From a virus (lineage: Duplodnaviria; Caudoviricetes): DNA of 58,253 nucleotides. Each line of letters opens with the position of its first letter. Within the stretch, counting starts at the first letter, position 1. The stretch lies in IMG/VR virus record IMGVR_UViG_3300021962_000125, positions 1 to 58,253 of that record. The stretch is one strand, 5' to 3'. Under the pieces are notes generated by a model that was not told where the DNA came from, searched no databases, and saw nothing but the letters and a program-made list of their open reading frames with translations. Positions 1 to 58,253 of this stretch are shown here, piece after piece. The position numbers and the translations under genes were made by a program.

Positions 1-49
1 AATCAACCTCTCTGACGAGTACGCCTGGAGATAATTGAGGAGTCGCCAT
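1..49 (-). CDS. gp18: Tail sheath protein gp18, 5' end only (runs off window)
   Basis: Reverse complement reads MATPQLSPGVLVREVD, the typical T4-like sheath N-terminus; lies downstream of gp17 and a late promoter. Confidence 0.9.
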   Translation of the reverse strand, partial: MATPQLSPGVLVREVD

Positions 50-82
50 GTTTTTCTCCGTAAATCTCAGTTAACTAAAAAT

Positions 83-90
83 TATTTATT
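83..90 (-). promoter_or_regulatory. T4-type late promoter (AATAAATA) for gp18
   Basis: One mismatch to TATAAATA, about 35 nt upstream of the gp18 ATG. Confidence 0.7.
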
Positions 91-130
91 AAAAAGTTAC
101 TTTACGTGGAAGGAAACATGACGTGAACAA

Positions 131-379
131 CTACCAGTCAGGATATTCACACTCAGAAAAATGTGGATGATTTTTTCTGTTATCTGAAATTCTTTTTACT
201 GTACATTCTTTGCATTCATAAGAATATGAAGATGCAACAGGACCTCTATCTTTACGAGTTCTATAGAATTCCCCTATCAAATTCTTCAGTTGCCCACAAG
301 TTCTACATTTTCTATCTGTTAATAATAAATGACCTAATTTTATTTGCTTGTCTAAATCTATCAAGACAAATACTCCCAC
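131..379 (-). CDS. Small Zn-finger protein (CxxC...CxxC); start uncertain, probably near 364
   Basis: RKCRTC...YECKEC; lies between gp17 and gp18. Confidence 0.65.
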   Translation of the reverse strand: MGVFVLIDLDKQIKLGHLLLTDRKCRTCGQLKNLIGEFYRTRKDRGPVASSYSYECKECTVKRISDNRKNHPHFSECEYPDW

Positions 380-2007
380 ATATATGCACGATCTCCATAT
401 TCGTCAGTGAACCATCTATCTCCTTCATTATCAACAAAACTAGTTTCATCTAAACCATCTGCAATAAATCCAAAAGGAGCCATATCCTGTTCTATTTGAT
501 TTTTTTGCTCTTCATATAAACGCTTTCTAACATCCTGATCAGTAAGTTCTTTAAAATAATCTTGAGCAACCAACCAAGCATAAATTACAAGGCACATTGC
601 CAAGTCATCATTACAACCTTCTTCTGCTTCAAAAGAATTATGCTTTTGAATGAACGTCGTTAACTCACTCATAATTTCATAATCTTTAAAAAGAAGTTTA
701 CTTTCCTCAATCATTGTTTTTAAATTGAGGCATCCAACTTTTTTAACCGTCTTGGACATTTTTACGCCCAACTGTGTTTTCTTACCAGAAAATCCTTGAC
801 CAACAATCTGACCTGCCCTACCTCGCATAGAGCACATGAGTAGATTGGTATATTCCAAATCATAATGAATAATTGATGCTACTTGATCTCCAACGTCATT
901 TACTTCACATAGAATGTAGGCATTATTATAATTTTTTGCTACGTCCACAACAATACTTGGAAAAAGCATTGGTTTAATTTCATTATTTCTATACTTTGCA
1001 ACTACTTGGTGAGGGAAAGTGGTAATATCAATTACAGTAAACGCCGAGTAATCGTTTCCTACGCCTCTAGCAACGTCCACAGTCATCAAGTAGTCATGAT
1101 CATCTATTGGATCATCATGAACGTCTAGACCGCCGCTGCTGGTCTTTGGGTGGTCATATACGAGAGATCTAAGTTTACTTGGTGCAATCAAAGTGTCTAC
1201 AGATCCAAGAAATTCACACTCGAACTCAACTTTGAACTGCTGCTCACTTGTGTTTGCAATAGTTTGCTTTTTCCACTCTTCATCTCTTCCGGGAACTTCG
1301 CTCCAGTGAACATCTGTAAATACATATTCATTCTTACCTTTCTCGGCATCGTGCCACATTCGGTAGAAATGATTCATACCATGTGGAGTAGAAACTATGA
1401 TAACTTTAGTTTGTTTACCAGAAGTAATCGTAGGATAAACCGATGCAAAGAATGAGTCTGCAATATGATTTGGAACGAACGCAAATTCGTCCAAGAATAA
1501 AATGTTAAATGACATTCCTCGGACAGCAGATGCGGAGGTTGATGCTGCTAAAATCTTGGATCCATTTTCAAGTTCTAGAGATCCTTTGTTCCAAGAAATG
1601 ATGCCTTGCTGCATCCACTTTGGCAAGTTCTCATAAGCAGTTTGGAGACGGTCTAGAAGTTCTCTTGCAGTTGCTGCTTTGTTTGCAAGAATACCAATAT
1701 TAACGTTATCATTAAATACTGCATAATGCAATAGAAAAGAAACCACAGTTGTAGACTTACCAGTCTGTCGTGGCATTTTACAGATATTAAATCTGTTATT
1801 ATGGAAGTTATTAATTAACTTCTCTTGGAAATGATATGGTTTGAAAGTTTGTAGACCATGATCTAGAGTTACGATCTTTACATAATTATTTGCAAAGTAG
1901 ACCGGATTGTCTTTGCATTTGACAAACTCAAGAATTTGTTCTTGAGTAAATTCAATAGGAGTATTTGCTTTTTTTAAAAGCGGATTACCAAGATAAACAT
2001 CAGACAT
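361..2007 (-). CDS. gp17: Terminase large subunit gp17
   Basis: YLGNPLLK N-terminus, Walker A PRQTGKST, Walker B FLDEFAF, STPHG coupling motif, nuclease motifs VDVARG and NDDLAM. Confidence 0.98.
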   Translation of the reverse strand: MSDVYLGNPLLKKANTPIEFTQEQILEFVKCKDNPVYFANNYVKIVTLDHGLQTFKPYHFQEKLINNFHNNRFNICKMPRQTGKSTTVVSFLLHYAVFNDNVNIGILANKAATARELLDRLQTAYENLPKWMQQGIISWNKGSLELENGSKILAASTSASAVRGMSFNILFLDEFAFVPNHIADSFFASVYPTITSGKQTKVIIVSTPHGMNHFYRMWHDAEKGKNEYVFTDVHWSEVPGRDEEWKKQTIANTSEQQFKVEFECEFLGSVDTLIAPSKLRSLVYDHPKTSSGGLDVHDDPIDDHDYLMTVDVARGVGNDYSAFTVIDITTFPHQVVAKYRNNEIKPMLFPSIVVDVAKNYNNAYILCEVNDVGDQVASIIHYDLEYTNLLMCSMRGRAGQIVGQGFSGKKTQLGVKMSKTVKKVGCLNLKTMIEESKLLFKDYEIMSELTTFIQKHNSFEAEEGCNDDLAMCLVIYAWLVAQDYFKELTDQDVRKRLYEEQKNQIEQDMAPFGFIADGLDETSFVDNEGDRWFTDEYGDRAYMWEYLS

Positions 2008-2026
2008 AATAAAACCTCATTTTATA

Positions 2027-3937
2027 TTAACAGTTCCAAGCCCTTAATGATTTATTGATTCTGCTATTTGGATCGTTTGCTGTTTTTGCTGAAGTTAGTT
2101 TTTTCTTCATCCCGGACATCCGAGCACAAAAACTTTTTCTGCGTGGATTTCCAACCTTCTTTGAGGGTGCCTTAAGGTCGCTTCCAGGATTCTCTCTTTC
2201 GTAAGATTTGCGCCCTTTTTCGTTGAGTCCACCTTCTTTATTTTTCCCTGCAGAACGTTGCCATGCAGCAACTTCTTCCAATTCAACTTCTTCTCCCATT
2301 GGTTTTACATAATTTTTATTTGGTCCTGGTTTTGCAGAACTACCACCTTGGGGACCAAATGCTTGAATTAATGGTTGACCTGGTTGAATTTCTGAAACTG
2401 AATGATAAACAACCATTGATCCAGGATAGACTTTTTGGAGTTCATCGTTTATTTCTTTTCTTGAAGGAGTCTTTACTTGAGGGAAAAACATTTTCATTGC
2501 ATAGTATTTTCCTCTCCAAGAAAGAGTAACTGCAATTACATTCCCCGTTTGTGCTTGAAGTCTTGTTGCTTCTTCCACTTGAGACTTAAATCCTTTAATT
2601 GGTTCGGGTTTAATCAAGTCAACTACTTCCGCAAAAGTATTTCCATCAGCATCTTCAATTGTCACATCTTCTGCTTTTACGCAGCGATTATATTTTTTAC
2701 CAAAAAGTGTTTGAGTTCCTTTCTTTTTATATCCAGGCCAACACTTCATTTCATCTATGATTTTATCAACTAACTTTTGCTCTTCCATTTCTCCGCTTGC
2801 AATATAATCTGCTGCGGTATCAATATAATCTGCTGCTTTAGTAATCTTTGATTGGACCCATGCTTCAAGATCTCCTTCACCTTTACCAACCTTTGCTTTA
2901 AGTCTTTTTACCGCATCTTCAATAGTCTTAAGTTCCGATCTTGCCATCGAATATTCTTCATCCTTAACAGAAACTTTATCCCATGTCTTTTCACCGTAAG
3001 AGCATTCAGATCTTGTTTCTCTTTTATCACATAACGGACAGTATCTTTCTTCTTCGTGCATAGTTTCCTCTGATTTAGTTCCCCAGTTTGCAGCACCAAC
3101 CTTACGACACTTAACCAATGCTCCAGAAGCATATGCGCTTGGCCATACATCATATCTGGACTTTACTTTGTGGTAACATGCATCTTTTTTACCACTACCT
3201 TTGCTTGGTTTGTCCTTTACTTCTTGTAAGTCCATTTCTTCAGTTCTAACATTTGTTGGTTTTGTACCACCAGTTTTTTGTGGTTGATTTGGATCTTGAA
3301 TATTTTTCCTACGTCTTGCTGCTTCTTCCTCTTTAGCACTTAAATCTCTTTTCATTTTAGAACTCCCACACTTTGGGGTGGAAGTTTGTCCAGGTTGACG
3401 AGCACATGGTTTTCCTGACCATTTGCCGCCAAGTTGAACCCATCCTTTTTTGCCGTCAGATGATTTTGATTTTCCAAACCAATCGTGAAGACCTTCATCT
3501 CCAGATTTAGTTTCCTCTTTTAACTTTGCGGGAATTGAATAAATGTCCCAACAAGTTGGTCCATATTTGCATTCACTTCTCAACTGCACTTTTTTGCACT
3601 TTGGACAATATCTCTTATCATATTCTAAATGTACAGAATGTGCATTGTGATATTGTATTGGAGAATCCATATCATCAGCACCATCATAATCTTCTTTTAC
3701 ATCTCTGAATTTTTTATGATGCTTTTTAGCATCTGCTTCCATTTTTTTCAAACGGGTGTAATAATCTGGAATTTCATCGAGATGTTGAAGAGCAATATCC
3801 ATTGCAAGTTCATGATCTTTAGTATGCTCATGCTCAATAGGTTCGCCCATATCAAGTTGCTTTTGTATAAAAGAAACATCAAGACGATGCTTCTTTGCAA
3901 TTTGCTCAACTGTTTTATGTGGTTTGATCTTGGGCAT
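2027..3937 (-). CDS. Modular Lys/Cys-rich protein (DUF5661-like N-terminus, DUF6321-like C-terminus); probable head-internal protein
   Basis: EHEHT...ALQHLDEIPDYYTRL, duplicated RYCPxC...RSECxYG...WD, C-terminal RRKSFCARM...SLRAWNC; domain names from recall. Confidence 0.7.
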   Translation of the reverse strand: MPKIKPHKTVEQIAKKHRLDVSFIQKQLDMGEPIEHEHTKDHELAMDIALQHLDEIPDYYTRLKKMEADAKKHHKKFRDVKEDYDGADDMDSPIQYHNAHSVHLEYDKRYCPKCKKVQLRSECKYGPTCWDIYSIPAKLKEETKSGDEGLHDWFGKSKSSDGKKGWVQLGGKWSGKPCARQPGQTSTPKCGSSKMKRDLSAKEEEAARRRKNIQDPNQPQKTGGTKPTNVRTEEMDLQEVKDKPSKGSGKKDACYHKVKSRYDVWPSAYASGALVKCRKVGAANWGTKSEETMHEEERYCPLCDKRETRSECSYGEKTWDKVSVKDEEYSMARSELKTIEDAVKRLKAKVGKGEGDLEAWVQSKITKAADYIDTAADYIASGEMEEQKLVDKIIDEMKCWPGYKKKGTQTLFGKKYNRCVKAEDVTIEDADGNTFAEVVDLIKPEPIKGFKSQVEEATRLQAQTGNVIAVTLSWRGKYYAMKMFFPQVKTPSRKEINDELQKVYPGSMVVYHSVSEIQPGQPLIQAFGPQGGSSAKPGPNKNYVKPMGEEVELEEVAAWQRSAGKNKEGGLNEKGRKSYERENPGSDLKAPSKKVGNPRRKSFCARMSGMKKKLTSAKTANDPNSRINKSLRAWNC

Positions 3938-4092
3938 TATTCAACTGGTTTTGATTTAGTCTTCTCACCTTCTGCTCTCTTTTTTCTCCCCGCACAGTGA
4001 GCACGTTGAGAAAATCCTTTTGGATTTGAGCAATCAATACTCTTTTTATATTTATTACTCCAGTCTTCTTGAAACTGTTTAAACGTTTTCAT
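3937..4092 (-). CDS. 51-aa protein MKTFKQFQEDWSNKYKKSIDCSNPKGFSQRAHCAGRKK... (absent from ORF track)
   Basis: Manual translation; stop overlaps the next ATG (TAATG); N-terminus resembles the T4 capsid-targeting sequence. Confidence 0.75.
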   Translation of the reverse strand: MKTFKQFQEDWSNKYKKSIDCSNPKGFSQRAHCAGRKKRAEGEKTKSKPVE

Positions 4093-4516
4093 TTTCAGTT
4101 TGTTGTTTTAAAAGTTTTGCTAATTCTGCAGTAGATCCGACAAAAAGTGCATTATTAACTGTTGTTGGTCCTTTTTGTTTTTCTTCTTCAATGTCTTTAA
4201 GTTTCTTTTGTAGATCCATTAATTTATCGGTTGCATCAGCGACATTTTTGATTAACTGACCTGCAACTTCATAAGCACGAGGCATCTCACTTTCCTGTGC
4301 CAATTCAAGAATTCCATTAATTGCTTCTTGACCTTTTTCTATAAGTGAATATAAATTTCCTCTTGTATAATCGTAGTCTTTTTTGATATCATCAACTGTT
4401 GATGATATTTTTTCAATTTTTTCAATTGTAGTTTCTGTTTCGATAGGAACTATTTCTCCATCTACATTGAATGTTTCATTGAGTTTGTCAAACTTTTTTG
4501 TCATTTTCATAGTCAA
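4079..4516 (-). CDS. gp16: Terminase small subunit gp16
   Basis: DYDYTRGNL...ESEMPRAYEV...NNALFVGSTAEL; position downstream of gp15. Confidence 0.93.
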   Translation of the reverse strand: MTMKMTKKFDKLNETFNVDGEIVPIETETTIEKIEKISSTVDDIKKDYDYTRGNLYSLIEKGQEAINGILELAQESEMPRAYEVAGQLIKNVADATDKLMDLQKKLKDIEEEKQKGPTTVNNALFVGSTAELAKLLKQQTENENV

Positions 4517-5514
4517 CTAAAAGATCCACTAAATCCAAAATCATCACCATCTTCAATTAATAAGTTATCTGCGGATGTTATTGATTTTACTTGAGCTCCT
4601 GCCAGATGTGAGGTAATTGTTGTATTATCTCTACCTCTTTCTACAGTTAATACGTTGCCTGATTTTGACTGAACATAAACTTCTTCACCTTCGATATCTA
4701 GGTATGTTCCTGTTGATATTGAACTTGCATTATTTACTGTAATTAAAGTATCCGTATTAGATATATCATTCGCTAGGTTAGTAATAACTGAACCAGTATA
4801 ATTTTTAATTGCTCTTGGTTCAGAAGAATAAACAACTTCTCTTGTTGGTGAAGAAGTAACATCTCCTGCAATGTATCCAATAGAAGCCTTTTTGATAATA
4901 TCTTTGGAGGCAGAAGAAATTGGACCAAAAAGATAAGTTTTTACTGTAAATCTTAAAGTATAAATTAATACTCTTCGAGTTGTAAAATCTCCCTCATAAT
5001 CATCCTGCATTGTTATATTTTCAAGAACAACAGGGATATCTCTTTTTTCACTAATAGTATCAACCAAGTCAACAGTCATAGTGTATGCTGGTTGAAAGTA
5101 TGGGATAATTTGCTCAATAATTTGTAAAGCATCATCATTTAATTTTGACATAATGCTCAATTCAAATTGCATGTTATAGGGGACGGGAAGATATGATTTT
5201 TTAGTTTCTTTACCGTCCTCTGCAGATTTTGTAGTAAAATATTGAGTAGTTGTTGATTTTCTAGATGAATCATAAGTCAATCCCGTAAATTCAAAAGACA
5301 TTCTTGGCAATGTAATTTGAACGGGTTTGTTTAAATTTGGTGATTGGTTAAGTCTTGCTAAAAACTTTTGTGTCGGCCCATATGCGAGCGGAACTTTCAT
5401 CACATTAATCACACTATCAGCATTGTTTGTATGCTTAATTGATATATTATTAAAAAGAGAACCAAATGAAATTACAGTTCTCCTTAAAATTTCGTGATAA
5501 AAATACTCAAACAT
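4513..5514 (-). CDS. gp15: Tail sheath stabiliser / tail terminator gp15
   Basis: YFYHEILRR...FGSLFN, VPLAYGP, LPRMSFE, PVPYN, QIIEQIIPYFQP. Confidence 0.95.
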   Translation of the reverse strand: MFEYFYHEILRRTVISFGSLFNNISIKHTNNADSVINVMKVPLAYGPTQKFLARLNQSPNLNKPVQITLPRMSFEFTGLTYDSSRKSTTTQYFTTKSAEDGKETKKSYLPVPYNMQFELSIMSKLNDDALQIIEQIIPYFQPAYTMTVDLVDTISEKRDIPVVLENITMQDDYEGDFTTRRVLIYTLRFTVKTYLFGPISSASKDIIKKASIGYIAGDVTSSPTREVVYSSEPRAIKNYTGSVITNLANDISNTDTLITVNNASSISTGTYLDIEGEEVYVQSKSGNVLTVERGRDNTTITSHLAGAQVKSITSADNLLIEDGDDFGFSGSFS

Positions 5515-5557
5515 ACGGTTAACTTATAATACTACTATTTAATCAATTAATAACAAA

Positions 5558-5565
5558 TATTTATA
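5558..5565 (-). promoter_or_regulatory. T4 late promoter TATAAATA upstream of gp15
   Basis: Exact consensus in the gp14-gp15 intergenic gap. Confidence 0.8.
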
Positions 5566-6978
5566 TCAAGGCATCCCGAAGGGATTTGTTTCGTCAAAAT
5601 TGATAATTTGATCTGCCTCTACTTCAATTTCATCATTTGCGGCATACCCATCTCTAACAGGATATGCATCAAATGAACGTAAATAGTGGGAAGCACTTGA
5701 TGCAGATCCAACAATATTTTCCCCAACTTTAAAATCGCCAGTAATATTAGAAACTTGGAGAACGTTCGTAGATGAATTCCAAGATTTTACTCTTGCAGTA
5801 ACACCACTTTGTGATCCTCTTACAACTTCGTTGAATACAAAGTTGCCAGATGAAGTAAGTGCAGGATTTGCGATAGTGATAGTTGGTGGAACTGTATATC
5901 CAAGACCAGCATTTGTTATATAAATTGAAGTAATAGAACCAGCAGCAGAAACAACTGCTGTAGCAGCTGCTGATACTGTTGAAATTCCATTAAAGGTAAT
6001 ATTCGGTGGTGTTACATATCCGGATCCAGAATTTGTAACAGTAACAATGCCAATAATACCATTACCTATTGAGGCAATCCCTGTTGCACCTTTTCCTCCT
6101 CCGCCAATAAATCTTACTTGAGGTGCAACTGTATATCCATAACCTGCATTTGTGACAAAAACTTGTTGAACTGATTTTGCTTTTGGATTTATGTTTGTGT
6201 TACATGCAACTATGCCACCTATCATCCCAGCAATTGCAGTCGCTGTTTTTCCTCCAGCAGGCGCAGAAGAAATACCAACAGTCGGTGTACTTGTATATCC
6301 ACCTCCGCGATTTGTTATCGTAATATATCTTACGCCACCATTTACAATTATAGAAGTTGCAGATGCAGTAACTCCAACTCCAACCATAGTAAGATTTACA
6401 ATATTACCAACAGGAACTTTATCAGAATCTGTTGAATCATTGCCACCAATGAGTTCATCGATTTCATCAATACTGGTATCTATCAATTCATCTTCATATC
6501 TGAAGAGTTCGCATCTTAATTGGTAAGTATATAATCCTTGAAGTTGATAAAATGGTTTCTCATGCTCAACATATTTGACTTCAAATAATCTTTTACCTAA
6601 AGGAAAATAAATTAAATCACCTTCTTTTGGCCTAGATGATACTTTTATATTTGATTGGTTTTGTATTAGTGGTGAGATATAATTTTTAAATCTTTCTCTT
6701 GAAATTGTTAGGGTTATTTCATTAAGAGCCTGGATTCCAAATTTTGATAAAATGGTTGGGTTGTCGCTATATCCATCATATGTGTCAACATAAGCTTCAA
6801 TTGGGTATGCGCCATTGAATTCGGATTCAATAACTTCTCTTAATACTGTTTTTTCTGTAATGAATTGTCTAGGCAAATAATGAACTTCAACACCATACAT
6901 CCTCAACTGCTCATTAATCAGGTCTTGAATAAGACCCTGTTCTGCTTTAGAACCTTGAAGAAAAAATGGATTGAGCAT
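5566..6978 (-). CDS. gp14: Neck protein gp14 with inserted Gly/Thr-rich repeats
   Basis: EQGLIQDLINEQLRMYG, LSKFG, RPKEGDLIYFP, PFYQL, C-terminal ETNPFG. Confidence 0.95.
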   Translation of the reverse strand: MLNPFFLQGSKAEQGLIQDLINEQLRMYGVEVHYLPRQFITEKTVLREVIESEFNGAYPIEAYVDTYDGYSDNPTILSKFGIQALNEITLTISRERFKNYISPLIQNQSNIKVSSRPKEGDLIYFPLGKRLFEVKYVEHEKPFYQLQGLYTYQLRCELFRYEDELIDTSIDEIDELIGGNDSTDSDKVPVGNIVNLTMVGVGVTASATSIIVNGGVRYITITNRGGGYTSTPTVGISSAPAGGKTATAIAGMIGGIVACNTNINPKAKSVQQVFVTNAGYGYTVAPQVRFIGGGGKGATGIASIGNGIIGIVTVTNSGSGYVTPPNITFNGISTVSAAATAVVSAAGSITSIYITNAGLGYTVPPTITIANPALTSSGNFVFNEVVRGSQSGVTARVKSWNSSTNVLQVSNITGDFKVGENIVGSASSASHYLRSFDAYPVRDGYAANDEIEVEADQIINFDETNPFGMP

Positions 6979-6982
6979 ATGA

Positions 6983-7837
6983 TTAACCTATCATATCTAG
7001 AGGAGGAAGTTCATAAGTACTGGACATTTTTTCCATCAAAATATCAATTTCTCTTTGAGCATCGTCGTACATTTGTCTTCCATTTAACTCAACGCCACCT
7101 GGAAGTTTAACTCCAGTAAATTTCATCATATTTTGTCCCCATTGTTTCTTAATTAGAGAAGTAAGATATGGTTTTAAGAAGGAATCGTTCCACACTCTTG
7201 AATAATCATTAGGATCAAGAGTTGAATAGCAATCAATGATAAAGAACTGATCTGCTCTTACAGAACTCCAATCTATATCTAAATACAATCTATCTTGTCT
7301 TTTATTAAATCTAATTTGTTTTTGTGTATTGAGGAGAAAATCTAGATCTTCTAGGTATGTTTTAACCATTGCATAACTTAAGAGTTCAGTTGTACCCCAA
7401 TAGTAGATATCATTCAAGAATAATTGATACTTTACACTAAACATATTATGCGTAATAGTATTCGCCCCATCAAAAATAAAAATCTTATTTACTCCAATAA
7501 TATTTGGGGGCATTTGTAGGTAGTTGCTATTTTCGTAGAAACTAAAAGTAGTTGCCGTTCCTACTATATTTGCTGTTGCCGATGTACTTGCAATACCAAC
7601 TGAACTAACTGCATTACTTGCAGTTCCTGCTCTTCCCCTATCAATATCTGCTTGAGTTACTTTATATTTGTAAAAAGTCGGGAATACACCATCAAAGTGT
7701 CTTTCTTGAAAAAACTGAACGGCATCATCTACTAGGTCTTCAATTTGCTCATCTGCAACGTTAATTTCTAAAACTGGAGCTCCAAGTTTTCTTTTGCAGT
7801 AATCAATTAATTCTTGTCTAGTAGATGGTTGTGCCAT
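6983..7837 (-). CDS. gp13: Neck protein gp13
   Basis: LIDYCKRKLGAPVLEINV, KQWGQN, GVKLPGGVELNG, PPLDMIG. Confidence 0.96.
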   Translation of the reverse strand: MAQPSTRQELIDYCKRKLGAPVLEINVADEQIEDLVDDAVQFFQERHFDGVFPTFYKYKVTQADIDRGRAGTASNAVSSVGIASTSATANIVGTATTFSFYENSNYLQMPPNIIGVNKIFIFDGANTITHNMFSVKYQLFLNDIYYWGTTELLSYAMVKTYLEDLDFLLNTQKQIRFNKRQDRLYLDIDWSSVRADQFFIIDCYSTLDPNDYSRVWNDSFLKPYLTSLIKKQWGQNMMKFTGVKLPGGVELNGRQMYDDAQREIDILMEKMSSTYELPPLDMIG

Positions 7838-8007
7838 TAGATTTTAAAACCCGCAACTACTTCTTGTTGTTTAAAATATAATTTGATATAAGACTTTGCC
7901 ATGTTCCTCAAAGTTTCAATATCATCTATACTATCTATATCTCTAGAAAGTTTTTCATATTCAAATAATTTAGTAATATTTTCTAAAGAGACTTTATCAG
8001 GATCCAT
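7837..8007 (-). CDS. 56-aa helical protein MDPDKVSLENITKLFEYEKLSRDIDSIDDIETLRNMAKSYIKLYFKQQEVVAGFKI (absent from ORF track); possibly NblA-like
   Basis: Manual translation; overlaps both neighbours; fills the gap before gp13. Confidence 0.7.
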   Translation of the reverse strand: MDPDKVSLENITKLFEYEKLSRDIDSIDDIETLRNMAKSYIKLYFKQQEVVAGFKI

Positions 8008-8221
8008 TTGCCAAATTCCTCAACAAGTTTTTAATTTCATTCAAATCATTTTTCATATCACTAATTTCATTTTCTATATTTTTAATTTTTTGAGATTCGC
8101 TTTCCTTTAATTTTCTAGAATTAATGTAGTTGGTATACGCTTGCACATCAGTATTAATGATGGCATTTGTACTCATGTCCCGAAATAAATTCACCTCATC
8201 TTTTACTTTGATTTTTTTCAT
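7997..8221 (-). CDS. Small coiled-coil protein
   Basis: LFRDMSTNAIIN...EISDMKNDLNEIKNLL; tightly packed in the operon. Confidence 0.8.
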   Translation of the reverse strand: MKKIKVKDEVNLFRDMSTNAIINTDVQAYTNYINSRKLKESESQKIKNIENEISDMKNDLNEIKNLLRNLANGS

Positions 8222-8228
8222 TTTAAAA

Positions 8229-11200
8229 TCATGCAAGTGATATTACTCGGAGATCTCTCAATCTTGGTGGATAAGATTGGTTAATTGATGTTCCGATAAG
8301 TTTAATGCTAAAATATCTAAACGGTTCTAGGTTATCAACAGTAAATTCATAATCTTTGAATGTAATTTCATTACTGTCAAATCCAAGTGTATTATTTTTT
8401 GGAACAAATGTGTCAGAAGTTCCATCATTATTAGCAACATCAATAACCTGACCAGATTCTATTCTATTAGAATATCCGGGGAAAGGATAGTATATAGGTT
8501 CTTCTGAAGGGTCTTTCAGGATTGCATATAGTGCTTTCAAATCTGCATATGGATTAATATATGCAGAAACAATTATTTTGACCGAAGTTGCGGGAATTTC
8601 GAGTTGAATTGGATTTGTAGCATACATGAAAGATGATGGATCATCCTTAAGAGTAGAGACTCTAGAATCTGTTCTAAAATCAGCAATAACATTATTGACT
8701 CTGTTAGAAATACAGATCATACCTACTCGATCAAGATCAATCACTGGAGATAATCTGCTATCGGAAGTGCTTAAATTTAACCTGAGTTCCATGGATTTAT
8801 TTCCTGGAATTTCGGTTAATTTCTCACTTTCATTTACTTTAGATGCAATTATTCTTGGATTGGAGAAATAATTATTTTCTTCAAGAGAAATTGGTGTAAA
8901 ACCACGATCTTCGAATGATATTTCTGTTCCAGATACGCTTGTTCCACTTACAGTTCTGAGTTCTCCTGTAAGTCTTGTACGAGGATGAACAACAGTTTGT
9001 ACCAATGGTCTAACAGCTTCAAATGGAATATTTTGTGTTGCTTTAATCGCAGATCCTCCAGTTGATTTAGTTGAATTCAAATACAATTTGGGGAATCCAG
9101 TTCCAGTTGTTCTATCCACACCATTAGTTTGCATATTAAGTTTAATATTATAATGATCAAGTCCAATAGATTCTTGAACCTCAGAATCTTGTAACTGGTG
9201 CGTAGTGTTGATTCTTCTTAAAGATACTCCCGACAATTCATATTTGTATACTAAAGATCCTGCTGGGTGAGTGACTTGTTTTGTTGAATCAACTCCTCTT
9301 GTAATTCCGACAAGAGTGTTATTAAGAACACCTTGATAAGAGATAATTTCATTTTCAATTAAGGCATATCCAAGATTAGTTGTTCCAATACCAACACCTT
9401 CAAAAGTTGCAAATGATGTGCTAAATCCTGGAGATAATAGGATGCTTTCTGTAGATGTTGATGAATATTCGTTAGTAAGTGTTGCTGGAGCAATATCTGA
9501 TGTGGCGTTGTAAATTTTTACTGTATTTGTCTCAGAGTGCATTCCATGATTTCTGTGGTTCACTTTAATATGAACTCCATCAGATTCTACAATTGGGGAA
9601 GAAACTATGAAAACTCCACCACCATTAATTGGCGTAACTCCTATGCCCGATTTACTCAAATAGTATAAAGTATTTCCAACGCCAACAGAAAAATCTCCCT
9701 GTACATTATCTAGTACTAACTCATTTGTTCCACCAATTCCTACTACAGAAAGTCTTAAGTTCCTTCCGAGAGAAGTAATTCCAATTTGAGATACTGTAAG
9801 AACATCACCAACAGTATATCCAGTACCACCGATAGAGATTGTAGCGGCAACAGCAACTCCATTTGTGATTGTAATGTTCGCTTTGGCATCTCTACCACTT
9901 CCTGTTACTGGAACAAGCGATACATTGTTATAAGTTAATGATCCTGTTGAAGGTGTATAACCAATTCCAGAATTGATAATCTGGAGAGTTCCTGATGCAG
10001 ATCCTGCAGCACCAACTAAAGTTCCTGTTGCATTTGATCCGAATTGCGATATTAGATTACCAAATACTAAATTGGAATCTTTTACCGTCGTACCAAGGCC
10101 AACTCTAACTCTTCTTGATGTTGTTTGTAATGCATCCTTTCTTAAGGTAGCTATTTGATTGTTGTTTTCTGTTAACTCTGGACTAAAGAATGAAATAGAA
10201 CCCTCATTAGTAAATCTTGCAGTATAAAGATTAAACTTAATGTCTTCGTATTGGCTTGCAGTCCACGTAGAAGCATTTTGAGACTTAAATAGTGATCCCA
10301 AGAAGGTTTGTGATGTTACAAAAATTTGTGAAGATTCTGCTCCCTGTGCAGTAGAGATATCAACCTCACCAAGTCTAGAGATCCATAAGTTATACTCTGT
10401 AGAATTTGATATCACTACAAAGCAATGTTCTTTATGGCCCTCAAGATAAACAGGTGCCTGGAAGTTTACGATTGTAGGTACAGATGCATCATCAGAAACA
10501 TTTATTTGATCTGGATATAAAGTTACTGTACTGAATGGATATACTTCAGTTGTTGGTGTCCCAAGAGACATTGGGCGAAGTTGTATAGTAACTGGAAGTG
10601 TGTCATCTTTTGATTGGAAGAATAACTCAATACTTGTTACGTATCTTCCTGTAGAATCTAACTCTGACCCAATAGCAAATGACTGCGCAAGAGGATCATA
10701 TCTCCAATACCATTCTGCACTTCCATATGCCCAGTTACCTGGTCCTGGATTTGGTGGTGGTGGGGGTGGGAATGGATCCCAAGATGGTGGTGGTGGACTC
10801 CAAGTTGGTGGTGGTGGAGCAGGAGGTGGAGGAAGAGCGATAGTAGTTGTTTGTGTTTCTGTTATAGATTTTGTAGCAGAAATTGAAGCATTTTGTATTT
10901 CTGTATTTCTTACAGACAAAACAGTTTCTTGGTTCTGTGATATTAAACCATCTGCATAATAATTTGCTTCAGCTGAAGATGTAAGTGCTCCGGGTAAAGG
11001 AGAATTTAATCTATCGCTGGATAGTCTGAGAGTTTTTGTTCCTGTTCTAAAACTTGGATTTGTTGGTTTATTTGGATTTGGAATGAAGAAAGATCCAAGC
11101 ACAACACCAGATCTATCTGTTATTAGTCGGATATCCTTAACTCTTGCTCTAGCACCACTTGAGTTTCCGACTAAAATCATACCAACACTAATATAACCAG

Positions 11201-14200
11201 TAAAATCAAAACTACAAAGTTGACTTAAACTTACCGTATCAATATTCAACACAGTTGAATTTGGAGAATATGTATTTGGTAAGTCCTCATCTTGATTGTA
11301 TGGATTTTTTACAAAAACATCAACTGGGCTATTATATGGACCATATCTATGATTAGCGGATGCACATCTTACTTTTATTGATGGTGAGGATGACTGACTT
11401 ACACTTGCAACAGTTTCTCCAACACTAAAAGTACCTTCCAACATTTCAACTTCAATAAGTTTGGGAATGATATATGCATTTACATCTTGCCCATCAAAGA
11501 AAGCATAAACTCTAGAAAATGGTCTTAACTTTTTGGCATTAAATTCAATATTTCTAGATCTAATGTATGGAGAAACGTCAATGTTAACAACACGATTTCC
11601 TAAAGAAATGTTATTGGTTGTCGTAAGAACTCTGTTAGAAGAACCTGTTCTTGCCGCTGTTCCTGTGTTTATAGTTGTTGTGGTTTGTGTATTTCCTGAT
11701 GTTGTAGTCGTTGTTGTAGATCCAGTCCAATTATTTTCCCAAGCATTCCAGATAACAGGACTCCATCCTGATTGTTGATCAAAATCTTCTTCTTCAAACT
11801 GAAGATTTGTTACAGTCAGTTCACCACCAACTCCTTCAACATTTAAGTTTTCCAGTTTAACCTGGTCTACCCAAATATCAGATGATGGACTCAATTCAAT
11901 TATTCCAGTATATGAAGTAACCAAATATGGTGTAACATTTTCAATTCTTGTTGCATAAGGTTGACTAATCTCTCTATACAAATTATAGTCTAGAGTTATT
12001 ATTCCCTTTCCAGTTGAACTTGGGTTTACTCCACTTCTTCTTATATTATTTCCAATCAAATCTGTAACATACTTAATATCTGCATTTAAATCTAAACCTG
12101 TTCCAATTCCAACAAGGGATCTTGATCCAAGTAGCATATCAACTTCTGTAGTAAATGGTGAAGGTCTTAACTCACCATTTTTGATGTCAATACTATTTTT
12201 GACAGAAATTGTTTTGCGCTGATAATCTACATTAGTGAAATTATCAACAAATATTCCAGACTTAAATCTATCCAGATTATTGGCATCTTTTATTTGTAAA
12301 TTTTTCGCATTATTTTCTAACAAAGAAAGACTAGTATAAAATTCCAGATTTTTAATTCTCGTCTCTAGTCTTGCAATATCATCCATTCTATATCTCTTAT
12401 GATCTATTAGAGATATTCCAGCATCTCTCATATTGCATAGATATGGAGGTAAAGAAATTCTTGCAATTTCTAATGAATTTGATAATTCATCTGGAATTTG
12501 TGGAGATTCTGATGGTGTTCCTTGTTTTACAAGTATAACTGGTTTTTTGGTGGTAGTGTCTGAGATTTTAGATTTATTTGTCTCGGATGATAAGTAAATC
12601 CTATCAATTCTTCCGAGATAGAAAGAATAATCGCAAACAATTGCTTCATCCGAAGCTAAAATGTTTAATGAAGAATTCTGGTTCTCATCAAAAGATCTAC
12701 CAAAAAATTCAAATGGAGAGTATTGGGAAGAATCTGAATTAAATTGATCAACAATTGGTCTTGTATCAATAATATCAGATACTCTAAATCCATCTACTGA
12801 GGGTAAATCGCAGTAATCAAATTGATTGTAGGAATCGACGGTGGTAATATCTCCAGTATCTGATGTTGGAATATATGCAGACTCATAATATACTTTTATT
12901 TTTTTAGTTGGTGCAAGATAATTTGGTTTTCTAACAATTCTAGAATAATCCAAAATTGTGCTTGTCTGTCCAAGATTTAATGTGAAATTATTTTTGATAT
13001 CATTTGAACCCAGAATAAAACTGTTTACTACAGCAGATACTCCAGATTCTTTAAAGAGAATACTTTCTCCTTCTGTAAAGGGTATTCCGTTTAAAACTGT
13101 ATATGATATGGTAAGTGAGGTTGGTTTTTCTAGACAAATTGCAACACTACCACTTGTTTTTCCAATAATTTCTTCTCCAACTATTATGTCAGATACTGTT
13201 GATGAAGGAGAGGAAATATTTTGAAGTAGTAATGATGGTGGAGTTGGGTCTTGTACACCTGAAGATTCAAATATAGCATATATTTTTGTTACACCAGGCA
13301 CATTTAAACAAATATCTTCATCTTGAACTCTTGTACCATATGGATAGTTTCCGTAAACTAGACCATCATTATTAGTTGTATTTCCTACACCACTATTGGT
13401 TCCAGAGTAATTGTAAATTGACTTATCAACAAGGGTTGAATTTACTCTATTTTTATTTTTAACTCTTGATTTTATATTATTTTTTTGTAATGTTGCAATC
13501 AACCTTGCAGCACCATTTCCAGTCAGTCCATTAATGGTAAGTTCCTTTCCTCCACCACTAAAAGTAAATTGATCAGCACTTAATGGTTCTGTTGTTCCAT
13601 CATTTCTAATTAAAACATATCTTTCTTCATCAAAAGGTAAAAATACTTCATTCGATAAAAGTTGTGTAGAAGGGATTGTCAGTGAATTTGATGTAATTGT
13701 TGTATTAAACTGTTTTCTAACTATAAGTGTAGAATTTGTAAGATTTACCGAAGAAATATACTTTTTGGATAATGGTTGATAAAGAGTATTATCTGTAGAA
13801 TTTAGAAAACTTGATTTTAATATTCTAAAATTAGATGGTGTTATACTTGTTGATGGAAGAGCACCATCACAAATGCCAGTAACAGTGGTTAATCCAGAAA
13901 TCGTAATAAATCTTTCTGAAACAGATTCGACCTTTGCATAAACTGATGTGGTTAATCCTGGGCTTGAGAAAGAAACAAGATTTCCAGTAGTTACAATACC
14001 CGTAAAAGTGAATTCTGAAGAAGTAACCGTAGAAATTCCAGAAGATCTGCCGGTAATATTGACAAGTCCTACATCAACTGCAGGGTATTGTCTTGTGTCT
14101 GCAGTAAAAGTAGATGCAGTTCCAGTGAGACCATATATGGACTTTACATCACCCGTTCCGTAGGAAGTTATAGCAGTTGCAACTCTAGTATTTTCAATAC

Positions 14201-15788
14201 CATTGAAAATGAACTTTTCTCCTTTTGCAAATGTTCCTTTTGTGTTATATGCAGTAATGATACCCGAATTTGTAGCACTAAACCTTAAGAAAGCAGTTGC
14301 TCCAGTTGCCTTTCCTTTAATGAAGGTAGGTGTAGAAAGTGTAATGGGCTCATTTAGAGAAATTTCTGTGTATGTTTGAATATCATAGAGAGAAATTTCC
14401 CATTGATTTGTGTTGGGGAGAGCAGAATCATACGCTCCAGACTCTAGAGCAAAATCATAAACCCTAGCAACACCAATTTCTTTACCAGATGAAGAATATT
14501 GATTACTTCCTAATCTACTATCTCGCAAGCTAACAGTGTATGTTGAAATTCCAATGGTCGGTGACCCATAAACTCTATTTAAAGAGTAAGTAGCTCCAGT
14601 TGAGTAGATTATACTTTGATTTGTTAGTGTTTTAGTAGTTCTTGGTTTTTCAAAATCAACCAAAGATGTTCCTAACAGTTCTAATTCATATCCTTTAACA
14701 TAAGCTTTTCCAGGAGAGACCTTATAGACCCCAAGATCATCTGAAGGAGTTTGGTTTTGATAGGTTAAAGTACCCTCTTCATAAACTCCTTCATTTCCTT
14801 TCTGATCGTTTAATGAGTTTTTTATTTCAATTTTGAGTGGTTTTACATAATAATCTCCAGACTCATCATAAGTTCTTCTAGCAAACTCATCAGCTAGAAT
14901 ATTATATTGTGGATTTGTATTATCTTTAATTAAGTTACCACGCTCAACTCTAATAAGTTCAATAAAGTTAGCTGGATTTGGAACTTCTGGGAAAAGTAGA
15001 GGAACTTTTGTTAATACTGCATTAATTGCAAATCTATCTGCTCCAGGTGCCGCATAATTTGAAAATCCTTTTGCATTATCAACTAATAACTCATCTATAT
15101 CAGAATTTACAATATTTTCTAAAATAGTAAATCCAATTCTATAAGAAGGGAAAGTATTAATTGGATCTAGTACTAGTTTTTGAGAAGGAACATTGACAAA
15201 ATATCCTCTTAAAAAATAGACTCCTTCAGAAAGTATTGCAAAAGATCCTCTAGTTGTTGCACTAGATGCAATGGTTGTTGCAAATGCTTGATTTGGTTGT
15301 ATTGCAGTTAATTCTGTAAATCCGGGGGAAACAATATTTTCGACTAAAATATTTTCTGCAGTAGTGAATACTTGATTTCCTTCTAAACTACTATTCAAGT
15401 AGTTTATATACAAGATTGTATTATTATTTTCTGACTCATTTTGCTTCAAAACATGCACAACTTTGGCCTTTACGCCAGAAGTTTGGCCAATAATTACTGC
15501 ATTTAGTAAATTATCAATGTAAGAATCAATATTTACACCATTAAAAGTGTTTTCTAAAATTACAGCAGGAAGTGTATTATAAAATATGCCTCCAGGAATT
15601 ACTACAGATCCTTCTTTAAAAACATGATTGCCAAATTGTTCAATTTGATTCTGAAGAATAGATTGTAATCCCGTTAGTTCTCTTGCTTGGACAGGATATC
15701 CTGGTTTGAATAAAACCTTATAATAATTTTTTGCTGGATCAAAATCGTCAAAGTATGGAGAGACGTTGAGGTTAGTTTCCTGTGGCAT
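8229..15788 (-). CDS. Large virion structural protein (DUF4815 / VrlC-like)
   Basis: NLNVSPYFDDFD...LFKPGYPVQARELTGLQSILQNQI, ARRTYDESGDY, RFKSGIFVDNF, DPLAQSF; between gp8 and gp13. Confidence 0.88.
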   Translation of the reverse strand: MPQETNLNVSPYFDDFDPAKNYYKVLFKPGYPVQARELTGLQSILQNQIEQFGNHVFKEGSVVIPGGIFYNTLPAVILENTFNGVNIDSYIDNLLNAVIIGQTSGVKAKVVHVLKQNESENNNTILYINYLNSSLEGNQVFTTAENILVENIVSPGFTELTAIQPNQAFATTIASSATTRGSFAILSEGVYFLRGYFVNVPSQKLVLDPINTFPSYRIGFTILENIVNSDIDELLVDNAKGFSNYAAPGADRFAINAVLTKVPLLFPEVPNPANFIELIRVERGNLIKDNTNPQYNILADEFARRTYDESGDYYVKPLKIEIKNSLNDQKGNEGVYEEGTLTYQNQTPSDDLGVYKVSPGKAYVKGYELELLGTSLVDFEKPRTTKTLTNQSIIYSTGATYSLNRVYGSPTIGISTYTVSLRDSRLGSNQYSSSGKEIGVARVYDFALESGAYDSALPNTNQWEISLYDIQTYTEISLNEPITLSTPTFIKGKATGATAFLRFSATNSGIITAYNTKGTFAKGEKFIFNGIENTRVATAITSYGTGDVKSIYGLTGTASTFTADTRQYPAVDVGLVNITGRSSGISTVTSSEFTFTGIVTTGNLVSFSSPGLTTSVYAKVESVSERFITISGLTTVTGICDGALPSTSITPSNFRILKSSFLNSTDNTLYQPLSKKYISSVNLTNSTLIVRKQFNTTITSNSLTIPSTQLLSNEVFLPFDEERYVLIRNDGTTEPLSADQFTFSGGGKELTINGLTGNGAARLIATLQKNNIKSRVKNKNRVNSTLVDKSIYNYSGTNSGVGNTTNNDGLVYGNYPYGTRVQDEDICLNVPGVTKIYAIFESSGVQDPTPPSLLLQNISSPSSTVSDIIVGEEIIGKTSGSVAICLEKPTSLTISYTVLNGIPFTEGESILFKESGVSAVVNSFILGSNDIKNNFTLNLGQTSTILDYSRIVRKPNYLAPTKKIKVYYESAYIPTSDTGDITTVDSYNQFDYCDLPSVDGFRVSDIIDTRPIVDQFNSDSSQYSPFEFFGRSFDENQNSSLNILASDEAIVCDYSFYLGRIDRIYLSSETNKSKISDTTTKKPVILVKQGTPSESPQIPDELSNSLEIARISLPPYLCNMRDAGISLIDHKRYRMDDIARLETRIKNLEFYTSLSLLENNAKNLQIKDANNLDRFKSGIFVDNFTNVDYQRKTISVKNSIDIKNGELRPSPFTTEVDMLLGSRSLVGIGTGLDLNADIKYVTDLIGNNIRRSGVNPSSTGKGIITLDYNLYREISQPYATRIENVTPYLVTSYTGIIELSPSSDIWVDQVKLENLNVEGVGGELTVTNLQFEEEDFDQQSGWSPVIWNAWENNWTGSTTTTTTSGNTQTTTTINTGTAARTGSSNRVLTTTNNISLGNRVVNIDVSPYIRSRNIEFNAKKLRPFSRVYAFFDGQDVNAYIIPKLIEVEMLEGTFSVGETVASVSQSSSPSIKVRCASANHRYGPYNSPVDVFVKNPYNQDEDLPNTYSPNSTVLNIDTVSLSQLCSFDFTGYISVGMILVGNSSGARARVKDIRLITDRSGVVLGSFFIPNPNKPTNPSFRTGTKTLRLSSDRLNSPLPGALTSSAEANYYADGLISQNQETVLSVRNTEIQNASISATKSITETQTTTIALPPPPAPPPPTWSPPPPSWDPFPPPPPPNPGPGNWAYGSAEWYWRYDPLAQSFAIGSELDSTGRYVTSIELFFQSKDDTLPVTIQLRPMSLGTPTTEVYPFSTVTLYPDQINVSDDASVPTIVNFQAPVYLEGHKEHCFVVISNSTEYNLWISRLGEVDISTAQGAESSQIFVTSQTFLGSLFKSQNASTWTASQYEDIKFNLYTARFTNEGSISFFSPELTENNNQIATLRKDALQTTSRRVRVGLGTTVKDSNLVFGNLISQFGSNATGTLVGAAGSASGTLQIINSGIGYTPSTGSLTYNNVSLVPVTGSGRDAKANITITNGVAVAATISIGGTGYTVGDVLTVSQIGITSLGRNLRLSVVGIGGTNELVLDNVQGDFSVGVGNTLYYLSKSGIGVTPINGGGVFIVSSPIVESDGVHIKVNHRNHGMHSETNTVKIYNATSDIAPATLTNEYSSTSTESILLSPGFSTSFATFEGVGIGTTNLGYALIENEIISYQGVLNNTLVGITRGVDSTKQVTHPAGSLVYKYELSGVSLRRINTTHQLQDSEVQESIGLDHYNIKLNMQTNGVDRTTGTGFPKLYLNSTKSTGGSAIKATQNIPFEAVRPLVQTVVHPRTRLTGELRTVSGTSVSGTEISFEDRGFTPISLEENNYFSNPRIIASKVNESEKLTEIPGNKSMELRLNLSTSDSRLSPVIDLDRVGMICISNRVNNVIADFRTDSRVSTLKDDPSSFMYATNPIQLEIPATSVKIIVSAYINPYADLKALYAILKDPSEEPIYYPFPGYSNRIESGQVIDVANNDGTSDTFVPKNNTLGFDSNEITFKDYEFTVDNLEPFRYFSIKLIGTSINQSYPPRLRDLRVISLA

Positions 15789-15794
15789 AATTCT

Positions 15795-17348
15795 TTAGAA
15801 TTGCAAAATGACTTTGATATCTTCTTTTTGATTTGATGATCTAGTTATCGAAGGTCTGTTATCAACGTAAATAACATTTCCAGAGTACTTCTTGACTTCT
15901 GGATTTGATATACCATTTGTAAATGACTGACCCAGGTAGTATGTTCTATTATTTATTACAGTTGAGATACCTGTAAAATTTGTATCCATTGAAAGTGAAT
16001 CATTAGTTCCAACAATGATCGTTGTCCCACCAGCACTTACATTAGATGAAAATCTATTCAGATTAAATCCATATGTTGGAGTCGTATTTGGTGTTCCATT
16101 TGTATTAAATCCAACAAGTGATCTATCTTGCCAGTACTTTAAAACGCCAGTGCTTTGATCATAAGATACGACTCTACCAACTGCGGTTGTTCCTGTTCCT
16201 ATTGTTTGAGTAATCTTACTATCTGCAGGAAATGATGCGCTACTGTATCCAATACCAGTTAACTTTACAGCATAAACAGCACTTGCTTTATCTAAAGTCA
16301 ACAAAGAAGATGAATTATAAGCCTTTGGATTTTCTACTATTCCAACTCTAGCAATTTGATTTCCTACAATAAAATCGGGATTTTCTAAATCATTTTCAAT
16401 TCTTGAATAGACAATTACATTATAAGCGCCCAATTCTCTATAAATATCCGCGCCGTGCCCTCCTTGAGGGGGAATAATAACATCAAAAGAAGGAGATGTG
16501 CTCCCTGCAGGAACATTTCCAGAATTAACATCTACAGTTCCATAAGTATATCCAGAACCACCTTTTGTCACCGTGATAGAATCTACTTTAGAATCATTAT
16601 TGATAGTAATTGTGCATTCTGCTCCACTTCCGTCTCCTTTGATAGGAACTTTGGTATAAGTTCTGTTCGCTGTTCCTAATCCAACTCCACGATTTTTAAT
16701 AGTTATAACTTTTAATTGTCCGCTAGTTGATGCATTATTTCTAACTACCGAATTTTCTGTATTTGTTTCCCATTTTTTTGGAACAGGAATAAAATTGATA
16801 GAATCAAACTTGATAATGTCGCTAGGTTTGATCGTATAAAGATATTTCCAAATATATCCATCACCACTTGTTCCTGCAGATCTTGGTTCAAGATCAACGA
16901 AAGTTGGTTCATCTAAAGATGGTCTTCCTTCTGGATTTTCTGGAGAAGTTCCATTGTATAGGCAAATGTAAACTTTATAATCACTGTTAACTACATAATA
17001 ATTCGCAGAATATAAACTTATTGCGCCGGAAGGTTTTGATGGGTTTGTTCTACTAATGTCATGACGATACATGTCATATGTTGTTCCTGTTGTCCATTGC
17101 AATTTACGAACAACCTGCTTAACATCATCTTCTCCAATTTTTTTGAGTGCAATCATTGTATCCCAATAATCACTTTCCTGATCAAAATTATCTTTTGGTG
17201 CAGGAGGAGTCACATCCCATGTTGAAGAATAATCAGTTGCATTAGGTAAACCTACAAAAGCATAATAAGAATTTGCAGAAGAAGTTGCTATTGAAACAAA
17301 ATTCTTTGCATTTAAAATTCTTAACTGATCAGTTATAATTGCAGACAT
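15795..17348 (-). CDS. gp8: Baseplate wedge subunit gp8
   Basis: WTTGTTYDMYRHD, YKVYICL, DGYIWKYLYTI, PPQGGHG, RSSNQKEDIKVILQF. Confidence 0.92.
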   Translation of the reverse strand: MSAIITDQLRILNAKNFVSIATSSANSYYAFVGLPNATDYSSTWDVTPPAPKDNFDQESDYWDTMIALKKIGEDDVKQVVRKLQWTTGTTYDMYRHDISRTNPSKPSGAISLYSANYYVVNSDYKVYICLYNGTSPENPEGRPSLDEPTFVDLEPRSAGTSGDGYIWKYLYTIKPSDIIKFDSINFIPVPKKWETNTENSVVRNNASTSGQLKVITIKNRGVGLGTANRTYTKVPIKGDGSGAECTITINNDSKVDSITVTKGGSGYTYGTVDVNSGNVPAGSTSPSFDVIIPPQGGHGADIYRELGAYNVIVYSRIENDLENPDFIVGNQIARVGIVENPKAYNSSSLLTLDKASAVYAVKLTGIGYSSASFPADSKITQTIGTGTTAVGRVVSYDQSTGVLKYWQDRSLVGFNTNGTPNTTPTYGFNLNRFSSNVSAGGTTIIVGTNDSLSMDTNFTGISTVINNRTYYLGQSFTNGISNPEVKKYSGNVIYVDNRPSITRSSNQKEDIKVILQF

Positions 17349-17365
17349 TTCTAGAAGTTTTTAAT

Positions 17366-17373
17366 TATTTATG
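17366..17373 (-). promoter_or_regulatory. Late promoter (CATAAATA) for gp8, overlapping the gp7 stop
   Basis: ATAAATA core about 18 nt upstream of the gp8 ATG. Confidence 0.6.
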
Positions 17374-20300
17374 AAGCATAATTACGGTATTTCAGAGGAT
17401 TATACCTTTGAATTTTTGCGGATGTTGATATTCCAACAAGACCATTATTATATGAACTAAATGATTTTGGATTACTTCTGGTTGGAATAGATATTTTACC
17501 CCAACTATATTCTCCGTAGAAATTGCTGTATCCAATACCACTTAAATTGTTGTATCCTTGGACGCTTACGGTCACCCTAGCAACATAAGTAAGACCCACA
17601 CCAACAGCATGTGTTTGAGCAATAGAAACTGCAGCAACTTGATAAACATTATCTATAAATGTAGTTCCTAAACCAACAACAGATCCGCTTTGATCGATTG
17701 AGGTGACACCATTACCAACGTTTGAATTATATACCACAAAGTAATAACCAGTTTGAATTCCACTAATGCCAGTAGTTGCCAATCCAACATTATTTACTGC
17801 AGAATCTCTTAAGAAAGAATTTTGAGGAATATAGAAATCAAAGATTAATCCAGTTGAAGCAACTCCAACAGAAACAGTACTAATTCCACTAATAATACCA
17901 AAATCACCTTCATATGAAACATCATCAACTATTTCTTTTACAATTCTCGGAGAATCTATCAAAACACCTGGTGGATTTGAAGTAGTATACCCTGTTCCTG
18001 GATTTGAAATTGAAATTGTAGAAACAGTTCCTCCAATAGATACCGTTGAAGTTGCTATTGCTCTTTGAGTTGTCCCAAGGCCAACGGGATTTTCGATAAT
18101 AACACTTGGATTTGTTGTGTATCCAACTCCACCGTCAGAAATTAGAATAGAAGAAATAGTTCCTGCGGTAGAAACAATAGCAGTTGCTGCTGCTGAAACT
18201 AACTGGTCTTGAGAAATAATAATTATTTTCTTTTGTGGTTTTTCTGTAGTTCCATCTTGTAAATACTCATCAGCACTATCAAAGAATGTCTTTACACTTT
18301 CCACAAAGATTGCAGTCGAAGATATTGAGACATTTTGTATAATATTTGTAAATGGGTTAATTAGTGGTTCATAAAGAATTCTATCTTTTGTAATTTCTTG
18401 GCCATTGACAATTTTATCTTCTGATTGTCTACACCAAATAACCGTTCTTAATAAAGTTTCATCTTCTGTTATACCAGGACCAGAGTAAACATTCGTTTCA
18501 ACAATGTCTGTTGACACCACATCTGTAACAAGTCTTGAATTTTCTTTAAGTCTATCAATATCACTATTAATTCTTAAGGTATCTCCTTCCTTGACACTTT
18601 CCATTATGTCAACATTTAAAGTATCAATATCACCAGTTCCTTTATAGAAAAGAATTTTGGAAGAATCTCCTGATCTTGGTGCTTGGCTAAAGGTAATTAC
18701 ACTTCCACCATTGAAGAAATATGATTGATCTGGAACTTGAAGAACATTATTAATGAATATGAGTAAATTTGACTTTACTTCTACATTTGATCCTCTTCTA
18801 GATCTAATTGTTGTTTGCTCTCCATTTATTTTGATTGGGAAAGTAACTCTCTTTCCATCAAACAATGAATCTATAGAATCAATCACTTGCAAATCTCCAA
18901 TTGACCATCCCTTAAACTCATCATCAAATGTTCTTTCGACTGTAAGTTGAAATTCGGAGAAAGATAGTGCAGTATTTGTTGGAATTCCTACTGTTCCTCC
19001 AATAGCAACCGTGAGAACTTCCTCCTGATCATAACCATAACCATTATTGTTAATCTCAAAGGAAATAACACTTGATCCTTGTCCAACAACAATATTGGCA
19101 GTTGCCTCCGTACCAACTCCACTAGAAGAAGAACTGTATATTAATGGAATATTTGAATATGATAGTGGAGCATCAAATATAACTATTGGTGGATTTGAAG
19201 TAGTATACCCTGTTCCTGGATTTGTGATTGCCACACTTACAATATGACCACCACTAATTGACGCAGTTCCAATAAATTCTATATTTGGAATACCTGTGCT
19301 AGATGTTGCAACACCAACATTGACTGTGGTTTGTATTCCCGATCTATACCCAGATCCACTATTTCCAATACTAATTGATTGAATAGTTCCCCCAGAAGAT
19401 ACTATAGCAGTTCCTCCAGCAGAAACTAAAGGTTGATATCCAAATCCAGAAGTAGATCCTACCGATAAAATTATTCCACCGCGAGGGACATTGCTAGAAT
19501 TAATATCATAAGATGTGGATGAAATTGTTCCAGTAAATGTTATTGAACTTATTCCAGAGACTTCTAACAAATCATAATCACTAGGAACACTTATTCCTCC
19601 AAGTCTTACGGGACCTTGGAAAATATCGTTGATAAGAATTATTGCATTGCTTGTTGAAATTCCAGATATGTTGGATCCATTTGATTTTAAAGTGAAAGTC
19701 GTCGAAATTCCATTAAAATTATTTGAAATATCATCAAAGATGTAATTTTTGGAGTATGCGTCCTCAATTCCGCCAATAATTCCCGATCTTATAAAAGATC
19801 TACCACTAAAAGTTGAGTGTGTTTCAATTCCAACAAAATCTCTAGCATCTGGTGGATTTGTAGTAGATCCGATTGGAGTTGGTCCATATGGTGCAGTAAT
19901 GAAATGTATATTATTGTCTACGATGTTATAATCTCCAGAAACTTTAACTATTTTGGAATTGATTGCGTGCGTAGATATTCCAGTTCCCATCCAAGCTCTT
20001 TCAACAATAACCGCATTAGTTGATCCGACTCCAACTGAATTAATTCTCATGATCTCATTATCAATCTTGATCAAATCTCCACCAAAGAATGATGTAATTC
20101 CCGAGAAAATAATTTCTTGATCTGCAACAGTAATATTTTTAGTACTATTTGTTGTAACTGAAGTAGAGACTATTGGAGATTGTATTAAATTGTCAATAGT
20201 AATCAATACTCTTGCATTTTGGTTTGTCGAAACAAATCTATGTACTGTTCCTACACCAAGATTAGTAATGTCTAATGTTTTGGGAATTGTTAAAAGAGCA

Positions 20301-23300
20301 TCAGAAGCAGAAGCAGCAACTCTAACTTTTAGATCACTGTCTTTAACAATATAGAGAGTAGAAGGTAACTTGTCGGTTGTGCCAACACCTGCAATTGATG
20401 TTGTTGCTATTCCTATTGCTTGTGCAGTTCCTGTTCCTGCAAATTTATATTCAATTTTTTCTCCACTTACAAAAAAGTGATTTGGAATAGTAATTGTATC
20501 ATTATTCACATCCACAATATCTTGACTATTTCCATAGAAATATCTTTCAAATAATGGATTTTCTTTATGAGTTAGATAAAATTGTCTTCTTACATCAGTT
20601 TCTGAACCAGTATAGAACCCATATTCAGATCTAATAAAACTATTCGTAAAATCAATTTCTCTACGTGGAATTGATACGTTAATAAGTCCTATTGCATTTT
20701 GATAAACTCTAATCTGAACATCAGTATTTGCATTTGGAGTAAACAAAAGACTTACGTTTCCACCAGAAGTTATTGTTGCGCCAATTGCACCAATAGATGA
20801 ATTTGTTTGGATAATACCAAATTCGGATACATGAACCTCGGTTGTTTCATTTGCAACAACTACTTCAGAAACCTGATATTGATTGTTGGTCAAATCTTCA
20901 ACACTTACAATGTAATAAGCACCGCTATAAACCAATGAGTTATAAGATGCTATTGTTGTTATTCCGGGTGTTGCCGAAGAAGCAATAGAAGTATAATGCG
21001 AAGATAGAGTTGAATTATTAAATGACTCTGTTCCAATACCAGCAGAAAGAGAGTTTGCAATTGATACTCTTACTGAATTTATATTGTATTGTGTTGTTGT
21101 TGAACTATAAGGAATTAGATCAATATTAATATTGCCTCCAGAATAATATGCATGATATGTACCAATTCCAACGGAGGAATATGAAGTTAAACTGGATGTA
21201 TTTAATTGGCCATATTCTTGTAAAGTTACTTCAGAACCATCATGAATCAAGGTAAGTTCATTAAACTCATTATATGAAGAGTCTGTTGCTCCAATTTGAA
21301 CAAGAACTTTCGAAGATCTATATGTAGATGCTATTCCAACAATAGTGACTGATGAAGAAATTCCCGAAGCGATACTAGTCGTTGCAGATCCAACAAAAAC
21401 ACAATCTCCTAGGTTCGTTGAACCAGTTGAGACTATAGAATCTCTAATGTCAAAAGAAATTAGACTTACATTATAATCATTGATTTTTGATTTTGTTGGA
21501 TAGAATAAAAGATTTCCTTCATTTCCTGTAATTGAGAAATCAAAAGAACCAATATCATAATAAGTGTTGTTTACTCCATACTGATTAATGAATGCATTTA
21601 CCCCATCATGGATAAGAGAAACCAAAGATACTTGCTTTTGTGAAGTATACCTCTTATCCTCAACAAAAGTTAGATATTTGATTGATCTTGAATCTAAAGA
21701 AAAACTATCAACAATACTAAATTGTGTGGGTCTTGGATCACTATTAAATTCATCACTAATATCGTCAATCAACAAAACTCTGTTGCCAATAGATTCGATG
21801 TAATCTTGAATGACGCGAGAATTAAAGATTATCTCATCAGATTTAATTTGATTGTCAATATTAAAATTATTTTCTCTAACCAAATCAAAATCATAAACAC
21901 AATTTAAATCAATAGTTTCGGAAAGATCAGCAATTCCAGAAACATCTCCCAAATTCTGCTCTGTGTTCATACCAGAAACTGTAGGAGATGATTCAATTAT
22001 TAAATCACTAAACTTTTTAAATCCTGCAGTATGGTTAAGATTTCCTACCGCACCGTTCCAAGTATCTGATGGTACTTGAGATCTTAAAGAATATGAAAAA
22101 TACTGATAGTAATCATTATCATGTACTCTTTGGAACTGATTATCTAAAATTCCAGTTTCTTTTTGCCAACCTTTGCTTACTGTTGAAGAAGATCCTACGA
22201 TATAACTGCAGTTTGAGGAAGTTACATTTGAAATAATACCTCTAGATGAAGAAGATTCGCCAACTATTTCATCACCTTCTTTAAATGACTCACTTACCGA
22301 TACCTTTAACAATTCTGTGTTTTTATTCCAATCAATAACAGTACCATTAACTAATCCAGAAGATACGTTTTCTCCAACATTAAATGTATTTTTTTCTAAA
22401 GCAATATCAAATATTGGGAAATATTTTTCTGGTATAATTTTTCCAGCAGAAATTTCAGAATTAAAAATTCCAGGAACTTCTCCATTTGAAAGATAATTTG
22501 AAAGATTATAAGATACTGTAGCACCTATTCCTCCAATGTTTGGATCGGTATTAACTACGGTAAACAAAGCGTAATTATAACTTGAAGAGTTATAACCTCT
22601 TGAAGTTGTTCCAACACCAACACTAACATTTTCAATTAAAACTTTATCGCCTATTTGGAAAGGAAAATCATTAGCATTACTAAAACTTGCTCCTAAAGTT
22701 ACAACTACATCCTTAGATGAAGGTATAAAAGTCATGGAATTGATTTTAATTCCATTTGTATTATTAATTGGAATTATTTTTGGAGTTTTGTTATTCAATC
22801 CCTTTGTATTTTTGATAATCTTGACCGTTTGAGTTTCAATACTATATCTAAGATCAACATCAGAAACCAAATTATCGGTAAGTCCATCTAAAACTATTAA
22901 ATCTGGAGATACTGAATATCCTCTACCTACAGAAGTAACGCCAATCGATTTAAATGAAGATTGTGGGATTATTTTTAAAATATCTGGAAGTTTTGCTGCA
23001 GGCCTTATTGAATAATCATTTGAATATCCAAATCCAATATCATCTATTTTTGTTTTTAAAACATTTCCAATATTATTAGATTTTACATCTAATATACTTC
23101 CATTGCCGATTCTAGACGAAACTCTCTCAATTTCTGGCATTGAGTTTAAGTTAAATCCATCATAATCAATATTAATCTGATCAATTTCACCATAAGAATT
23201 AGTGGAATTTGTGATATAACTTAATTTTGCATTAGTTTTATCGTAATTTGATCTTTCTGGTGATGTATTTAAAATATACTTGAAAGAAGTGGTGGAAATG

Positions 23301-26300
23301 CCACTAATAGTATGATCACCACTATAAGAACTTTGTTTGATACTGACAGAATTGTTATCAGATACCTCTTCGTCAATAATAATCTGTTCTTTGTTGGAAG
23401 GAAGATTGTTGAGATTTATTGGTGTTAATTTATAATAAAGTTTTTGAGGAGTTGAATCATTTAATCTTAAAGAAACTGTCGCATTAGTATCAATTCCAAC
23501 TCTTCCTTCTTTAACAACTTCAAAATTCTTTGAATCAGTAAAGTCAAATTTGTGCTTGAATTCAGAATCACTATAGAAATCAAAATCAAAGGCCGAATAT
23601 AAAATTCCATTATTTGTGAATGAAAGGGATGGACTTGAAACATCAAAAACCAAAGTATTTTTGCTTACTAATTTAATTGGTGGATTTATTGGTAGAATAG
23701 ATCCAGAAGAAGTGGTAGTTATATCTACTATGTTTCTTTCTTTTCTGGAAGAATAGTAGTAACTATTTGATAATTTTATTGTATCCTTATCAACAATAAC
23801 TACATAGTAAATTCCTTCATTTTGTAATCCACCAGAAGGAGATGCTGACTTATAGATTACTTTTTGACTTGTACTCAATCCATGATTTTTTAAAGTAATT
23901 GTATTTTCGGTTGTATTTACGTCAGAATTTATAAACTGTTGTTCCCCAACTATCATTCTACGATTATATTCATTGTAAGAAACAGAAATTTGCGTAGAAA
24001 TTCCAGAAATTACTGATACCTTAACGTAGTCGTTTAATTTCAATCCATGAGTTGTTGCAGTAGAAACTGTTACTTCGTTTTTGCTAATATTACCGATGAG
24101 AGTATTCTTATAATTTGTTTTAAAACTATGATCTAAACCAGAACCAATATTAGTAAAATAAAGAAGGCTTGCAGTTGAACCAATACCAACATAAGATCCG
24201 GTTGTTCCAAGTCCAACAGGATATGTACTAATTCCAATAAGATCCGAAGTTAATTTGGTTGCATAAACTGTTGAGTTATTTGATAATGAATATGAAGCAA
24301 TGCCATCATTAGAAACTGATATTGATGTTCCACCATTAAATGAATAGATAAGTTCATCTCCAGATTCTAATTTATGATTTGGAATATAAATGGACTTTGT
24401 TGGTATGGAGATTTGAGTTGCGCCAACTCCAGGATTTGAAAAAGTCAAAGTAGTCGAAATTCCAGGTCCTGCAGTTGTCCCTATTCCCAATGACTCAATT
24501 GGATTAAAATAAAGTTCTTTATTTAATTTGGAACCGTACTCATTTTCAACTTTGTATGTAAAATACAACTTTCTAGAAACTTCTGTTAATGCAGTTCCAA
24601 CAGGATAACTTGAAATTCCTAAAGTTCCATTTTGATTTCTAAGAACTCTTATTCTTGAAGAAATCGGATCAATATTTAATATCTTAACTTGCTCATTTCC
24701 GATCTGATATATGTCATTTTCTCTTATGACAAAATCTTGAAGGTTGCCAGATACATTAAAATAGGTAACCAAACCGGTATAACTTGTTGACCCTATTCCA
24801 GTAGAGGAATATAAGATATTCACACTTTTTGAAATTTTTGATACTTGTTCTGATTCAAAATTGGAACTAATAATAACTGTATCTAAATTGCTAAAGTTAT
24901 GGGGAGATGTTGAAAATGCAACATAATTTCCAACATTTAAAGATACTGGAGAAAACTCTGCATTAGAAATTTCTGTCGAAGCTACACTAATCGAGTTGAT
25001 TTCTTTTCCTTTTATAAAGGATACACTTGCTCTTGGTTTTCTAGATGAAAGATCGGTGTCTTTAAAAATTATTTTATCGTTTACTTGATAATTCTTTCCA
25101 CCGGTAACAATCCCAACAGAAGATATTTGTCCACTAGAAACTGATTTTACTTGAGAAATTTGTTTTCTAACCTTGTTAGGATCATATAAGAATTGATATC
25201 CACTTGTAGATTTTGTGATATTATAAGGAGTTGTATTTCTAATCCAACCCATTTGGTTGATATTAATTTCACTTTGATTTGATGTTTTTAGGAAATTAAA
25301 CTCAATTGGTTTTGACTTATAAGAGTTTCCAATAAAATATGGGAAATATGGTAACTTGTAGTTTTTAAATGCACCTACAGATTCTACGGTGCTGTTAATA
25401 GTTGTAAAATATGCATATATTCCATTTGGATATTCTGGAGTTATGCAAAATCTCCCATTATACTCATCTAGATCGCCACCACCAACATATTCATAGTCAT
25501 CAACAAAAGTTCCTGTTGGGTATAGTGATGTACTTGGTCTTTTTGGTTGGGATTTTAATTTATAACCAGAAACCATCGATTTTATAGGTCCTCCAGTTAT
25601 AGTAGAATATCCATATGGACCATAAATTGGGTTTCCATCATAAGCCCAACCAATTATGGGAGAATGTGATATTGAAGTAATTTCTTTTCCATTATCAAAT
25701 ATTAAATCTGGTTCATAAAAAACTTTACCATCTTTATATCTTCTAGCCAATACAGATGATCTTAATTTTCTTGGAGAATATGCATGAAAATATTGTAAAC
25801 CAAAGTTGGAAAAACTTTCATCTAAAATTCCATCGTCATCTGTAATTTGATTCGTCTGCAAATATCTTTCTACTAAATTAATATTCCAAGACTTAATATC
25901 TGCTTCAAATTTTGCTCCTATTCCGGCAGACAAAACATCAATAGTTGTATCAGATTCTGAATAACCGATTCCACCAGATATTACCTTAACTGAAGTTATT
26001 GCTCCATTTGAAACTATTGGAGTCAATATTGCTCCTCCACCAGATCCATTAATAACTAGATTTGGTGGTGAATTATAATTACTTCCTGGAATATTAATGA
26101 TAACATCAACAATACTTCCATTATTGATAATAGGAGTTAATTGAGCTCCTTCTCCATTCAAAAGTAAAAATTCAGGTTGTCTATTATAATTTAATATTTC
26201 TTCGGAGCCATAAGATGATCCACCGTCCTGAATATGAACAGATTCAATGCTACCTCTAAAAATAGGTTGTAAGATTGCATTAAAATTCTGATTCGCTAAT

Positions 26301-29300
26301 GTAGAAATCCCAATAAGACCTGATACAACGGCAGAAATTGGTTCATAATTGAATATATGTAGTCCGTTTCCAGAATCAACGAAGTTTACATACTCTTGTG
26401 TTTTATAATTAATATCTTTTGCCTGGGTTGCTGCAATACCAACCAAAGATAGTTTGAAATTGTCTTCATCTACTTTTGTTACATAATAAGTTGAGGTAGT
26501 AGACAATCCAACAACTGGGCTATCAGTATAATTATATGTTATAATTTCTCCACTTTCATATCCATGATTAGAAATTCTTACCGTATTTGATGCAGTGTCA
26601 ATTCCAGAAGAGTTTGTTGTAGTCTTCTTGTTTTCATAATTACTTCCGTAATTAATTATTGATATTGATCCTATTTTTTTCTTTTTATTTGTGGATTTAA
26701 ATCTATGGATTCCCTTTCCAGTATTAGTAATGGATATAGTGTTTATTCCTAAAATACTATCAGAATATGTTCTATGAAGTTTAACTTTCGTAGAATCAAC
26801 AACAGAAACATAATATGATGAATTTGTTGATAATCCGCCGATAATTGTTTGTCCCTGTGGATCATATACAACTTGCTCATAATCCCTAAATTTATGATCC
26901 TCAATAAAAGTTATAGATGAATTAGAGGCATTGATAGCACCAGAAGTCTGGTTAGCATTTATATCTGAATAATGGTCAAATGAAACTAAATTTGCTTTAG
27001 CCTTTGCACCAAAACCATTGCCTCCATAAATTGTTATATTCGGTTCAGTTAAGTAATCAAATCCACCATCAATAATATCAATTCTTTCCAAAGAACCTTT
27101 GACCGAACAATAAGCAGTTGCACCCGATCCAACCGAATCTGATATTTGAAGCGTTGGTGGGTTTATAATATCATAACCAGAACCAGATGCTATGGGAGAA
27201 ATTGACTCTAATGGTCCATAAAAGATATTGTCTTTTGACTTGTAATTAAGTATTTCTACACCATTTACCAAAATTCCAGTTGTCCCAGAAATAGTTTTGT
27301 AATCCTGGTCATTGGAATTTATTGGGTCAGATACTTTTCTAATAAGTTTTTGTGGTTCTAATTGTTTTGTTTCTAAAGAACTTTCAGAAACAAAAGAGGC
27401 AAATTCTAATTTATGATTTTGTATCGTTCCAGATACTGATAGGAATTTATTTGAGTATAAATTAGGTCTACTTTTTGAAAGTCTGATTGTAGTTTCGTTA
27501 ACTTTTTTTATAAAGTAAAATCCTTCAGTTATTCCGGACAAAGTTCCAGAACCTGTACTTGATCTATAGAATACTTGATCTCCACTGTAGAATGGATGTC
27601 TACCAATGTTTAGATCAGTTCCCTCAAAGGTGCCAGAGAATAATAAAGCTTTATCGTTTACATTAATTTTTTGATTTAGATATGTTGGAAGAGATGGTGC
27701 GGCAACATATAATGATTTTTGATCATCGGTATAAACATTTTGAACATTTGTAGTATATTCAATAAGATTTGGATAATTAATTGATTCTAGTCTTGACAAT
27801 ATTTTTCTTAATTCATAATTAAAACTAACATCTAGAACTTCTTGACACGATACAATTATAGATTTTTTGTTATTAAAAGATACAACAAATGCAAATTTTT
27901 CTGCTCCTTGTCTCCCATTTGCGGGAATGATAGAAACCCTGTCTCCAATAACAAAAGAATGTTCGTCATAGAAGTTGACTATGTAAGAATTATTTGAAGA
28001 ATCGAGTAATCTTATAGACTCTGATTCGTATGATGTTGATAGATTAAAAAACCAATTGTTAAACTTATAATCGTCTAAAGAATCTCCTAAAGTTTTAATG
28101 ACAATAGGATCTCCTGAAGAAAATAGAGGATTTTTCTCAGATAACACTACATCTGACAATACTCCAGTTACTCTAAACTTAATAGTTCCCAAATCATCGG
28201 AACCATAAGCATAAACATTTGCTTTAATTTCGGATCCTTTTAAAATTGGTTGTGTGATTCCAGAACAATTTAAAAACTGTGTGAGCGTTTTATCTTTATA
28301 CGTAACTACAAGTTGAGTTCCATTTTCTAAATCTACTAAAAGTTCTCCAGATTGTGGAAATCCTACAGTAGAATCAACATCAAGAGACGTTGAACTTGGT
28401 GTAAATGCGTCTACATTTACTGCTTTGTTAATAATATCGGTAATTGATATTGTTTTGGGGTGAATTGAAAAATCACCAAATATAGTTCCCTCAACGTCAA
28501 TATCCCTTTGATATCCAGAATCTAAACTAATTACATAATATTCCTTTTCCCCTCTTTGAATTTTTTCAATTTGGGTTACTGTCCCTCTTGCTTTTGGTAA
28601 AAAAGAATTTTGATCTTGGTATATTGTTCTGTTTAATAAATTTAAAATATCTCCTTCAACTGCTTCAACTACCAGATCTTTTGTTACTTTATATTGTGCA
28701 TCCGATGGTTGGATTAAATAATCTTGAGGTCTAATAACTTCAACATCTTTTCCATATAAGGCTCTAAACAAAATTTCAAAAGATCTTTCTGTTCCTTTTG
28801 ATGAATAAAAATCTTTTGCTTGTTTTAGAAATAATCCTTCATTTAAAGATGAATAAAATTCTCTATCTTCAAATCCTGGCGTTAATTGAACTTTTAATTT
28901 TTTAAAAAACTGCTGAAGAAATAGAACACTGAGATTTGATACCTTAGATTTAGCAGTATGATTATCGGATAAAGAATTTGAAAAGGTTAAACTACCGGAT
29001 CCTTCTAAAGAGGTTATTCCACTAAATCCTCTTATACATCCAGTGAAAGATGTTGAGGTTTTTTCTGTATATGTAATTATTTCAGAATTTATTAAAAGAA
29101 GACCATACGAATCTGGAAATCCTGCAGTTGACTCCACATTAATCGTAGTATCAACAAATGAAATATCAGATGTAAGTGTGGTAGAATCTACCAAATTAGA
29201 TAAGTTATCTACTTTTATGTACTTGTCAAGGTTTTGAATCAAGTCATAAGAAGCCCCTTGATATTCCAAAGACAAATAATATTGTTTTAAAAATTCTGAT

Positions 29301-29380
29301 ACAAGAGGAAACTCAGTTTTTACGTACTCTGGAAGTTGGTTTTCGACAACTGAACTAATTTGGATTCTTGTTTCTGTCAT
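17369..29380 (-). CDS. gp7: Baseplate wedge initiator gp7 (4003 aa, expanded)
   Basis: Position between gp6 and gp8; FLKQYY, FYSSKGT..SFEILFRALYG, HSPIIGWAYDGNPIYGPYG, YYQYFSYSL...HTAGFKKF. Confidence 0.88.
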   Translation of the reverse strand: MTETRIQISSVVENQLPEYVKTEFPLVSEFLKQYYLSLEYQGASYDLIQNLDKYIKVDNLSNLVDSTTLTSDISFVDTTINVESTAGFPDSYGLLLINSEIITYTEKTSTSFTGCIRGFSGITSLEGSGSLTFSNSLSDNHTAKSKVSNLSVLFLQQFFKKLKVQLTPGFEDREFYSSLNEGLFLKQAKDFYSSKGTERSFEILFRALYGKDVEVIRPQDYLIQPSDAQYKVTKDLVVEAVEGDILNLLNRTIYQDQNSFLPKARGTVTQIEKIQRGEKEYYVISLDSGYQRDIDVEGTIFGDFSIHPKTISITDIINKAVNVDAFTPSSTSLDVDSTVGFPQSGELLVDLENGTQLVVTYKDKTLTQFLNCSGITQPILKGSEIKANVYAYGSDDLGTIKFRVTGVLSDVVLSEKNPLFSSGDPIVIKTLGDSLDDYKFNNWFFNLSTSYESESIRLLDSSNNSYIVNFYDEHSFVIGDRVSIIPANGRQGAEKFAFVVSFNNKKSIIVSCQEVLDVSFNYELRKILSRLESINYPNLIEYTTNVQNVYTDDQKSLYVAAPSLPTYLNQKINVNDKALLFSGTFEGTDLNIGRHPFYSGDQVFYRSSTGSGTLSGITEGFYFIKKVNETTIRLSKSRPNLYSNKFLSVSGTIQNHKLEFASFVSESSLETKQLEPQKLIRKVSDPINSNDQDYKTISGTTGILVNGVEILNYKSKDNIFYGPLESISPIASGSGYDIINPPTLQISDSVGSGATAYCSVKGSLERIDIIDGGFDYLTEPNITIYGGNGFGAKAKANLVSFDHYSDINANQTSGAINASNSSITFIEDHKFRDYEQVVYDPQGQTIIGGLSTNSSYYVSVVDSTKVKLHRTYSDSILGINTISITNTGKGIHRFKSTNKKKKIGSISIINYGSNYENKKTTTNSSGIDTASNTVRISNHGYESGEIITYNYTDSPVVGLSTTSTYYVTKVDEDNFKLSLVGIAATQAKDINYKTQEYVNFVDSGNGLHIFNYEPISAVVSGLIGISTLANQNFNAILQPIFRGSIESVHIQDGGSSYGSEEILNYNRQPEFLLLNGEGAQLTPIINNGSIVDVIINIPGSNYNSPPNLVINGSGGGAILTPIVSNGAITSVKVISGGIGYSESDTTIDVLSAGIGAKFEADIKSWNINLVERYLQTNQITDDDGILDESFSNFGLQYFHAYSPRKLRSSVLARRYKDGKVFYEPDLIFDNGKEITSISHSPIIGWAYDGNPIYGPYGYSTITGGPIKSMVSGYKLKSQPKRPSTSLYPTGTFVDDYEYVGGGDLDEYNGRFCITPEYPNGIYAYFTTINSTVESVGAFKNYKLPYFPYFIGNSYKSKPIEFNFLKTSNQSEININQMGWIRNTTPYNITKSTSGYQFLYDPNKVRKQISQVKSVSSGQISSVGIVTGGKNYQVNDKIIFKDTDLSSRKPRASVSFIKGKEINSISVASTEISNAEFSPVSLNVGNYVAFSTSPHNFSNLDTVIISSNFESEQVSKISKSVNILYSSTGIGSTSYTGLVTYFNVSGNLQDFVIRENDIYQIGNEQVKILNIDPISSRIRVLRNQNGTLGISSYPVGTALTEVSRKLYFTYKVENEYGSKLNKELYFNPIESLGIGTTAGPGISTTLTFSNPGVGATQISIPTKSIYIPNHKLESGDELIYSFNGGTSISVSNDGIASYSLSNNSTVYATKLTSDLIGISTYPVGLGTTGSYVGIGSTASLLYFTNIGSGLDHSFKTNYKNTLIGNISKNEVTVSTATTHGLKLNDYVKVSVISGISTQISVSYNEYNRRMIVGEQQFINSDVNTTENTITLKNHGLSTSQKVIYKSASPSGGLQNEGIYYVVIVDKDTIKLSNSYYYSSRKERNIVDITTTSSGSILPINPPIKLVSKNTLVFDVSSPSLSFTNNGILYSAFDFDFYSDSEFKHKFDFTDSKNFEVVKEGRVGIDTNATVSLRLNDSTPQKLYYKLTPINLNNLPSNKEQIIIDEEVSDNNSVSIKQSSYSGDHTISGISTTSFKYILNTSPERSNYDKTNAKLSYITNSTNSYGEIDQINIDYDGFNLNSMPEIERVSSRIGNGSILDVKSNNIGNVLKTKIDDIGFGYSNDYSIRPAAKLPDILKIIPQSSFKSIGVTSVGRGYSVSPDLIVLDGLTDNLVSDVDLRYSIETQTVKIIKNTKGLNNKTPKIIPINNTNGIKINSMTFIPSSKDVVVTLGASFSNANDFPFQIGDKVLIENVSVGVGTTSRGYNSSSYNYALFTVVNTDPNIGGIGATVSYNLSNYLSNGEVPGIFNSEISAGKIIPEKYFPIFDIALEKNTFNVGENVSSGLVNGTVIDWNKNTELLKVSVSESFKEGDEIVGESSSSRGIISNVTSSNCSYIVGSSSTVSKGWQKETGILDNQFQRVHDNDYYQYFSYSLRSQVPSDTWNGAVGNLNHTAGFKKFSDLIIESSPTVSGMNTEQNLGDVSGIADLSETIDLNCVYDFDLVRENNFNIDNQIKSDEIIFNSRVIQDYIESIGNRVLLIDDISDEFNSDPRPTQFSIVDSFSLDSRSIKYLTFVEDKRYTSQKQVSLVSLIHDGVNAFINQYGVNNTYYDIGSFDFSITGNEGNLLFYPTKSKINDYNVSLISFDIRDSIVSTGSTNLGDCVFVGSATTSIASGISSSVTIVGIASTYRSSKVLVQIGATDSSYNEFNELTLIHDGSEVTLQEYGQLNTSSLTSYSSVGIGTYHAYYSGGNINIDLIPYSSTTTQYNINSVRVSIANSLSAGIGTESFNNSTLSSHYTSIASSATPGITTIASYNSLVYSGAYYIVSVEDLTNNQYQVSEVVVANETTEVHVSEFGIIQTNSSIGAIGATITSGGNVSLLFTPNANTDVQIRVYQNAIGLINVSIPRREIDFTNSFIRSEYGFYTGSETDVRRQFYLTHKENPLFERYFYGNSQDIVDVNNDTITIPNHFFVSGEKIEYKFAGTGTAQAIGIATTSIAGVGTTDKLPSTLYIVKDSDLKVRVAASASDALLTIPKTLDITNLGVGTVHRFVSTNQNARVLITIDNLIQSPIVSTSVTTNSTKNITVADQEIIFSGITSFFGGDLIKIDNEIMRINSVGVGSTNAVIVERAWMGTGISTHAINSKIVKVSGDYNIVDNNIHFITAPYGPTPIGSTTNPPDARDFVGIETHSTFSGRSFIRSGIIGGIEDAYSKNYIFDDISNNFNGISTTFTLKSNGSNISGISTSNAIILINDIFQGPVRLGGISVPSDYDLLEVSGISSITFTGTISSTSYDINSSNVPRGGIILSVGSTSGFGYQPLVSAGGTAIVSSGGTIQSISIGNSGSGYRSGIQTTVNVGVATSSTGIPNIEFIGTASISGGHIVSVAITNPGTGYTTSNPPIVIFDAPLSYSNIPLIYSSSSSGVGTEATANIVVGQGSSVISFEINNNGYGYDQEEVLTVAIGGTVGIPTNTALSFSEFQLTVERTFDDEFKGWSIGDLQVIDSIDSLFDGKRVTFPIKINGEQTTIRSRRGSNVEVKSNLLIFINNVLQVPDQSYFFNGGSVITFSQAPRSGDSSKILFYKGTGDIDTLNVDIMESVKEGDTLRINSDIDRLKENSRLVTDVVSTDIVETNVYSGPGITEDETLLRTVIWCRQSEDKIVNGQEITKDRILYEPLINPFTNIIQNVSISSTAIFVESVKTFFDSADEYLQDGTTEKPQKKIIIISQDQLVSAAATAIVSTAGTISSILISDGGVGYTTNPSVIIENPVGLGTTQRAIATSTVSIGGTVSTISISNPGTGYTTSNPPGVLIDSPRIVKEIVDDVSYEGDFGIISGISTVSVGVASTGLIFDFYIPQNSFLRDSAVNNVGLATTGISGIQTGYYFVVYNSNVGNGVTSIDQSGSVVGLGTTFIDNVYQVAAVSIAQTHAVGVGLTYVARVTVSVQGYNNLSGIGYSNFYGEYSWGKISIPTRSNPKSFSSYNNGLVGISTSAKIQRYNPLKYRNYAS

Positions 29381-29381
29381 T

Positions 29382-31292
29382 TTATATTCTTACGAGGTCT
29401 CCGTTTAAATAACTTGATGTTACCGTGTATGACGATCCTGAGATATCAGAACCAGAAGATATTTCATCTGATACCATATTTAACACACTAGAAGATGCAT
29501 CTAATTGTAAATATAAATCCTGCAATCCAATAACATCATTTGATTTTGGTGATGTAGAAATTTGAATAACAGGTTCTCCTCCAACATTTTTTGCTGCTGA
29601 AGTAATATTTACTGGATTTAAAATAATCTCCCCTCTCTCATAATCAATCCTTCCTACATTATCTCTCACTATTGTAGGAGTATTATTTGAGGTTATTGTA
29701 AAAAAGAATATCCTACCAGTTTTTCCATCAGAGTTTGGAATATCTGACAAGTAAAGAGTTGATCCTATAGAACTGACATTAAATCCGGAAGATTTAATAT
29801 TGTATCCACTCATTTTATTGATATGAAATGCATTTCCATAACAAATCTCATAGTCAGCGAATTGATTTAATAGTGGTTTTAAATCTCTTCTGATCACAAT
29901 CTTTGTGATGTTAGATGTTATTGATACATGACTGTCATCAATTAACTTTAAAAACTTACTATATTTAAATCTTGCTCCATATTTGTTTAACTCCGTAGAG
30001 TCTGCATAAGAATTAATGTTTTGAGAAATAATCGTTTTTAAATAATCAGAATTCGGTGCAGAATTTACATTATAATAAACTGATGCATCATACTCAACAT
30101 AGAGATATTTTAGATCTAAAATTTCAGGAACAATTCCCGCTACACTATATTTTTTTAAACTATTCTTAATATTATTCTTAACCTGACTAGAAACAAAATT
30201 TCCATTAATTGGTTTGATTGATATAAAAACCTTACCATATTTTGGTGGACTTAAATCTTCTCCACCAAAAACAGATATTGATTCTGTTTCTGGGTAGATC
30301 ATAGGTACAATTGTTTCATAATCTGTTGCAGTTACCGCCCTATTTTGCGATGCATAGATTCTTGGTGCATATTTTTTTATAGAATCTATAGACTCTATAT
30401 TTTCACCACCTCTCGCTTCAGTATTTGTGGTAATTAAAGAGATTCCTGTGGTAATAACACGATTATTATTGTCAACTATTCTTCCACTAAAGTTGAAAGA
30501 AGAAACTCCGTTTGCATCCTTTCCGGAGGATGTTACGTAAGAAACCTCAATATAATTTTGATTATCAAGTTTAGTGCCAAAAACACCATCGCCAAAAATT
30601 AATTCATATCTCTGATCTTCAACTTCTTGAATAAAGAATACTCTCGAATTTGAATCAACGTCTAAAAGACTTGATGAAAGTGTGAATTTTCTTTTTACTG
30701 TACTTGATTGTGTATTTCTAACTTCTACTGAAATTGATTGTGTATCAATATTTGCATTGTCTAAAATGAATTTTTGATTTGGATTATTTGAGTTAACAGT
30801 AAATGATTTAATTAAAAATGTTCCTTCATATACATTGATATTATCAAATAAAGCTACACCATTCACAACTGGTTTTGTAATATCCTCTGGAATGGTGAAT
30901 GAATAGTTTTGACTCCCAAAAGAATTACTAGATGTACAAACTGTACCTTTCTTAAGGGTTAGTGTAATTGGTTTAGTTGTAAACCCTGTGGTGTCAACAA
31001 AAAAAGAAATATTTGCTCTCGATGACGTTCTTGATCTTGGAACGTAACCAATATTTCTTGCTAAAGAGACAACATTTTCTCTTAACGTAGCACTATCAAT
31101 AAAAACCTCATTGCTAACCATGTTAGCGTTATATGAGGTGATGTATGTATTGTAAGCTAAAACGTCAATTAAAGTTGAAAGATTGGATCCTTCAAAATCA
31201 TAATCAGTAAAATTTGAATTCGCTCTTAAATAATCGCGAATTGAACTTTTTATTTGATCGAAATCTAGATTCGTAAAATTAACTAGTGCCAT
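29382..31292 (-). CDS. gp6: Baseplate wedge subunit gp6
   Basis: LDFDQIK, FTDYDFEGS, DSATLRENVVSLA, QNRAVTATDYE, PKYGKVFISIKP. Confidence 0.96.
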   Translation of the reverse strand: MALVNFTNLDFDQIKSSIRDYLRANSNFTDYDFEGSNLSTLIDVLAYNTYITSYNANMVSNEVFIDSATLRENVVSLARNIGYVPRSRTSSRANISFFVDTTGFTTKPITLTLKKGTVCTSSNSFGSQNYSFTIPEDITKPVVNGVALFDNINVYEGTFLIKSFTVNSNNPNQKFILDNANIDTQSISVEVRNTQSSTVKRKFTLSSSLLDVDSNSRVFFIQEVEDQRYELIFGDGVFGTKLDNQNYIEVSYVTSSGKDANGVSSFNFSGRIVDNNNRVITTGISLITTNTEARGGENIESIDSIKKYAPRIYASQNRAVTATDYETIVPMIYPETESISVFGGEDLSPPKYGKVFISIKPINGNFVSSQVKNNIKNSLKKYSVAGIVPEILDLKYLYVEYDASVYYNVNSAPNSDYLKTIISQNINSYADSTELNKYGARFKYSKFLKLIDDSHVSITSNITKIVIRRDLKPLLNQFADYEICYGNAFHINKMSGYNIKSSGFNVSSIGSTLYLSDIPNSDGKTGRIFFFTITSNNTPTIVRDNVGRIDYERGEIILNPVNITSAAKNVGGEPVIQISTSPKSNDVIGLQDLYLQLDASSSVLNMVSDEISSGSDISGSSYTVTSSYLNGDLVRI

Positions 31293-31694
31293 TTATCGTG
31301 TTGGCTGAAGTGCAAATGATAACTGTTGTGGAAGAACATCAATACCAACAATTTGATAGTTGATGGTAACATTAAATTCATTTTCATCATAATTGGGAGA
31401 AACTATCACATCAATTAAATTCACCCTCGGTTCATAACTTTCAATTGTATTTTGAATTTCGTCTTTAATTATTGAGGCAGATATCTCATCAACATTTTCA
31501 AAAAGAGAACGACTAACTTTTGATCCTAAATTTTCGTTAAAAAATTTTTCTCCTGGATATGTAAACACCAAATTACGAATAGAGCGAGCAATAGCAGTCT
31601 CATTTTTCAGAGCAATCAAGTCATAATTGACTGGATTTGCCTGAAATGTCATACTCAGGTCCTTAAATGCTTTACTGACCCGCTCTAAAGGCAT
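31293..31694 (-). CDS. gp25: Baseplate wedge subunit gp25
   Basis: AIARSIRNLVFT.PGEKFF...LGS, YEPRV. Confidence 0.94.
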   Translation of the reverse strand: MPLERVSKAFKDLSMTFQANPVNYDLIALKNETAIARSIRNLVFTYPGEKFFNENLGSKVSRSLFENVDEISASIIKDEIQNTIESYEPRVNLIDVIVSPNYDENEFNVTINYQIVGIDVLPQQLSFALQPTR

Positions 31695-31715
31695 AAAAAT
31701 GTATAAAATCTGTAT

Positions 31716-31723
31716 TATTTATT
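31716..31723 (-). promoter_or_regulatory. Late promoter (AATAAATA) for the gp25-gp6-gp7 operon
   Basis: ATAAATA core 22 nt upstream of the gp25 ATG. Confidence 0.7.
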
Positions 31724-31976
31724 CGTGTTTTTTCGATTCGTAGAGAGGCTCTGTGCCATAATCCCAGTCATCATAATCATCATCATTGCGAATTTGTGAG
31801 TGTATTTCGTTTTGATGAAAGAAATCGTGTTTTTTGGGAGTCAATTCATCATTTGCGATCTCGCGAAGCATTTTTTGCTTCTGAATTTGTGATTCCCAAC
31901 CATATTCACTACTCAAATAGCGAGTTCCCCACTCACTTTCCATAAAATTTTGGTCTTTATCGACTTTTTTGGTCAT
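31719..31976 (-). CDS. Hypothetical protein
   Basis: ORF track; operon packing. Confidence 0.7.
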   Translation of the reverse strand: MTKKVDKDQNFMESEWGTRYLSSEYGWESQIQKQKMLREIANDELTPKKHDFFHQNEIHSQIRNDDDYDDWDYGTEPLYESKKHE

Positions 31977-32628
31977 TGTTTGCTCCTGATTCGTTAAAAT
32001 CAGAACTTTTTACGGGGTTGCTATCCCGAATATCAATATAAAATCCCTTTCTGAGATAATCCTCATCACTAACAAACGTAAAACTATCTATTTCCTCTAC
32101 TTCTTCCCCTTTCCAAACAGGAATTGCTACAGAATTACCATATCGAAAGTCTGGATTGCGTCTAAAATGAACCTCAATGAGTTTATTTCCTATAAATTCA
32201 CAATTAATCCATTCATAGTTCCCTTTTAACTCATTTAATATATCTGGAAATGGAATTTTCGCATCTATTTTAGTCCACTTTTCCCATTTGTACAATAAAT
32301 TATCATCATCCCTCTCGCCTAATACTACAAGATCTGCTTTCTTATCTCTAAAATCAACACTTATATGATCACCATAAAATCTTTGACACCAAAATTCAGA
32401 CGGATGAAAGTGATCAGTATATTTGTAAATCCATTCTATACGAGAAAATCGTCCCATACCAAGTAAATTAATACTTGGTCGAACGATATAATGGTCTGGA
32501 GATGGAACAGACACGCCTACAGGACCACACAGATACCTTAGAGAGTGTGATAAAAAGAGTTTGTTATACACCCACAGATCTTCTTTATGAATTGAATTCC
32601 ATTCATCTACTGGATCTGCATAGTACAT
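31957..32628 (-). CDS. Hypothetical protein, possibly ATP-grasp-like
   Basis: YIVRPSINLLGMG, WINCEFIGNKLIEVHFR resemble ATP-grasp motifs; fold is inference. Confidence 0.65.
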   Translation of the reverse strand: MYYADPVDEWNSIHKEDLWVYNKLFLSHSLRYLCGPVGVSVPSPDHYIVRPSINLLGMGRFSRIEWIYKYTDHFHPSEFWCQRFYGDHISVDFRDKKADLVVLGERDDDNLLYKWEKWTKIDAKIPFPDILNELKGNYEWINCEFIGNKLIEVHFRRNPDFRYGNSVAIPVWKGEEVEEIDSFTFVSDEDYLRKGFYIDIRDSNPVKSSDFNESGANNDQKSR

Positions 32629-32825
32629 GAGTCTATATTATTTCTATGAAGAGTATAATTCTTCTGAATACGAATATCGGAGTTTTTAAAGGTCCAACAT
32701 TCTCCATTACTATCTAGGAAGACAACCCATTCTAAATCATGTTCTTGAGATCGATCGATCATAAAAAAAGCCCAGCCTTTACCTTTAGGGGTAATGACTG
32801 GGATTTGAGGATTAAGTTGAATCAC
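32607..32825 (-). CDS. Conserved phage hypothetical protein
   Basis: QLNPQIPVITPKGKG...IDRSQEHDLEWVVF...N. Confidence 0.75.
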   Translation of the reverse strand: MIQLNPQIPVITPKGKGWAFFMIDRSQEHDLEWVVFLDSNGECWTFKNSDIRIQKNYTLHRNNIDSCTMQIQ

Positions 32826-32962
32826 CGACCTTGACCGCGATATCTTTTCTTACGTCCATTACGAGAGGTTGCACTGAGCAATGTGCGAGCAGAACGTCCT
32901 TGACGAGTCTTCTTCGGTGCTCCTGGTTCAAAGATAGTTTTATTGGATCCGCCTTTAGCCAT
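32822..32962 (-). CDS. 46-aa very basic peptide ending KKRYRGQGR
   Basis: Manual translation; overlaps neighbours. Confidence 0.75.
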   Translation of the reverse strand: MAKGGSNKTIFEPGAPKKTRQGRSARTLLSATSRNGRKKRYRGQGR

Positions 32963-33116
32963 TTGTAATTTCCTCCATTTCTAATTCATTAAGATCAATG
33001 TTTTCTCCCGAGTAAAAACGCTCTGAGAAGTCTTGTAAAATCTCACTACAGTCTTCTATAGTGAGATTTGTATAAATTTTACGCCCTTTATATAAAAGAT
33101 TGTAAAGTGTACTCAT
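32955..33116 (-). CDS. 53-aa hypothetical protein
   Basis: Manual translation MSTLYNLLYKGRKIY...; TAATG coupling to the upstream gene. Confidence 0.65.
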   Translation of the reverse strand: MSTLYNLLYKGRKIYTNLTIEDCSEILQDFSERFYSGENIDLNELEMEEITNG

Positions 33117-33883
33117 TAGATTACGCGAGTTTTTTCATGTCCTACTCTAATACGAGGATCGCACCAGATTTCAAAGCCCGCATCTTTAGCATCAAGACAG
33201 AATGAAACATCCTCACCACACATATCCTGAACTGCACCAGATTCAAAGACTTGCATCTTTGGAGCAAACCAAGGATATTCGAGATTTTCAAATACTCCTT
33301 TCTTGATCAGAACCCAACCAAATCCAGTGTAATCAACTGTGAAAGGCTTTCTACGCTTTTGAATAGAATCAACGGTTTCATGATTCATGACACCACCATT
33401 CTTGCGGAAGTCATCTTCTTCTAACCAGTGTGCTACTGAGGTCGTGTGACCATCTTCTGTGGCATACCAACCAGCAACAATCTCTTTCTCTTCCCCTTCT
33501 TCATTCAGAGCAACATCACAGAGTTGCCAGAACTTTTCTGTGTTAAAGACAATATCCGAGTCAATCCAAAGTTGATAATCATATTGAAGTTTACCGTCCC
33601 AAGGAATTTGCTTTGGTCCACGAAGTACATTTGCTCCAAGAACTTTACAACGTGCAAAGTTTACCATTGAAGAGTAATCTTGAGAAATCTGAATACTCAT
33701 ATTGTTTTGCACAAGATCAAAACAGAGTTGTACAAATGCTTTTAGAAAGATAAACGAACATCCTCTACCAGGAAGACAGAAGATAATCGACTTACCTTTC
33801 ATTCTTTCTTTAATTGCATCATAATCCCATTCTTGTTCTTTGGGTTTAGGTGCCGTTGCTTTAATCGTAAATCCTTTTGCCAT
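33116..33883 (-). CDS. GT-A fold glycosyltransferase-like protein
   Basis: LWIDSDIVF (DxD), TGFGWVLIK, GEDVSFC, RVGHEK. Confidence 0.8.
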   Translation of the reverse strand: MAKGFTIKATAPKPKEQEWDYDAIKERMKGKSIIFCLPGRGCSFIFLKAFVQLCFDLVQNNMSIQISQDYSSMVNFARCKVLGANVLRGPKQIPWDGKLQYDYQLWIDSDIVFNTEKFWQLCDVALNEEGEEKEIVAGWYATEDGHTTSVAHWLEEDDFRKNGGVMNHETVDSIQKRRKPFTVDYTGFGWVLIKKGVFENLEYPWFAPKMQVFESGAVQDMCGEDVSFCLDAKDAGFEIWCDPRIRVGHEKTRVI

Positions 33884-33906
33884 AAGTGAAATTAACCTTC
33901 AGATCA

Positions 33907-33936
33907 ATTTTATCAGTCTATATATGCTTTTGTCAA
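33907..33936 (-). promoter_or_regulatory. Sigma70-type promoter TTGACA-N18-TAAAAT (extended TG)
   Basis: Seen 24 nt upstream of the glycosyltransferase ATG. Confidence 0.65.
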
Positions 33937-33942
33937 TTCGCC

Positions 33943-34137
33943 TCAATGAGAAGAATTGAGTAATACTTCCTTATTCAAATAAAGTTCTTCATAACTTAAA
34001 TCTTCTTTTGTAAGATCCAAATCAAGTAACTCAATCATTCTGTGCATCATCTCCCAGGTTTCAGAAAATTTACTCTCTGATAAACTGTGATAAATGCACC
34101 GATCCTTTGCGTATATGTGATAAACCTTTTCAGTCAT
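33943..34137 (-). CDS. Hypothetical protein
   Basis: ORF track. Confidence 0.7.
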   Translation of the reverse strand: MTEKVYHIYAKDRCIYHSLSESKFSETWEMMHRMIELLDLDLTKEDLSYEELYLNKEVLLNSSH

Positions 34138-34170
34138 AAAAATATTTTCCGGAATTTTTTTCAGTACTTT

Positions 34171-34326
34171 TTACTTTGTAACCGCATTATATATCAGAAC
34201 CAATAAAAATCCTAGGGGCACTCCGATAATCGTAAAGCACTGTCGTGGATACCTTATTAACCATCCCGCAAAGACAACCTTCCAGAAATTCCAATAAGGT
34301 CTACTTCTTTTTCTTACGTGCCCCAT
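34171..34326 (-). CDS. 51-aa small membrane protein (RPYWNFWKVVFAGWLIRYP...)
   Basis: Manual translation; hydrophobic C-terminal half. Confidence 0.6.
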   Translation of the reverse strand: MGHVRKRSRPYWNFWKVVFAGWLIRYPRQCFTIIGVPLGFLLVLIYNAVTK

Positions 34327-34408
34327 TTGCTTTTGCTTGACTCTTGTAACTCTTACAACGTTTATCTGGGCGGGACTTACCGTTCTTATGAATCCAACGG
34401 GTGAACAT
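34301..34408 (-). CDS. 35-aa basic peptide MFTRWIHKNGKSRPDKR...
   Basis: Manual translation; GGAG upstream. Confidence 0.5.
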   Translation of the reverse strand: MFTRWIHKNGKSRPDKRCKSYKSQAKANGARKKKK

Positions 34409-34560
34409 TTTTATCTCCGGAAAAATTTTATGAGATTGATATTTAGAGGTCGATTTGTCACCTCTGTAGGTTAGGGTAGTTTGCTTTTTTTATATACGCA
34501 ACGCCGCGCCACGCTATAAACAATCGGCGGCAATTAACTGCCGGATCACTGATATCACCA

Positions 34561-34600
34561 AGTATAACATAAGTGCCCCTCACAGTCAAGCAAGGGGCAC
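34561..34600 (-). promoter_or_regulatory. Sigma70 promoter TTGACT-N17-TATACT embedded in a stem-loop (GTGCCCCT/AGGGGCAC)
   Basis: -35 at 34584-34589, -10 at 34561-34566, stem arms 34573-34580 and 34593-34600. Confidence 0.8.
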
Positions 34601-34610
34601 ACAGTTACTA

Positions 34611-34751
34611 TCAGAACTCGATGCTATCTGCAGTGGGTTCAGCATAAGCAATCGACTGCTGATTGTCCTCGGTGAGAGTATCAAGGATCTGCAGAATCTC
34701 ACTGCCAGTGTTACCTTGAGCCAGCAGAGAAAGCATCACGGTCTTGGACAT
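34611..34751 (-). CDS. Hypothetical small early protein (MSKTVMLSLL...)
   Basis: Internal ATG of the 65-aa track ORF. Confidence 0.6.
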   Translation of the reverse strand: MSKTVMLSLLAQGNTGSEILQILDTLTEDNQQSIAYAEPTADSIEF

Positions 34752-34825
34752 GTTGTGTTCTTGAGTGTTAGTTAGTGTGTGAACAGTAAGTGTCTTTATA
34801 GGGCGCATCTTATTCCTCTTTGTTG

Positions 34826-35011
34826 TTACTTAAGGAGTTCAGGATGAATGAACTTAATCTCCTTAATCAGTTGCTCGTCGCTGATACGCTCAAAATCAGA
34901 TTCCATCATCATGTATAGAGTCTCTTGCATATCTTCCAGACTCATATTATCAATCAGTGTGTTGAGGTAAGACTCAAGAAGTGCAGGACGATTGGTGATT
35001 TTCATAGTCAC
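34826..35011 (-). CDS. Small acidic protein, similar to 38541..38807
   Basis: Y..xIDxMxLxxL...EQLIKEI pattern shared. Confidence 0.7.
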   Translation of the reverse strand: MTMKITNRPALLESYLNTLIDNMSLEDMQETLYMMMESDFERISDEQLIKEIKFIHPELLK

Positions 35012-35049
35012 TTAGTAAGGAATGAGTGAGTGTTACTTAAGACTGATAA

Positions 35050-35253
35050 TCACGCAGAAGGCATAACACCTTGGATCATCAATTCGCAGTTGGATTCGGT
35101 CCACTCTGCAGCAACGATTTCACTGTGCAGAACATCACCTTCAGACCACTCATTGTGCAGACGCTCATACCAGGCGTCGAAGAGTTCCATACTCTGAGCG
35201 GCGAGAACTTGGAAGGCATTCTCGATAGCGAAGTTCAGAACGGTTTGAGACAT
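35050..35253 (-). CDS. Hypothetical early protein
   Basis: ORF track; downstream of repeat copy 1. Confidence 0.65.
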   Translation of the reverse strand: MSQTVLNFAIENAFQVLAAQSMELFDAWYERLHNEWSEGDVLHSEIVAAEWTESNCELMIQGVMPSA

Positions 35254-35278
35254 TTAAGGTCGTTTGAGTTGGTGTCTA

Positions 35279-35307
35279 TACTACTGATGCACTTTGAAGG
35301 GCCCAGT
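35279..35307 (-). repeat. 29-bp element copy 1
   Basis: ACTGGGCCCTTCAAAGTGCATCAGTAGTA. Confidence 0.95.
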
Positions 35308-35337
35308 ATTGTTCACTGAACCGGTCTTAAGTGTTAC

Positions 35338-35586
35338 TTAGAAGTCGAACACATCGCTATTGATCTGGATGACATTTACAGCAGGATCATTCCACTCAAC
35401 ACCATCAGGAGTTTGTGTCATGAATTCGCTGATATTTGCAACGAACTGCTTATAGTCAACACAACGACGAGCGATGTTATACAAACCCTCATCATTGCTG
35501 ATCCAGAGTGCAACATTCCAGGTCTCATAATTCTCCCACCCGTTATACGAAGTGTCGAGAACATTGCTTTGGAAAGTGGTGCTCAC
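35338..35586 (-). CDS. Conserved phage protein (YNGWxNYETWNVALW family)
   Basis: Motif recognised; sole gene between copies 2 and 1. Confidence 0.8.
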   Translation of the reverse strand: MSTTFQSNVLDTSYNGWENYETWNVALWISNDEGLYNIARRCVDYKQFVANISEFMTQTPDGVEWNDPAVNVIQINSDVFDF

Positions 35587-35605
35587 TGTGTGGGTTTCGT
35601 CCTTA

Positions 35606-35634
35606 CACTACTGATGCACTTTCAGGGGCCCAAT
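35606..35634 (-). repeat. 29-bp element copy 2
   Basis: ATTGGGCCCCTGAAAGTGCATCAGTAGTG. Confidence 0.95.
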
Positions 35635-35659
35635 AGTGTTCACTGTGCGTCCCTATGTG

Positions 35660-35833
35660 TTACCAACGGTCGGGAGTTGACAGGTCTTCCACATAAGCCT
35701 CACACCTCTCAGCTGGTTCCAACTTGAATAACTTCTCCCAGTCAATCTGATGCGGGTCAAAGTCAGGAAACGCAGAGATGTCTAGGGTGATGCGATAACG
35801 TACCTTCTGTGCTTGTGAATAGGCAACTGACAT
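35660..35833 (-). CDS. 57-aa protein MSVAYSQAQKVRYRITLDI...DRW (absent from ORF track)
   Basis: Manual translation; AAGGAG RBS and a sigma70 promoter upstream. Confidence 0.75.
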   Translation of the reverse strand: MSVAYSQAQKVRYRITLDISAFPDFDPHQIDWEKLFKLEPAERCEAYVEDLSTPDRW

Positions 35834-35860
35834 AAGTGCGCTCCTTTGTGTTATGAGAGT

Positions 35861-35889
35861 ACTATAAGATGCCTGGGCGTAAATGTCAA
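35861..35889 (-). promoter_or_regulatory. Sigma70 promoter TTGACA-N17-TATAGT
   Basis: Near-perfect consensus with 17-nt spacing. Confidence 0.8.
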
Positions 35890-36057
35890 GGTCTATGGGG
35901 ATATTTATGAGCGGGGTGTGGATTTTTTTGAGGGATCTGTGTGGATTTTATGACCCGGGATTTGACAAAGTGTGGGTGAGTGTGTTATAGCTCGCAAGGT
36001 AAGATAACGACCCAGAGAGACATTAAAAGACTCATAAGTTCTCCACCATTCTAACAC

Positions 36058-36113
36058 TTTTCCACAGGTTTTTCCACACATTTATTATACTTTTTCCACA
36101 ACATTGTGGAAAA
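36058..36113. promoter_or_regulatory. Cluster of four TTTTCCACA DnaA-box-like 9-mers (3 forward, 1 reverse); candidate origin
   Basis: 36058-36066, 36070-36078, 36092-36100 and reverse 36105-36113. Confidence 0.65.
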
Positions 36114-36139
36114 CTAATATCAGTATTTCGACACTTAAG

Positions 36140-36147
36140 TATAAATA
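36140..36147 (+). promoter_or_regulatory. T4 late promoter TATAAATA for the plus-strand endonuclease
   Basis: Exact consensus 27 nt upstream of the start. Confidence 0.8.
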
Positions 36148-36173
36148 ACGCAGACACATTTTTTATCAATTCA

Positions 36174-37187
36174 GTGGCATATATCTACTCAATCACCAAC
36201 CTTCAGAATAGCAAACTCTACGTCGGAAAGACTACGCAACCCAACCCATATGATAGATGGAAGCAACACCTACAGAACGCAAGAAGTAAGGATAATTTAG
36301 CAGAGAACAATTCATCTCACTCTATGCCTATTGTTCGTGCCATATGTAAGTACGGAGCAGACAACTTTAAGTTTAGAGTATTGGAAGAATGTAGCGATGA
36401 TAATGTTAATGAACGTGAAACCTTTTGGATAAACAAACTTGATACTTGTGGTAAGAATGGGTATAACATTACGTTAGGTGGTGATGGTGTAAAGAAACCA
36501 CAAAAGTATTGGGCAAATCATCCACATTCTAAAGCAGTGAGTTGTTATACATTAGAAGGTGAATGGGTTAGAGACTATGAGACTATGGGATTAGCAGCAA
36601 TAGATGTAAGCGGAAAGAAAAAAAGTTCACCTATTCGTTTTTGTATTAAAGGTGTTACATTTCAGGCATTTGGTTATAGATGGGCTTGGAAAGGTGAACA
36701 ACCTAAAGTAGTAGAAAAGAGAGTGAATGTTCGCGGTGTTGTGTATGGTATCAATCCAACATTAGGACGCAAAAAGATGTGGAAATCACAAGCAGATGCT
36801 GCAGAAGAAATAACTGGAAATCGTAAGAATAACTCTAATCTTTTACTTTCAATACGCAGTCCTGATAATAACAAATGGCAAGTAAATGGGTGGTATTTGT
36901 TTAGATCAAAACCAACAGATTGGAAACCAGCAACAAAGACAAGATCAACAGAACACTATAAAAAAGCAGCAGCAATATCAAATGAAAAAAGAAAGAAACC
37001 TGTCTATGGAGTGAATATTAAAACTGGCAAAATCGTAGAGTTTGAGAGTATGAGCGAAGCATCATTTTTTATCAAAGGTGAAGGAAACTACAAAGGAGTT
37101 GCTAACATCACCAACAACATTGAACGTATAAAGAATGGGCAAACTTGGTGCAATGCTTATGGTTACAGATGGTACGAAAAAGCATAA
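36174..37187 (+). CDS. GIY-YIG homing endonuclease with repeated NUMOD1-like helix-turn-helix modules
   Basis: YIYSITN...LYVGKT...RWKQH, ERETFWI, GYNITLGGDG; repeated S..EAA...AYGYRW modules. Confidence 0.9.
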   Translation: MAYIYSITNLQNSKLYVGKTTQPNPYDRWKQHLQNARSKDNLAENNSSHSMPIVRAICKYGADNFKFRVLEECSDDNVNERETFWINKLDTCGKNGYNITLGGDGVKKPQKYWANHPHSKAVSCYTLEGEWVRDYETMGLAAIDVSGKKKSSPIRFCIKGVTFQAFGYRWAWKGEQPKVVEKRVNVRGVVYGINPTLGRKKMWKSQADAAEEITGNRKNNSNLLLSIRSPDNNKWQVNGWYLFRSKPTDWKPATKTRSTEHYKKAAAISNEKRKKPVYGVNIKTGKIVEFESMSEASFFIKGEGNYKGVANITNNIERIKNGQTWCNAYGYRWYEKA

Positions 37188-37209
37188 AAAAAGAGGGTGT
37201 AATCCCTCT
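37186..37209 (-). terminator. Intrinsic terminator for the minus-strand early transcript
   Basis: AGAGGG-ATTACA-CCCTCT followed by a T7 tract on the minus strand, between convergent genes. Confidence 0.8.
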
Positions 37210-37213
37210 GTTG

Positions 37214-37339
37214 TTATTGATTCTCAACTGCAAAAGATTCGATCCCATTCACTATTCGATTCCCTAGATTTGCTATCCCATTGAATCCAACTGTTGAAAG
37301 AATGATACCAACGACTACACCTATAAAGAACTTTGACAT
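37214..37339 (-). CDS. 41-aa membrane peptide MSKFFIGVVVGIILSTVGFNGIA...
   Basis: Manual translation. Confidence 0.65.
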   Translation of the reverse strand: MSKFFIGVVVGIILSTVGFNGIANLGNRIVNGIESFAVENQ

Positions 37340-37470
37340 TATACTAGGTGAGCAGGACTACCACAAGAAAGATAAAACTCAACCATCCTCTTTGCTTCAT
37401 CTAATGTAGAGAATGATTGCTCTCTCCACTGTTGCTGATACGGTGTAAAGTAACGGATCTTGAACATCAT
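37339..37470 (-). CDS. 43-aa protein (IRYFTPYQQQWREQSF...MVEFYLSCGSPA)
   Basis: Manual translation; coupled to both neighbours. Confidence 0.7.
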   Translation of the reverse strand: MMFKIRYFTPYQQQWREQSFSTLDEAKRMVEFYLSCGSPAHLV

Positions 37471-37649
37471 TTTGTTGAATAAAGACAGGAACTAACTTTA
37501 CCTGGAGTTGCGATAACTTGTCCTCCTTTCTCTATACATTGTGCTTCTACTTGTGTATTTCTAACATTGATAATACCAAGAAGAAGTAAGAGAAAAAGAA
37601 TACCTCCAATAATGATGATTACGTTCATTTGGAGTTGTTCTTTGTTCAT
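37467..37649 (-). CDS. Small membrane-anchored protein
   Basis: One hydrophobic segment plus CIEKGG...C. Confidence 0.65.
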   Translation of the reverse strand: MNKEQLQMNVIIIIGGILFLLLLLGIINVRNTQVEAQCIEKGGQVIATPGKVSSCLYSTK

Positions 37650-37655
37650 AAGATT

Positions 37656-37970
37656 TCAGTTCAAACGCATACCAGAGAAGAAAGGAAGTGGACCACCTTC
37701 ATAGTTAATGAACCATTGACCTTTCTTCTGGAAGACATACTCATCTCCACAGCCGTGTGCTTGAAGAAGTGCATTAAGACGCGATTTTGTGGTGTTTGAT
37801 TGATACCCACCATCGAACAATTCGATCCAGGTTTCGCCAATTCGGGCAATCAAATTACCGTACAGAAAGACATCACTGGAGTTGGTATAGTTGATGACTT
37901 CAGTGTTATCTTTCTTCCAATCCTTTTGATTCAGGATTGCATCATTCATTTGCTTTTCGATGACTCGCAT
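37656..37970 (-). CDS. Conserved phage early protein
   Basis: MRVIEKQM...LYGNLIA...DGGYQSNTTKSRLNAL. Confidence 0.8.
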   Translation of the reverse strand: MRVIEKQMNDAILNQKDWKKDNTEVINYTNSSDVFLYGNLIARIGETWIELFDGGYQSNTTKSRLNALLQAHGCGDEYVFQKKGQWFINYEGGPLPFFSGMRLN

Positions 37971-37990
37971 TGTGCTTTGTGTGTTGCTTA

Positions 37991-38019
37991 TACTACTGAT
38001 GCACTTTCAAGGGCCCAGT
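37991..38019 (-). repeat. 29-bp element copy 3
   Basis: Exact consensus; upstream stop at 38021. Confidence 0.97.
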
Positions 38020-38020
38020 T

Positions 38021-38191
38021 TCAATCAGTGATAACATAAGATCCTTCAACACTACAAAACTCCATCAAATAATAATCAAGGTTAATACCTAATTCATCAG
38101 CAACGGGATAACATTCTTCATATTGTTCTTGTGAAAGAATAAAGTAATTCGTCTCAATCTTTGTCAATTTGTCCACCTTTGATTTCGACAT
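38021..38191 (-). CDS. Small acidic protein (LGINLDYYLMEF); start uncertain
   Basis: C-terminal part of the 92-aa track ORF. Confidence 0.6.
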   Translation of the reverse strand: MSKSKVDKLTKIETNYFILSQEQYEECYPVADELGINLDYYLMEFCSVEGSYVITD

Positions 38192-38303
38192 TTTCAAGAA
38201 CGGTAACAATTTGATTCGTCGGAGTAAGGTAGTCAATCTGAAGAACATTCGGTGCGATTTCAGTAGAGCCAATGATCGCAGATGCAAGGAGAAGTTCAAT
38301 CAT
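38154..38303 (-). CDS. 49-aa protein MIELLLASAIIGSTEIAPNVLQIDYL...
   Basis: Manual translation. Confidence 0.6.
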   Translation of the reverse strand: MIELLLASAIIGSTEIAPNVLQIDYLTPTNQIVTVLENVEIKGGQIDKD

Positions 38304-38305
38304 AA

Positions 38306-38536
38306 TCAGTCGAAACGTGAAGAAAGATCAGGACCAGGATTTTCGAGATGTGCTACACTATCGGCAACAGATTCTTGAGAAAGTGCAAACTGAACCTTTT
38401 TTCCATTGTAGTAAATGTCAAAGACAGATTGCACATAAGGTGTTAGATTACCTTCAGAATCCCAGGCATTTCGTGTATGTGAAGTCTCAACGATTTGGTA
38501 GACTTTAGAGGTGAGAGGTGAAACGTAAGTGCTCAT
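38306..38536 (-). CDS. Hypothetical early protein; ATG overlaps repeat copy 4
   Basis: ORF track. Confidence 0.75.
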   Translation of the reverse strand: MSTYVSPLTSKVYQIVETSHTRNAWDSEGNLTPYVQSVFDIYYNGKKVQFALSQESVADSVAHLENPGPDLSSRFD

Positions 38537-38564
38537 ACTACTACTGCACTTTCAAGGGCCCAGT
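38536..38564 (-). repeat. 29-bp element copy 4
   Basis: ACTGGGCCCTTGAAAGTGCAGTAGTAGTA; the upstream ORF reads into it and stops inside (…TGPLKVQ*). Confidence 0.95.
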
Positions 38565-38807
38565 TGTTACACTTTCAATCATTTCATTCACATATTCTTC
38601 GTCATAGAACTGCGAAATCTCTTCGATTAACTCTTCTGGAAGTGAGAAGTCGCGGCGGATGTTTTCTTCAATCGTTTCGCTTGCAAATTGTACCAAACTG
38701 TCGAGGTCCATACCATCAACAATCGACTCAACGTAGATTGCAAGCAGTTTATCGTATTGGTCTTGAGTAAGTTCCATTTTGTTTGAGAAATTGGGGAGGG
38801 AAATCAT
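38541..38807 (-). CDS. Small acidic protein, similar to 34826..35011
   Basis: YVESIVDGMDLDSL...EELIEEI. Confidence 0.75.
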   Translation of the reverse strand: MISLPNFSNKMELTQDQYDKLLAIYVESIVDGMDLDSLVQFASETIEENIRRDFSLPEELIEEISQFYDEEYVNEMIESVTTGPLKVQ

Positions 38808-39034
38808 TGAATAACAGTGTTCACATTCGGGTCAAAAGTAACTTCAGAGATCACATCAAAATCATCAGTCATCTTGACATAATTCCAGAGAGTGTCAGTC
38901 TCATCATCTACATTTTCCTGATAAAGGTGAATGAAACCGTTCTCATCTTGCTTTACATATGCACCATCATAATTCTCATCATCGAATACATAACCAGATG
39001 CAATCAGTGCTTCAATGAAAGTCATAATCTTCAC
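38804..39034 (-). CDS. Small acidic hypothetical protein
   Basis: ORF track; ATGA overlaps. Confidence 0.75.
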   Translation of the reverse strand: MKIMTFIEALIASGYVFDDENYDGAYVKQDENGFIHLYQENVDDETDTLWNYVKMTDDFDVISEVTFDPNVNTVIQ

Positions 39035-39192
39035 CAGTTAATGAGTGTAGCAATGTTCCCAAGTTTATTCTGTTCGTCTACAATCTCCATCGCGTGATTG
39101 TATGTCTTGACGGAAATGTAACGTGCTTTTCCTCTTGTCTCTGGAAACAGATTCAGTTTGTCAATGATACGAACTGTGTTGGTATGTTTCAT
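39031..39192 (-). CDS. 53-aa protein MKHTNTVRIIDKL...
   Basis: Manual translation; ATGA overlaps on both sides. Confidence 0.7.
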   Translation of the reverse strand: MKHTNTVRIIDKLNLFPETRGKARYISVKTYNHAMEIVDEQNKLGNIATLINW

Positions 39193-39431
39193 TTCAGAAC
39201 GTGGCGATAATCAAGAGATTTGATGCACCAACCATAGGCAGTTGTAATCTCTTCAACTAAATCATCCTCATCATCTGCCTCCCAGATTTGACCGATTGTT
39301 GCTTGAGTGACATAATCAAACTCCAAGAATCCATCACATTCTGCATCGTGTTCTGGGGATTGAGGATCACCACAATAGGGACACTCATCATCAAAATCAA
39401 ACTCAATATCAGTAACTTGGAATTGCATCAA
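39189..39431 (-). CDS. Acidic protein with CPYC insert
   Basis: FQVTDIEFDF...WEADDEDDLVEEIT...GWCIKSLDY. Confidence 0.75.
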   Translation of the reverse strand: MMQFQVTDIEFDFDDECPYCGDPQSPEHDAECDGFLEFDYVTQATIGQIWEADDEDDLVEEITTAYGWCIKSLDYRHVLK

Positions 39432-39694
39432 ACTGCACCTGCCATAAAGTTGTATTCTTGCACCAGGTTAATGTTATCACCAGTGATCACATATTCAAGT
39501 GCCAGGCGATCATCAATCTCACGTTGTGCATCTTTTTTGGTCAGACACTTTTGAGAGATCGTATCAATACCCTTCCAAGAAAGAACCTTGAGAGTGTAGT
39601 TGGAACAATCCTCAATCGGATAGAAACCGACGATCATTGTACCGTCTTTAGACTGAAGCGTAGGAAACTCAATCATCGTAGGAGTGGTGTTCAT
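39428..39694 (-). CDS. Hypothetical early protein; ATG overlaps repeat copy 5
   Basis: ORF track. Confidence 0.75.
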   Translation of the reverse strand: MNTTPTMIEFPTLQSKDGTMIVGFYPIEDCSNYTLKVLSWKGIDTISQKCLTKKDAQREIDDRLALEYVITGDNINLVQEYNFMAGAV

Positions 39695-39722
39695 ACTACT
39701 GATGCACTTTCAAGGGCCCAGT
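39694..39722 (-). repeat. 29-bp element copy 5
   Basis: Exact consensus. Confidence 0.97.
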
Positions 39723-39727
39723 TTGAA

Positions 39728-39907
39728 TCAGAGACCGTTAATGTAGTCAGCAAGTGCATCTTTGTACTCTTTTTCAGTCTCAAAGATGCGACCGTGAATG
39801 TTGAGAGGAAACTTCTTCTCAACACCTGCAGCTGCTACCATTCGGCAGTCTGCTTCATCGTAACCCATTTCAATCAGGTTTTGAACGTAAGGATTGTAGT
39901 TTGTCAT
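39728..39907 (-). CDS. 59-aa protein MTNYNPYVQNLIEMGYDEADCR...; sole gene between copies 6 and 5
   Basis: Manual translation. Confidence 0.75.
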   Translation of the reverse strand: MTNYNPYVQNLIEMGYDEADCRMVAAAGVEKKFPLNIHGRIFETEKEYKDALADYINGL

Positions 39908-39935
39908 ACTACTGATGCACTTTCAAGGGCCCAAT
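39907..39935 (-). repeat. 29-bp element copy 6
   Basis: ATTGGGCCCTTGAAAGTGCATCAGTAGTA. Confidence 0.97.
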
Positions 39936-40078
39936 TACTTGAACGTTGCATTAACTCCAACAATTTTAGCAGTCGGGTTTCTGATTTGTGCAGTTTCGCG
40001 GGCATCTTTCGGAGAGTTAGCATACACTTCCTCTTTGAAGACTTTGCCGCCCACGTATAATTGTACTTCATATTTCAT
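39935..40078 (-). CDS. 47-aa conserved phage protein MKYEVQLYVGGKVFKEEVYA...ARETAQIRNPTAKIVGVN
   Basis: Manual translation; stop overlaps copy 6. Confidence 0.8.
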   Translation of the reverse strand: MKYEVQLYVGGKVFKEEVYANSPKDARETAQIRNPTAKIVGVNATFK

Positions 40079-40269
40079 AGTGTTTGAAACTCCTGTGCTT
40101 CTTTGATGTTAGAATCGAAAAACTTTTGCAGAATGGAACTGATCACAGGTTGCCATTCTTTATCTTTAATTAGGTCACGATTTTGTGCTTCAACAAGAAA
40201 CTTAAGGATGCAAGTCTCTTCATTAGCAGTGAACTTAACACGAGTGAATGTGTAACCGTCAGTCATCAA
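40075..40269 (-). CDS. Hypothetical protein
   Basis: ORF track. Confidence 0.7.
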   Translation of the reverse strand: MMTDGYTFTRVKFTANEETCILKFLVEAQNRDLIKDKEWQPVISSILQKFFDSNIKEAQEFQTL

Positions 40270-40424
40270 TCATCTCCGAAGTTATTAACAAGAAAGTCCT
40301 CAAGTTCACAAAGTTCCACCTCATCCAAGGAGGAAATGTAGTTGTGCAAAGTATCTACCAAGACCCCATTATTCTTTTGGCAGGTTTCATACAGAAACTC
40401 AAAAAGTTGCGTTTTGTTAGTCAT
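40266..40424 (-). CDS. 52-aa acidic protein MTNKTQLFEFLYE...
   Basis: Manual translation. Confidence 0.65.
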   Translation of the reverse strand: MTNKTQLFEFLYETCQKNNGVLVDTLHNYISSLDEVELCELEDFLVNNFGDD

Positions 40425-40426
40425 AA

Positions 40427-40708
40427 TCAAACCAGAGAAAGTTCAGGGGCAGGTTCTACCTTAAATGTACCAAGTCGGTTGCAAGTAATACTCACAGCGT
40501 GAGCAGGAGCACCGAGTTCATCAACAACTTCCCACCAATCTTCACCCTCTTCAATGACAACATATCCGAAAGTTCCAGGTTGAGAGAGTTGACGACGACC
40601 ACACTGTTTGGCATCATTTACATCATCAAATCGTTGCTTACGATTAAACCAACCGTTTCGTGCAACATCATCAGAAGGACCGAAAGTAATGCAAAGAAAG
40701 TTAGACAT
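40427..40708 (-). CDS. Hypothetical protein
   Basis: ORF track; tight packing. Confidence 0.7.
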   Translation of the reverse strand: MSNFLCITFGPSDDVARNGWFNRKQRFDDVNDAKQCGRRQLSQPGTFGYVVIEEGEDWWEVVDELGAPAHAVSITCNRLGTFKVEPAPELSLV

Positions 40709-40710
40709 AA

Positions 40711-40980
40711 TCAGTTAGCGTACAGTGGGAGTTTCTTACGGAGACGGATTGAATCATCAATCACCTCACCAATCTGTTCGTAAATGTAGTCGGAACCGCC
40801 TACATCAGCGAGCACATCTTGAGTGAAAAGAGAAGAAAAATACTTCTCTTGATTGTCTTCACCATCAAACTCAACAACATCGTGTTGAGTGAATACAAAC
40901 GCAGCACAGGGAGCGTTCTCACCTTGTACCTCAATCATTTGGTTGATAGAGTCACGAAGTTCAGAAAGTGTGCGGTACAT
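40711..40980 (-). CDS. Hypothetical protein (QGENAPCAAFVFT)
   Basis: ORF track. Confidence 0.75.
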   Translation of the reverse strand: MYRTLSELRDSINQMIEVQGENAPCAAFVFTQHDVVEFDGEDNQEKYFSSLFTQDVLADVGGSDYIYEQIGEVIDDSIRLRKKLPLYAN

Positions 40981-40982
40981 AA

Positions 40983-41126
40983 TCAGTTTTTGTTGCGAGG
41001 GTTAATGTCAATTAAGCGGTCAAGTGCTTCACCAATCGTAGAGCGAACTTGCTCATCTTTCAGTGATACTTGCTCATACACTTCGTAAAGGGAAATGTAA
41101 ATGTCGTCCCATTGAGTTTGTGTCAT
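40983..41126 (-). CDS. Small hypothetical protein MTQTQWDDIY...
   Basis: Internal ATG of the track ORF. Confidence 0.65.
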   Translation of the reverse strand: MTQTQWDDIYISLYEVYEQVSLKDEQVRSTIGEALDRLIDINPRNKN

Positions 41127-41128
41127 AA

Positions 41129-41368
41129 TCAGGCAGGAAGAATACAGAAAGTGCCACACCAGTTGCGAACCCATTGTAGAGTTTCGTAGTAAGATGTGCG
41201 CGGATTGCTCATCTCCATTGTAGAACCATTGCGGGGATTGTGTGCAACGGCAACAAAGAGATTATCGCACTCTTTATCAGTGATCTGCTCAATCCACATT
41301 TGATTGACTTTGCCTTCCTTCCAATCGGTGTGGTAGGAGTAGACTTCGGAAACGATGGTGTTGCTCAT
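41129..41368 (-). CDS. Hypothetical early protein; ATG overlaps repeat copy 7
   Basis: ORF track. Confidence 0.75.
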   Translation of the reverse strand: MSNTIVSEVYSYHTDWKEGKVNQMWIEQITDKECDNLFVAVAHNPRNGSTMEMSNPRTSYYETLQWVRNWCGTFCILPA

Positions 41369-41396
41369 ACTACTGATGCACTTTCAAGGGCCCAGT
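41368..41396 (-). repeat. 29-bp element copy 7
   Basis: Exact consensus. Confidence 0.97.
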
Positions 41397-41401
41397 TTCA
41401 A

Positions 41402-41656
41402 TCACCAGCGGCCTTGTTGGATGAGAATCTTTTTGATTTCAGTATAAATGAACTGACGAAGTTTAGTGTCGGTAGTGTTATCAAAAGCATAATAAAGACG
41501 ATTCAAATACTCATTCTGTGTGACACCAATGTTACCATCACCACCGATCTCATTGAGTGAGGAACCTGCTTTAGCTTTGGGTTTTCCCCAATTCCCAGTT
41601 ATGCGACCTTCAGTACGAAGTTTAGGGCGAATCTTTGAGAGGTTAGAGTAAGTCAT
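41402..41656 (-). CDS. Basic hypothetical protein
   Basis: ORF track. Confidence 0.75.
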   Translation of the reverse strand: MTYSNLSKIRPKLRTEGRITGNWGKPKAKAGSSLNEIGGDGNIGVTQNEYLNRLYYAFDNTTDTKLRQFIYTEIKKILIQQGRW

Positions 41657-41826
41657 TCATCCTCCTCATAAGGGAACATTTCATCATACTCTTCATCAGT
41701 CAGAGTAAGATACTGAACATTAGCATTCTTGTGTTCTTCAGCATACATTAACTGATAATGAGCGAAAGAAGAAGGGTCAGAACTAGCAAACTCTAACAGA
41801 CCATCAACAAAACAAAGGTAGTTCAT
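41653..41826 (-). CDS. 57-aa acidic protein MNYLCFVDGLLEFAS...EEYDEMFPYEEDE
   Basis: Manual translation; ATGA overlaps on both sides. Confidence 0.7.
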   Translation of the reverse strand: MNYLCFVDGLLEFASSDPSSFAHYQLMYAEEHKNANVQYLTLTDEEYDEMFPYEEDE

Positions 41827-42254
41827 TTTGCGTACAAATAACCACCCGACCAGTCTGCGTTCTCCAGCAGATATTCACGATCTTTAATCAATCGCAGATC
41901 GTAGCGAACACCTTTGGCAGGAGATTTCCAAGTGGCAGACTTATACACTTCGCCAGTGTTCTTGTCAACGAAGCAATGAACACTACGCGATCCACCACCA
42001 CTCACAAAGATGACTTTATGATACTTTTTACCAGTCTCAATGGTATAATCAATGTCGCACTTGCCAGACTTGAGTTCATCAATCTTGCGCTGATGATACT
42101 CTTGATTGTCAACATCATTCACGAACTTTTGATGACCGCGAATAGAATACTCACGATAATTGTCCTTCAGTGCTTCAATCAGCAGCAGAGTATTCTTGAG
42201 GACATTCTCTGCAATGGTTTGTTGTGCCTGTGCTTGCATTGTAGTTGTGCTCAT
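41823..42254 (-). CDS. Conserved phage protein (GKKYHKV...SVHCFVD...YKSATWKSPAKGVRY family)
   Basis: Motif recognised; ATG overlaps copy 8. Confidence 0.8.
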   Translation of the reverse strand: MSTTTMQAQAQQTIAENVLKNTLLLIEALKDNYREYSIRGHQKFVNDVDNQEYHQRKIDELKSGKCDIDYTIETGKKYHKVIFVSGGGSRSVHCFVDKNTGEVYKSATWKSPAKGVRYDLRLIKDREYLLENADWSGGYLYAK

Positions 42255-42282
42255 ACTATGGATGCAGTTTCAAGGGCCCAGT
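42254..42282 (-). repeat. 29-bp element copy 8
   Basis: ACTGGGCCCTTGAAACTGCATCCATAGTA. Confidence 0.93.
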
Positions 42283-42287
42283 TACAT

Positions 42288-43199
42288 TCACCAATTCTTT
42301 TGGAGTGTAAAGTTTTGACGACTAAACTCTTCACGGTTCACGATCTTGTATGATCCAAACTTGTTAGTCATTACATACCCTTCGTGATCGCTTAATTCTC
42401 CATCAATCTCACACGAAATATCGGTGTCAGACTCAATGAAGAAGAACAAATCCATCTTGATAGACTCAACCAACTTCCACAAACGCAGCAGGTTGATGTC
42501 AACATCATAATTTTCTGCAATCTCGTGCTCGCAGACCTCCTTACCCTCACGAATGTAGGAATTGATGACTTTTTTGAGTTCTGCTGCTTGTTTGTCACTC
42601 ACAAACGTGCAAAGCGTGCTCATTTGCTTTGCAAACTTGCAGAAGTCTTCAATATCATCACGATGTGGGCAAATAGATGCTTCAGGTTGCACCCATTTCA
42701 CATCCAGGGTATCAACAAACTGTTTGCTGATAGGATGTGCAACAGCATTGCGAAGATCATCCTCACAATCATACTCGGTGTGAGGTGCAATGATTACACT
42801 TTGCTCAATCACCTCATTGAACTTGTAAGTGATCGTATTGGGGCGATAAGTATCACTCCCAGCAAAACCAATAAAATCACCTTGATAGACATAATTTGTG
42901 CGAGGTAGACTATCAAAGCAAGCGTGAAGAATAGACGCAACTTTGCCCTGATGGTTCGCATCAATTTCATCGTGAGAATGATTGATTTTGATCTTTACTT
43001 TATTGAACACAGATTTGGTGCCCACAAAGAACTTACCATTTGCAGGATTGCGACCCCACACAATAGCAGGAGCACCATCAATCTTTACACTGATGCTAGA
43101 GTTTGCTTCGTGCATCCAATCAAGCACGCTCAAGTTTCCAGTCAAAACTTCATCTTCAGGATGCTCAAGGTGTTTGTTTTGCATTGGTTGCTTACTCAT
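42288..43199 (-). CDS. DUF6267-like protein with ligase/nucleotidyltransferase-type KxDG motif
   Basis: HLEHPED, VKIDGAPAIVWG, FVGTKSVFN, YQGDF, HEGYV, KIVNREEFS. Confidence 0.75.
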   Translation of the reverse strand: MSKQPMQNKHLEHPEDEVLTGNLSVLDWMHEANSSISVKIDGAPAIVWGRNPANGKFFVGTKSVFNKVKIKINHSHDEIDANHQGKVASILHACFDSLPRTNYVYQGDFIGFAGSDTYRPNTITYKFNEVIEQSVIIAPHTEYDCEDDLRNAVAHPISKQFVDTLDVKWVQPEASICPHRDDIEDFCKFAKQMSTLCTFVSDKQAAELKKVINSYIREGKEVCEHEIAENYDVDINLLRLWKLVESIKMDLFFFIESDTDISCEIDGELSDHEGYVMTNKFGSYKIVNREEFSRQNFTLQKNW

Positions 43200-43227
43200 A
43201 CTACAGATGCACTTTCAAGGGCCCAGT
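43199..43227 (-). repeat. 29-bp element copy 9
   Basis: ACTGGGCCCTTGAAAGTGCATCTGTAGTA. Confidence 0.95.
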
Positions 43228-43228
43228 A

Positions 43229-43432
43229 TCAAACTTGCATCAGTTTAGCAAGACGATTGCGAATATCAAAGAGTTCCATTTCATCCATATCTACATCATC
43301 AAGACCAACAGGAGCGAACTCTCCAAGATTTACACTTCCATCTTGCATAATAGGGGCATAATACAACTCATCGCCATCTTCTTGCGACAGAGTATAAACA
43401 CAACTGTGACCAGGAACAGTGAGAAAAATCAT
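43229..43432 (-). CDS. Small acidic protein MIFLTVPGHSCVYTLSQEDGDELYYAP...
   Basis: Internal ATG downstream of the promoter at 43455-43490. Confidence 0.7.
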   Translation of the reverse strand: MIFLTVPGHSCVYTLSQEDGDELYYAPIMQDGSVNLGEFAPVGLDDVDMDEMELFDIRNRLAKLMQV

Positions 43433-43454
43433 TGGAGTTTTTAGGAACAAAGGT

Positions 43455-43490
43455 ACAATAAAGGAGCACCCGCTAAATTGCAAGTGCCCC
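43455..43490 (-). promoter_or_regulatory. Sigma70-type promoter TTGCAA-N17-TATTGT within a stem-loop (GGGGCAC/GTGCTCC)
   Basis: -35 at 43478-43483, -10 at 43455-43460. Confidence 0.65.
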
Positions 43491-43502
43491 TGTGGCAGTT
43501 TA

Positions 43503-43760
43503 TCAGGCGGAACGACGCTTGCTGGTTTTGGTAACTGTAGCAGGTTGCTCCACTACATCAGCAGGAGAAAGTTGTGCTTTACCAAACTCAATCAGTGTAT
43601 CAACAAACTTCAGAAATTGAAGAGTTGCAACACGAACTTTCTCACTTCCATTGTTCTCATTAAAGGAACGAATAAAGAATTGAACTACACCAACAACAAC
43701 CGCACTGATAGTAGCGATGTTCTTGACAAGAGTATCAACAAACGTCCAGTAAAAAGTCAT
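43503..43760 (-). CDS. Small membrane protein
   Basis: One hydrophobic segment; downstream of copy 10. Confidence 0.7.
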   Translation of the reverse strand: MTFYWTFVDTLVKNIATISAVVVGVVQFFIRSFNENNGSEKVRVATLQFLKFVDTLIEFGKAQLSPADVVEQPATVTKTSKRRSA

Positions 43761-43797
43761 AGTTTGTGTTAGAAACTGCAGTGAGAGCGGTGCCTCA

Positions 43798-43826
43798 CAT
43801 CATAGATGCACTTTCAGGGGCCCAGT
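43798..43826 (-). repeat. 29-bp element copy 10
   Basis: ACTGGGCCCCTGAAAGTGCATCTATGATG; directly abuts the MTase stop at 43827. Confidence 0.92.
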
Positions 43827-44567
43827 TCAATTCATCGCAGATAGTAGTGGATTGTTGATGCGATCTTGTGCGATCTTAAAGTATTTTTCCTCCATTTCAA
43901 TTCCAATGAACTTTCTGTTTGTATTCATACAAGATACACCAGTTGTTCCACTACCCATACAAGGGTCAAGAACAGTATCACCCTCATTAGAAAATGTGCG
44001 AATCAAATACTCATAAAGAGCAATAGGTTTTTGAGTTGGGTGATACTTACCTTCACTTTCAGCAGTCTTAAAATACAGGACACTACGAGGATACCTCAAT
44101 CCAGTATCATTTTTAACATGAACTGCCTTTGTCTGCACACCATAGGATTCAGTATCTCTCACAGCAGTTCCTTTATCATACGGTGTCCCTTGTGTCATTT
44201 GTGGATTGTATGTTGGTTGTTTCTTATAGAACACCACAATATCTTCATGAGCACGAAGCGGTTGCTTTTTGGCATTTAGATAACCAGTTGCCTTTGACTT
44301 TTCCCATACCATCGTATATCTGAAATCACGATAGTTTGAAGAAATCAAAACACTTGTAAATGGTTGTGCTGCTGTGGAGATAATGGCACAATTTGGCTTA
44401 CAGATGCGATCAATATGATCCCAAAATGTAGGGTAATCAATGATAGTATCCCATTCATTCCTCTTATTCAGAGTTCCGTATGGGAAATCAGTCAACAATA
44501 AATCAACGCTTTGGGGTTCAATCTGCCCCAAAACGTTGAACATGTTATCATTGAACAACTCAATCAT
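43827..44567 (-). CDS. DNA N6-adenine/N4-cytosine methyltransferase, beta class
   Basis: Motif IV TDFPYG, WEK, HPTQKP, motif I VLDPCMGSGTTG, FIGIE; ATGA overlap with the upstream gene. Confidence 0.92.
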   Translation of the reverse strand: MIELFNDNMFNVLGQIEPQSVDLLLTDFPYGTLNKRNEWDTIIDYPTFWDHIDRICKPNCAIISTAAQPFTSVLISSNYRDFRYTMVWEKSKATGYLNAKKQPLRAHEDIVVFYKKQPTYNPQMTQGTPYDKGTAVRDTESYGVQTKAVHVKNDTGLRYPRSVLYFKTAESEGKYHPTQKPIALYEYLIRTFSNEGDTVLDPCMGSGTTGVSCMNTNRKFIGIEMEEKYFKIAQDRINNPLLSAMN

Positions 44568-45142
44568 TTCTTCAACCACTCCACAAACTTATTGACCTCT
44601 TGAATATCCAGTTGGAAATCGGTATTATACTCTTCCATGTAGATTGCACGGGTTGCGTTACGCTTTTTGTGCTTATTGACGATAAAGACATTCACCTCTT
44701 TACCAGTCATTTTCTTGAAATATGCACAATAATAATTGAAAGAATCTTGCGATACGCACTCTTGACCAGCAAGAATAGCATACTCTACATTATTAGGGAC
44801 ATCAGGAGATGCGTCCAATTCAATAAAGTCTAGCACAGCACGTTTGAGATAGCAAGCATCCAAATAGCACTTGGATTCAACTGCTTTTACCATCGCACCA
44901 TCGCGATAGATGTGCTTATCAACTTGAAGATTCTTGAGGCAAACACCATCAATCTCTTCAGTTCGCTTATAGTCATTCTTCTTTGCTTCAAGACTATTAT
45001 CAGCACAAATACGCTGAATAAAGTTCTCAAAGATTACACCAGATGCGTTTCTTGCTTTACCACCACCATCCTCTTTATGCAGGCGAGGAAGATCCTCAAC
45101 TTCAGCATTGTAAGCATCAATGATTAGATTGAGGTTAGACAT
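44564..45142 (-). CDS. Putative PD-(D/E)xK restriction endonuclease
   Basis: G.IFE...QVDKHI...AVESKCYLD; translationally coupled to the MTase. Confidence 0.6.
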   Translation of the reverse strand: MSNLNLIIDAYNAEVEDLPRLHKEDGGGKARNASGVIFENFIQRICADNSLEAKKNDYKRTEEIDGVCLKNLQVDKHIYRDGAMVKAVESKCYLDACYLKRAVLDFIELDASPDVPNNVEYAILAGQECVSQDSFNYYCAYFKKMTGKEVNVFIVNKHKKRNATRAIYMEEYNTDFQLDIQEVNKFVEWLKK

Positions 45143-45156
45143 GTAATCCAATGTTC

Positions 45157-45185
45157 TATTAGTGATGCACTTTCAAGGGCCCAGT
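45157..45185 (-). repeat. 29-bp element copy 11
   Basis: ACTGGGCCCTTGAAAGTGCATCACTAATA. Confidence 0.95.
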
Positions 45186-45186
45186 T

Positions 45187-45363
45187 TCAATCGACGGGCA
45201 GTTGTGCTACACTTTTGCCCTTCTTATGATCATCAATAAACTTTCTTGCAGATGCTTCAGTCCTACACACTTTGAGTTGCTCTCCGTTGTGAATGATCAT
45301 CAGTTGATTACCATATGGAATGGCTGCATAGTTACCCTTACCGACAATAAATCCTTCTTTCAT
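45187..45363 (-). CDS. 58-aa protein MKEGFIVGKGNYAAIPYGNQLMIIHNGEQLKVCRT...
   Basis: Manual translation; stop 1 nt from copy 11. Confidence 0.75.
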   Translation of the reverse strand: MKEGFIVGKGNYAAIPYGNQLMIIHNGEQLKVCRTEASARKFIDDHKKGKSVAQLPVD

Positions 45364-45890
45364 ACTAGGAACCTCTTTTCATATTCAAGCAGATCAGATG
45401 GGGCAGGAATGATGTTGTCATCATATTCTACAGCAGTTTTCCAAGTTGCACCATTTTTTTGATACAATTTGATGCCAAGATGTTGATATTTGAGATGAGT
45501 TGGAATATGAACTTTGTAGTCGATTCCATTATTCTCTGTCAGCATACTTAAGCGTCTATTCTCATCCTTTGTAACAGTAATTGTGGAGCAGGACAACCAG
45601 AATAGATTCTCAAATACATCATAGTCTGACAGGTATTTGTCTGGATGATCCATAATCATTCGACCGATGAATTGCGGCGACAAACAGTGATCGTGAGTGC
45701 GCTCTACAGGATTATCCTTTGCTGTCTCACTTATCAGGCCAAGGTGATTGACTTGTCCACAATCAAACACACCAATGTAGTACAATCTTGTGATGGGTCG
45801 AAAGAAATCAGGATCTCCCCAGTTGTCTACATTTGCTGCCATTGAGTTAAATGTAGTTTGGCAGTATGCTTTCCAGTTCTTGGGGTTCAT
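45360..45890 (-). CDS. Hypothetical protein, possibly a His-Me finger (HNH-like) nuclease
   Basis: THDHCLSP...TITVTKDENRRL resembles a DH...N arrangement; inference. Confidence 0.55.
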   Translation of the reverse strand: MNPKNWKAYCQTTFNSMAANVDNWGDPDFFRPITRLYYIGVFDCGQVNHLGLISETAKDNPVERTHDHCLSPQFIGRMIMDHPDKYLSDYDVFENLFWLSCSTITVTKDENRRLSMLTENNGIDYKVHIPTHLKYQHLGIKLYQKNGATWKTAVEYDDNIIPAPSDLLEYEKRFLV

Positions 45891-46011
45891 TTTGAGAAAA
45901 ATTGGTGATTTGGTTGCGCTGGATGAGTTCTAGGTCGGTTGCAGTGAAATTGCAGAAAAATCAGGGTCTGACCCCTGATGGCCACTTGAGTCTTGAGTGA
46001 GACTCACCGCC

Positions 46012-46512
46012 TCATCTGTAAGGTTGACCCTTCTCTGCTTGTTTTCTTCTCCATTCTCTCATATAAAGAGCGTGAGGTGATACACTTTCTTCTGGTGCAT
46101 ATTTACCCTTGTTTGGCGGTATTCTACCTTTAAGACTTTCCTTCATTTTGACTATACTTTCTTGAGTATGTTTTCTTCCGTAGAAATGATTTTTACTTCC
46201 CATTCTACTTTGAGACATTCTACTCCTTGTTGTTTCCGTGAGAGTTGCTCCAGAAGTTCCATCACCACCATTAGTTCTGTTCCAAAGAATACCAGTTCCT
46301 AAATCTTTTCTACCCAATACATTGATTAGATAGATTTCGTGCTTAAATGCGTCCTCTTCGTTATCGAAATGTTTGAGGATTAAAACTCTATCTACTGGAG
46401 GAACAAAAACATATCCTTTGTGGTCTCTATATGCTCTTTTATCTTTTCCCTTACCAATGTAGTAAGGTGTTCCGTCCTCACGCAGATATGCGTAGGTGTA
46501 GTATTCTTTCAT
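46012..46512 (-). CDS. GIY-YIG-like (Seg-type) homing endonuclease with NUMOD3
   Basis: YTYAYLREDGTPYYIGKG, EIYLI, NRTNGGDG, NHFYGRKHTQES. Confidence 0.88.
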   Translation of the reverse strand: MKEYYTYAYLREDGTPYYIGKGKDKRAYRDHKGYVFVPPVDRVLILKHFDNEEDAFKHEIYLINVLGRKDLGTGILWNRTNGGDGTSGATLTETTRSRMSQSRMGSKNHFYGRKHTQESIVKMKESLKGRIPPNKGKYAPEESVSPHALYMREWRRKQAEKGQPYR

Positions 46513-46513
46513 C

Positions 46514-46586
46514 GTAAGTCTTGGCGTGACTATTAGTATTTATAGCATAAATGTGGGACTTACGCAACCAATCCGCCAAGACTTAC
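46514..46586 (-). promoter_or_regulatory. 13-bp inverted repeat over the HEG translation start, with late promoter TATAAATA (46537-46544) in the loop
   Basis: GTAAGTCTTGGCG (46514-46526) / CGCCAAGACTTAC (46574-46586). Confidence 0.8.
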
Positions 46587-46606
46587 TGTTGCTGCCCACA
46601 CTCTAT

Positions 46607-47794
46607 TTACCGCCGCACTACACTATCAACCATCTCACCTTTCTCAAACACAGCATCAACGACTCGCTGAAGTGCTCGCTCTGTAGATACTCCAACTTTG
46701 GAATATACAGGCACAACACAGAGACCGAACACCTTCTCTTTGCCACCAAGGCGAAGAACACGACCAATAGTTTGAGTCATTTCGATCACATCCATATTGC
46801 GAAGAAATACAACAGCTTCTAGTTCGCTCACATTGATTCCTTCACTCAAGATAGAGCGATGGAAGCAAACAAACTTCTTGTTAGGATCACGACCCCAAGC
46901 ATTGAGTGTATCAAAAAATACCTCACGATTCACCTTCTTACCATCAATAATCGCTCCAGTTTTTGAGGTGATATAGAGGTAAGAATAACCACGCTGATTT
47001 AGTTGGGCAGCACAGTCAGTATGAGACATCAGGTTGATAAGTTGCTTCGCAGACTTAACACAGACCAGGATTTTCTTGCAATCAATATCCTCCAGAGTAT
47101 CCATAAGATTACTACTATCACACTCTGCAGTTACCTGCTTCGGTGCAAGAACATCAAACTTCTTTGCTACAATTTTAGGAGCAATGATGTATCCACCATC
47201 AACAAGTTCAGGAGCAGAAACGCGACAGATAATGTCACCATAGACATCACGATCATTCATTCCAGGTTTAGAAGGAGTGAGCGAAGTCTTCCTAGTTGCA
47301 GTGAAGAAATAGCAGCGACGTGCATTAGCAGCAAAGTGTTCAGTCGCAGGGAAAAAGTGACGCTGAACGCTATTATGGGCTTCGTCAAAGTAAATCGTAT
47401 CCACATCAATTCCTGCCACTTGCAGACGTGACAGAGAGTTGTAGGTGGTTACAATCAGGCGATGACTGTCAGCATTAGCATCAACCCAGCGACGAATCTC
47501 ACGAGGGCGAGTAGAAGATTCGTGGTGAGTTTCGCCACTATGAACGTGGAATACTTTTGCGTTGGTGATAAACTCCAGGAACTCGCTGGAGAGTTGCTCT
47601 GCCAAGAGAATACGAGGAGCAACAACAACAATGGTCTGGGGAGTTTCAGACTGCAACTCACGCAGACAATCATAGATCATCTTCAGAGTCTTGCCACCAC
47701 CAGTAGGAACAATGACTTGACCTTTATCATGCTGTTGCATAGCAGCAACACCACGTTCCTGATGAGGGCGAAGATTGATCAGATGAGGAATCAT
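46607..47794 (-). CDS. SF2 DEAH / ResIII-type helicase
   Basis: LRPHQ, PTGGGKT, FDEAH, FTAT, LSEGIN, QTIGRVLR. Confidence 0.93.
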   Translation of the reverse strand: MIPHLINLRPHQERGVAAMQQHDKGQVIVPTGGGKTLKMIYDCLRELQSETPQTIVVVAPRILLAEQLSSEFLEFITNAKVFHVHSGETHHESSTRPREIRRWVDANADSHRLIVTTYNSLSRLQVAGIDVDTIYFDEAHNSVQRHFFPATEHFAANARRCYFFTATRKTSLTPSKPGMNDRDVYGDIICRVSAPELVDGGYIIAPKIVAKKFDVLAPKQVTAECDSSNLMDTLEDIDCKKILVCVKSAKQLINLMSHTDCAAQLNQRGYSYLYITSKTGAIIDGKKVNREVFFDTLNAWGRDPNKKFVCFHRSILSEGINVSELEAVVFLRNMDVIEMTQTIGRVLRLGGKEKVFGLCVVPVYSKVGVSTERALQRVVDAVFEKGEMVDSVVRR

Positions 47795-47835
47795 TACGAA
47801 TTACAGAGTTTCGGGTGGTTTGGTATCTAAAAAGC

Positions 47836-47871
47836 ATTATAGCACCCTTCCTGACGCTTGGAAAGGGTGCT
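47836..47871 (-). promoter_or_regulatory. Sigma70 promoter TTTCCA-N17-TATAAT (extended TG) in a stem-loop (AGCACCCTT/AAGGGTGCT)
   Basis: -10 at 47836-47841, -35 at 47859-47864; upstream of the helicase. Confidence 0.75.
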
Positions 47872-47883
47872 GGTGGAGTTTAA

Positions 47884-48039
47884 TCAACCACCGAACATTT
47901 CATCAAACAACCAATCACCAGAACGCTCTTTTTCTTCCCAGACTTTGTTAGCGTTTGCTTCAATCATTGCTCGTTCAATCTTCATATCAATAGGGGAAAC
48001 TGTGCTGTACCAGGTTCCGTTGCGATCTTGCCAGAGCAT
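47884..48039 (-). CDS. 51-aa protein MLWQDRNGTWYST...WLFDEMFGG
   Basis: Manual translation; downstream of copy 12. Confidence 0.7.
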   Translation of the reverse strand: MLWQDRNGTWYSTVSPIDMKIERAMIEANANKVWEEKERSGDWLFDEMFGG

Positions 48040-48058
48040 TGTGTTGTGTGTCGTCTTA

Positions 48059-48087
48059 TATTACTGACGCACTTTCAAGGGCCCAGT
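48059..48087 (-). repeat. 29-bp element copy 12
   Basis: ACTGGGCCCTTGAAAGTGCGTCAGTAATA; abuts the stop at 48088. Confidence 0.95.
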
Positions 48088-48723
48088 TTACTTACCAGGC
48101 GTGAGTGAGGATTGATATTCAGATGCTGGTTTCTCTTTCTTCTTCTGAAGATCTGCCTGCAATCTCTTACCAGTTCTTACAATTCTCTTTTTCTCTTCTC
48201 TAGTGTAAGGTCTCTTTTCTCCCTTTGGAAGTAGAGAACCTTTGATCATATGATCTTCTTTATCACCAGAAGTTTCTTTCTTTGCTGGTGCTTTCTTTGA
48301 GAGAAGTTGTGTTGCTTTCTTCTCTGCTTCTTTTGCTTTTGGTTTCTCTGCTGTTACAGTTTCACCTTTCTTTTTAGCAGCAATTCTAGCAAGTGCTGCT
48401 CTCTTTCTTTCTTCTTTAGCGGCAGCAGCTGCTTTTGCTTTTACATCAGCAGCACCTCTTTCTTTTTCAGGTTGCTGAACTCTTGTTGATGCTTGGCGTT
48501 GAGTTCCAATATCCTTTCTTTCTTTATATCCAGCAGGAACTCTCTTAACTTTACCAGTCTCGGGATCTTTGACTGATTTCATTCTTCTTTTTTCTGCTTC
48601 CGATTTCTTACGTTCAGCAGAAATACGACCACCTGCACCCATCGTGCGGATTTGCGAACCAGACATTACTTCTTTATCGTAAGTTGCTTCGCAAAGAGTC
48701 ATAAAATCGCTGAACGTAATCAT
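48088..48723 (-). CDS. Lys/Ala-rich basic protein; candidate capsid-internal DNA-binding protein
   Basis: N-terminus MITFSDFMTLCEA; CTAAATA late-like motif at 48748-48754. Confidence 0.7.
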   Translation of the reverse strand: MITFSDFMTLCEATYDKEVMSGSQIRTMGAGGRISAERKKSEAEKRRMKSVKDPETGKVKRVPAGYKERKDIGTQRQASTRVQQPEKERGAADVKAKAAAAAKEERKRAALARIAAKKKGETVTAEKPKAKEAEKKATQLLSKKAPAKKETSGDKEDHMIKGSLLPKGEKRPYTREEKKRIVRTGKRLQADLQKKKEKPASEYQSSLTPGK

Positions 48724-48750
48724 CGGATGTTTAGAATAACTTTCTAGTAT

Positions 48751-49269
48751 TTAGATTGTATCATTTTTTTGTTTTTTTCTATACTCTCTCATATAAAGTG
48801 CATGAGGTGTAACTTCATTGATTGGTTTTGTTTTTTTATTACGCAAGTTTTCTCTAAAATTTAATGAGTGTTTTATTCCTTTATTACCTTGTCCATTTTT
48901 ATTACCTTTCATTGCATCACTTAATTTTTTTCTTGTTTTATTGTTTACTTCTTTTCCTTTCAATTTATCACTTATTTTTAATTTTGTCTCATCTTTCATC
49001 ATAACGCCGCTGCCTCCTTCTCCACCATTTGTATGATTTTGCAATATTCCAGTACCAATATCTTTACGACCAAATAATGCTATCATATAAACTTCGTGAT
49101 TAAATGCTTCTTGCTCTGTTAAATTCTTTTTTAGAAATAACCTTCTTTCTTTTGGTGGTAGGTTTACATTGTGTTGCTTATCATTTATTCTTTTATTTCT
49201 TCCTTTACCAATGTAATAAGGAGTACCGTCTTCACGCAAATAAGCGTAAGTGTAAAAGTTGTTATTCAT
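48751..49269 (-). CDS. GIY-YIG-like homing endonuclease, paralog of 46012..46512
   Basis: Identical YTYAYLREDGTPYYIGKG; GRKDIGTGIL.N.TNGGEG; C-terminal PHALYMRE. Confidence 0.88.
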   Translation of the reverse strand: MNNNFYTYAYLREDGTPYYIGKGRNKRINDKQHNVNLPPKERRLFLKKNLTEQEAFNHEVYMIALFGRKDIGTGILQNHTNGGEGGSGVMMKDETKLKISDKLKGKEVNNKTRKKLSDAMKGNKNGQGNKGIKHSLNFRENLRNKKTKPINEVTPHALYMREYRKKQKNDTI

Positions 49270-49279
49270 TCTTGTCTTG

Positions 49280-49350
49280 AAGAGTCGCAATAATATTTAT
49301 ACAAGAAAAGAGGCATTTCTGCCTCCTCTCTACTTAAAGATGCGACTCTT
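49280..49350 (-). promoter_or_regulatory. 10-bp inverted repeat upstream of the HEG start, with late promoter TATAAATA (49294-49301) in the loop
   Basis: AAGAGTCGCA (49280-49289) / TGCGACTCTT (49341-49350). Confidence 0.75.
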
Positions 49351-49362
49351 AAGCATCATTAT

Positions 49363-49551
49363 TTATGAATCTTCTTTAGCACGACCCTTACTAACTCGGC
49401 CTGTTTCATAAAACCACTTAACACGTTCGCGTCTTGCAGTCAATAAAAGTTGATAAGATTCAGATTGCGAAGAAGAAAACTTAAAGTCTTGACGACGATA
49501 CGCTTCTTTCAGTTCGTTCAGATGAGGCAGAACATTTACAGTGTCAGTCAT
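49363..49551 (-). CDS. Hypothetical protein
   Basis: ORF track. Confidence 0.75.
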   Translation of the reverse strand: MTDTVNVLPHLNELKEAYRRQDFKFSSSQSESYQLLLTARRERVKWFYETGRVSKGRAKEDS

Positions 49552-49556
49552 TTGTA

Positions 49557-49694
49557 TCAGAAATCAATGTTAGAGTTAATCAGTTTATTGAAAGATTTAG
49601 TATCTTCTTCTTCCTCAAAGAGATCTTCATTCATTTCTTCAACAAAGTCAAAGGAAGAAAACTCTTCAATTTGGAGATCATCAAAGCAGTCCAT
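49557..49694 (-). CDS. 45-aa very acidic protein MDCFDDLQIEEFSSFDFVEEMNEDLFEEED...
   Basis: Manual translation; downstream of copy 13. Confidence 0.7.
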   Translation of the reverse strand: MDCFDDLQIEEFSSFDFVEEMNEDLFEEEEDTKSFNKLINSNIDF

Positions 49695-49713
49695 AAATCA
49701 GATGAGTTGCTTA

Positions 49714-49742
49714 CATAACTGATGCACTTTCAAGGGCCCAGT
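49714..49742 (-). repeat. 29-bp element copy 13
   Basis: ACTGGGCCCTTGAAAGTGCATCAGTTATG. Confidence 0.95.
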
Positions 49743-49747
49743 TTGAA

Positions 49748-49939
49748 TCAACGAGACAGAATTGCTTTCATTCTTGCACGCTTTGCTGCTTGTTGTGCTC
49801 TTGCTTCACCACCCAATTCCTGATGAACATGCTTAATTTGTGAAGTCTTTTGTGCTGCTTGACGCATTGCAACTTGCTTACTATAGAAATTGGGTTCCAT
49901 TTCTGGAGTTTGTTCCATAAATTGCTGAAACGTTTTCAT
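49748..49939 (-). CDS. Small protein with capsid-targeting-like N-terminus MKTFQQFME
   Basis: Resembles T4 internal-protein leader MKTYQEFIAE; AATAAATA at 49959-49966. Confidence 0.75.
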   Translation of the reverse strand: MKTFQQFMEQTPEMEPNFYSKQVAMRQAAQKTSQIKHVHQELGGEARAQQAAKRARMKAILSR

Positions 49940-49966
49940 TTTATCGACACTTTTTGATTATTTATT

Positions 49967-50242
49967 TTATTCAAACTCAAAGGATCTATTTGATACTTTC
50001 ATGGGTGGAGTTTGATACTCTGGGATATTAGAAGATTCAACAAATACTTCTACTTTAGTCTCATCATTCCAGTGACGAATTACACCAGCAACGATGAAGG
50101 CATTGGTAATCAAATACGTCGCAAAAATAAAAGTTCGGATAAGTGCTACCTTATCCGACTCTTTATCACATTTACTTGCTTTTTCTCCCAAGGCTTTGGC
50201 CCACCATCTCCAAGCAGTTTTTTTCTTCATAAACAGATTCAC
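49967..50242 (-). CDS. Conserved phage membrane protein (WRWWAKALGEKA...D.VALIRT...AGVIRHW)
   Basis: ORF track; motif. Confidence 0.75.
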   Translation of the reverse strand: MNLFMKKKTAWRWWAKALGEKASKCDKESDKVALIRTFIFATYLITNAFIVAGVIRHWNDETKVEVFVESSNIPEYQTPPMKVSNRSFEFE

Positions 50243-50456
50243 GCGACATTACATATTCTAGTTGTTTCCATTGTTCATTATAGCACAAGACCAAAACTCT
50301 TTCGTTTCGATGTAAACTGCAGCACTGATAGTTTATATCATCTTTTGGTCGAACTGCAACTTCTATTGTAATATAACTACTATCCTTAAAATAAACCCAT
50401 CCCTCAACACCTTTTGTCCATTTGACATAATCGTTGATTTTAGGTTCGTAGGTCAT
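50172..50456 (-). CDS. Conserved hypothetical protein (EGWVYFK...YITIEV)
   Basis: ORF track. Confidence 0.75.
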   Translation of the reverse strand: MTYEPKINDYVKWTKGVEGWVYFKDSSYITIEVAVRPKDDINYQCCSLHRNERVLVLCYNEQWKQLEYVMSRESVYEEKNCLEMVGQSLGRKSK

Positions 50457-50734
50457 ACAAAGAACTTTTCGACTCCTTGGTATTTAATAGGCATTGAAGT
50501 ATAGTTTCTTGTGTCGCTGATGTTTACACGAGCACCGATGGTTTTACTATTGATTGGGGCGAAGTATTCTCTGGTCTTGGACTTGTAGAATCCCCAGATG
50601 GTTCGCGTTGAAGCACCGTTATTGTAATCAAACTTACGATGGCAATGCAACCATATAGCAATAACTCCCCGCTTGAACTCTTCAAACTCATAAGAATATC
50701 CCTTTGGTGGATGGTGCGGAAATTCAGCAATCAT
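50453..50734 (-). CDS. Conserved hypothetical protein (FPHHPPKGYSYE...TIWGFY)
   Basis: Internal ATG of the track ORF. Confidence 0.75.
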   Translation of the reverse strand: MIAEFPHHPPKGYSYEFEEFKRGVIAIWLHCHRKFDYNNGASTRTIWGFYKSKTREYFAPINSKTIGARVNISDTRNYTSMPIKYQGVEKFFV

Positions 50735-50890
50735 AGAACTTGTCTCGCGACATATACTCAATTTGTTTCTGCAGTTGTGAGATTTCGTGTTCTTGTTCTG
50801 CAATTTTACTTTGCAGTTGTTCAATGCGATCTTGATACTGTTTCTTCAAATCAGACACCATTTGATTGGTGTGAGCAACGTGGTGAGTCA

Positions 50891-51133
50891 TCAGGTTGTG
50901 AAAGATTCAACTACGCCAGATTCTACATCTTCTGCAAGGGCATAAGTTCTTGCGTTTAACACATTTTCACGAAGAGCAGTGTAATGCTGTTCATAGAAGT
51001 TGTCATCATCTTCTGCAGCAATCAAATCAAAACATTCATTGTCGTTTTCTGCAATGACATTCCACAGTCCACCATATTCACTGGAGGGAAAAGGAATGTA
51101 GTGGTCAACAATATAAAGAAACTTTTGTGCCAT
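50891..51133 (-). CDS. Conserved hypothetical protein (PFPSSEYGG)
   Basis: ORF track; promoter and AAGGAG upstream. Confidence 0.8.
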   Translation of the reverse strand: MAQKFLYIVDHYIPFPSSEYGGLWNVIAENDNECFDLIAAEDDDNFYEQHYTALRENVLNARTYALAEDVESGVVESFTT

Positions 51134-51156
51134 TTGTGTTTGAAAATTACTCCTTT

Positions 51157-51185
51157 AGTATAAGTTTAAGATTGCAATTTGTCAA
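51157..51185 (-). promoter_or_regulatory. Sigma70 promoter TTGACA-N17-TATACT
   Basis: -35 at 51180-51185, -10 at 51157-51162. Confidence 0.8.
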
Positions 51186-51319
51186 TAAAACTCCGCGAGA
51201 TAATAGTCTACTGTAACCTCAAGTTTTGCTGCTTCACGCTCAACTTCTTTCCAGAACTCTTCTGCTACTTTGTCCATTTCTGCTTGTTTAATAAGATCGC
51301 GGAGTCGTTTCGGAATCAT
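51182..51319 (-). CDS. 45-aa protein ending LEVTVDYYLAEFY
   Basis: Manual translation; C-terminus similar to the 38021 protein. Confidence 0.7.
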   Translation of the reverse strand: MIPKRLRDLIKQAEMDKVAEEFWKEVEREAAKLEVTVDYYLAEFY

Positions 51320-51568
51320 TTGAGTTTCTCCTTAAGTTGTTGTTCTTCGCGTGGATACATTACCTTAAAGTAATATAACACAGTGGATGATACAAATGCA
51401 ACCAGAGCAGTGTAGATTGCAATAGCAAATCCAATGCTCATTTCATTTGCTGAATTGCTTGCTGGCGATAGTATGCTTTATACATTGCATCATCACGTTG
51501 AATTAGAAACACATTCCAACCAAGCATAAAGATGAAACCAAGAGCAGTGTAAGTGACGTAACGCTTAA

Positions 51569-51985
51569 TCATACAGCAAGGGCAGCAGAGGGGATTTCAA
51601 CAATTTCAGGAAGTTTGCTATCATCAAACTGGTGCATATTATAGCACACCCATTCACCATTGCGGAATACATAAGCATACTCTTCGCTGTTACCAGGCAG
51701 CAGATACTCACAAAGGTCAGCATCAAGGCGAGGGGGGCAATCTTCACCACGTTGAGAGTAATATTCGGGACCATAAACACCTTTTACAGCACTATCATCC
51801 CAACGAGAATCAGTCCAGCAAGAAGACATATCGCCACCATCTATGAGTTCTGCTGCCTTTTCATAAGAATTATAATGAGTCTTTAGGATACGACCCAACC
51901 AGGACTCATAACCGTCCCAATGATGATACACAGAGAGAATAGGACCATCTTTAAGTTCAAGACCGATTCGTGCTCGCGTTGACAT
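51569..51985 (-). CDS. Conserved phage protein (MSTRARIG...SVYHHWDGY...EEYAYVF)
   Basis: Motif recognised; first gene after copy 14. Confidence 0.82.
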   Translation of the reverse strand: MSTRARIGLELKDGPILSVYHHWDGYESWLGRILKTHYNSYEKAAELIDGGDMSSCWTDSRWDDSAVKGVYGPEYYSQRGEDCPPRLDADLCEYLLPGNSEEYAYVFRNGEWVCYNMHQFDDSKLPEIVEIPSAALAV

Positions 51986-52001
51986 TTGATCGTGGTGCTT
52001 A

Positions 52002-52030
52002 CACTATAGAAGCACTTTCAGGGGCCCAAT
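52002..52030 (-). repeat. 29-bp element copy 14
   Basis: ATTGGGCCCCTGAAAGTGCTTCTATAGTG. Confidence 0.9.
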
Positions 52031-52035
52031 ATATC

Positions 52036-52200
52036 TCAACCACCCTTTTCGCGCAAACTACGCACAAGGTACTCTGTGAACTCTTCCATTTTTTCAGGCA
52101 CTACAGCAGCGGGGCGTTGATTGATCACATTTTTGAGGGCGGTCATCTCCTTAAACTCTTCATCTGTCAAATTTGCGTTTCCTTTTGAAGGAAGTGTCAT
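52036..52200 (-). CDS. 54-aa protein MTLPSKGNANLTDEEFKEM...
   Basis: Manual translation; stop 5 nt from copy 14. Confidence 0.7.
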   Translation of the reverse strand: MTLPSKGNANLTDEEFKEMTALKNVINQRPAAVVPEKMEEFTEYLVRSLREKGG

Positions 52201-52289
52201 GATTTTGCTCCCGAATACTCTGATATGTTAGCATATCCTTATAAATTATCTAGACACTTAACAATCTCTTCGGGATTGCTTTACGATTC

Positions 52290-52520
52290 TTAATCGTTAT
52301 CATTGAAGAAAGACCCAAATGATCCGCGACTTCCAGGTTTACGATTGTCAAGTAAGTCCATAATTTCCTCAAACTTCTTGCATTGTTCAATATCAAGAAG
52401 AAGTTGAGATAGTTGTTTTACTACAAGAGGTTTTTCATTTGTAGCTGCTGACTTAATTGCAGCACGAAGATGAGATTCTGCTTCAAGAAGATGATCTAGT
52501 GTTTGTTTGCTTAATGCCAT
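52290..52520 (-). CDS. Hypothetical protein (MALSKQT...EAESHLRAA)
   Basis: ORF track. Confidence 0.78.
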   Translation of the reverse strand: MALSKQTLDHLLEAESHLRAAIKSAATNEKPLVVKQLSQLLLDIEQCKKFEEIMDLLDNRKPGSRGSFGSFFNDND

Positions 52521-52685
52521 TTAATCGGTCCTCACATTTAGTGTAAAAAATCCCATTAACATAACAGGATTTGCCGGGTTCATAGTATTTTATCACAGAA
52601 GGGTTTGGTGGGTCAAGTACGCATATATTTCCAGTAGACATTAACAATCCATTTAAACAGTGCATTACCAACTGTGGGAGTAACA

Positions 52686-53333
52686 TTACTCTACACTCAC
52701 TTTACGAAGTTCAAAACTACCATCACCACGATCAATCCATTCAATTTGATCACCTTCTTTAAGATTTGCTGCTTCTAACAAATCATCAGGGAAACTGATA
52801 AAGTATTCTGTTTTATCAGTATCAACATCTTTACATTCTTCAACAGGAAGTTGCCACTTCACAATTTTATCTTTCTTAAATGGACTTTCTCGATTTGGAT
52901 CATTTCTATTATACTCATACCAGTATTCAGAATGACCTTTATTATCTACCGAATAACCATCAACTTTAGTTTTCAAATATTCTTGATGACTTGACTCCCA
53001 AAAGTCATTCCAAGCACCTTGACATTCAGGTGAAGGGTCATCTTTATCACAAATCAAAGAATCTTTATATTGAGAAAGTTCTTGTTCAGTTATATTAGAT
53101 TGTTCATAATATTGCCTTTCTTTCATCACATCTTCATATGATTGTCCGTTATCATTCAGAAGTCCAAGAAGTTCATATGCTTCAGATGCTTTTTGTTTGT
53201 AGGTATAATAATTATCCTTTACTACACCAACAATTGTGTCATAAATCTCTTGTGGTGTTGCTTCACCTGCAGACATTGCATCATAAAGCCAATTTTCTAG
53301 ATTTTCAAGTGAATACTTTTTGTAATCAGTCAT
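52686..53333 (-). CDS. Protein with C-terminal AbrB/MazE-like DNA-binding domain
   Basis: ISFPDDLLEAANLKEGDQIEWIDRGDGSFELRK. Confidence 0.7.
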   Translation of the reverse strand: MTDYKKYSLENLENWLYDAMSAGEATPQEIYDTIVGVVKDNYYTYKQKASEAYELLGLLNDNGQSYEDVMKERQYYEQSNITEQELSQYKDSLICDKDDPSPECQGAWNDFWESSHQEYLKTKVDGYSVDNKGHSEYWYEYNRNDPNRESPFKKDKIVKWQLPVEECKDVDTDKTEYFISFPDDLLEAANLKEGDQIEWIDRGDGSFELRKVSVE

Positions 53334-53443
53334 TTCTTGGTTTGGGTTTAGAACAGTCGTGACAGTAATAGGAGAAACTATCTCGAAAATACTTTACCAC
53401 CTGATAGTGGTCTTTGTCAAGTGGTTTCACCACTCCACACTTA

Positions 53444-53623
53444 TCACAAATCCTTGTCTTTCTTGATGGACTTTCGGATTCGTTTGAGTTCCTTGAGTTC
53501 CATCTTAATATTCTTGTAAGCAGAGTCAGCATCTAATTTGCCTCCCATTTCCATTGCAATGATAACATCAACTCTTGTACCAAAGTGTGCTAATGCTTTT
53601 TCAAAATCGTCTAGTTCATACAT
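53444..53623 (-). CDS. Conserved hypothetical protein (FEKALAHFGTRVDVI...EMGGKL)
   Basis: Internal ATG of the track ORF. Confidence 0.75.
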   Translation of the reverse strand: MYELDDFEKALAHFGTRVDVIIAMEMGGKLDADSAYKNIKMELKELKRIRKSIKKDKDL

Positions 53624-53840
53624 CTTTCTTGTTCCAGTTCTCAAGAGTTAGAATATCTATGCGTGCATCAACTGCATCAATAGAATTAGAGAGTTCATAG
53701 AAACAATTACTGTTCTCTACATTCTCTGCTTCAAGTGCTTCAATACGTTCTTGCAACTCAATCAGTTTAGAATACACATCATCTCCAACATCAAATTTTT
53801 CTGTTGAAGTAAAAAACCATTCAATAAGTTTTCTAATCAT
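53616..53840 (-). CDS. Coiled-coil hypothetical protein
   Basis: ORF track. Confidence 0.7.
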   Translation of the reverse strand: MIRKLIEWFFTSTEKFDVGDDVYSKLIELQERIEALEAENVENSNCFYELSNSIDAVDARIDILTLENWNKKDV

Positions 53841-54285
53841 ACCAAACCAACTTCTTTAAGATACTGTTGATAGCGCATAAAAGATTGAAGGCGAATAGGA
53901 ACACCTAAACTTTCACAGCATCTACAAAAAGAAACAAATTCGTACCAAGGACTTGTAGGATCTGTGTCGCTCATAGCAATTCTCTCCAAAATTTTTCTCC
54001 TTTTTGTAACGCTAATACGACAGTTGTATGCTCTCGTGCGTGCCTATCAAGGTCTTTTTCATTAAAGTAAATGTTAGACCTTTCTACAGCACAACAAAAG
54101 ATGTTTGCCCAGAACTGTTGATTAGGTGTTAGACGCATTTTCATTGTTCAGGTCAGGATGTGGTGCATACAAAGGACCAGAATAATTACCAGCAAACTTT
54201 GCAAGTTCTTGAACTGCTTTTACAGTCTCTGCAGTTTCTTCCCACTCCCAAGAGTTTCCATTTTTATCTACAAAATTGCGAATAG

Positions 54286-54504
54286 TCATAGTTTTCCTCC
54301 AACTTCTCCAGAATAACTCTTTTCAGGTGATTTGTCAAACTCACCTTCTTGCTTTGCTTTCAAATACCAACGAGTTGCTCTAACACATTCTTCTTCAGTA
54401 AGTGAGGTAATAATACCTTTACCATCTGGATAATGTGATTGCCAAGTTCCCCAACTTTTTTGCTCCACATAGAAAGCATCGTCGTCATAAAACTGTTTAC
54501 TCAT
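54286..54504 (-). CDS. Conserved hypothetical protein ending VGGKL
   Basis: ORF track. Confidence 0.75.
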   Translation of the reverse strand: MSKQFYDDDAFYVEQKSWGTWQSHYPDGKGIITSLTEEECVRATRWYLKAKQEGEFDKSPEKSYSGEVGGKL

Positions 54505-54784
54505 AATGATTCAATTGCCTTTGTAATTCAATTCTCGCAGAAATTAGTTTGCTGTTTAGAAAGTGCTGATACTCATTACCTTCCAATAGTTTTGTAAGGT
54601 TATCAATCTGCATTAAAGCAAGAATGAGTTTAGTTTTATCATTCATCATTATTCAGTTTTTGAAGATGTTCCATAATGACTTTGATGAAGTCTTCTTCAG
54701 TCCAGGTGTTGAGAATACTTTCAGTAGGAGAAGTTTCGTCCCAGGAGATAGTGAATTCGTTTTCATTGATTTGTTCAACATTAA

Positions 54785-55102
54785 TCATTTTTTGCGTTTT
54801 GTAGTGCGAGTAGTGTTGGAAGTGGAATCCACGCGGGAGGTTCGTCCTTTACTTGTACTAGAACTTCCTTTACTTTTTGGTTTAGGTTTTTGTTCCACAC
54901 TTCTCTTACGTTTTTCACTGGTGTCAGTGGGTTTTCCATCACGATAATCAATCTTTGTGGTCTTACTATCCAGTTTATACCTTTCTAGGTATTTTTGCAA
55001 GTGTTCTTCACAGGAAAAGAAGCAGACTGTAGGATTTTTCTTTTCACCAAACTCTAGACGATATGGATGATTCTCATAAGGAAATAGTTCAGTTGAAATC
55101 AT
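54785..55102 (-). CDS. Hypothetical protein with basic tail
   Basis: ORF track. Confidence 0.7.
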   Translation of the reverse strand: MISTELFPYENHPYRLEFGEKKNPTVCFFSCEEHLQKYLERYKLDSKTTKIDYRDGKPTDTSEKRKRSVEQKPKPKSKGSSSTSKGRTSRVDSTSNTTRTTKRKK

Positions 55103-55491
55103 TATGCCCCAAACTCATAGTCCATTAGTCTACCATACTTAAAGTGGATTTTACAACGAGGCCAATCTTCCCATTTCCCGTCCCAAGTTGGAGGATAGAC
55201 TTCAACATATTTGGTAATCATACATGGACTAATTTTTCCGTGATTACCATTAGGAATCCACTTAAAGTTACACCACAGATGTATAGAATCATATCCTTCA
55301 TCACCTTTTTTGAGTTCTACAAAGTCTGCAGTGTGTGAATAGTCAATATAATACAAATATCCATGAGGGTCTAACCAATAGTGAGACATTGTGCCTCCTA
55401 TCCCATCTTCAATGTCTTTAGTATGCAATTCTACATTTGTGAATTGTTCTCCAAGATCATAGGAAGAACGCAGATAGTCAAACATTCCCAT
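55102..55491 (-). CDS. Conserved phage protein (MGMFDY...TKD)
   Basis: ORF track; motif. Confidence 0.78.
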   Translation of the reverse strand: MGMFDYLRSSYDLGEQFTNVELHTKDIEDGIGGTMSHYWLDPHGYLYYIDYSHTADFVELKKGDEGYDSIHLWCNFKWIPNGNHGKISPCMITKYVEVYPPTWDGKWEDWPRCKIHFKYGRLMDYEFGA

Positions 55492-55786
55492 CGTCTTTCC
55501 TCAACTCTTGCATAACTTCTTCAAGTGTGTAAGTTTTGACTTCACCATTCTCTACTTGTTGTGCAAGTTTTCTTATGTGTTCAAGAAAACCTTTATCTAG
55601 AGTATCATCATAACACAGTGACCCCCAGAACCATTCATAACACTCTTCATATGGGTCATCATACCACATCAGAGCATAATCCTTATAGTTTCCAGTCACC
55701 AAGTCATACCAGATGCGGAAGTTTCCTTTAAAGGTTTGAAACCAAGAAGGAATAAGGTAAGTGATGATGTATTCTGCCCAAGTCAT
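55478..55786 (-). CDS. Hypothetical protein
   Basis: ORF track. Confidence 0.72.
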   Translation of the reverse strand: MTWAEYIITYLIPSWFQTFKGNFRIWYDLVTGNYKDYALMWYDDPYEECYEWFWGSLCYDDTLDKGFLEHIRKLAQQVENGEVKTYTLEEVMQELRKDDGNV

Positions 55787-55959
55787 TAGAGATAATGCGG
55801 TTTTTCTGAATCAAAAACATACCACTTTGCGTCTTTCATGTCAAGACACATACGCACAGTTTCGTGCTCTCTGTGTTCTCTATCTGTGCCTTTGTATAAT
55901 CCTCTGCGTTGATATGCACAGCACCAGACATTATAGTAGATTTTAGACTTTTCGTTCAT
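55786..55959 (-). CDS. Hypothetical protein MNEKSKIYYNVWCCAY...
   Basis: Internal ATG of the track ORF. Confidence 0.65.
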   Translation of the reverse strand: MNEKSKIYYNVWCCAYQRRGLYKGTDREHREHETVRMCLDMKDAKWYVFDSEKPHYL

Positions 55960-56185
55960 TTGGACAGTATAAGAAATACTTGTATTCAGCAAGTGGACCA
56001 TAGTGCCACTGTATTATATCACATTCTTTGTAGGTGCCAATGACTTTAGTGGACTGTGATTCAACTGGTGGATTTTCTGATTGCCAAAGTAGACTAACCA
56101 ATAGAATGAATCCTCCCACAACAATACCAATAGTGGCACCACCACGCAGAAACTCTTTTAGAAATTGTTTATCGTCTTGTGTCAT
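55943..56185 (-). CDS. Small membrane-anchored protein
   Basis: TM segment; YKECDII...YFLYCP. Confidence 0.7.
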   Translation of the reverse strand: MTQDDKQFLKEFLRGGATIGIVVGGFILLVSLLWQSENPPVESQSTKVIGTYKECDIIQWHYGPLAEYKYFLYCPNERKV

Positions 56186-56397
56186 TTCAGTTTTGCCCAT
56201 TCAGTAATGTTAGGGTCATTACCTTCATAAGAATAGTTGACATAAAGATTCTCGCCACCGATGTTCATATGATACATTTTACCATCATTCATATAGATCC
56301 CCAACCATACTGCACGGCCTTCTTCCATCGTTTCAAAGTGAACCATCTTCACATTTTCCAGCACGATTTCGTCTGGATTCTTCACAAAGCGACTCAT
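56182..56397 (-). CDS. Hypothetical protein
   Basis: ORF track. Confidence 0.72.
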   Translation of the reverse strand: MSRFVKNPDEIVLENVKMVHFETMEEGRAVWLGIYMNDGKMYHMNIGGENLYVNYSYEGNDPNITEWAKLK

Positions 56398-57032
56398 ACT
56401 ACACCATCATCACTATCTTTAAATTCTTCGACCCTTTGAAGATAATCTTTACCCTGCTTATATAATCCTTCAATCAATGCGTTAATATCATCAGTAGAAA
56501 CTTCACTGAATTCGTGATTGAGATTTTCACATCTCAACGCATCCAACATACACTCTAATGCCATTGCTTGTTGAAACTCTGGCGTGATATGTGTACCCCA
56601 AGTGAGACCAGAAACTTCCGTATTGTAAAACTGATTATATCTCTCAAGAATACGATTACTTTTTTGTTGTCGTTCCCATTCGTCTTTTTCAATTTCTGCT
56701 AATTGGATCATTCCTTCTTGATTTTCTTCCATAAGATTATCAAGTGCTTCCAGTGCTTTGTTTTCTTCTTCTCGTTGTGCGGCAACAGAAAGCATTTCTT
56801 CGTGAGTCATTTCTTTGACCTCTAGTTTCATTTCTGGAGTTTGAACCTTTCCCCAAGAACTATCATCAATTGTGAGAGTTTCTTTTCCTTTATCATAAAA
56901 CTTCAACTTACCATCATTCATACGTTCTCGGATTTTCTCCTTTCCGTATTCTGTGAGTTCTTGTTTGTTTTTACGAAGTTCTTGCACTTCTTCATCAGAC
57001 AGTCCAATCACCCAAGGCATATCATCGTTCAT
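56394..57032 (-). CDS. Acidic coiled-coil hypothetical protein
   Basis: Internal ATG of the track ORF. Confidence 0.7.
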   Translation of the reverse strand: MNDDMPWVIGLSDEEVQELRKNKQELTEYGKEKIRERMNDGKLKFYDKGKETLTIDDSSWGKVQTPEMKLEVKEMTHEEMLSVAAQREEENKALEALDNLMEENQEGMIQLAEIEKDEWERQQKSNRILERYNQFYNTEVSGLTWGTHITPEFQQAMALECMLDALRCENLNHEFSEVSTDDINALIEGLYKQGKDYLQRVEEFKDSDDGVV

Positions 57033-57288
57033 TATAAAATACAAATCCAGTTGAAGTGTTTTGGTCGTAGTAGTAATACTCTTGAAAGACTCCGTTTTCA
57101 AAGTCTTCAATAGACTCTAATTCATCACTACCAGTTGAATAGTAGCAGTCTAACACAAAGTCTGCATATTCACCAACAGGGCCACAGAACCTATCACCAA
57201 ACTTTGTAATGTCTTTATCAGGAAAGAGTTCGTAGTAGGTGTCTAATACTTCCTGTCCGTATTCTTCAAGGATTTCTTCAAGCGTCAT
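57022..57288 (-). CDS. Very acidic protein, possibly ArdA-like antirestriction DNA mimic
   Basis: D/E-rich; FGDRFCG...ADF...GFVF loosely matches the ArdA C-terminal pattern; inference. Confidence 0.45.
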   Translation of the reverse strand: MTLEEILEEYGQEVLDTYYELFPDKDITKFGDRFCGPVGEYADFVLDCYYSTGSDELESIEDFENGVFQEYYYYDQNTSTGFVFYNER

Positions 57289-57291
57289 AAA

Positions 57292-57492
57292 TCACTCCAC
57301 ATAATGATACACAGGTTCATTGTATTTTCTCAGTAGTCGTATTGCTTCTTGTGCTTCTTGAAGTGTTTGGAATGTAGCATCTGAGTAGAGGAAATATTTT
57401 TGGTCTTTAATATTATAACATTGAATAAAAAAATAAGGTTTCAAAGTTTTTAAATTAAGGTCTTCTACAATTCGGTAATCATAAACTTTCAT
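57292..57492 (-). CDS. Hypothetical protein
   Basis: ORF track. Confidence 0.7.
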   Translation of the reverse strand: MKVYDYRIVEDLNLKTLKPYFFIQCYNIKDQKYFLYSDATFQTLQEAQEAIRLLRKYNEPVYHYVE

Positions 57493-57659
57493 TATTTCCG
57501 TGCCTCATAAGAACTCCGTAAGGTAAGAGTGCGAATATGCCTTTGAAGCATCTTTTCTTCTCTTGTAAGTGCTAAACCCCATTTCTTTTTGATTGTGATG
57601 ATTTCAACTACATCATTCATAAAGGTGTGTGGAGTTTGTAGGAACTCTTGGTAGTTCAT
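57492..57659 (-). CDS. Hypothetical protein MNYQEF...
   Basis: Internal ATG of the track ORF. Confidence 0.6.
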   Translation of the reverse strand: MNYQEFLQTPHTFMNDVVEIITIKKKWGLALTREEKMLQRHIRTLTLRSSYEARK

Positions 57660-57925
57660 CAGTTTTCTCCACAATCACAATCAAAGTCAAGATAATCCCA
57701 CTTCCAAGTTCTTGAAAGCAAATCAATATCAAAACCAAATTTGTAACACCAAAATAAAATAGAAAAGAAACCATTAGAACCAAATGTGACTTGCGAATAA
57801 GGCCAAGATGGGAAATCATTCCAACTCACAGATGCCTGAAGTAAACTCCAATTCTTTACATTAAGAACCTGAACATACCATTCGTGCCCGAAATCTTCAC
57901 GATGCTTAAAGTTAATAATACTCAT
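57659..57925 (-). CDS. Hypothetical protein
   Basis: ORF track. Confidence 0.7.
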   Translation of the reverse strand: MSIINFKHREDFGHEWYVQVLNVKNWSLLQASVSWNDFPSWPYSQVTFGSNGFFSILFWCYKFGFDIDLLSRTWKWDYLDFDCDCGEN

Positions 57926-58245
57926 TTTACTTTACCGTGAATAGGGCAATCAGCATTCACCCATTTGCGTTCTTCGGGCATTTCTTCATTATCCATTACA
58001 GGGCACTTACAACCTTTTTCAACTGCTTCAGGAGACCCAGGAACAACACCATTCCATTCTTGGTATGTCATCGCTGACATCTCTTCATCAGTATATTGAG
58101 GATTATCAGGTTGCTGACAGCGTGACAGTTTTGCTTTCAAATCATAAATCTCATCTTCCAACCTACGGAGTTCTTTAGAATAATCCTCTGCCATCATCAG
58201 TTCAAACTCTTCCGAAATCTTACGCATATCTTCTTCACTACGCAT
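57922..58245 (-). CDS. Hypothetical protein with PGSPEA..GCKCPVMDN...CPIHG motif
   Basis: ORF track; Cys motif. Confidence 0.72.
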   Translation of the reverse strand: MRSEEDMRKISEEFELMMAEDYSKELRRLEDEIYDLKAKLSRCQQPDNPQYTDEEMSAMTYQEWNGVVPGSPEAVEKGCKCPVMDNEEMPEERKWVNADCPIHGKVK

Positions 58246-58253
58246 ATCATTAA

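Follow-up and report, generated by a model that had tools for sequence, protein, structure and literature searches.

At T4 middle promoters, a MotA box (TGCTT-type) has its center near −30, some 12 nt ahead of the −10 element. T7-like phages carry many near-identical long promoters per genome, which are read by single-subunit RNA polymerases, and the promoter and the specificity region of its reader change together between lineages. We know of no T4-like phage that encodes an RNA polymerase of its own. Reports on T4 middle transcription describe the joint action of MotA and AsiA as sigma appropriation (PMC2988021, PMC6755090). Cyanomyoviruses are reported without motA and asiA, and the timing of early and middle genes in T4-like cyanophages without MotA, AsiA, Alt, and Mod is described there as unclear (PMC2984593, PMC5780444). 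Repeated intergenic cassettes are described as the promoter-early stem-loops (PeSLs) of the T4-type phages RB49/phi1, T4/PST, and KVP40/nt-1 (Arbiol et al. 2010, PMC2839356; Comeau et al. 2014, PMC4122927), and intergenic repeats of ~29 and 58 bp carry promoters in the tailed halovirus HF2 (PMC8707807).

Here, we analyzed a 29-bp element repeated 14 times in the window, that is, the whole stretch of 58,253 nucleotides under study, which is a fragment of a T4-like cyanomyovirus and represents ~28% of one genome. Like the PeSLs, the element is a repeated, co-oriented, intergenic, putatively regulatory cassette between small ORFs, in what we propose to be the early, hyperplastic region of the virus; in both systems, indel or swap breakpoints fall in the repeat, and each phage lineage has its own consensus. 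Unlike the PeSLs, the element does not have the sigma-70 architecture (−35, N17, and −10): in a two-hexamer scan, 0/14 copies passed and no −35 hexamer was found, TTGAAA lying only 9 nt upstream of TAGTAT. It also differs in having no stem-loop terminator, in bearing a lineage-private box in place of the −35 hexamer, in often containing the start codon of the next gene, and in the existence of a protein that covaries with it. The missing −35 hexamer and the missing hairpin ruled out the identification of the element as a PeSL. Hairpin-plus-promoter modules nearer to true PeSLs occur in the same window, separate from the elements.

The resemblance to T4 middle promoters lies in the pairing of a −10-like hexamer with a non-sigma-70 box near −30, some 12 nt ahead of that hexamer, and the hexamer of the element, TAGTRT, has the TAnnnT form of the −10 element of those promoters. 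However, the box of the window, ACTGGGCCCYTG, is unrelated to the MotA box, and private boxes vary among lineages in step with a 211-aa protein. This protein, the proposed reader, would resemble MotA in combining a constant part with a DNA-specific C-terminal part. Its assignment to the MotA family was ruled out, as neither the Pfam MotA model nor any solved structure matched. MotA also has 211 residues, which is a coincidence of length only. The proposed reading of the private box would parallel the action of MotA at T4 middle promoters by analogy and not by homology. With the T7-like promoters, the element shares the many near-identical copies and a joint change of the signal and of the specificity of its (candidate) reader, but its −10-like hexamer remains of the host type, and the proposed reader is no polymerase but a small basic protein. 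The HF2 repeats are also short between-gene repeats of a tailed virus, and they proved to be promoters; HF2, however, belongs to the archaeal viruses, its promoter motifs are AT-rich and archaeal, and the cited account mentions no private box or covarying factor (PMC8707807).

Copies of the element in the window

The preliminary description had listed 14 copies in a common orientation, located at gene junctions and absent from the structural cluster. We recovered all 14, with the starts and spacings exact and in register without indels, all on the minus (coding) strand, co-oriented with the genes, and each at a gene junction. Twelve of the 14 copies matched the 29-mer with ≤3 mismatches (expected 0, from 100 shuffles). 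The other two, at 43798 and 52002, have diverged further and were found through the 16-nt core GGGCCCYTGAAAGTGC; with ≤2 mismatches, this core gave 14 hits on the reverse strand, 0 on the forward strand, and 0 with the reversed-pattern control. Neither the 29-mer nor the core search found a copy outside 35279-52030, which leaves the structural cluster free of copies. The window contains 18 terminator-like sites, none of which (0/18) adjoins a copy of the element.

Following the coding direction (all features are on the minus strand), the array is headed by copy 1 (52002..52030), which has an ATG 18 nt downstream of TAGTGT. Copy 2 (49714..49742), whose −10-like part is TTATGT, heads a unit ending with the gene of the 211-aa basic protein (48088..48723), and copy 3 (48059..48087) follows immediately after the stop codon of this gene. 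Copies 4 (45157..45185) and 5 (43798..43826, diverged in its 3' part) are the left-hand and right-hand partners of a repeat-to-repeat indel, discussed below, around a two-gene unit (43827..45156) that encodes a 192/195-aa protein and an N6/N4 DNA methyltransferase. Copy 6 (43199..43227) heads the gene of a 303-aa DUF6267 protein, which has a second in-frame ATG 15 nt downstream. An ATG overlaps the element in copy 7 (42254..42282), which heads a DUF7717 gene, in copy 8 (41368..41396), with no other ATG nearby, in copy 9 (39907..39935), which heads the single-gene unit of a 59-aa protein, in copy 10 (39694..39722), and in copy 11 (38536..38564), where the overlap is with TAGTATG. Copy 12 (37991..38019) is identical to the consensus, copy 13 (35606..35634) is a 29-mer match, and copy 14 (35279..35307), the last one, has the ATG of the next gene downstream.

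The ORFs of the intervals described as single-gene (39728-39907, 42288-43199, and 35338-35586) are present. Most units, however, are larger: across related loci, units of one gene (n = 33) were counted vs units of two or more (n = 109). The pair previously described as nuclease plus methyltransferase kept only its second member: the methyltransferase was recognized (PF01555), and its 192/195-aa partner matched no nuclease family or solved structure. An anti-defence content of the array is unproven, since most of its genes have no known function.

Anatomy of the element and position of start codons

The element consists of a shared half, AAAGYG-N6-TAGTRT-RAGCA, joined to a lineage-private box of 12-13 nt, and the boxes of other lineages are unrelated to that of the window. 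The shared half, with at least 10 discrete private boxes, was found at 118 IMG/VR loci, for a total of 475 copies, and in the cultured phages S-SM2 (10 copies), SynMITS9220M01 (11), S-B05 (12), and P-TIM68 (13). The family is found in a subset of Kyanoviridae; the available material consists of assembled contigs of DNA sequencing runs, which break at the repeats and would hide rare mini-circles of the kind that PeSLs form between neighbouring copies. The arrays are on one strand in 36/36 related loci, and in a complete 219-kb relative, the 12 copies lie in one region of ~25 kb. Despite the mosaic genes, 82/95 loci have a single box type.

Among 182 unique copies, the −10-like positions T21, A22, and T26 are conserved in 177, 172, and 174, respectively, and TAGTRT is followed by a G-poor leader. 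The T at the fourth position of TAGTRT (179/182 copies) is far more conserved than in sigma-70 −10 elements, an observation that counts against the promoter reading. Four copies with their flanks folded no more stably than shuffles (z from +0.51 to +1.72), and the 6-bp GGGCCC of the box is the sole palindrome of the element.

In all likelihood, the element marks transcription starts and is specific to the virus, and we propose it, on sequence grounds, as a third promoter class beside the sigma-70-type and T4 late sites; canonical sigma-70 sites (TTGACA-N17-TATAGT, from the window scan) and T4 late TATAAATA sites are present elsewhere in the array region. As a whole, the reading that we favor, and consider reasonably probable, is that of a promoter-type signal whose private box would be read by a phage factor, with the 211-aa protein as the best candidate, and in which recombination would be a by-product. 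The 29-bp repeat would be the core of a signal of ~36 nt, heading units of 1-5 small genes. Its shared half would presumably be read by the host RNA polymerase, with transcription starting a few bases downstream of TAGTRT, and the private box, at about −37 to −25, would stand in for the sigma-70 −35 hexamer.

The position of the start codons bears on this reading. An ATG overlaps the element in 1/39 array-head copies vs 385/717 internal copies (Fisher p 1.4e-11), and its near-absence from the array heads fits a promoter. The genes that have their ATG inside the TAGTATG of internal copies would depend on transcripts reading through from copies further upstream. Of 184 unique copies, 97 contain an ATG, always at the same position of the element; it shares the reading frame of the gene in 93/97, and for 22 of these 93, it is the only plausible start codon. 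These copies supply start codons, so ribosomes see that part of the element in RNA, and this opens the way to a role at the RNA level: the element would act between the cistrons of polycistronic transcripts, as a signal to initiate or re-initiate translation or for processing, and the 211-aa protein would bind the mRNA box, for example recruiting ribosomes to an AUG that lies 17-28 nt downstream, or directing or blocking cleavage. Such a role would agree with the stop codon of the upstream gene, which in the 184 unique clade copies mostly lies 2-12 nt ahead of GGGCCC, with the lack of any visible Shine-Dalgarno sequence, and with the very basic, largely non-globular nature of the 211-aa protein, as in many RNA binders. 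However, in the remaining half of the copies, the distance to the start codon varies (offsets 40-49 and beyond), which is ill-suited to a fixed translational geometry, and the array-head copies avoid ATG. Moreover, the first copy of S-B05 lies in a divergent intergenic region, with no co-directional gene upstream and no sigma-70-type promoter found by the scan that could give the RNA; the conserved T, A, and T of TAGTRT follow the pattern of a −10 element, and no RNA structure is conserved (z +0.5 to +1.7). We consider an RNA-level function unlikely.

The private box and the 211-aa protein

Under the promoter reading, the private box would most likely be read by a phage-encoded factor, and the 211-aa protein, the best candidate, would do so via its variable C-terminal part. 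The N-terminal and central parts of this protein are conserved, and its C-terminal 60-90 aa fall into distinct types that follow the private box. The tree of the whole protein has 12 box-type changes (minimum 9, shuffled mean 27.1, ratio 0.17) and that of the C-terminal part alone has 10 (minimum 9), counts that, the rows being related and metagenomic, do not equal independent events. The same test on 53 other families gave 0.00 for one small uninformative family and at least 0.36 for the other 52. In a set drawn from other contigs (37 rows, 12 box types), the last 75 aa required no more than the minimum of 11 changes (shuffled mean 24.5), and five neighbouring families had ratios of 0.5-1.3. 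What is new here is a protein of no known family: in two contig sets, the tree of its C-terminal part agrees almost or entirely with the box type. The genes beside it in its unit do not track the box (ratios of 0.67 and 0.79 in the first set, 0.73 and 0.70 in the other contigs), so linkage alone does not explain the congruence. The correspondence is not one to one, as two C-terminal classes share the box GTTACTCACCTCC.

The protein and the arrays also co-occur. Among 80 loci selected by the protein, 70 have at least three copies of the element and none has zero. The protein is encoded in 10/50,697 phage records, with arrays in 4/4 of those checked, and none of four cyanomyoviruses without the protein has an array.

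These data could be also read in terms of an ordinary host-polymerase promoter for which the −10-like half would be enough. The box would have no reader and would be kept uniform by concerted evolution (gene conversion and duplication), and the 211-aa protein would be hitch-hiking or reflect shared descent. Many cyanobacterial promoters have no −35 element, and recombination between copies of the repeat is documented; furthermore, the less constrained position 6 of the box is genome-specific (mostly T in the window, C in the genomes G001 and G002), which is a sign of concerted evolution. On the other hand, the box types are discrete and maintained across genomes with genes 15-30% different, and the arrays are single-type though the neighbouring genes are shuffled relative to the box (the helicase tree has 33 box-type changes vs 36.4 with shuffled labels). 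The behavior of the unit neighbours and the co-occurrence of protein and arrays also speak against a box without a reader, and we hold this explanation to be improbable.

Coming back to the promoter signal with a phage-encoded reader, the covariation suggests that the 211-aa protein may be the factor that reads the private box. The protein is rich in lysine, arginine, and glutamate. In Pfam searches with it and 36 relatives at E up to 0.1, no match was obtained except five chance families, a profile search of PDB sequences with the family gave nothing at E up to 1, and Foldseek on the model of the protein found nothing in the PDB better than E 2.7. The predicted structure is of low confidence (pLDDT 64-65, pTM 0.23-0.24), with no recognisable DNA-binding fold. 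The gene of the protein is itself behind an element, and an activator role needs basal expression, read-through, or virion delivery.

A broader proposal, plausible but to be taken as tentative, is that in a subset of T4-like cyanophages without MotA and AsiA, an early/middle gene class is run from private-box promoters. These would be read by the exchangeable C-terminal module of a very abundant, hitherto unrecognised phage protein family, which has at least 2,609 relatives in the database and no Pfam entry, and box and module would switch together, forming a private transcription "address" that keeps the arrays a phage's own despite gene exchange. For one clade, this would give the timing of early and middle genes a concrete, testable answer, in which a specified DNA signal is paired with a particular candidate protein; the two are found in S-SM2, SynMITS9220M01, and S-B05 (on Synechococcus) and in P-TIM68 (on Prochlorococcus). 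If true, it would also explain the uniform arrays of mosaic genomes, amount to a natural collection of orthogonal promoter-and-factor pairs (at least 10 box types), and give a role to a protein family whose unnamed members in aquatic viromes number in the thousands.

Recombination and gene turnover at the element

Where two copies enclose the 1,359-bp two-gene unit of the methyltransferase in the window, the relatives L024 and L025 have one hybrid copy, which places a crossover inside the element. At least this one gain or loss event has both ends within the element, but only 69/265 homology-block ends lie at elements and 196/265 (74%) lie away from them. Per junction, there are 4.9 block ends at elements vs 2.8 at other gene junctions (1.7-fold). 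Gene adjacency, in window-centred counts summed by hand, is conserved at 18/81 (22%) element junctions vs 37/144 (26%) other junctions, and gene turnover is about as common at non-element junctions.

A dedicated integron-like cassette system, with the element as the site of a site-specific recombinase encoded elsewhere in the genome, could account for same-orientation repeats at gene junctions, some single-gene units, the exact repeat-to-repeat indel, the enrichment of block ends, and the palindromic GGGCCC. It is unsupported, though, because only a minority of block ends are at elements, adjacency is alike at both kinds of junctions, no hairpin or attC-like structure is present, and no integrase was found among the 37 ORFs scanned in the window (~28% of a genome). 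The earlier statement that no recombinase is visible holds for integrases, and three homing-endonuclease-like genes are present. An integron attC array was also rejected on structural grounds, the element having no hairpin-forming imperfect inverted repeats beyond its short palindrome. In addition, the linkage of the element is slightly tighter with the gene downstream (minority states 25/359) than with the gene upstream (38/354), and a cassette system would leave the array-head ATG rule without explanation. As short homology suffices in T4-type recombination according to the PeSL work (PMC2839356), no special enzyme is required. A dedicated system is, in our judgment, very improbable.

Taken together, the evidence favors regulation as the primary role of the element, most likely through promoter activity, and makes homologous recombination a by-product. 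Of the interpretation initially advanced, the part that stands is a repeat, distinct from PeSLs, delimiting expression units of small accessory or early-type genes; a dedicated system of excision or acquisition is not supported. As with PeSLs, near-identical direct repeats would allow occasional homologous recombination that deletes, inserts, or swaps whole units. The repeats also double as seams for unit swaps, such as that of the methyltransferase pair, which bears on the trade of accessory genes among these phages. At the position of copy 12, two extra single-gene units are inserted in the relatives L024 and L047.

The array and its junction element

The window encodes a T4-type large terminase, a tail-sheath stabiliser, head-closure and baseplate-wedge proteins, and its terminase shares 84-86% identity with the terminases of Synechococcus and Prochlorococcus myoviruses, which identifies the virus as a T4-like cyanomyovirus. 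The window is the entire 58-kb virus record, with an estimated completeness of 28%. All its genes lie on the minus strand, with the sole exception of one GIY-YIG homing endonuclease gene, and the array is flanked on one side by a small-gene block (52-58 kb) and on the other by the baseplate genes. G+C content is 29-37% over the structural genes (1-34000), as against 37-43% over most of the array region (34000-48000), which sets the small-gene array apart in composition from the late genes. Located between baseplate genes are two giant minus-strand structural ORFs that contain internal repeats, one of 2,519 aa (8229-15788) with a DUF4815 domain and one of 4,003 aa (17369-29380) with a YHYH domain.

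The preliminary description reported an array of 14 same-strand copies of a 29-bp element, and the repeat finder returned the same array: 14 copies in register (35279-52030, minus strand), with identical spacings. A pattern search with the 29-mer at up to three mismatches gave 12 copies, every one of them on the minus strand, against an expectation of 0 from 100 shuffles; the 16-nt core GGGCCCYTGAAAGTGC at up to two mismatches gave 14 reverse-strand matches, none on the forward strand and none for the reversed control. On the coding strand, the order at a junction is an upstream stop codon, 2-12 nt, and then WAYT GGGCCC YTGAAAGTGC atcag TAGTAT rAGCA. The ATG on the 3' side is either set off from the element by a G-poor leader of 15-25 nt or is part of it, the final AT of TAGTAT being completed by a G. 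Among 182 unique copies, pooled over the window together with 38 related IMG/VR stretches, base counts along the hexamer are T 177, A 172, G 152, T 179, A 149 and T 174; positions 0-15 of this logo are biased by the way in which copies were collected, and positions outside the core are unbiased.

The element had been considered distinct from the promoter-early stem-loop (PeSL) cassettes of T4-type phages, and our scans agree: a sigma-70 two-hexamer scan picks up none of the 14 copies, and no terminator-like hairpin adjoins any of them. Furthermore, the predicted RNA folding of four copies with their flanks was no more stable than that of shuffled sequence (z from +0.51 to +1.72). The element resembles PeSLs in its location and in serving as a seam, but it lacks both of the traits that define them, having neither a sigma-70 promoter nor a stem-loop. 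Canonical coding-strand sites do occur in the array region (for example, TTGACA-17-TATAGT at 35889-35861 and TTGACC-18-TAAAAT at 52616-52587). The T4 late-type motif TATAAATA precedes the tail-sheath stabiliser gene and also, each on the strand of its gene, the three free-standing homing-endonuclease-like genes (36174-37187, plus strand; 46012-46512 and 48751-49290, minus strand). Since sigma-70-type and late-type sites are found elsewhere in the region, the element constitutes a third class of signal for this virus.

Three minus-strand hairpins of 9-12 pairs (43491-43433, 34600-34561 and 47880-47836) overlap sigma-70-like promoters or stand immediately before them (TTGCAA-17-TATTGT, TTGACT-17-TATACT and TGCTATAAT). 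These modules, similar to others in SynMITS9220M01, are nearer to the true PeSL terminator-promoter modules than the 14-copy element is.

The window's own version of the element is absent from cultured phages: a BLAST search of 50,697 phage records gave partial chance matches in seven only. Elements of the same architecture are present in the syntenic regions of four cultured phages, with 11 copies in SynMITS9220M01, 10 in S-SM2, 12 in S-B05 and 13, in an AT-rich form, in P-TIM68. Common to all four is the half composed of AAAG(T/C)G, six bases, TAGT(A/G)T and (G/A)AGCA, whereas the 12-13 nt box upstream of it differs in each phage (examples are GTTACTCACCTCT, AAGGGGGGTCGCCT and GTTAGTTACCTCT); we refer to the latter as the private box. 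Scanning IMG/VR with the shared half alone identified at least 119 stretches. Among the matches listed, 475 copies in 118 loci fall into at least 10 discrete box types, and a single type is found in 82 of the 95 loci having at least four typed copies; most of the 13 mixed loci combine types that are only one or two bases apart. No element array was found in the syntenic regions of Syn9, S-SRM01, S-SKS1 and P-SSM2. In S-SKS1 another 15-mer, CTCTTATAAACCTTC, occurs five times in the syntenic region and may be a repeated signal of that lineage. A full-text search of the literature found no description of the element or of the 211-aa protein considered below.

Start codons inside the element

An ATG occupies element positions 25-27 in 97 of 184 unique copies. 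It opens the downstream ORF in 93 of these 97, and for 22 of the 93 there is no other in-frame ATG within 60 nt. This is a difficulty for reading the element as a promoter, because an ATG within the -10 hexamer would be absent from an RNA starting downstream, and it could point instead to a purely translational signal. We therefore compared copies that could and could not receive read-through from an upstream copy, defining as head-of-array those with at least 3 kb of copy-free upstream sequence and as internal those with the previous copy within 3 kb. The ATG is present in 1/39 head-of-array copies versus 385/717 internal copies (Fisher p 1.4e-11), where about five of the 39 head matches, all without the ATG, look like chance matches to the pattern. 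In the sole ATG-bearing head copy, another in-frame ATG follows 15 nt farther downstream. Moreover, the first copy of S-B05 lies in a divergent intergenic region in which a scan found no sigma-70-type promoter on either strand. The avoidance of the ATG in head copies and the position of the first S-B05 copy are as predicted for a promoter starting downstream of TAGTRT, and are not predicted by a purely translational signal. On these sequence patterns, the element is probably a promoter.

The arrangement is reminiscent of the T4 middle promoter, in which a box near -30 is likewise followed, after about 12 nt, by a -10 element, although the box sequence and the candidate protein described below are unrelated to MotA. 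Reviews describe cyanomyoviruses as lacking motA and asiA, and call their early and middle control unclear (PMC2984593, PMC5780444).

A candidate reader of the private box

To compare gene trees with box types, we counted the fewest box-type changes required on each tree and scaled this value between the possible minimum and the mean for shuffled labels. A family entered the comparison if it had 15 or more non-identical rows and four or more box types, and 54 families did. Gene trees in these loci are mosaic relative to box type. The median ratio was about 0.87; the helicase tree requires 33 changes versus 36.4 for shuffled labels. The tree of the 211-aa protein (48088-48723, minus strand) requires 12, with a minimum of 9 and a shuffled mean of 27.1 (ratio 0.17; 46 rows, 10 types). 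A lower ratio was obtained only for one small family without power (5 observed, 5 minimum, 5.9 shuffled), and the two neighbours of the gene in its unit, that is among the genes between the same two element copies, have ratios of 0.67 and 0.79. The N-terminal and central parts of the protein are conserved, and the C-terminal 60-90 aa occur in discrete forms. The C-terminal part alone requires 10 changes (minimum 9), and the N-terminal plus central part 14.

The test was repeated on loci retrieved through homology to the protein instead of through the element, with box types assigned by rule from consensus boxes and the earlier contigs excluded (37 non-identical rows, 12 box types, minimum 11 changes). 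The last 75 aa required 11 changes (shuffled mean 24.5, lowest 20), the first 120 aa 17 (24.6) and the whole protein 13 (24.5), while five neighbouring families in these loci had ratios from 0.5 to 1.3. In 80 loci chosen by the protein, the shared half had 480 matches on the protein's strand versus 42 on the other; 70 of the 80 contained at least three copies and none was without a copy.

The protein is encoded in only 10 of 50,697 phage records, namely S-SM2, SynMITS9220M01, P-TIM68, S-B05, RN05-S and RB11-B (some represented twice) and two single-cell virus records. Arrays were present in all four carriers examined and in none of four cyanomyoviruses without the protein. At least 2,609 relatives were found at E≤0.001 among 8,000 candidates scored, none of them named, and its neighbours in the protein atlas are unnamed viral clusters only. 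It has no match in Pfam, PHROGs or NCBIfam and no relative in the PDB (best Foldseek E 2.7). Two AlphaFold runs, with 36 and 91 sequences, gave a low-confidence, non-globular model (pLDDT 63.9 and 64.7; pTM 0.23 and 0.24).

The chances that the 211-aa protein reads the private box seem to us about even. Covariation is not binding, the rows of a tree are related, and one lineage may be represented more than once among the metagenomic contigs. Overall, we lean towards a lineage-specific, factor-dependent class of promoter that would head units of early genes, the 211-aa protein being its candidate specificity factor.

The copy heading the unit that ends in the 211-aa gene (49714-49742 in the window, with equivalents in nine related loci) has TAGTAT replaced by TAATGT, TTATGT or TAGTGT in each of the 10 rows listed, and the ATG is always downstream, at offsets 42-45. 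This variant may bear on the expression of the candidate factor's own unit.

Other possible readers were sought among the genes just upstream of the array, encoding proteins of 215, 76, 54, 102, 129, 105, 238 and 57 aa. For the six with enough matches, identity to relatives did not track box type; the 238-aa protein had too few typed matches. The 215-aa protein (52686-53333, minus strand) has a weak AbrB/MazE-like C-terminus (E 1.1e-4, below the Pfam cut-off), and a gene annotated as AbrB/MazE/SpoVT-family in S-SRM01 is syntenic with it; its similarity to relatives does not track box type. The second-best tracker of box type was a 47-aa family with no member in the window (L009:4858-5001, in a related locus, and relatives), usually forming a single-gene unit between two elements (7 changes, minimum 5, shuffled 10.5, ratio 0.36, 22 rows).

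Recombination at the element

Units contain one to five genes as a rule. The protein described as the nuclease partner of a methyltransferase (192/195 aa) has neither a family match nor a solved relative.

Comparison with the closest relatives revealed several events bounded by the element. The single-gene unit 35310-35599 is replaced, two additional single-gene units are inserted at 37991 in the related loci L024 and L047, and the unit 43827-45156 is missing from L024 and L025. In these last two loci, the single remaining copy has on its left the flank and the T-variant of window copy 45157 and on its right the diverged right part and the flank of window copy 43798, which narrows the crossover to a stretch of about 13 shared bases inside the element.

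The proposal of a mobile-cassette system is only partly supported. The association is modest, and the ORFs scanned include no integrase. In 13 relatives, 69 of 265 homology-block ends fall at the 14 element junctions (4.9 each), the remainder being at the 36 other gene junctions (102; 2.8 each) or inside genes (94). In pairs of loci, the same successor gene family followed 89/377 element junctions versus 268/751 element-free junctions, and 0/223 where only one of the two loci has the element. Centred on the window array, adjacency was conserved at 18/81 element junctions and 37/144 element-free ones (summed by hand). T4-type recombination is known to work on short homologies (PMC2839356). For PeSLs, recombination has been proposed to be a by-product, and we read it likewise at the element.

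Of 20 sequencing runs listed as containing the sequence, none is recorded as RNA. Over 34500-52500, the contigs from four of the DNA runs are short and tend to end at repeats, as is expected of assembly graphs. Some of their joints lie beside elements (e.g. 43827 to 41416), some between homing-endonuclease paralogues and others elsewhere. Of the homing-endonuclease-like genes, the GIY-YIG gene is the one on the opposite strand, and the other two are paralogues bearing NUMOD3, in which the repeat finder detected 85% identical stretches; metagenome contigs bridge these two paralogues, omitting about 2.85 kb that includes the helicase.

Follow-up and report, generated by a model that had tools for sequence, protein, structure and literature searches.

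T4 middle promoters pair a -10 box with a MotA box that replaces the -35, and the leaderless-mRNA promoters of Actinobacteria, Deinococcus, and archaea carry a -10 box 6 to 8 nt upstream of the ATG. For the cyanophages Syn9 and P-TIM40, Doron et al. reportedly described in 2016 a novel regulatory element of early genes, unlike host promoters, which we take to be the repeat that we found in Syn9 (see below). T4-like cyanophages are without the proteins by which T4 redirects its host's polymerase, and cyanomyoviruses are reported to have neither motA nor asiA (PMC2984593; PMC5780444). In RB49/phi1-type T4 phages, the promoter-early stem-loops (PeSLs), as Arbiol et al. 2010 (PMC2839356) present them, are dozens of near-identical short cassettes in a hyperplastic small-ORF region, each lying after the stop of one gene and ahead of the following gene's start, all oriented with the genes, many of them before ORFans at points of modular shuffling.

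Here we analyzed 58,253 nt of viral DNA (the window), a fragment of an uncultured T4-like cyanomyovirus, in which a 40-nt element stands before small genes 14 times; judged by its sequence, its most likely role is that of a phage-specific promoter, and the start codon of the next gene is often part of it. The element shares with PeSLs the traits just listed; as to shuffling, of 238 ends of homology blocks 38 coincide with an element edge, where random placement gives 4.2 ± 2.0. Unlike PeSLs as presented there, it has no sigma70-consensus -35/-10 hexamers 16 to 18 nt apart, no stem-loop or terminator/attenuator, no Shine-Dalgarno at its 3' end, and no separate AT-rich upstream region that we could see, and the start codon follows 13 to 36 nt after it or, often, lies inside it. 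As in T4 middle promoters, a TAnnnT -10 hexamer would be combined with a conserved non-sigma70 box at the place of the -35, but the box sequence and its distance from the -10 differ, and the element-led genes look early rather than middle; the MotA and AsiA families (PF09114, PF09010) had no match in a complete 219-kb relative, in a search to which the control genomes were silent too. As in leaderless-mRNA promoters, a start codon that has no ribosome-binding motif ahead of it keeps a constant distance from a promoter-like motif.

The element and its embedded start codon

A repeat search of the window returned 14 direct copies of a 47-nt unit at 35269-52038, with 70-100% identity to the reference copy. 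A 16-nt core pattern, searched with up to 2 mismatches, recovered exactly these 14 sites, each on the minus strand and without a mismatch, where dinucleotide shuffles led us to expect 0.09 ± 0.29 matches (maximum 1). The array spans 35.2-52.0 kb (Table 1), and each of the 14 copies lies between genes, in gene orientation, and immediately ahead of an ORF. The element noticed in a first-pass annotation of this DNA is thus a strand-specific, fixed-length intergenic signal before genes. Written in gene orientation (minus strand), a typical copy is ACTGGGCCCTTGAAAGTGCATCAGTAGTAT, followed by G or A. GGGCCC occurs at 14 sites in the window, every one within a copy, and the blocks TGGGCCC, AAA, and TGC, previously called invariant, do not vary in any of the 14.

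Table 1. Element copies in the window, with GGGCCC positions for the copies within 38536-43227.
Copy	Type	Position	Strand	GGGCCC	Start codon and gene led
1	leader	35272..35308	-		ATG 24 nt after position 27; 67-aa ORF 35050-35253
2	leader	35599..35635	-		GTG start 18 nt on; 82-aa ORF 35338-35586
3	leader	37984..38020	-		Kyano_Gp96-family gene 37656-37970
4	ATG in element	38529..38565	-	38556	ATG 38536-38534; 76-aa ORF 38306-38536
5	ATG in element	39687..39723	-	39714	88-aa ORF 39428-39694; in-frame second Met at codon 7
6	ATG in element	39900..39936	-	39927	59-aa ORF 39728-39907 (MTNYNPYVQN); no second nearby Met, hence sole start
7	ATG in element	41361..41397	-	41388	79-aa ORF 41129-41368 (MSNTIVSEVY); no second nearby Met
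8	ATG in element	42247..42283	-	42274	143-aa DUF7717 gene 41823-42254; second Met at codon 6
9	ATG in element	43192..43228	-	43219	303-aa DUF6267 gene 42288-43199; second Met at codon 6; Pfam profile from residue 8
10	leader	43791..43827	-		TATGAT variant; 36-nt leader; 85-aa ORF 43503-43760
11	leader	45150..45186	-		192-aa ORF, then N6/N4 DNA methylase 43827-44579
12	leader	48052..48088	-		51-aa ORF, then helicase 46607-47794
13	leader	49707..49743	-		45-aa ORF 49557-49694
14	leader	51995..52031	-		TATAGT variant; 138-aa ORF 51569-51985; first copy of the array in the direction of transcription

We number positions along the gene strand, with the T of TGGGCCC as 0. The conserved block then runs from about -3 to +36 (about 40 nt), past the searched core in ATG-type and leader-type copies alike, and comprises an upstream box ACTGGGCCC-YTGAAAGTGC (-2 to 16), a -10-like hexamer TAGTAT at 22-27 (variant form TATAGT at 20-25), and a C/A-rich stretch RAGCAC at 28-33. 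Conservation counts are based on 156 unique copies, 84 of them ATG-type, many of which are orthologues in related contigs, and so are not counts of independent events. The internal TTGAAA noted earlier does lie 9 nt from TAGTAT in the window; in relatives the hexamer is mostly CTGAAA (117/156 unique copies).

Copies 4-9 end in TAGT-ATG, the ATG at a fixed place in the element and opening an ORF, just as the first-pass annotation described, and its second methionines (MNTTPTM, MSTTTM, MSKQPM) and the TATGAT and TATAGT of copies 10 and 14 are likewise present. The other eight copies read on into ATAAG, GTAAG, GTGAG, or ATAGA, and their start codons lie 13 to 36 nt past position 27, equivalent to the 14 to 37 nt given before under a different counting convention. 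Among the unique copies, the ATG at positions 26-28 is found in 84/156 and is created by a G directly after TAGTAT. In 83 of the 84 the frame of this ATG is open (control frame, 42/84), and downstream ATGs are in frame with it 54 times and out of frame twice; the start codons of leader-type copies, in comparison, are in frame in 32 cases and out in 35 (Fisher p = 6.6e-10). Because the frame is open and the downstream ATGs keep to it, we conclude that the embedded ATG is a real start codon. A second in-frame ATG is present in 53/84 ATG-type copies, at +15 (39), +18 (7), +21 (4), or +24 (4), where leader-type copies place their start; 31/84 have none. Dozens of unrelated proteins in this way have their first four to five residues specified by the element, and gene callers may mis-start element-led genes.

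A -10-like box and the proposed promoter

Outside the search pattern, conservation is highest at T22 (151/156), A23 (148/156), and T27 (150/156) of TAGTAT, and TAnnnT stands at 22 or 20 in 147/156 copies. By its sequence this conservation is the TAnnnT signature of a -10 box, the feature by which a -10-only promoter of the sigma70 family is recognized. The element is not among the 55 sigma70-like matches in the window and has no -35/-10 pair at 16 to 18 nt; it is also distinct from the late motif TATAAATA. A few strong sigma70-like sites and late motifs share the array region, so that its earlier designation as a separate class with non-sigma70 geometry stands.

We put the probability at roughly 0.55, somewhat better than even, that the element is the early-type promoter of one uncultured T4-like cyanomyovirus lineage, composed of a -10-like box and a lineage-specific upstream box. 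The only -10-like hexamer of the element overlaps the embedded ATG, and therefore a sigma70-family holoenzyme should start transcription after that ATG, 5 to 9 nt past the hexamer. Under the proposed mechanism, the host multisubunit RNA polymerase would take TAGTAT as its -10 and start at about 32-36, probably at the conserved A32 or A35, so that the conserved block would cover roughly -35 to +4; the GGGCCC box would stand in for the -35 hexamer and contact a putative factor or sigma region. The first-pass annotation's candidate for the binding protein was an activator or sigma factor encoded by the phage. The embedded ATG would be read on transcripts arriving from upstream copies, a proposal prompted by the lack of room for a terminator between cassettes and by the start of most genes without a Shine-Dalgarno, while on transcripts begun at a gene's own copy translation would start from the second in-frame ATG, at 41-50, if there is one. 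The first-pass annotation had offered, as a caveat, that the 3' end could be a -10 box with initiation further downstream, and the second ATG at +15 to +24 in 53/84 copies makes this the better-supported of its two readings.

Several observations count against the early-type promoter. It has no sigma70-type -35 at 16 to 18 nt, and there is no known factor for the GGGCCC box. A start at 32-36 would leave leaders of only 6 to 17 nt to the first usable ATG, which is short, and these would be without a Shine-Dalgarno. The 31 ATG-type copies that have no second ATG could not drive their adjacent genes at all. Read-through is not guaranteed, because in the window a strong terminator-like hairpin lies at 43491-43462, 240 nt upstream of ATG-type copy 9. 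Finally, the fixed position of the ATG in 84/156 copies would be more naturally explained by an element that defines a 5' end or a ribosome entry site.

Other readings of the element

A start codon within a -10-like box forces a choice between obligatory expression by read-through and non-canonical leaderless initiation. In the latter, transcription would start at A26 (or at the purine at 28) inside the element, so that ATG-type mRNAs begin with AUG and the other copies yield leaders of 13 to 37 nt. We regard this as unlikely, at something like one chance in five, and as slightly less probable still the full form of the idea, a third promoter class that starts at the A of a built-in start codon and makes half of the lineage's early genes as leaderless mRNAs. 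If it were true, an element-encoded M-(S/N/T/R/K)-(T/N) peptide would form the N terminus of each such protein, and recognition could not rest on a normal -10/-35 contact but would need, for example, a virion-delivered factor, an unusual sigma factor, or a reprogrammed host sigma factor. The single fixed position of a real start codon speaks for it, as do the 31 genes that have no other start, and conservation continues 10 nt beyond the ATG, a pattern also seen in promoters whose initially transcribed region is conserved. Start codons fall at 26 or from 41 on and almost never between, as would fit mRNAs that have either no leader or one that can accommodate a ribosome, and positions 29-40 are 84% A+C in ATG-type copies; the conserved RAGCAC block also accounts for the gap at 29-40. 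An SD-like motif is absent from all 14 element-led genes in the window, but this is not diagnostic because 65 of the 86 other genes called in the window have none either. No TAnnnT lies 6 to 8 nt upstream of the embedded ATG, where positions 13-21 read GTGCATCAG, in contrast to leaderless-mRNA promoters, and it is on this point, with the overlap of hexamer and ATG, that the proposal of leaderless mRNAs starting at the purine fails to gain support. Further, the second ATG is kept at the leader-type position in 53/84 copies, and upstream transcripts would always be available, since the first four to five copies are of the leader type in all three arrays whose start was captured. The 219-kb relative has no match to single-subunit RNA polymerase (PF00940), a weak point given that the control genomes were silent too.

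The element could instead act in RNA, as an intercistronic translation signal on long early transcripts, which we think improbable: it could serve for re-initiation behind the stop codon of the preceding gene, as the operator of a translational repressor, for example RegA (regA is reported as a core gene of cyanomyoviruses; PMC2984593), or for processing by an RNase. The position of the ATG and the intercistronic distance are fixed, with a stop codon at -10 to -8 in 79/156 copies and stops of all three frames inside the element in 115/156, and ATGA-type overlaps and tight coupling are the rule among the other genes of the window. However, 46% of copies have their start codon 13 to 45 nt on, a variable distance ill-suited to an operator at an initiation site. 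Nor did we find a stable stem-loop in the 14 window copies (mean MFE -8.3 kcal/mol; mean z = +0.24 against shuffles), long-range covariation among element copies (mutual information was confined to neighboring positions), or, on inspection of the copies, anti-SD complementarity; the TAnnnT signature and the 6-bp palindrome GGGCCC are features of a DNA-type signal.

That the copies are nothing more than junctions for recombination or cassettes, play no part in expression, and are kept alike by gene conversion is very improbable: block ends do gather at element edges and copies are more similar than their flanks, but gene boundaries are natural ends of homology anyway, and strict strand polarity, the fixed relation to start codons, the -10-like signature, and selection on the frame of the embedded ATG all argue against it.

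Distribution and the Syn9-type repeat

About 190 further copies were found in uncultured viral contigs, and the GGGCCC-type element had no match in 50,697 cultured phage records. All copies of a contig lie on one strand (22 contigs among the 80 loci listed; 5/5 records in a second set). The complete 219-kb relative carries 12 copies, of which all but one fall within 14 kb, and the frequency is about 12 to 15 per genome. Copies are about 90-100% identical between contigs, where flanking genes are 67-88% identical. These near-identical copies coincide with the sites at which related phages differ in gene cassettes and are thus cassette junctions, marking the seams where these phages swap accessory genes. 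The signal is unusually sharp, 40 nt and nearly invariant with clear TAnnnT and GGGCCC boxes, and should make good bait for the factor that recognizes it.

The array occupies a region of small ORFs, with a DNA methylase and a helicase, that is syntenic with Syn9 gp55-gp93 and lies just upstream of the baseplate genes gp25/gp6. In the corresponding region, Syn9 and DSL-LC02 carry a repeated element of another kind, GTATTCTATAAGAGTCAAAG with an upstream GTGTCCAC and C-runs, which occurs in 217 cultured cyanophage records, is missing from the window even when 3 mismatches are allowed, and is at background level in the 219-kb relative. Its module TATAAG (Syn9) or TTAAAG (DSL-LC02) is followed by a leader without a Shine-Dalgarno, C/A-rich in most Syn9 copies. 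Both repeats are non-sigma70 intergenic elements before small genes, combine a TATAAG-type module with an SD-less leader, and are restricted to cyanomyoviruses. The Syn9-type repeat is 65 to 85 nt long, with a hairpin in DSL-LC02, whereas the window element has 40 nt and no hairpin, and none of the Syn9-type copies seen has a start codon inside it. In sequence, too, the GGGCCC type, absent from the 50,697 cultured records, is different from the Syn9-type repeat. One Syn9 site, upstream of gp55, has TGAAA-N-TGC and TAGTATG in common with the element.

The embedded start codon and conservation of the element

A repeat search recovered 14 copies of the GGGCCC-containing element in the window. They occupy the minus strand from 35.2 to 52.0 kb, and the 16-nt core pattern matched these same 14 copies, on the minus strand only and with zero mismatches (shuffled sequences gave 0.09 ± 0.29 matches). 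Every GGGCCC in the window lies inside a copy. With the T of TGGGCCC taken as position 0 and numbering following the gene strand, the typical sequence is ACTGGGCCCTTGAAAGTGCATCAGTAGTAT followed by G or A and then by AGCAC. Copies 4-9, which the first-pass annotation had singled out, have G after the typical core, giving an ATG at 26-28 that opens reading frames of 76, 88, 59, 79, 143, and 303 codons; in the remaining eight copies the start codon lies 13-36 nt further on. The features which that annotation had described, namely invariant blocks, a 9-nt spacing between TTGAAA and TAGTAT, second methionines in the element-led genes, and TATGAT/TATAGT variants, are all borne out in the window.

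Conservation was assessed on strict-pattern copies with 40 nt upstream and 77 nt downstream (202 of 206, four being too close to the end of their locus), which comprise 156 unique 117-mers; many of these are orthologous, so counts over them are not independent events, and because positions 0-16 are set by the search pattern, only the other positions are informative. The conserved stretch extends from -3 to about +36. Conserved bases include A-2 (151 of 156), C19 (136), A29 (143), and A32 (133), together with T22 (151), A23 (148), G24 (130), T25 (153), and T27 (150) of the hexamer, and TAnnnT is found at 22 or 20 in 147 unique copies. At the internal hexamer, 117 of the 156 have CTGAAA, which makes this and not the "-35-like" TTGAAA the consensus. 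We observed no covariation among the unique copies beyond the neighbouring positions 20 and 21, and the window's 14 copies show no stronger folding than shuffled sequences (z = +0.24); we therefore reject RNA structure as the basis of the element and read it as sequence. Stop codons occur in all three frames of the element in 115 unique copies (TGA at 8-10, TAG/TAA at 22-24, TGA/TAA at 27-29), with an extra stop at -10 to -8 in 79, so that upstream reading frames are closed ahead of the next gene.

The ATG at 26-28 is present in 84 of the 156 unique copies. Its frame is open through all 17 available codons in 83 of these, versus 42 for the +2 control frame; the +1 frame is shut by TGA in all 84, and an in-frame TGA at 8-10 shuts the frame upstream of the ATG. 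Within 33 nt after the embedded ATG, 54 further ATGs are in frame and 2 are out, compared with 32 in and 35 out for leader-type starts (those further downstream) counted relative to position 26 (Fisher p = 6.6e-10). This bias implies that G at 28 is tolerated only where the resulting ATG is in frame, which in turn argues that ribosomes use it, and the reading frames lead us to conclude that the embedded ATG genuinely serves as a start codon. No second ATG follows in 31 of the 84 copies. For the families M-x-x-x-(Y/F)TVRFD and MTNYNPYVQN, the conserved protein starts directly after the element-encoded residues, and there the embedded ATG is, judging by these protein starts, the sole one. The second in-frame ATG found in 53 of the 84 (+15, 39; +18, 7; +21, 4; +24, 4) falls at 41-50, where leader-type copies begin, and A+C at positions 29-40 amounts to 84% in ATG-type and 73% in leader-type copies; given both similarities, ATG-type copies look like leader-type copies in which the leader has been turned into an in-frame extension.

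Position of the transcription start

Our preferred reading of the element is an early-type promoter specific to this lineage, which also serves as a cassette junction and in many copies provides a working start codon. The -10 box of sigma70-family promoters lies at -12 to -7. Here a single -10-like hexamer is present and it overlaps the ATG, so transcription would be expected to start at about 32-36, downstream of the embedded ATG. If it starts at 32-35, conservation would extend over roughly -35 to +4, matching a bacterial promoter's footprint.

The first-pass annotation had instead raised the possibility of leaderless mRNAs, in which the transcript begins at the embedded start codon. We regard this as possible but rather unlikely. 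The exactly fixed place of the ATG and the near-absence of starts between 29 and 40 speak for leaderless initiation. Against it, the ATG is overlapped by the sole -10-like hexamer, and the second in-frame ATG of the 53 copies sits at the leader-type start position. Polymerase starting at 32-36 would imply very short leaders (6-17 nt), a point in favor of leaderless transcripts. The absence of a Shine-Dalgarno sequence is general in this phage and so does not single out the element: all 14 element-led genes lack an SD-like motif, and so do 65 of 86 other called genes (p = 0.037). A further point in favor of leaderless initiation is a terminator-like hairpin that precedes copy 9 by 240 nt. In the three arrays with a captured beginning (the window, the complete 219-kb uncultured relative G001, and the related array G004), leader-type copies make up the first four to five, which weakly suggests that every ATG-type copy is reachable by transcripts from upstream; the three arrays are homologous, making this order one observation and not three.

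Contig ends, taken as a proxy for transcript ends, were scattered with no pile-up at the element among the 80 listed of 148 metagenome loci and are uninformative (examples near the element are in loci L251, L270, L323, and L269). Literature searches returned nothing relevant for GGGCCC in cyanophages and, for leaderless mRNAs in cyanophages, mentions in reference lists only.

Genomic setting and other promoter classes

The IMG/VR completeness estimate for the record is 28%. Megablast of the window gave short matches only, every one to Synechococcus cyanomyoviruses, and its gene order is that of the cultured cyanophage Syn9 from gp55 to gp93, then the baseplate genes gp25 and gp6, then a giant fibre gene. 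By gene content and this order, the array is placed in the hyperplastic small-gene region of a Kyanoviridae member. The two giant ORFs after gp6 contain many internal repeats and are probably fibre or baseplate proteins, comparable to Syn9 gp101.

Coordinates of features in the window and in related sequences
Feature	Sequence	Position (strand)	Remarks
Pfam genes: T4-type terminase, gp15, neck protein, gp8, gp6, gp25	window	0.3-32 kb	
Pfam genes: Kyano_Gp96-family gene, DUF7717, DUF6267, N6/N4 DNA methylase, helicase, homing-endonuclease-like genes	window	35-53 kb	among small ORFs
Giant ORF	window	17369-29380 (-)	4003 codons
Giant ORF	window	8229-15788 (-)	2519 codons
Terminator-like hairpin	window	43491-43462 (-)	12 pairs, strong; within array, upstream of copy 9
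Terminator-like hairpin	window	34600-34573 (-)	11 pairs, strong; downstream end of small-gene region
Sigma70-like site, 11 of 12	window	51185-51157	gene strand
Sigma70-like site, 11 of 12	window	35889-35861	gene strand
GIY-YIG (SegE-like) homing-endonuclease ORF	window	36174-37187 (+)	
Exact late motif	window	36140-36147 (+)	27 nt upstream of GIY-YIG ORF
Related ORF	window	46012-46512 (-)	flanks helicase gene
Exact late motif	window	46537-46544 (-)	just upstream of 46012-46512
Related ORF	window	48751-49290 (-)	flanks helicase gene
Exact late motif	window	49294-49301 (-)	just upstream of 48751-49290
Array locus with 85-aa ORF	G001 (L249)	199191-202256	
Syn9-type repeat	Syn9 (L111)	46330-46372	
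Syn9-type repeat	DSL-LC02 (L247)	5766-5851	
Syn9-type repeat	DSL-LC02 (L247)	6431-6516	
Syn9-type repeat	DSL-LC02 (L247)	7012-7097	
Gap upstream of gp55	Syn9 (L111)	43145-43192	

Sigma70-like sites are not enriched in the region (55 found versus 49.4 expected), with a few 11-of-12 matches on the gene strand, and the late motif TATAAATA occurs 5 times versus 5.15 expected, with sites immediately preceding gp15 and three homing-endonuclease-type ORFs. The earlier suggestion that the element forms a third class beside these two is reasonable. It is not TATAAATA, and a late promoter is rejected, as is a sigma54-like GG/GC spacing, which by inspection of the conserved positions misses the required distance by one or two bases; cyanobacteria are not known to have sigma54. 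An 85-aa ORF in the G001 array gave a sub-threshold Sigma70_r4-like helix-turn-helix match (14.6 bits, E = 0.006) and was dropped, as the window lacks a counterpart. Searches of G001 for a phage polymerase, MotA, and AsiA found no matches, and control genomes were likewise silent. Marine T4-like cyanophages are described as having early, middle, and late classes (PMC5780444) and as being without motA and asiA (PMC5780444, PMC2984593).

The GIY-YIG ORF lies on the opposite strand within the early-gene array. The two ORFs flanking the helicase gene are 85% identical over their common stretches (repeat families D6 and D16), one matches NUMOD3, and, with their upstream TATAAATA, they appear to be like late-expressed free-standing endonucleases.

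Distribution, cassette junctions, and relatives in cultured phages

An exact scan of viral contigs found 192 element copies in 110 loci, with all copies on one strand per contig (22 contigs, among the matches listed: 80 loci). G001 carries 12 copies, all on one strand; 11 of them cluster at 199.7-213.9 kb and the twelfth lies at 5.0 kb. Two ocean-survey scaffolds (entries L263, L264, and L269) carry two and three copies, indicating that the lineage extends beyond the contigs of the viral collection. Blastn against 50,697 records of cultured phages gave no real match to a 47-nt copy, and matches in Syn9 were at background level only. Host mimicry is rejected, since 596 Gb of prokaryote genomes yielded at least 120 single matches scattered over unrelated taxa, about chance level for the pattern, with no cyanobacterium among the 80 listed.

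The closest behavior described is that of the PeSLs of RB49 and phi1 (PMC2839356), many near-identical promoter cassettes that precede ORFans and are sites of genome shuffling. Homology blocks of at least 150 nt between five related arrays have 238 ends, 38 of which fall at element edges, versus 4.2 ± 2.0 at random, and identity is 67-88% in the flanks and about 90-100% in the element copies. The sigma70 consensus, stem-loop, and Shine-Dalgarno that define PeSLs are, however, all missing from the window element.

A different intergenic repeat, GTATTCTATAAGAGTCAAAG, occupies the syntenic region of Syn9. It is accompanied by C-runs and an upstream GTGTCCAC, and the leader after it lacks a Shine-Dalgarno and is C/A-rich in most copies. 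Blastn places this 65-85 nt repeat at 368 places in 217 cyanophage records, and in the lake phage DSL-LC02 it has a perfect 6-bp hairpin; it is absent from the window and at background level in G001. A TATAAG-type module and the genomic niche are common to it and the window element. In Syn9, Doron et al. 2016 reportedly found that early genes have a novel regulatory element and middle genes host-like promoters, and we tentatively equate GTATTCTATAAGAGTCAAAG with that early-gene element. The Syn9 gap upstream of gp55 has TGAAA-N-TGC and TAGTATG in common with the window element; its spacer is shorter by one base, and its ATG is directly followed by TGA. This site, found only in Syn9 and Syn10, may be a cultured-phage relative of the element, present there in a single copy.
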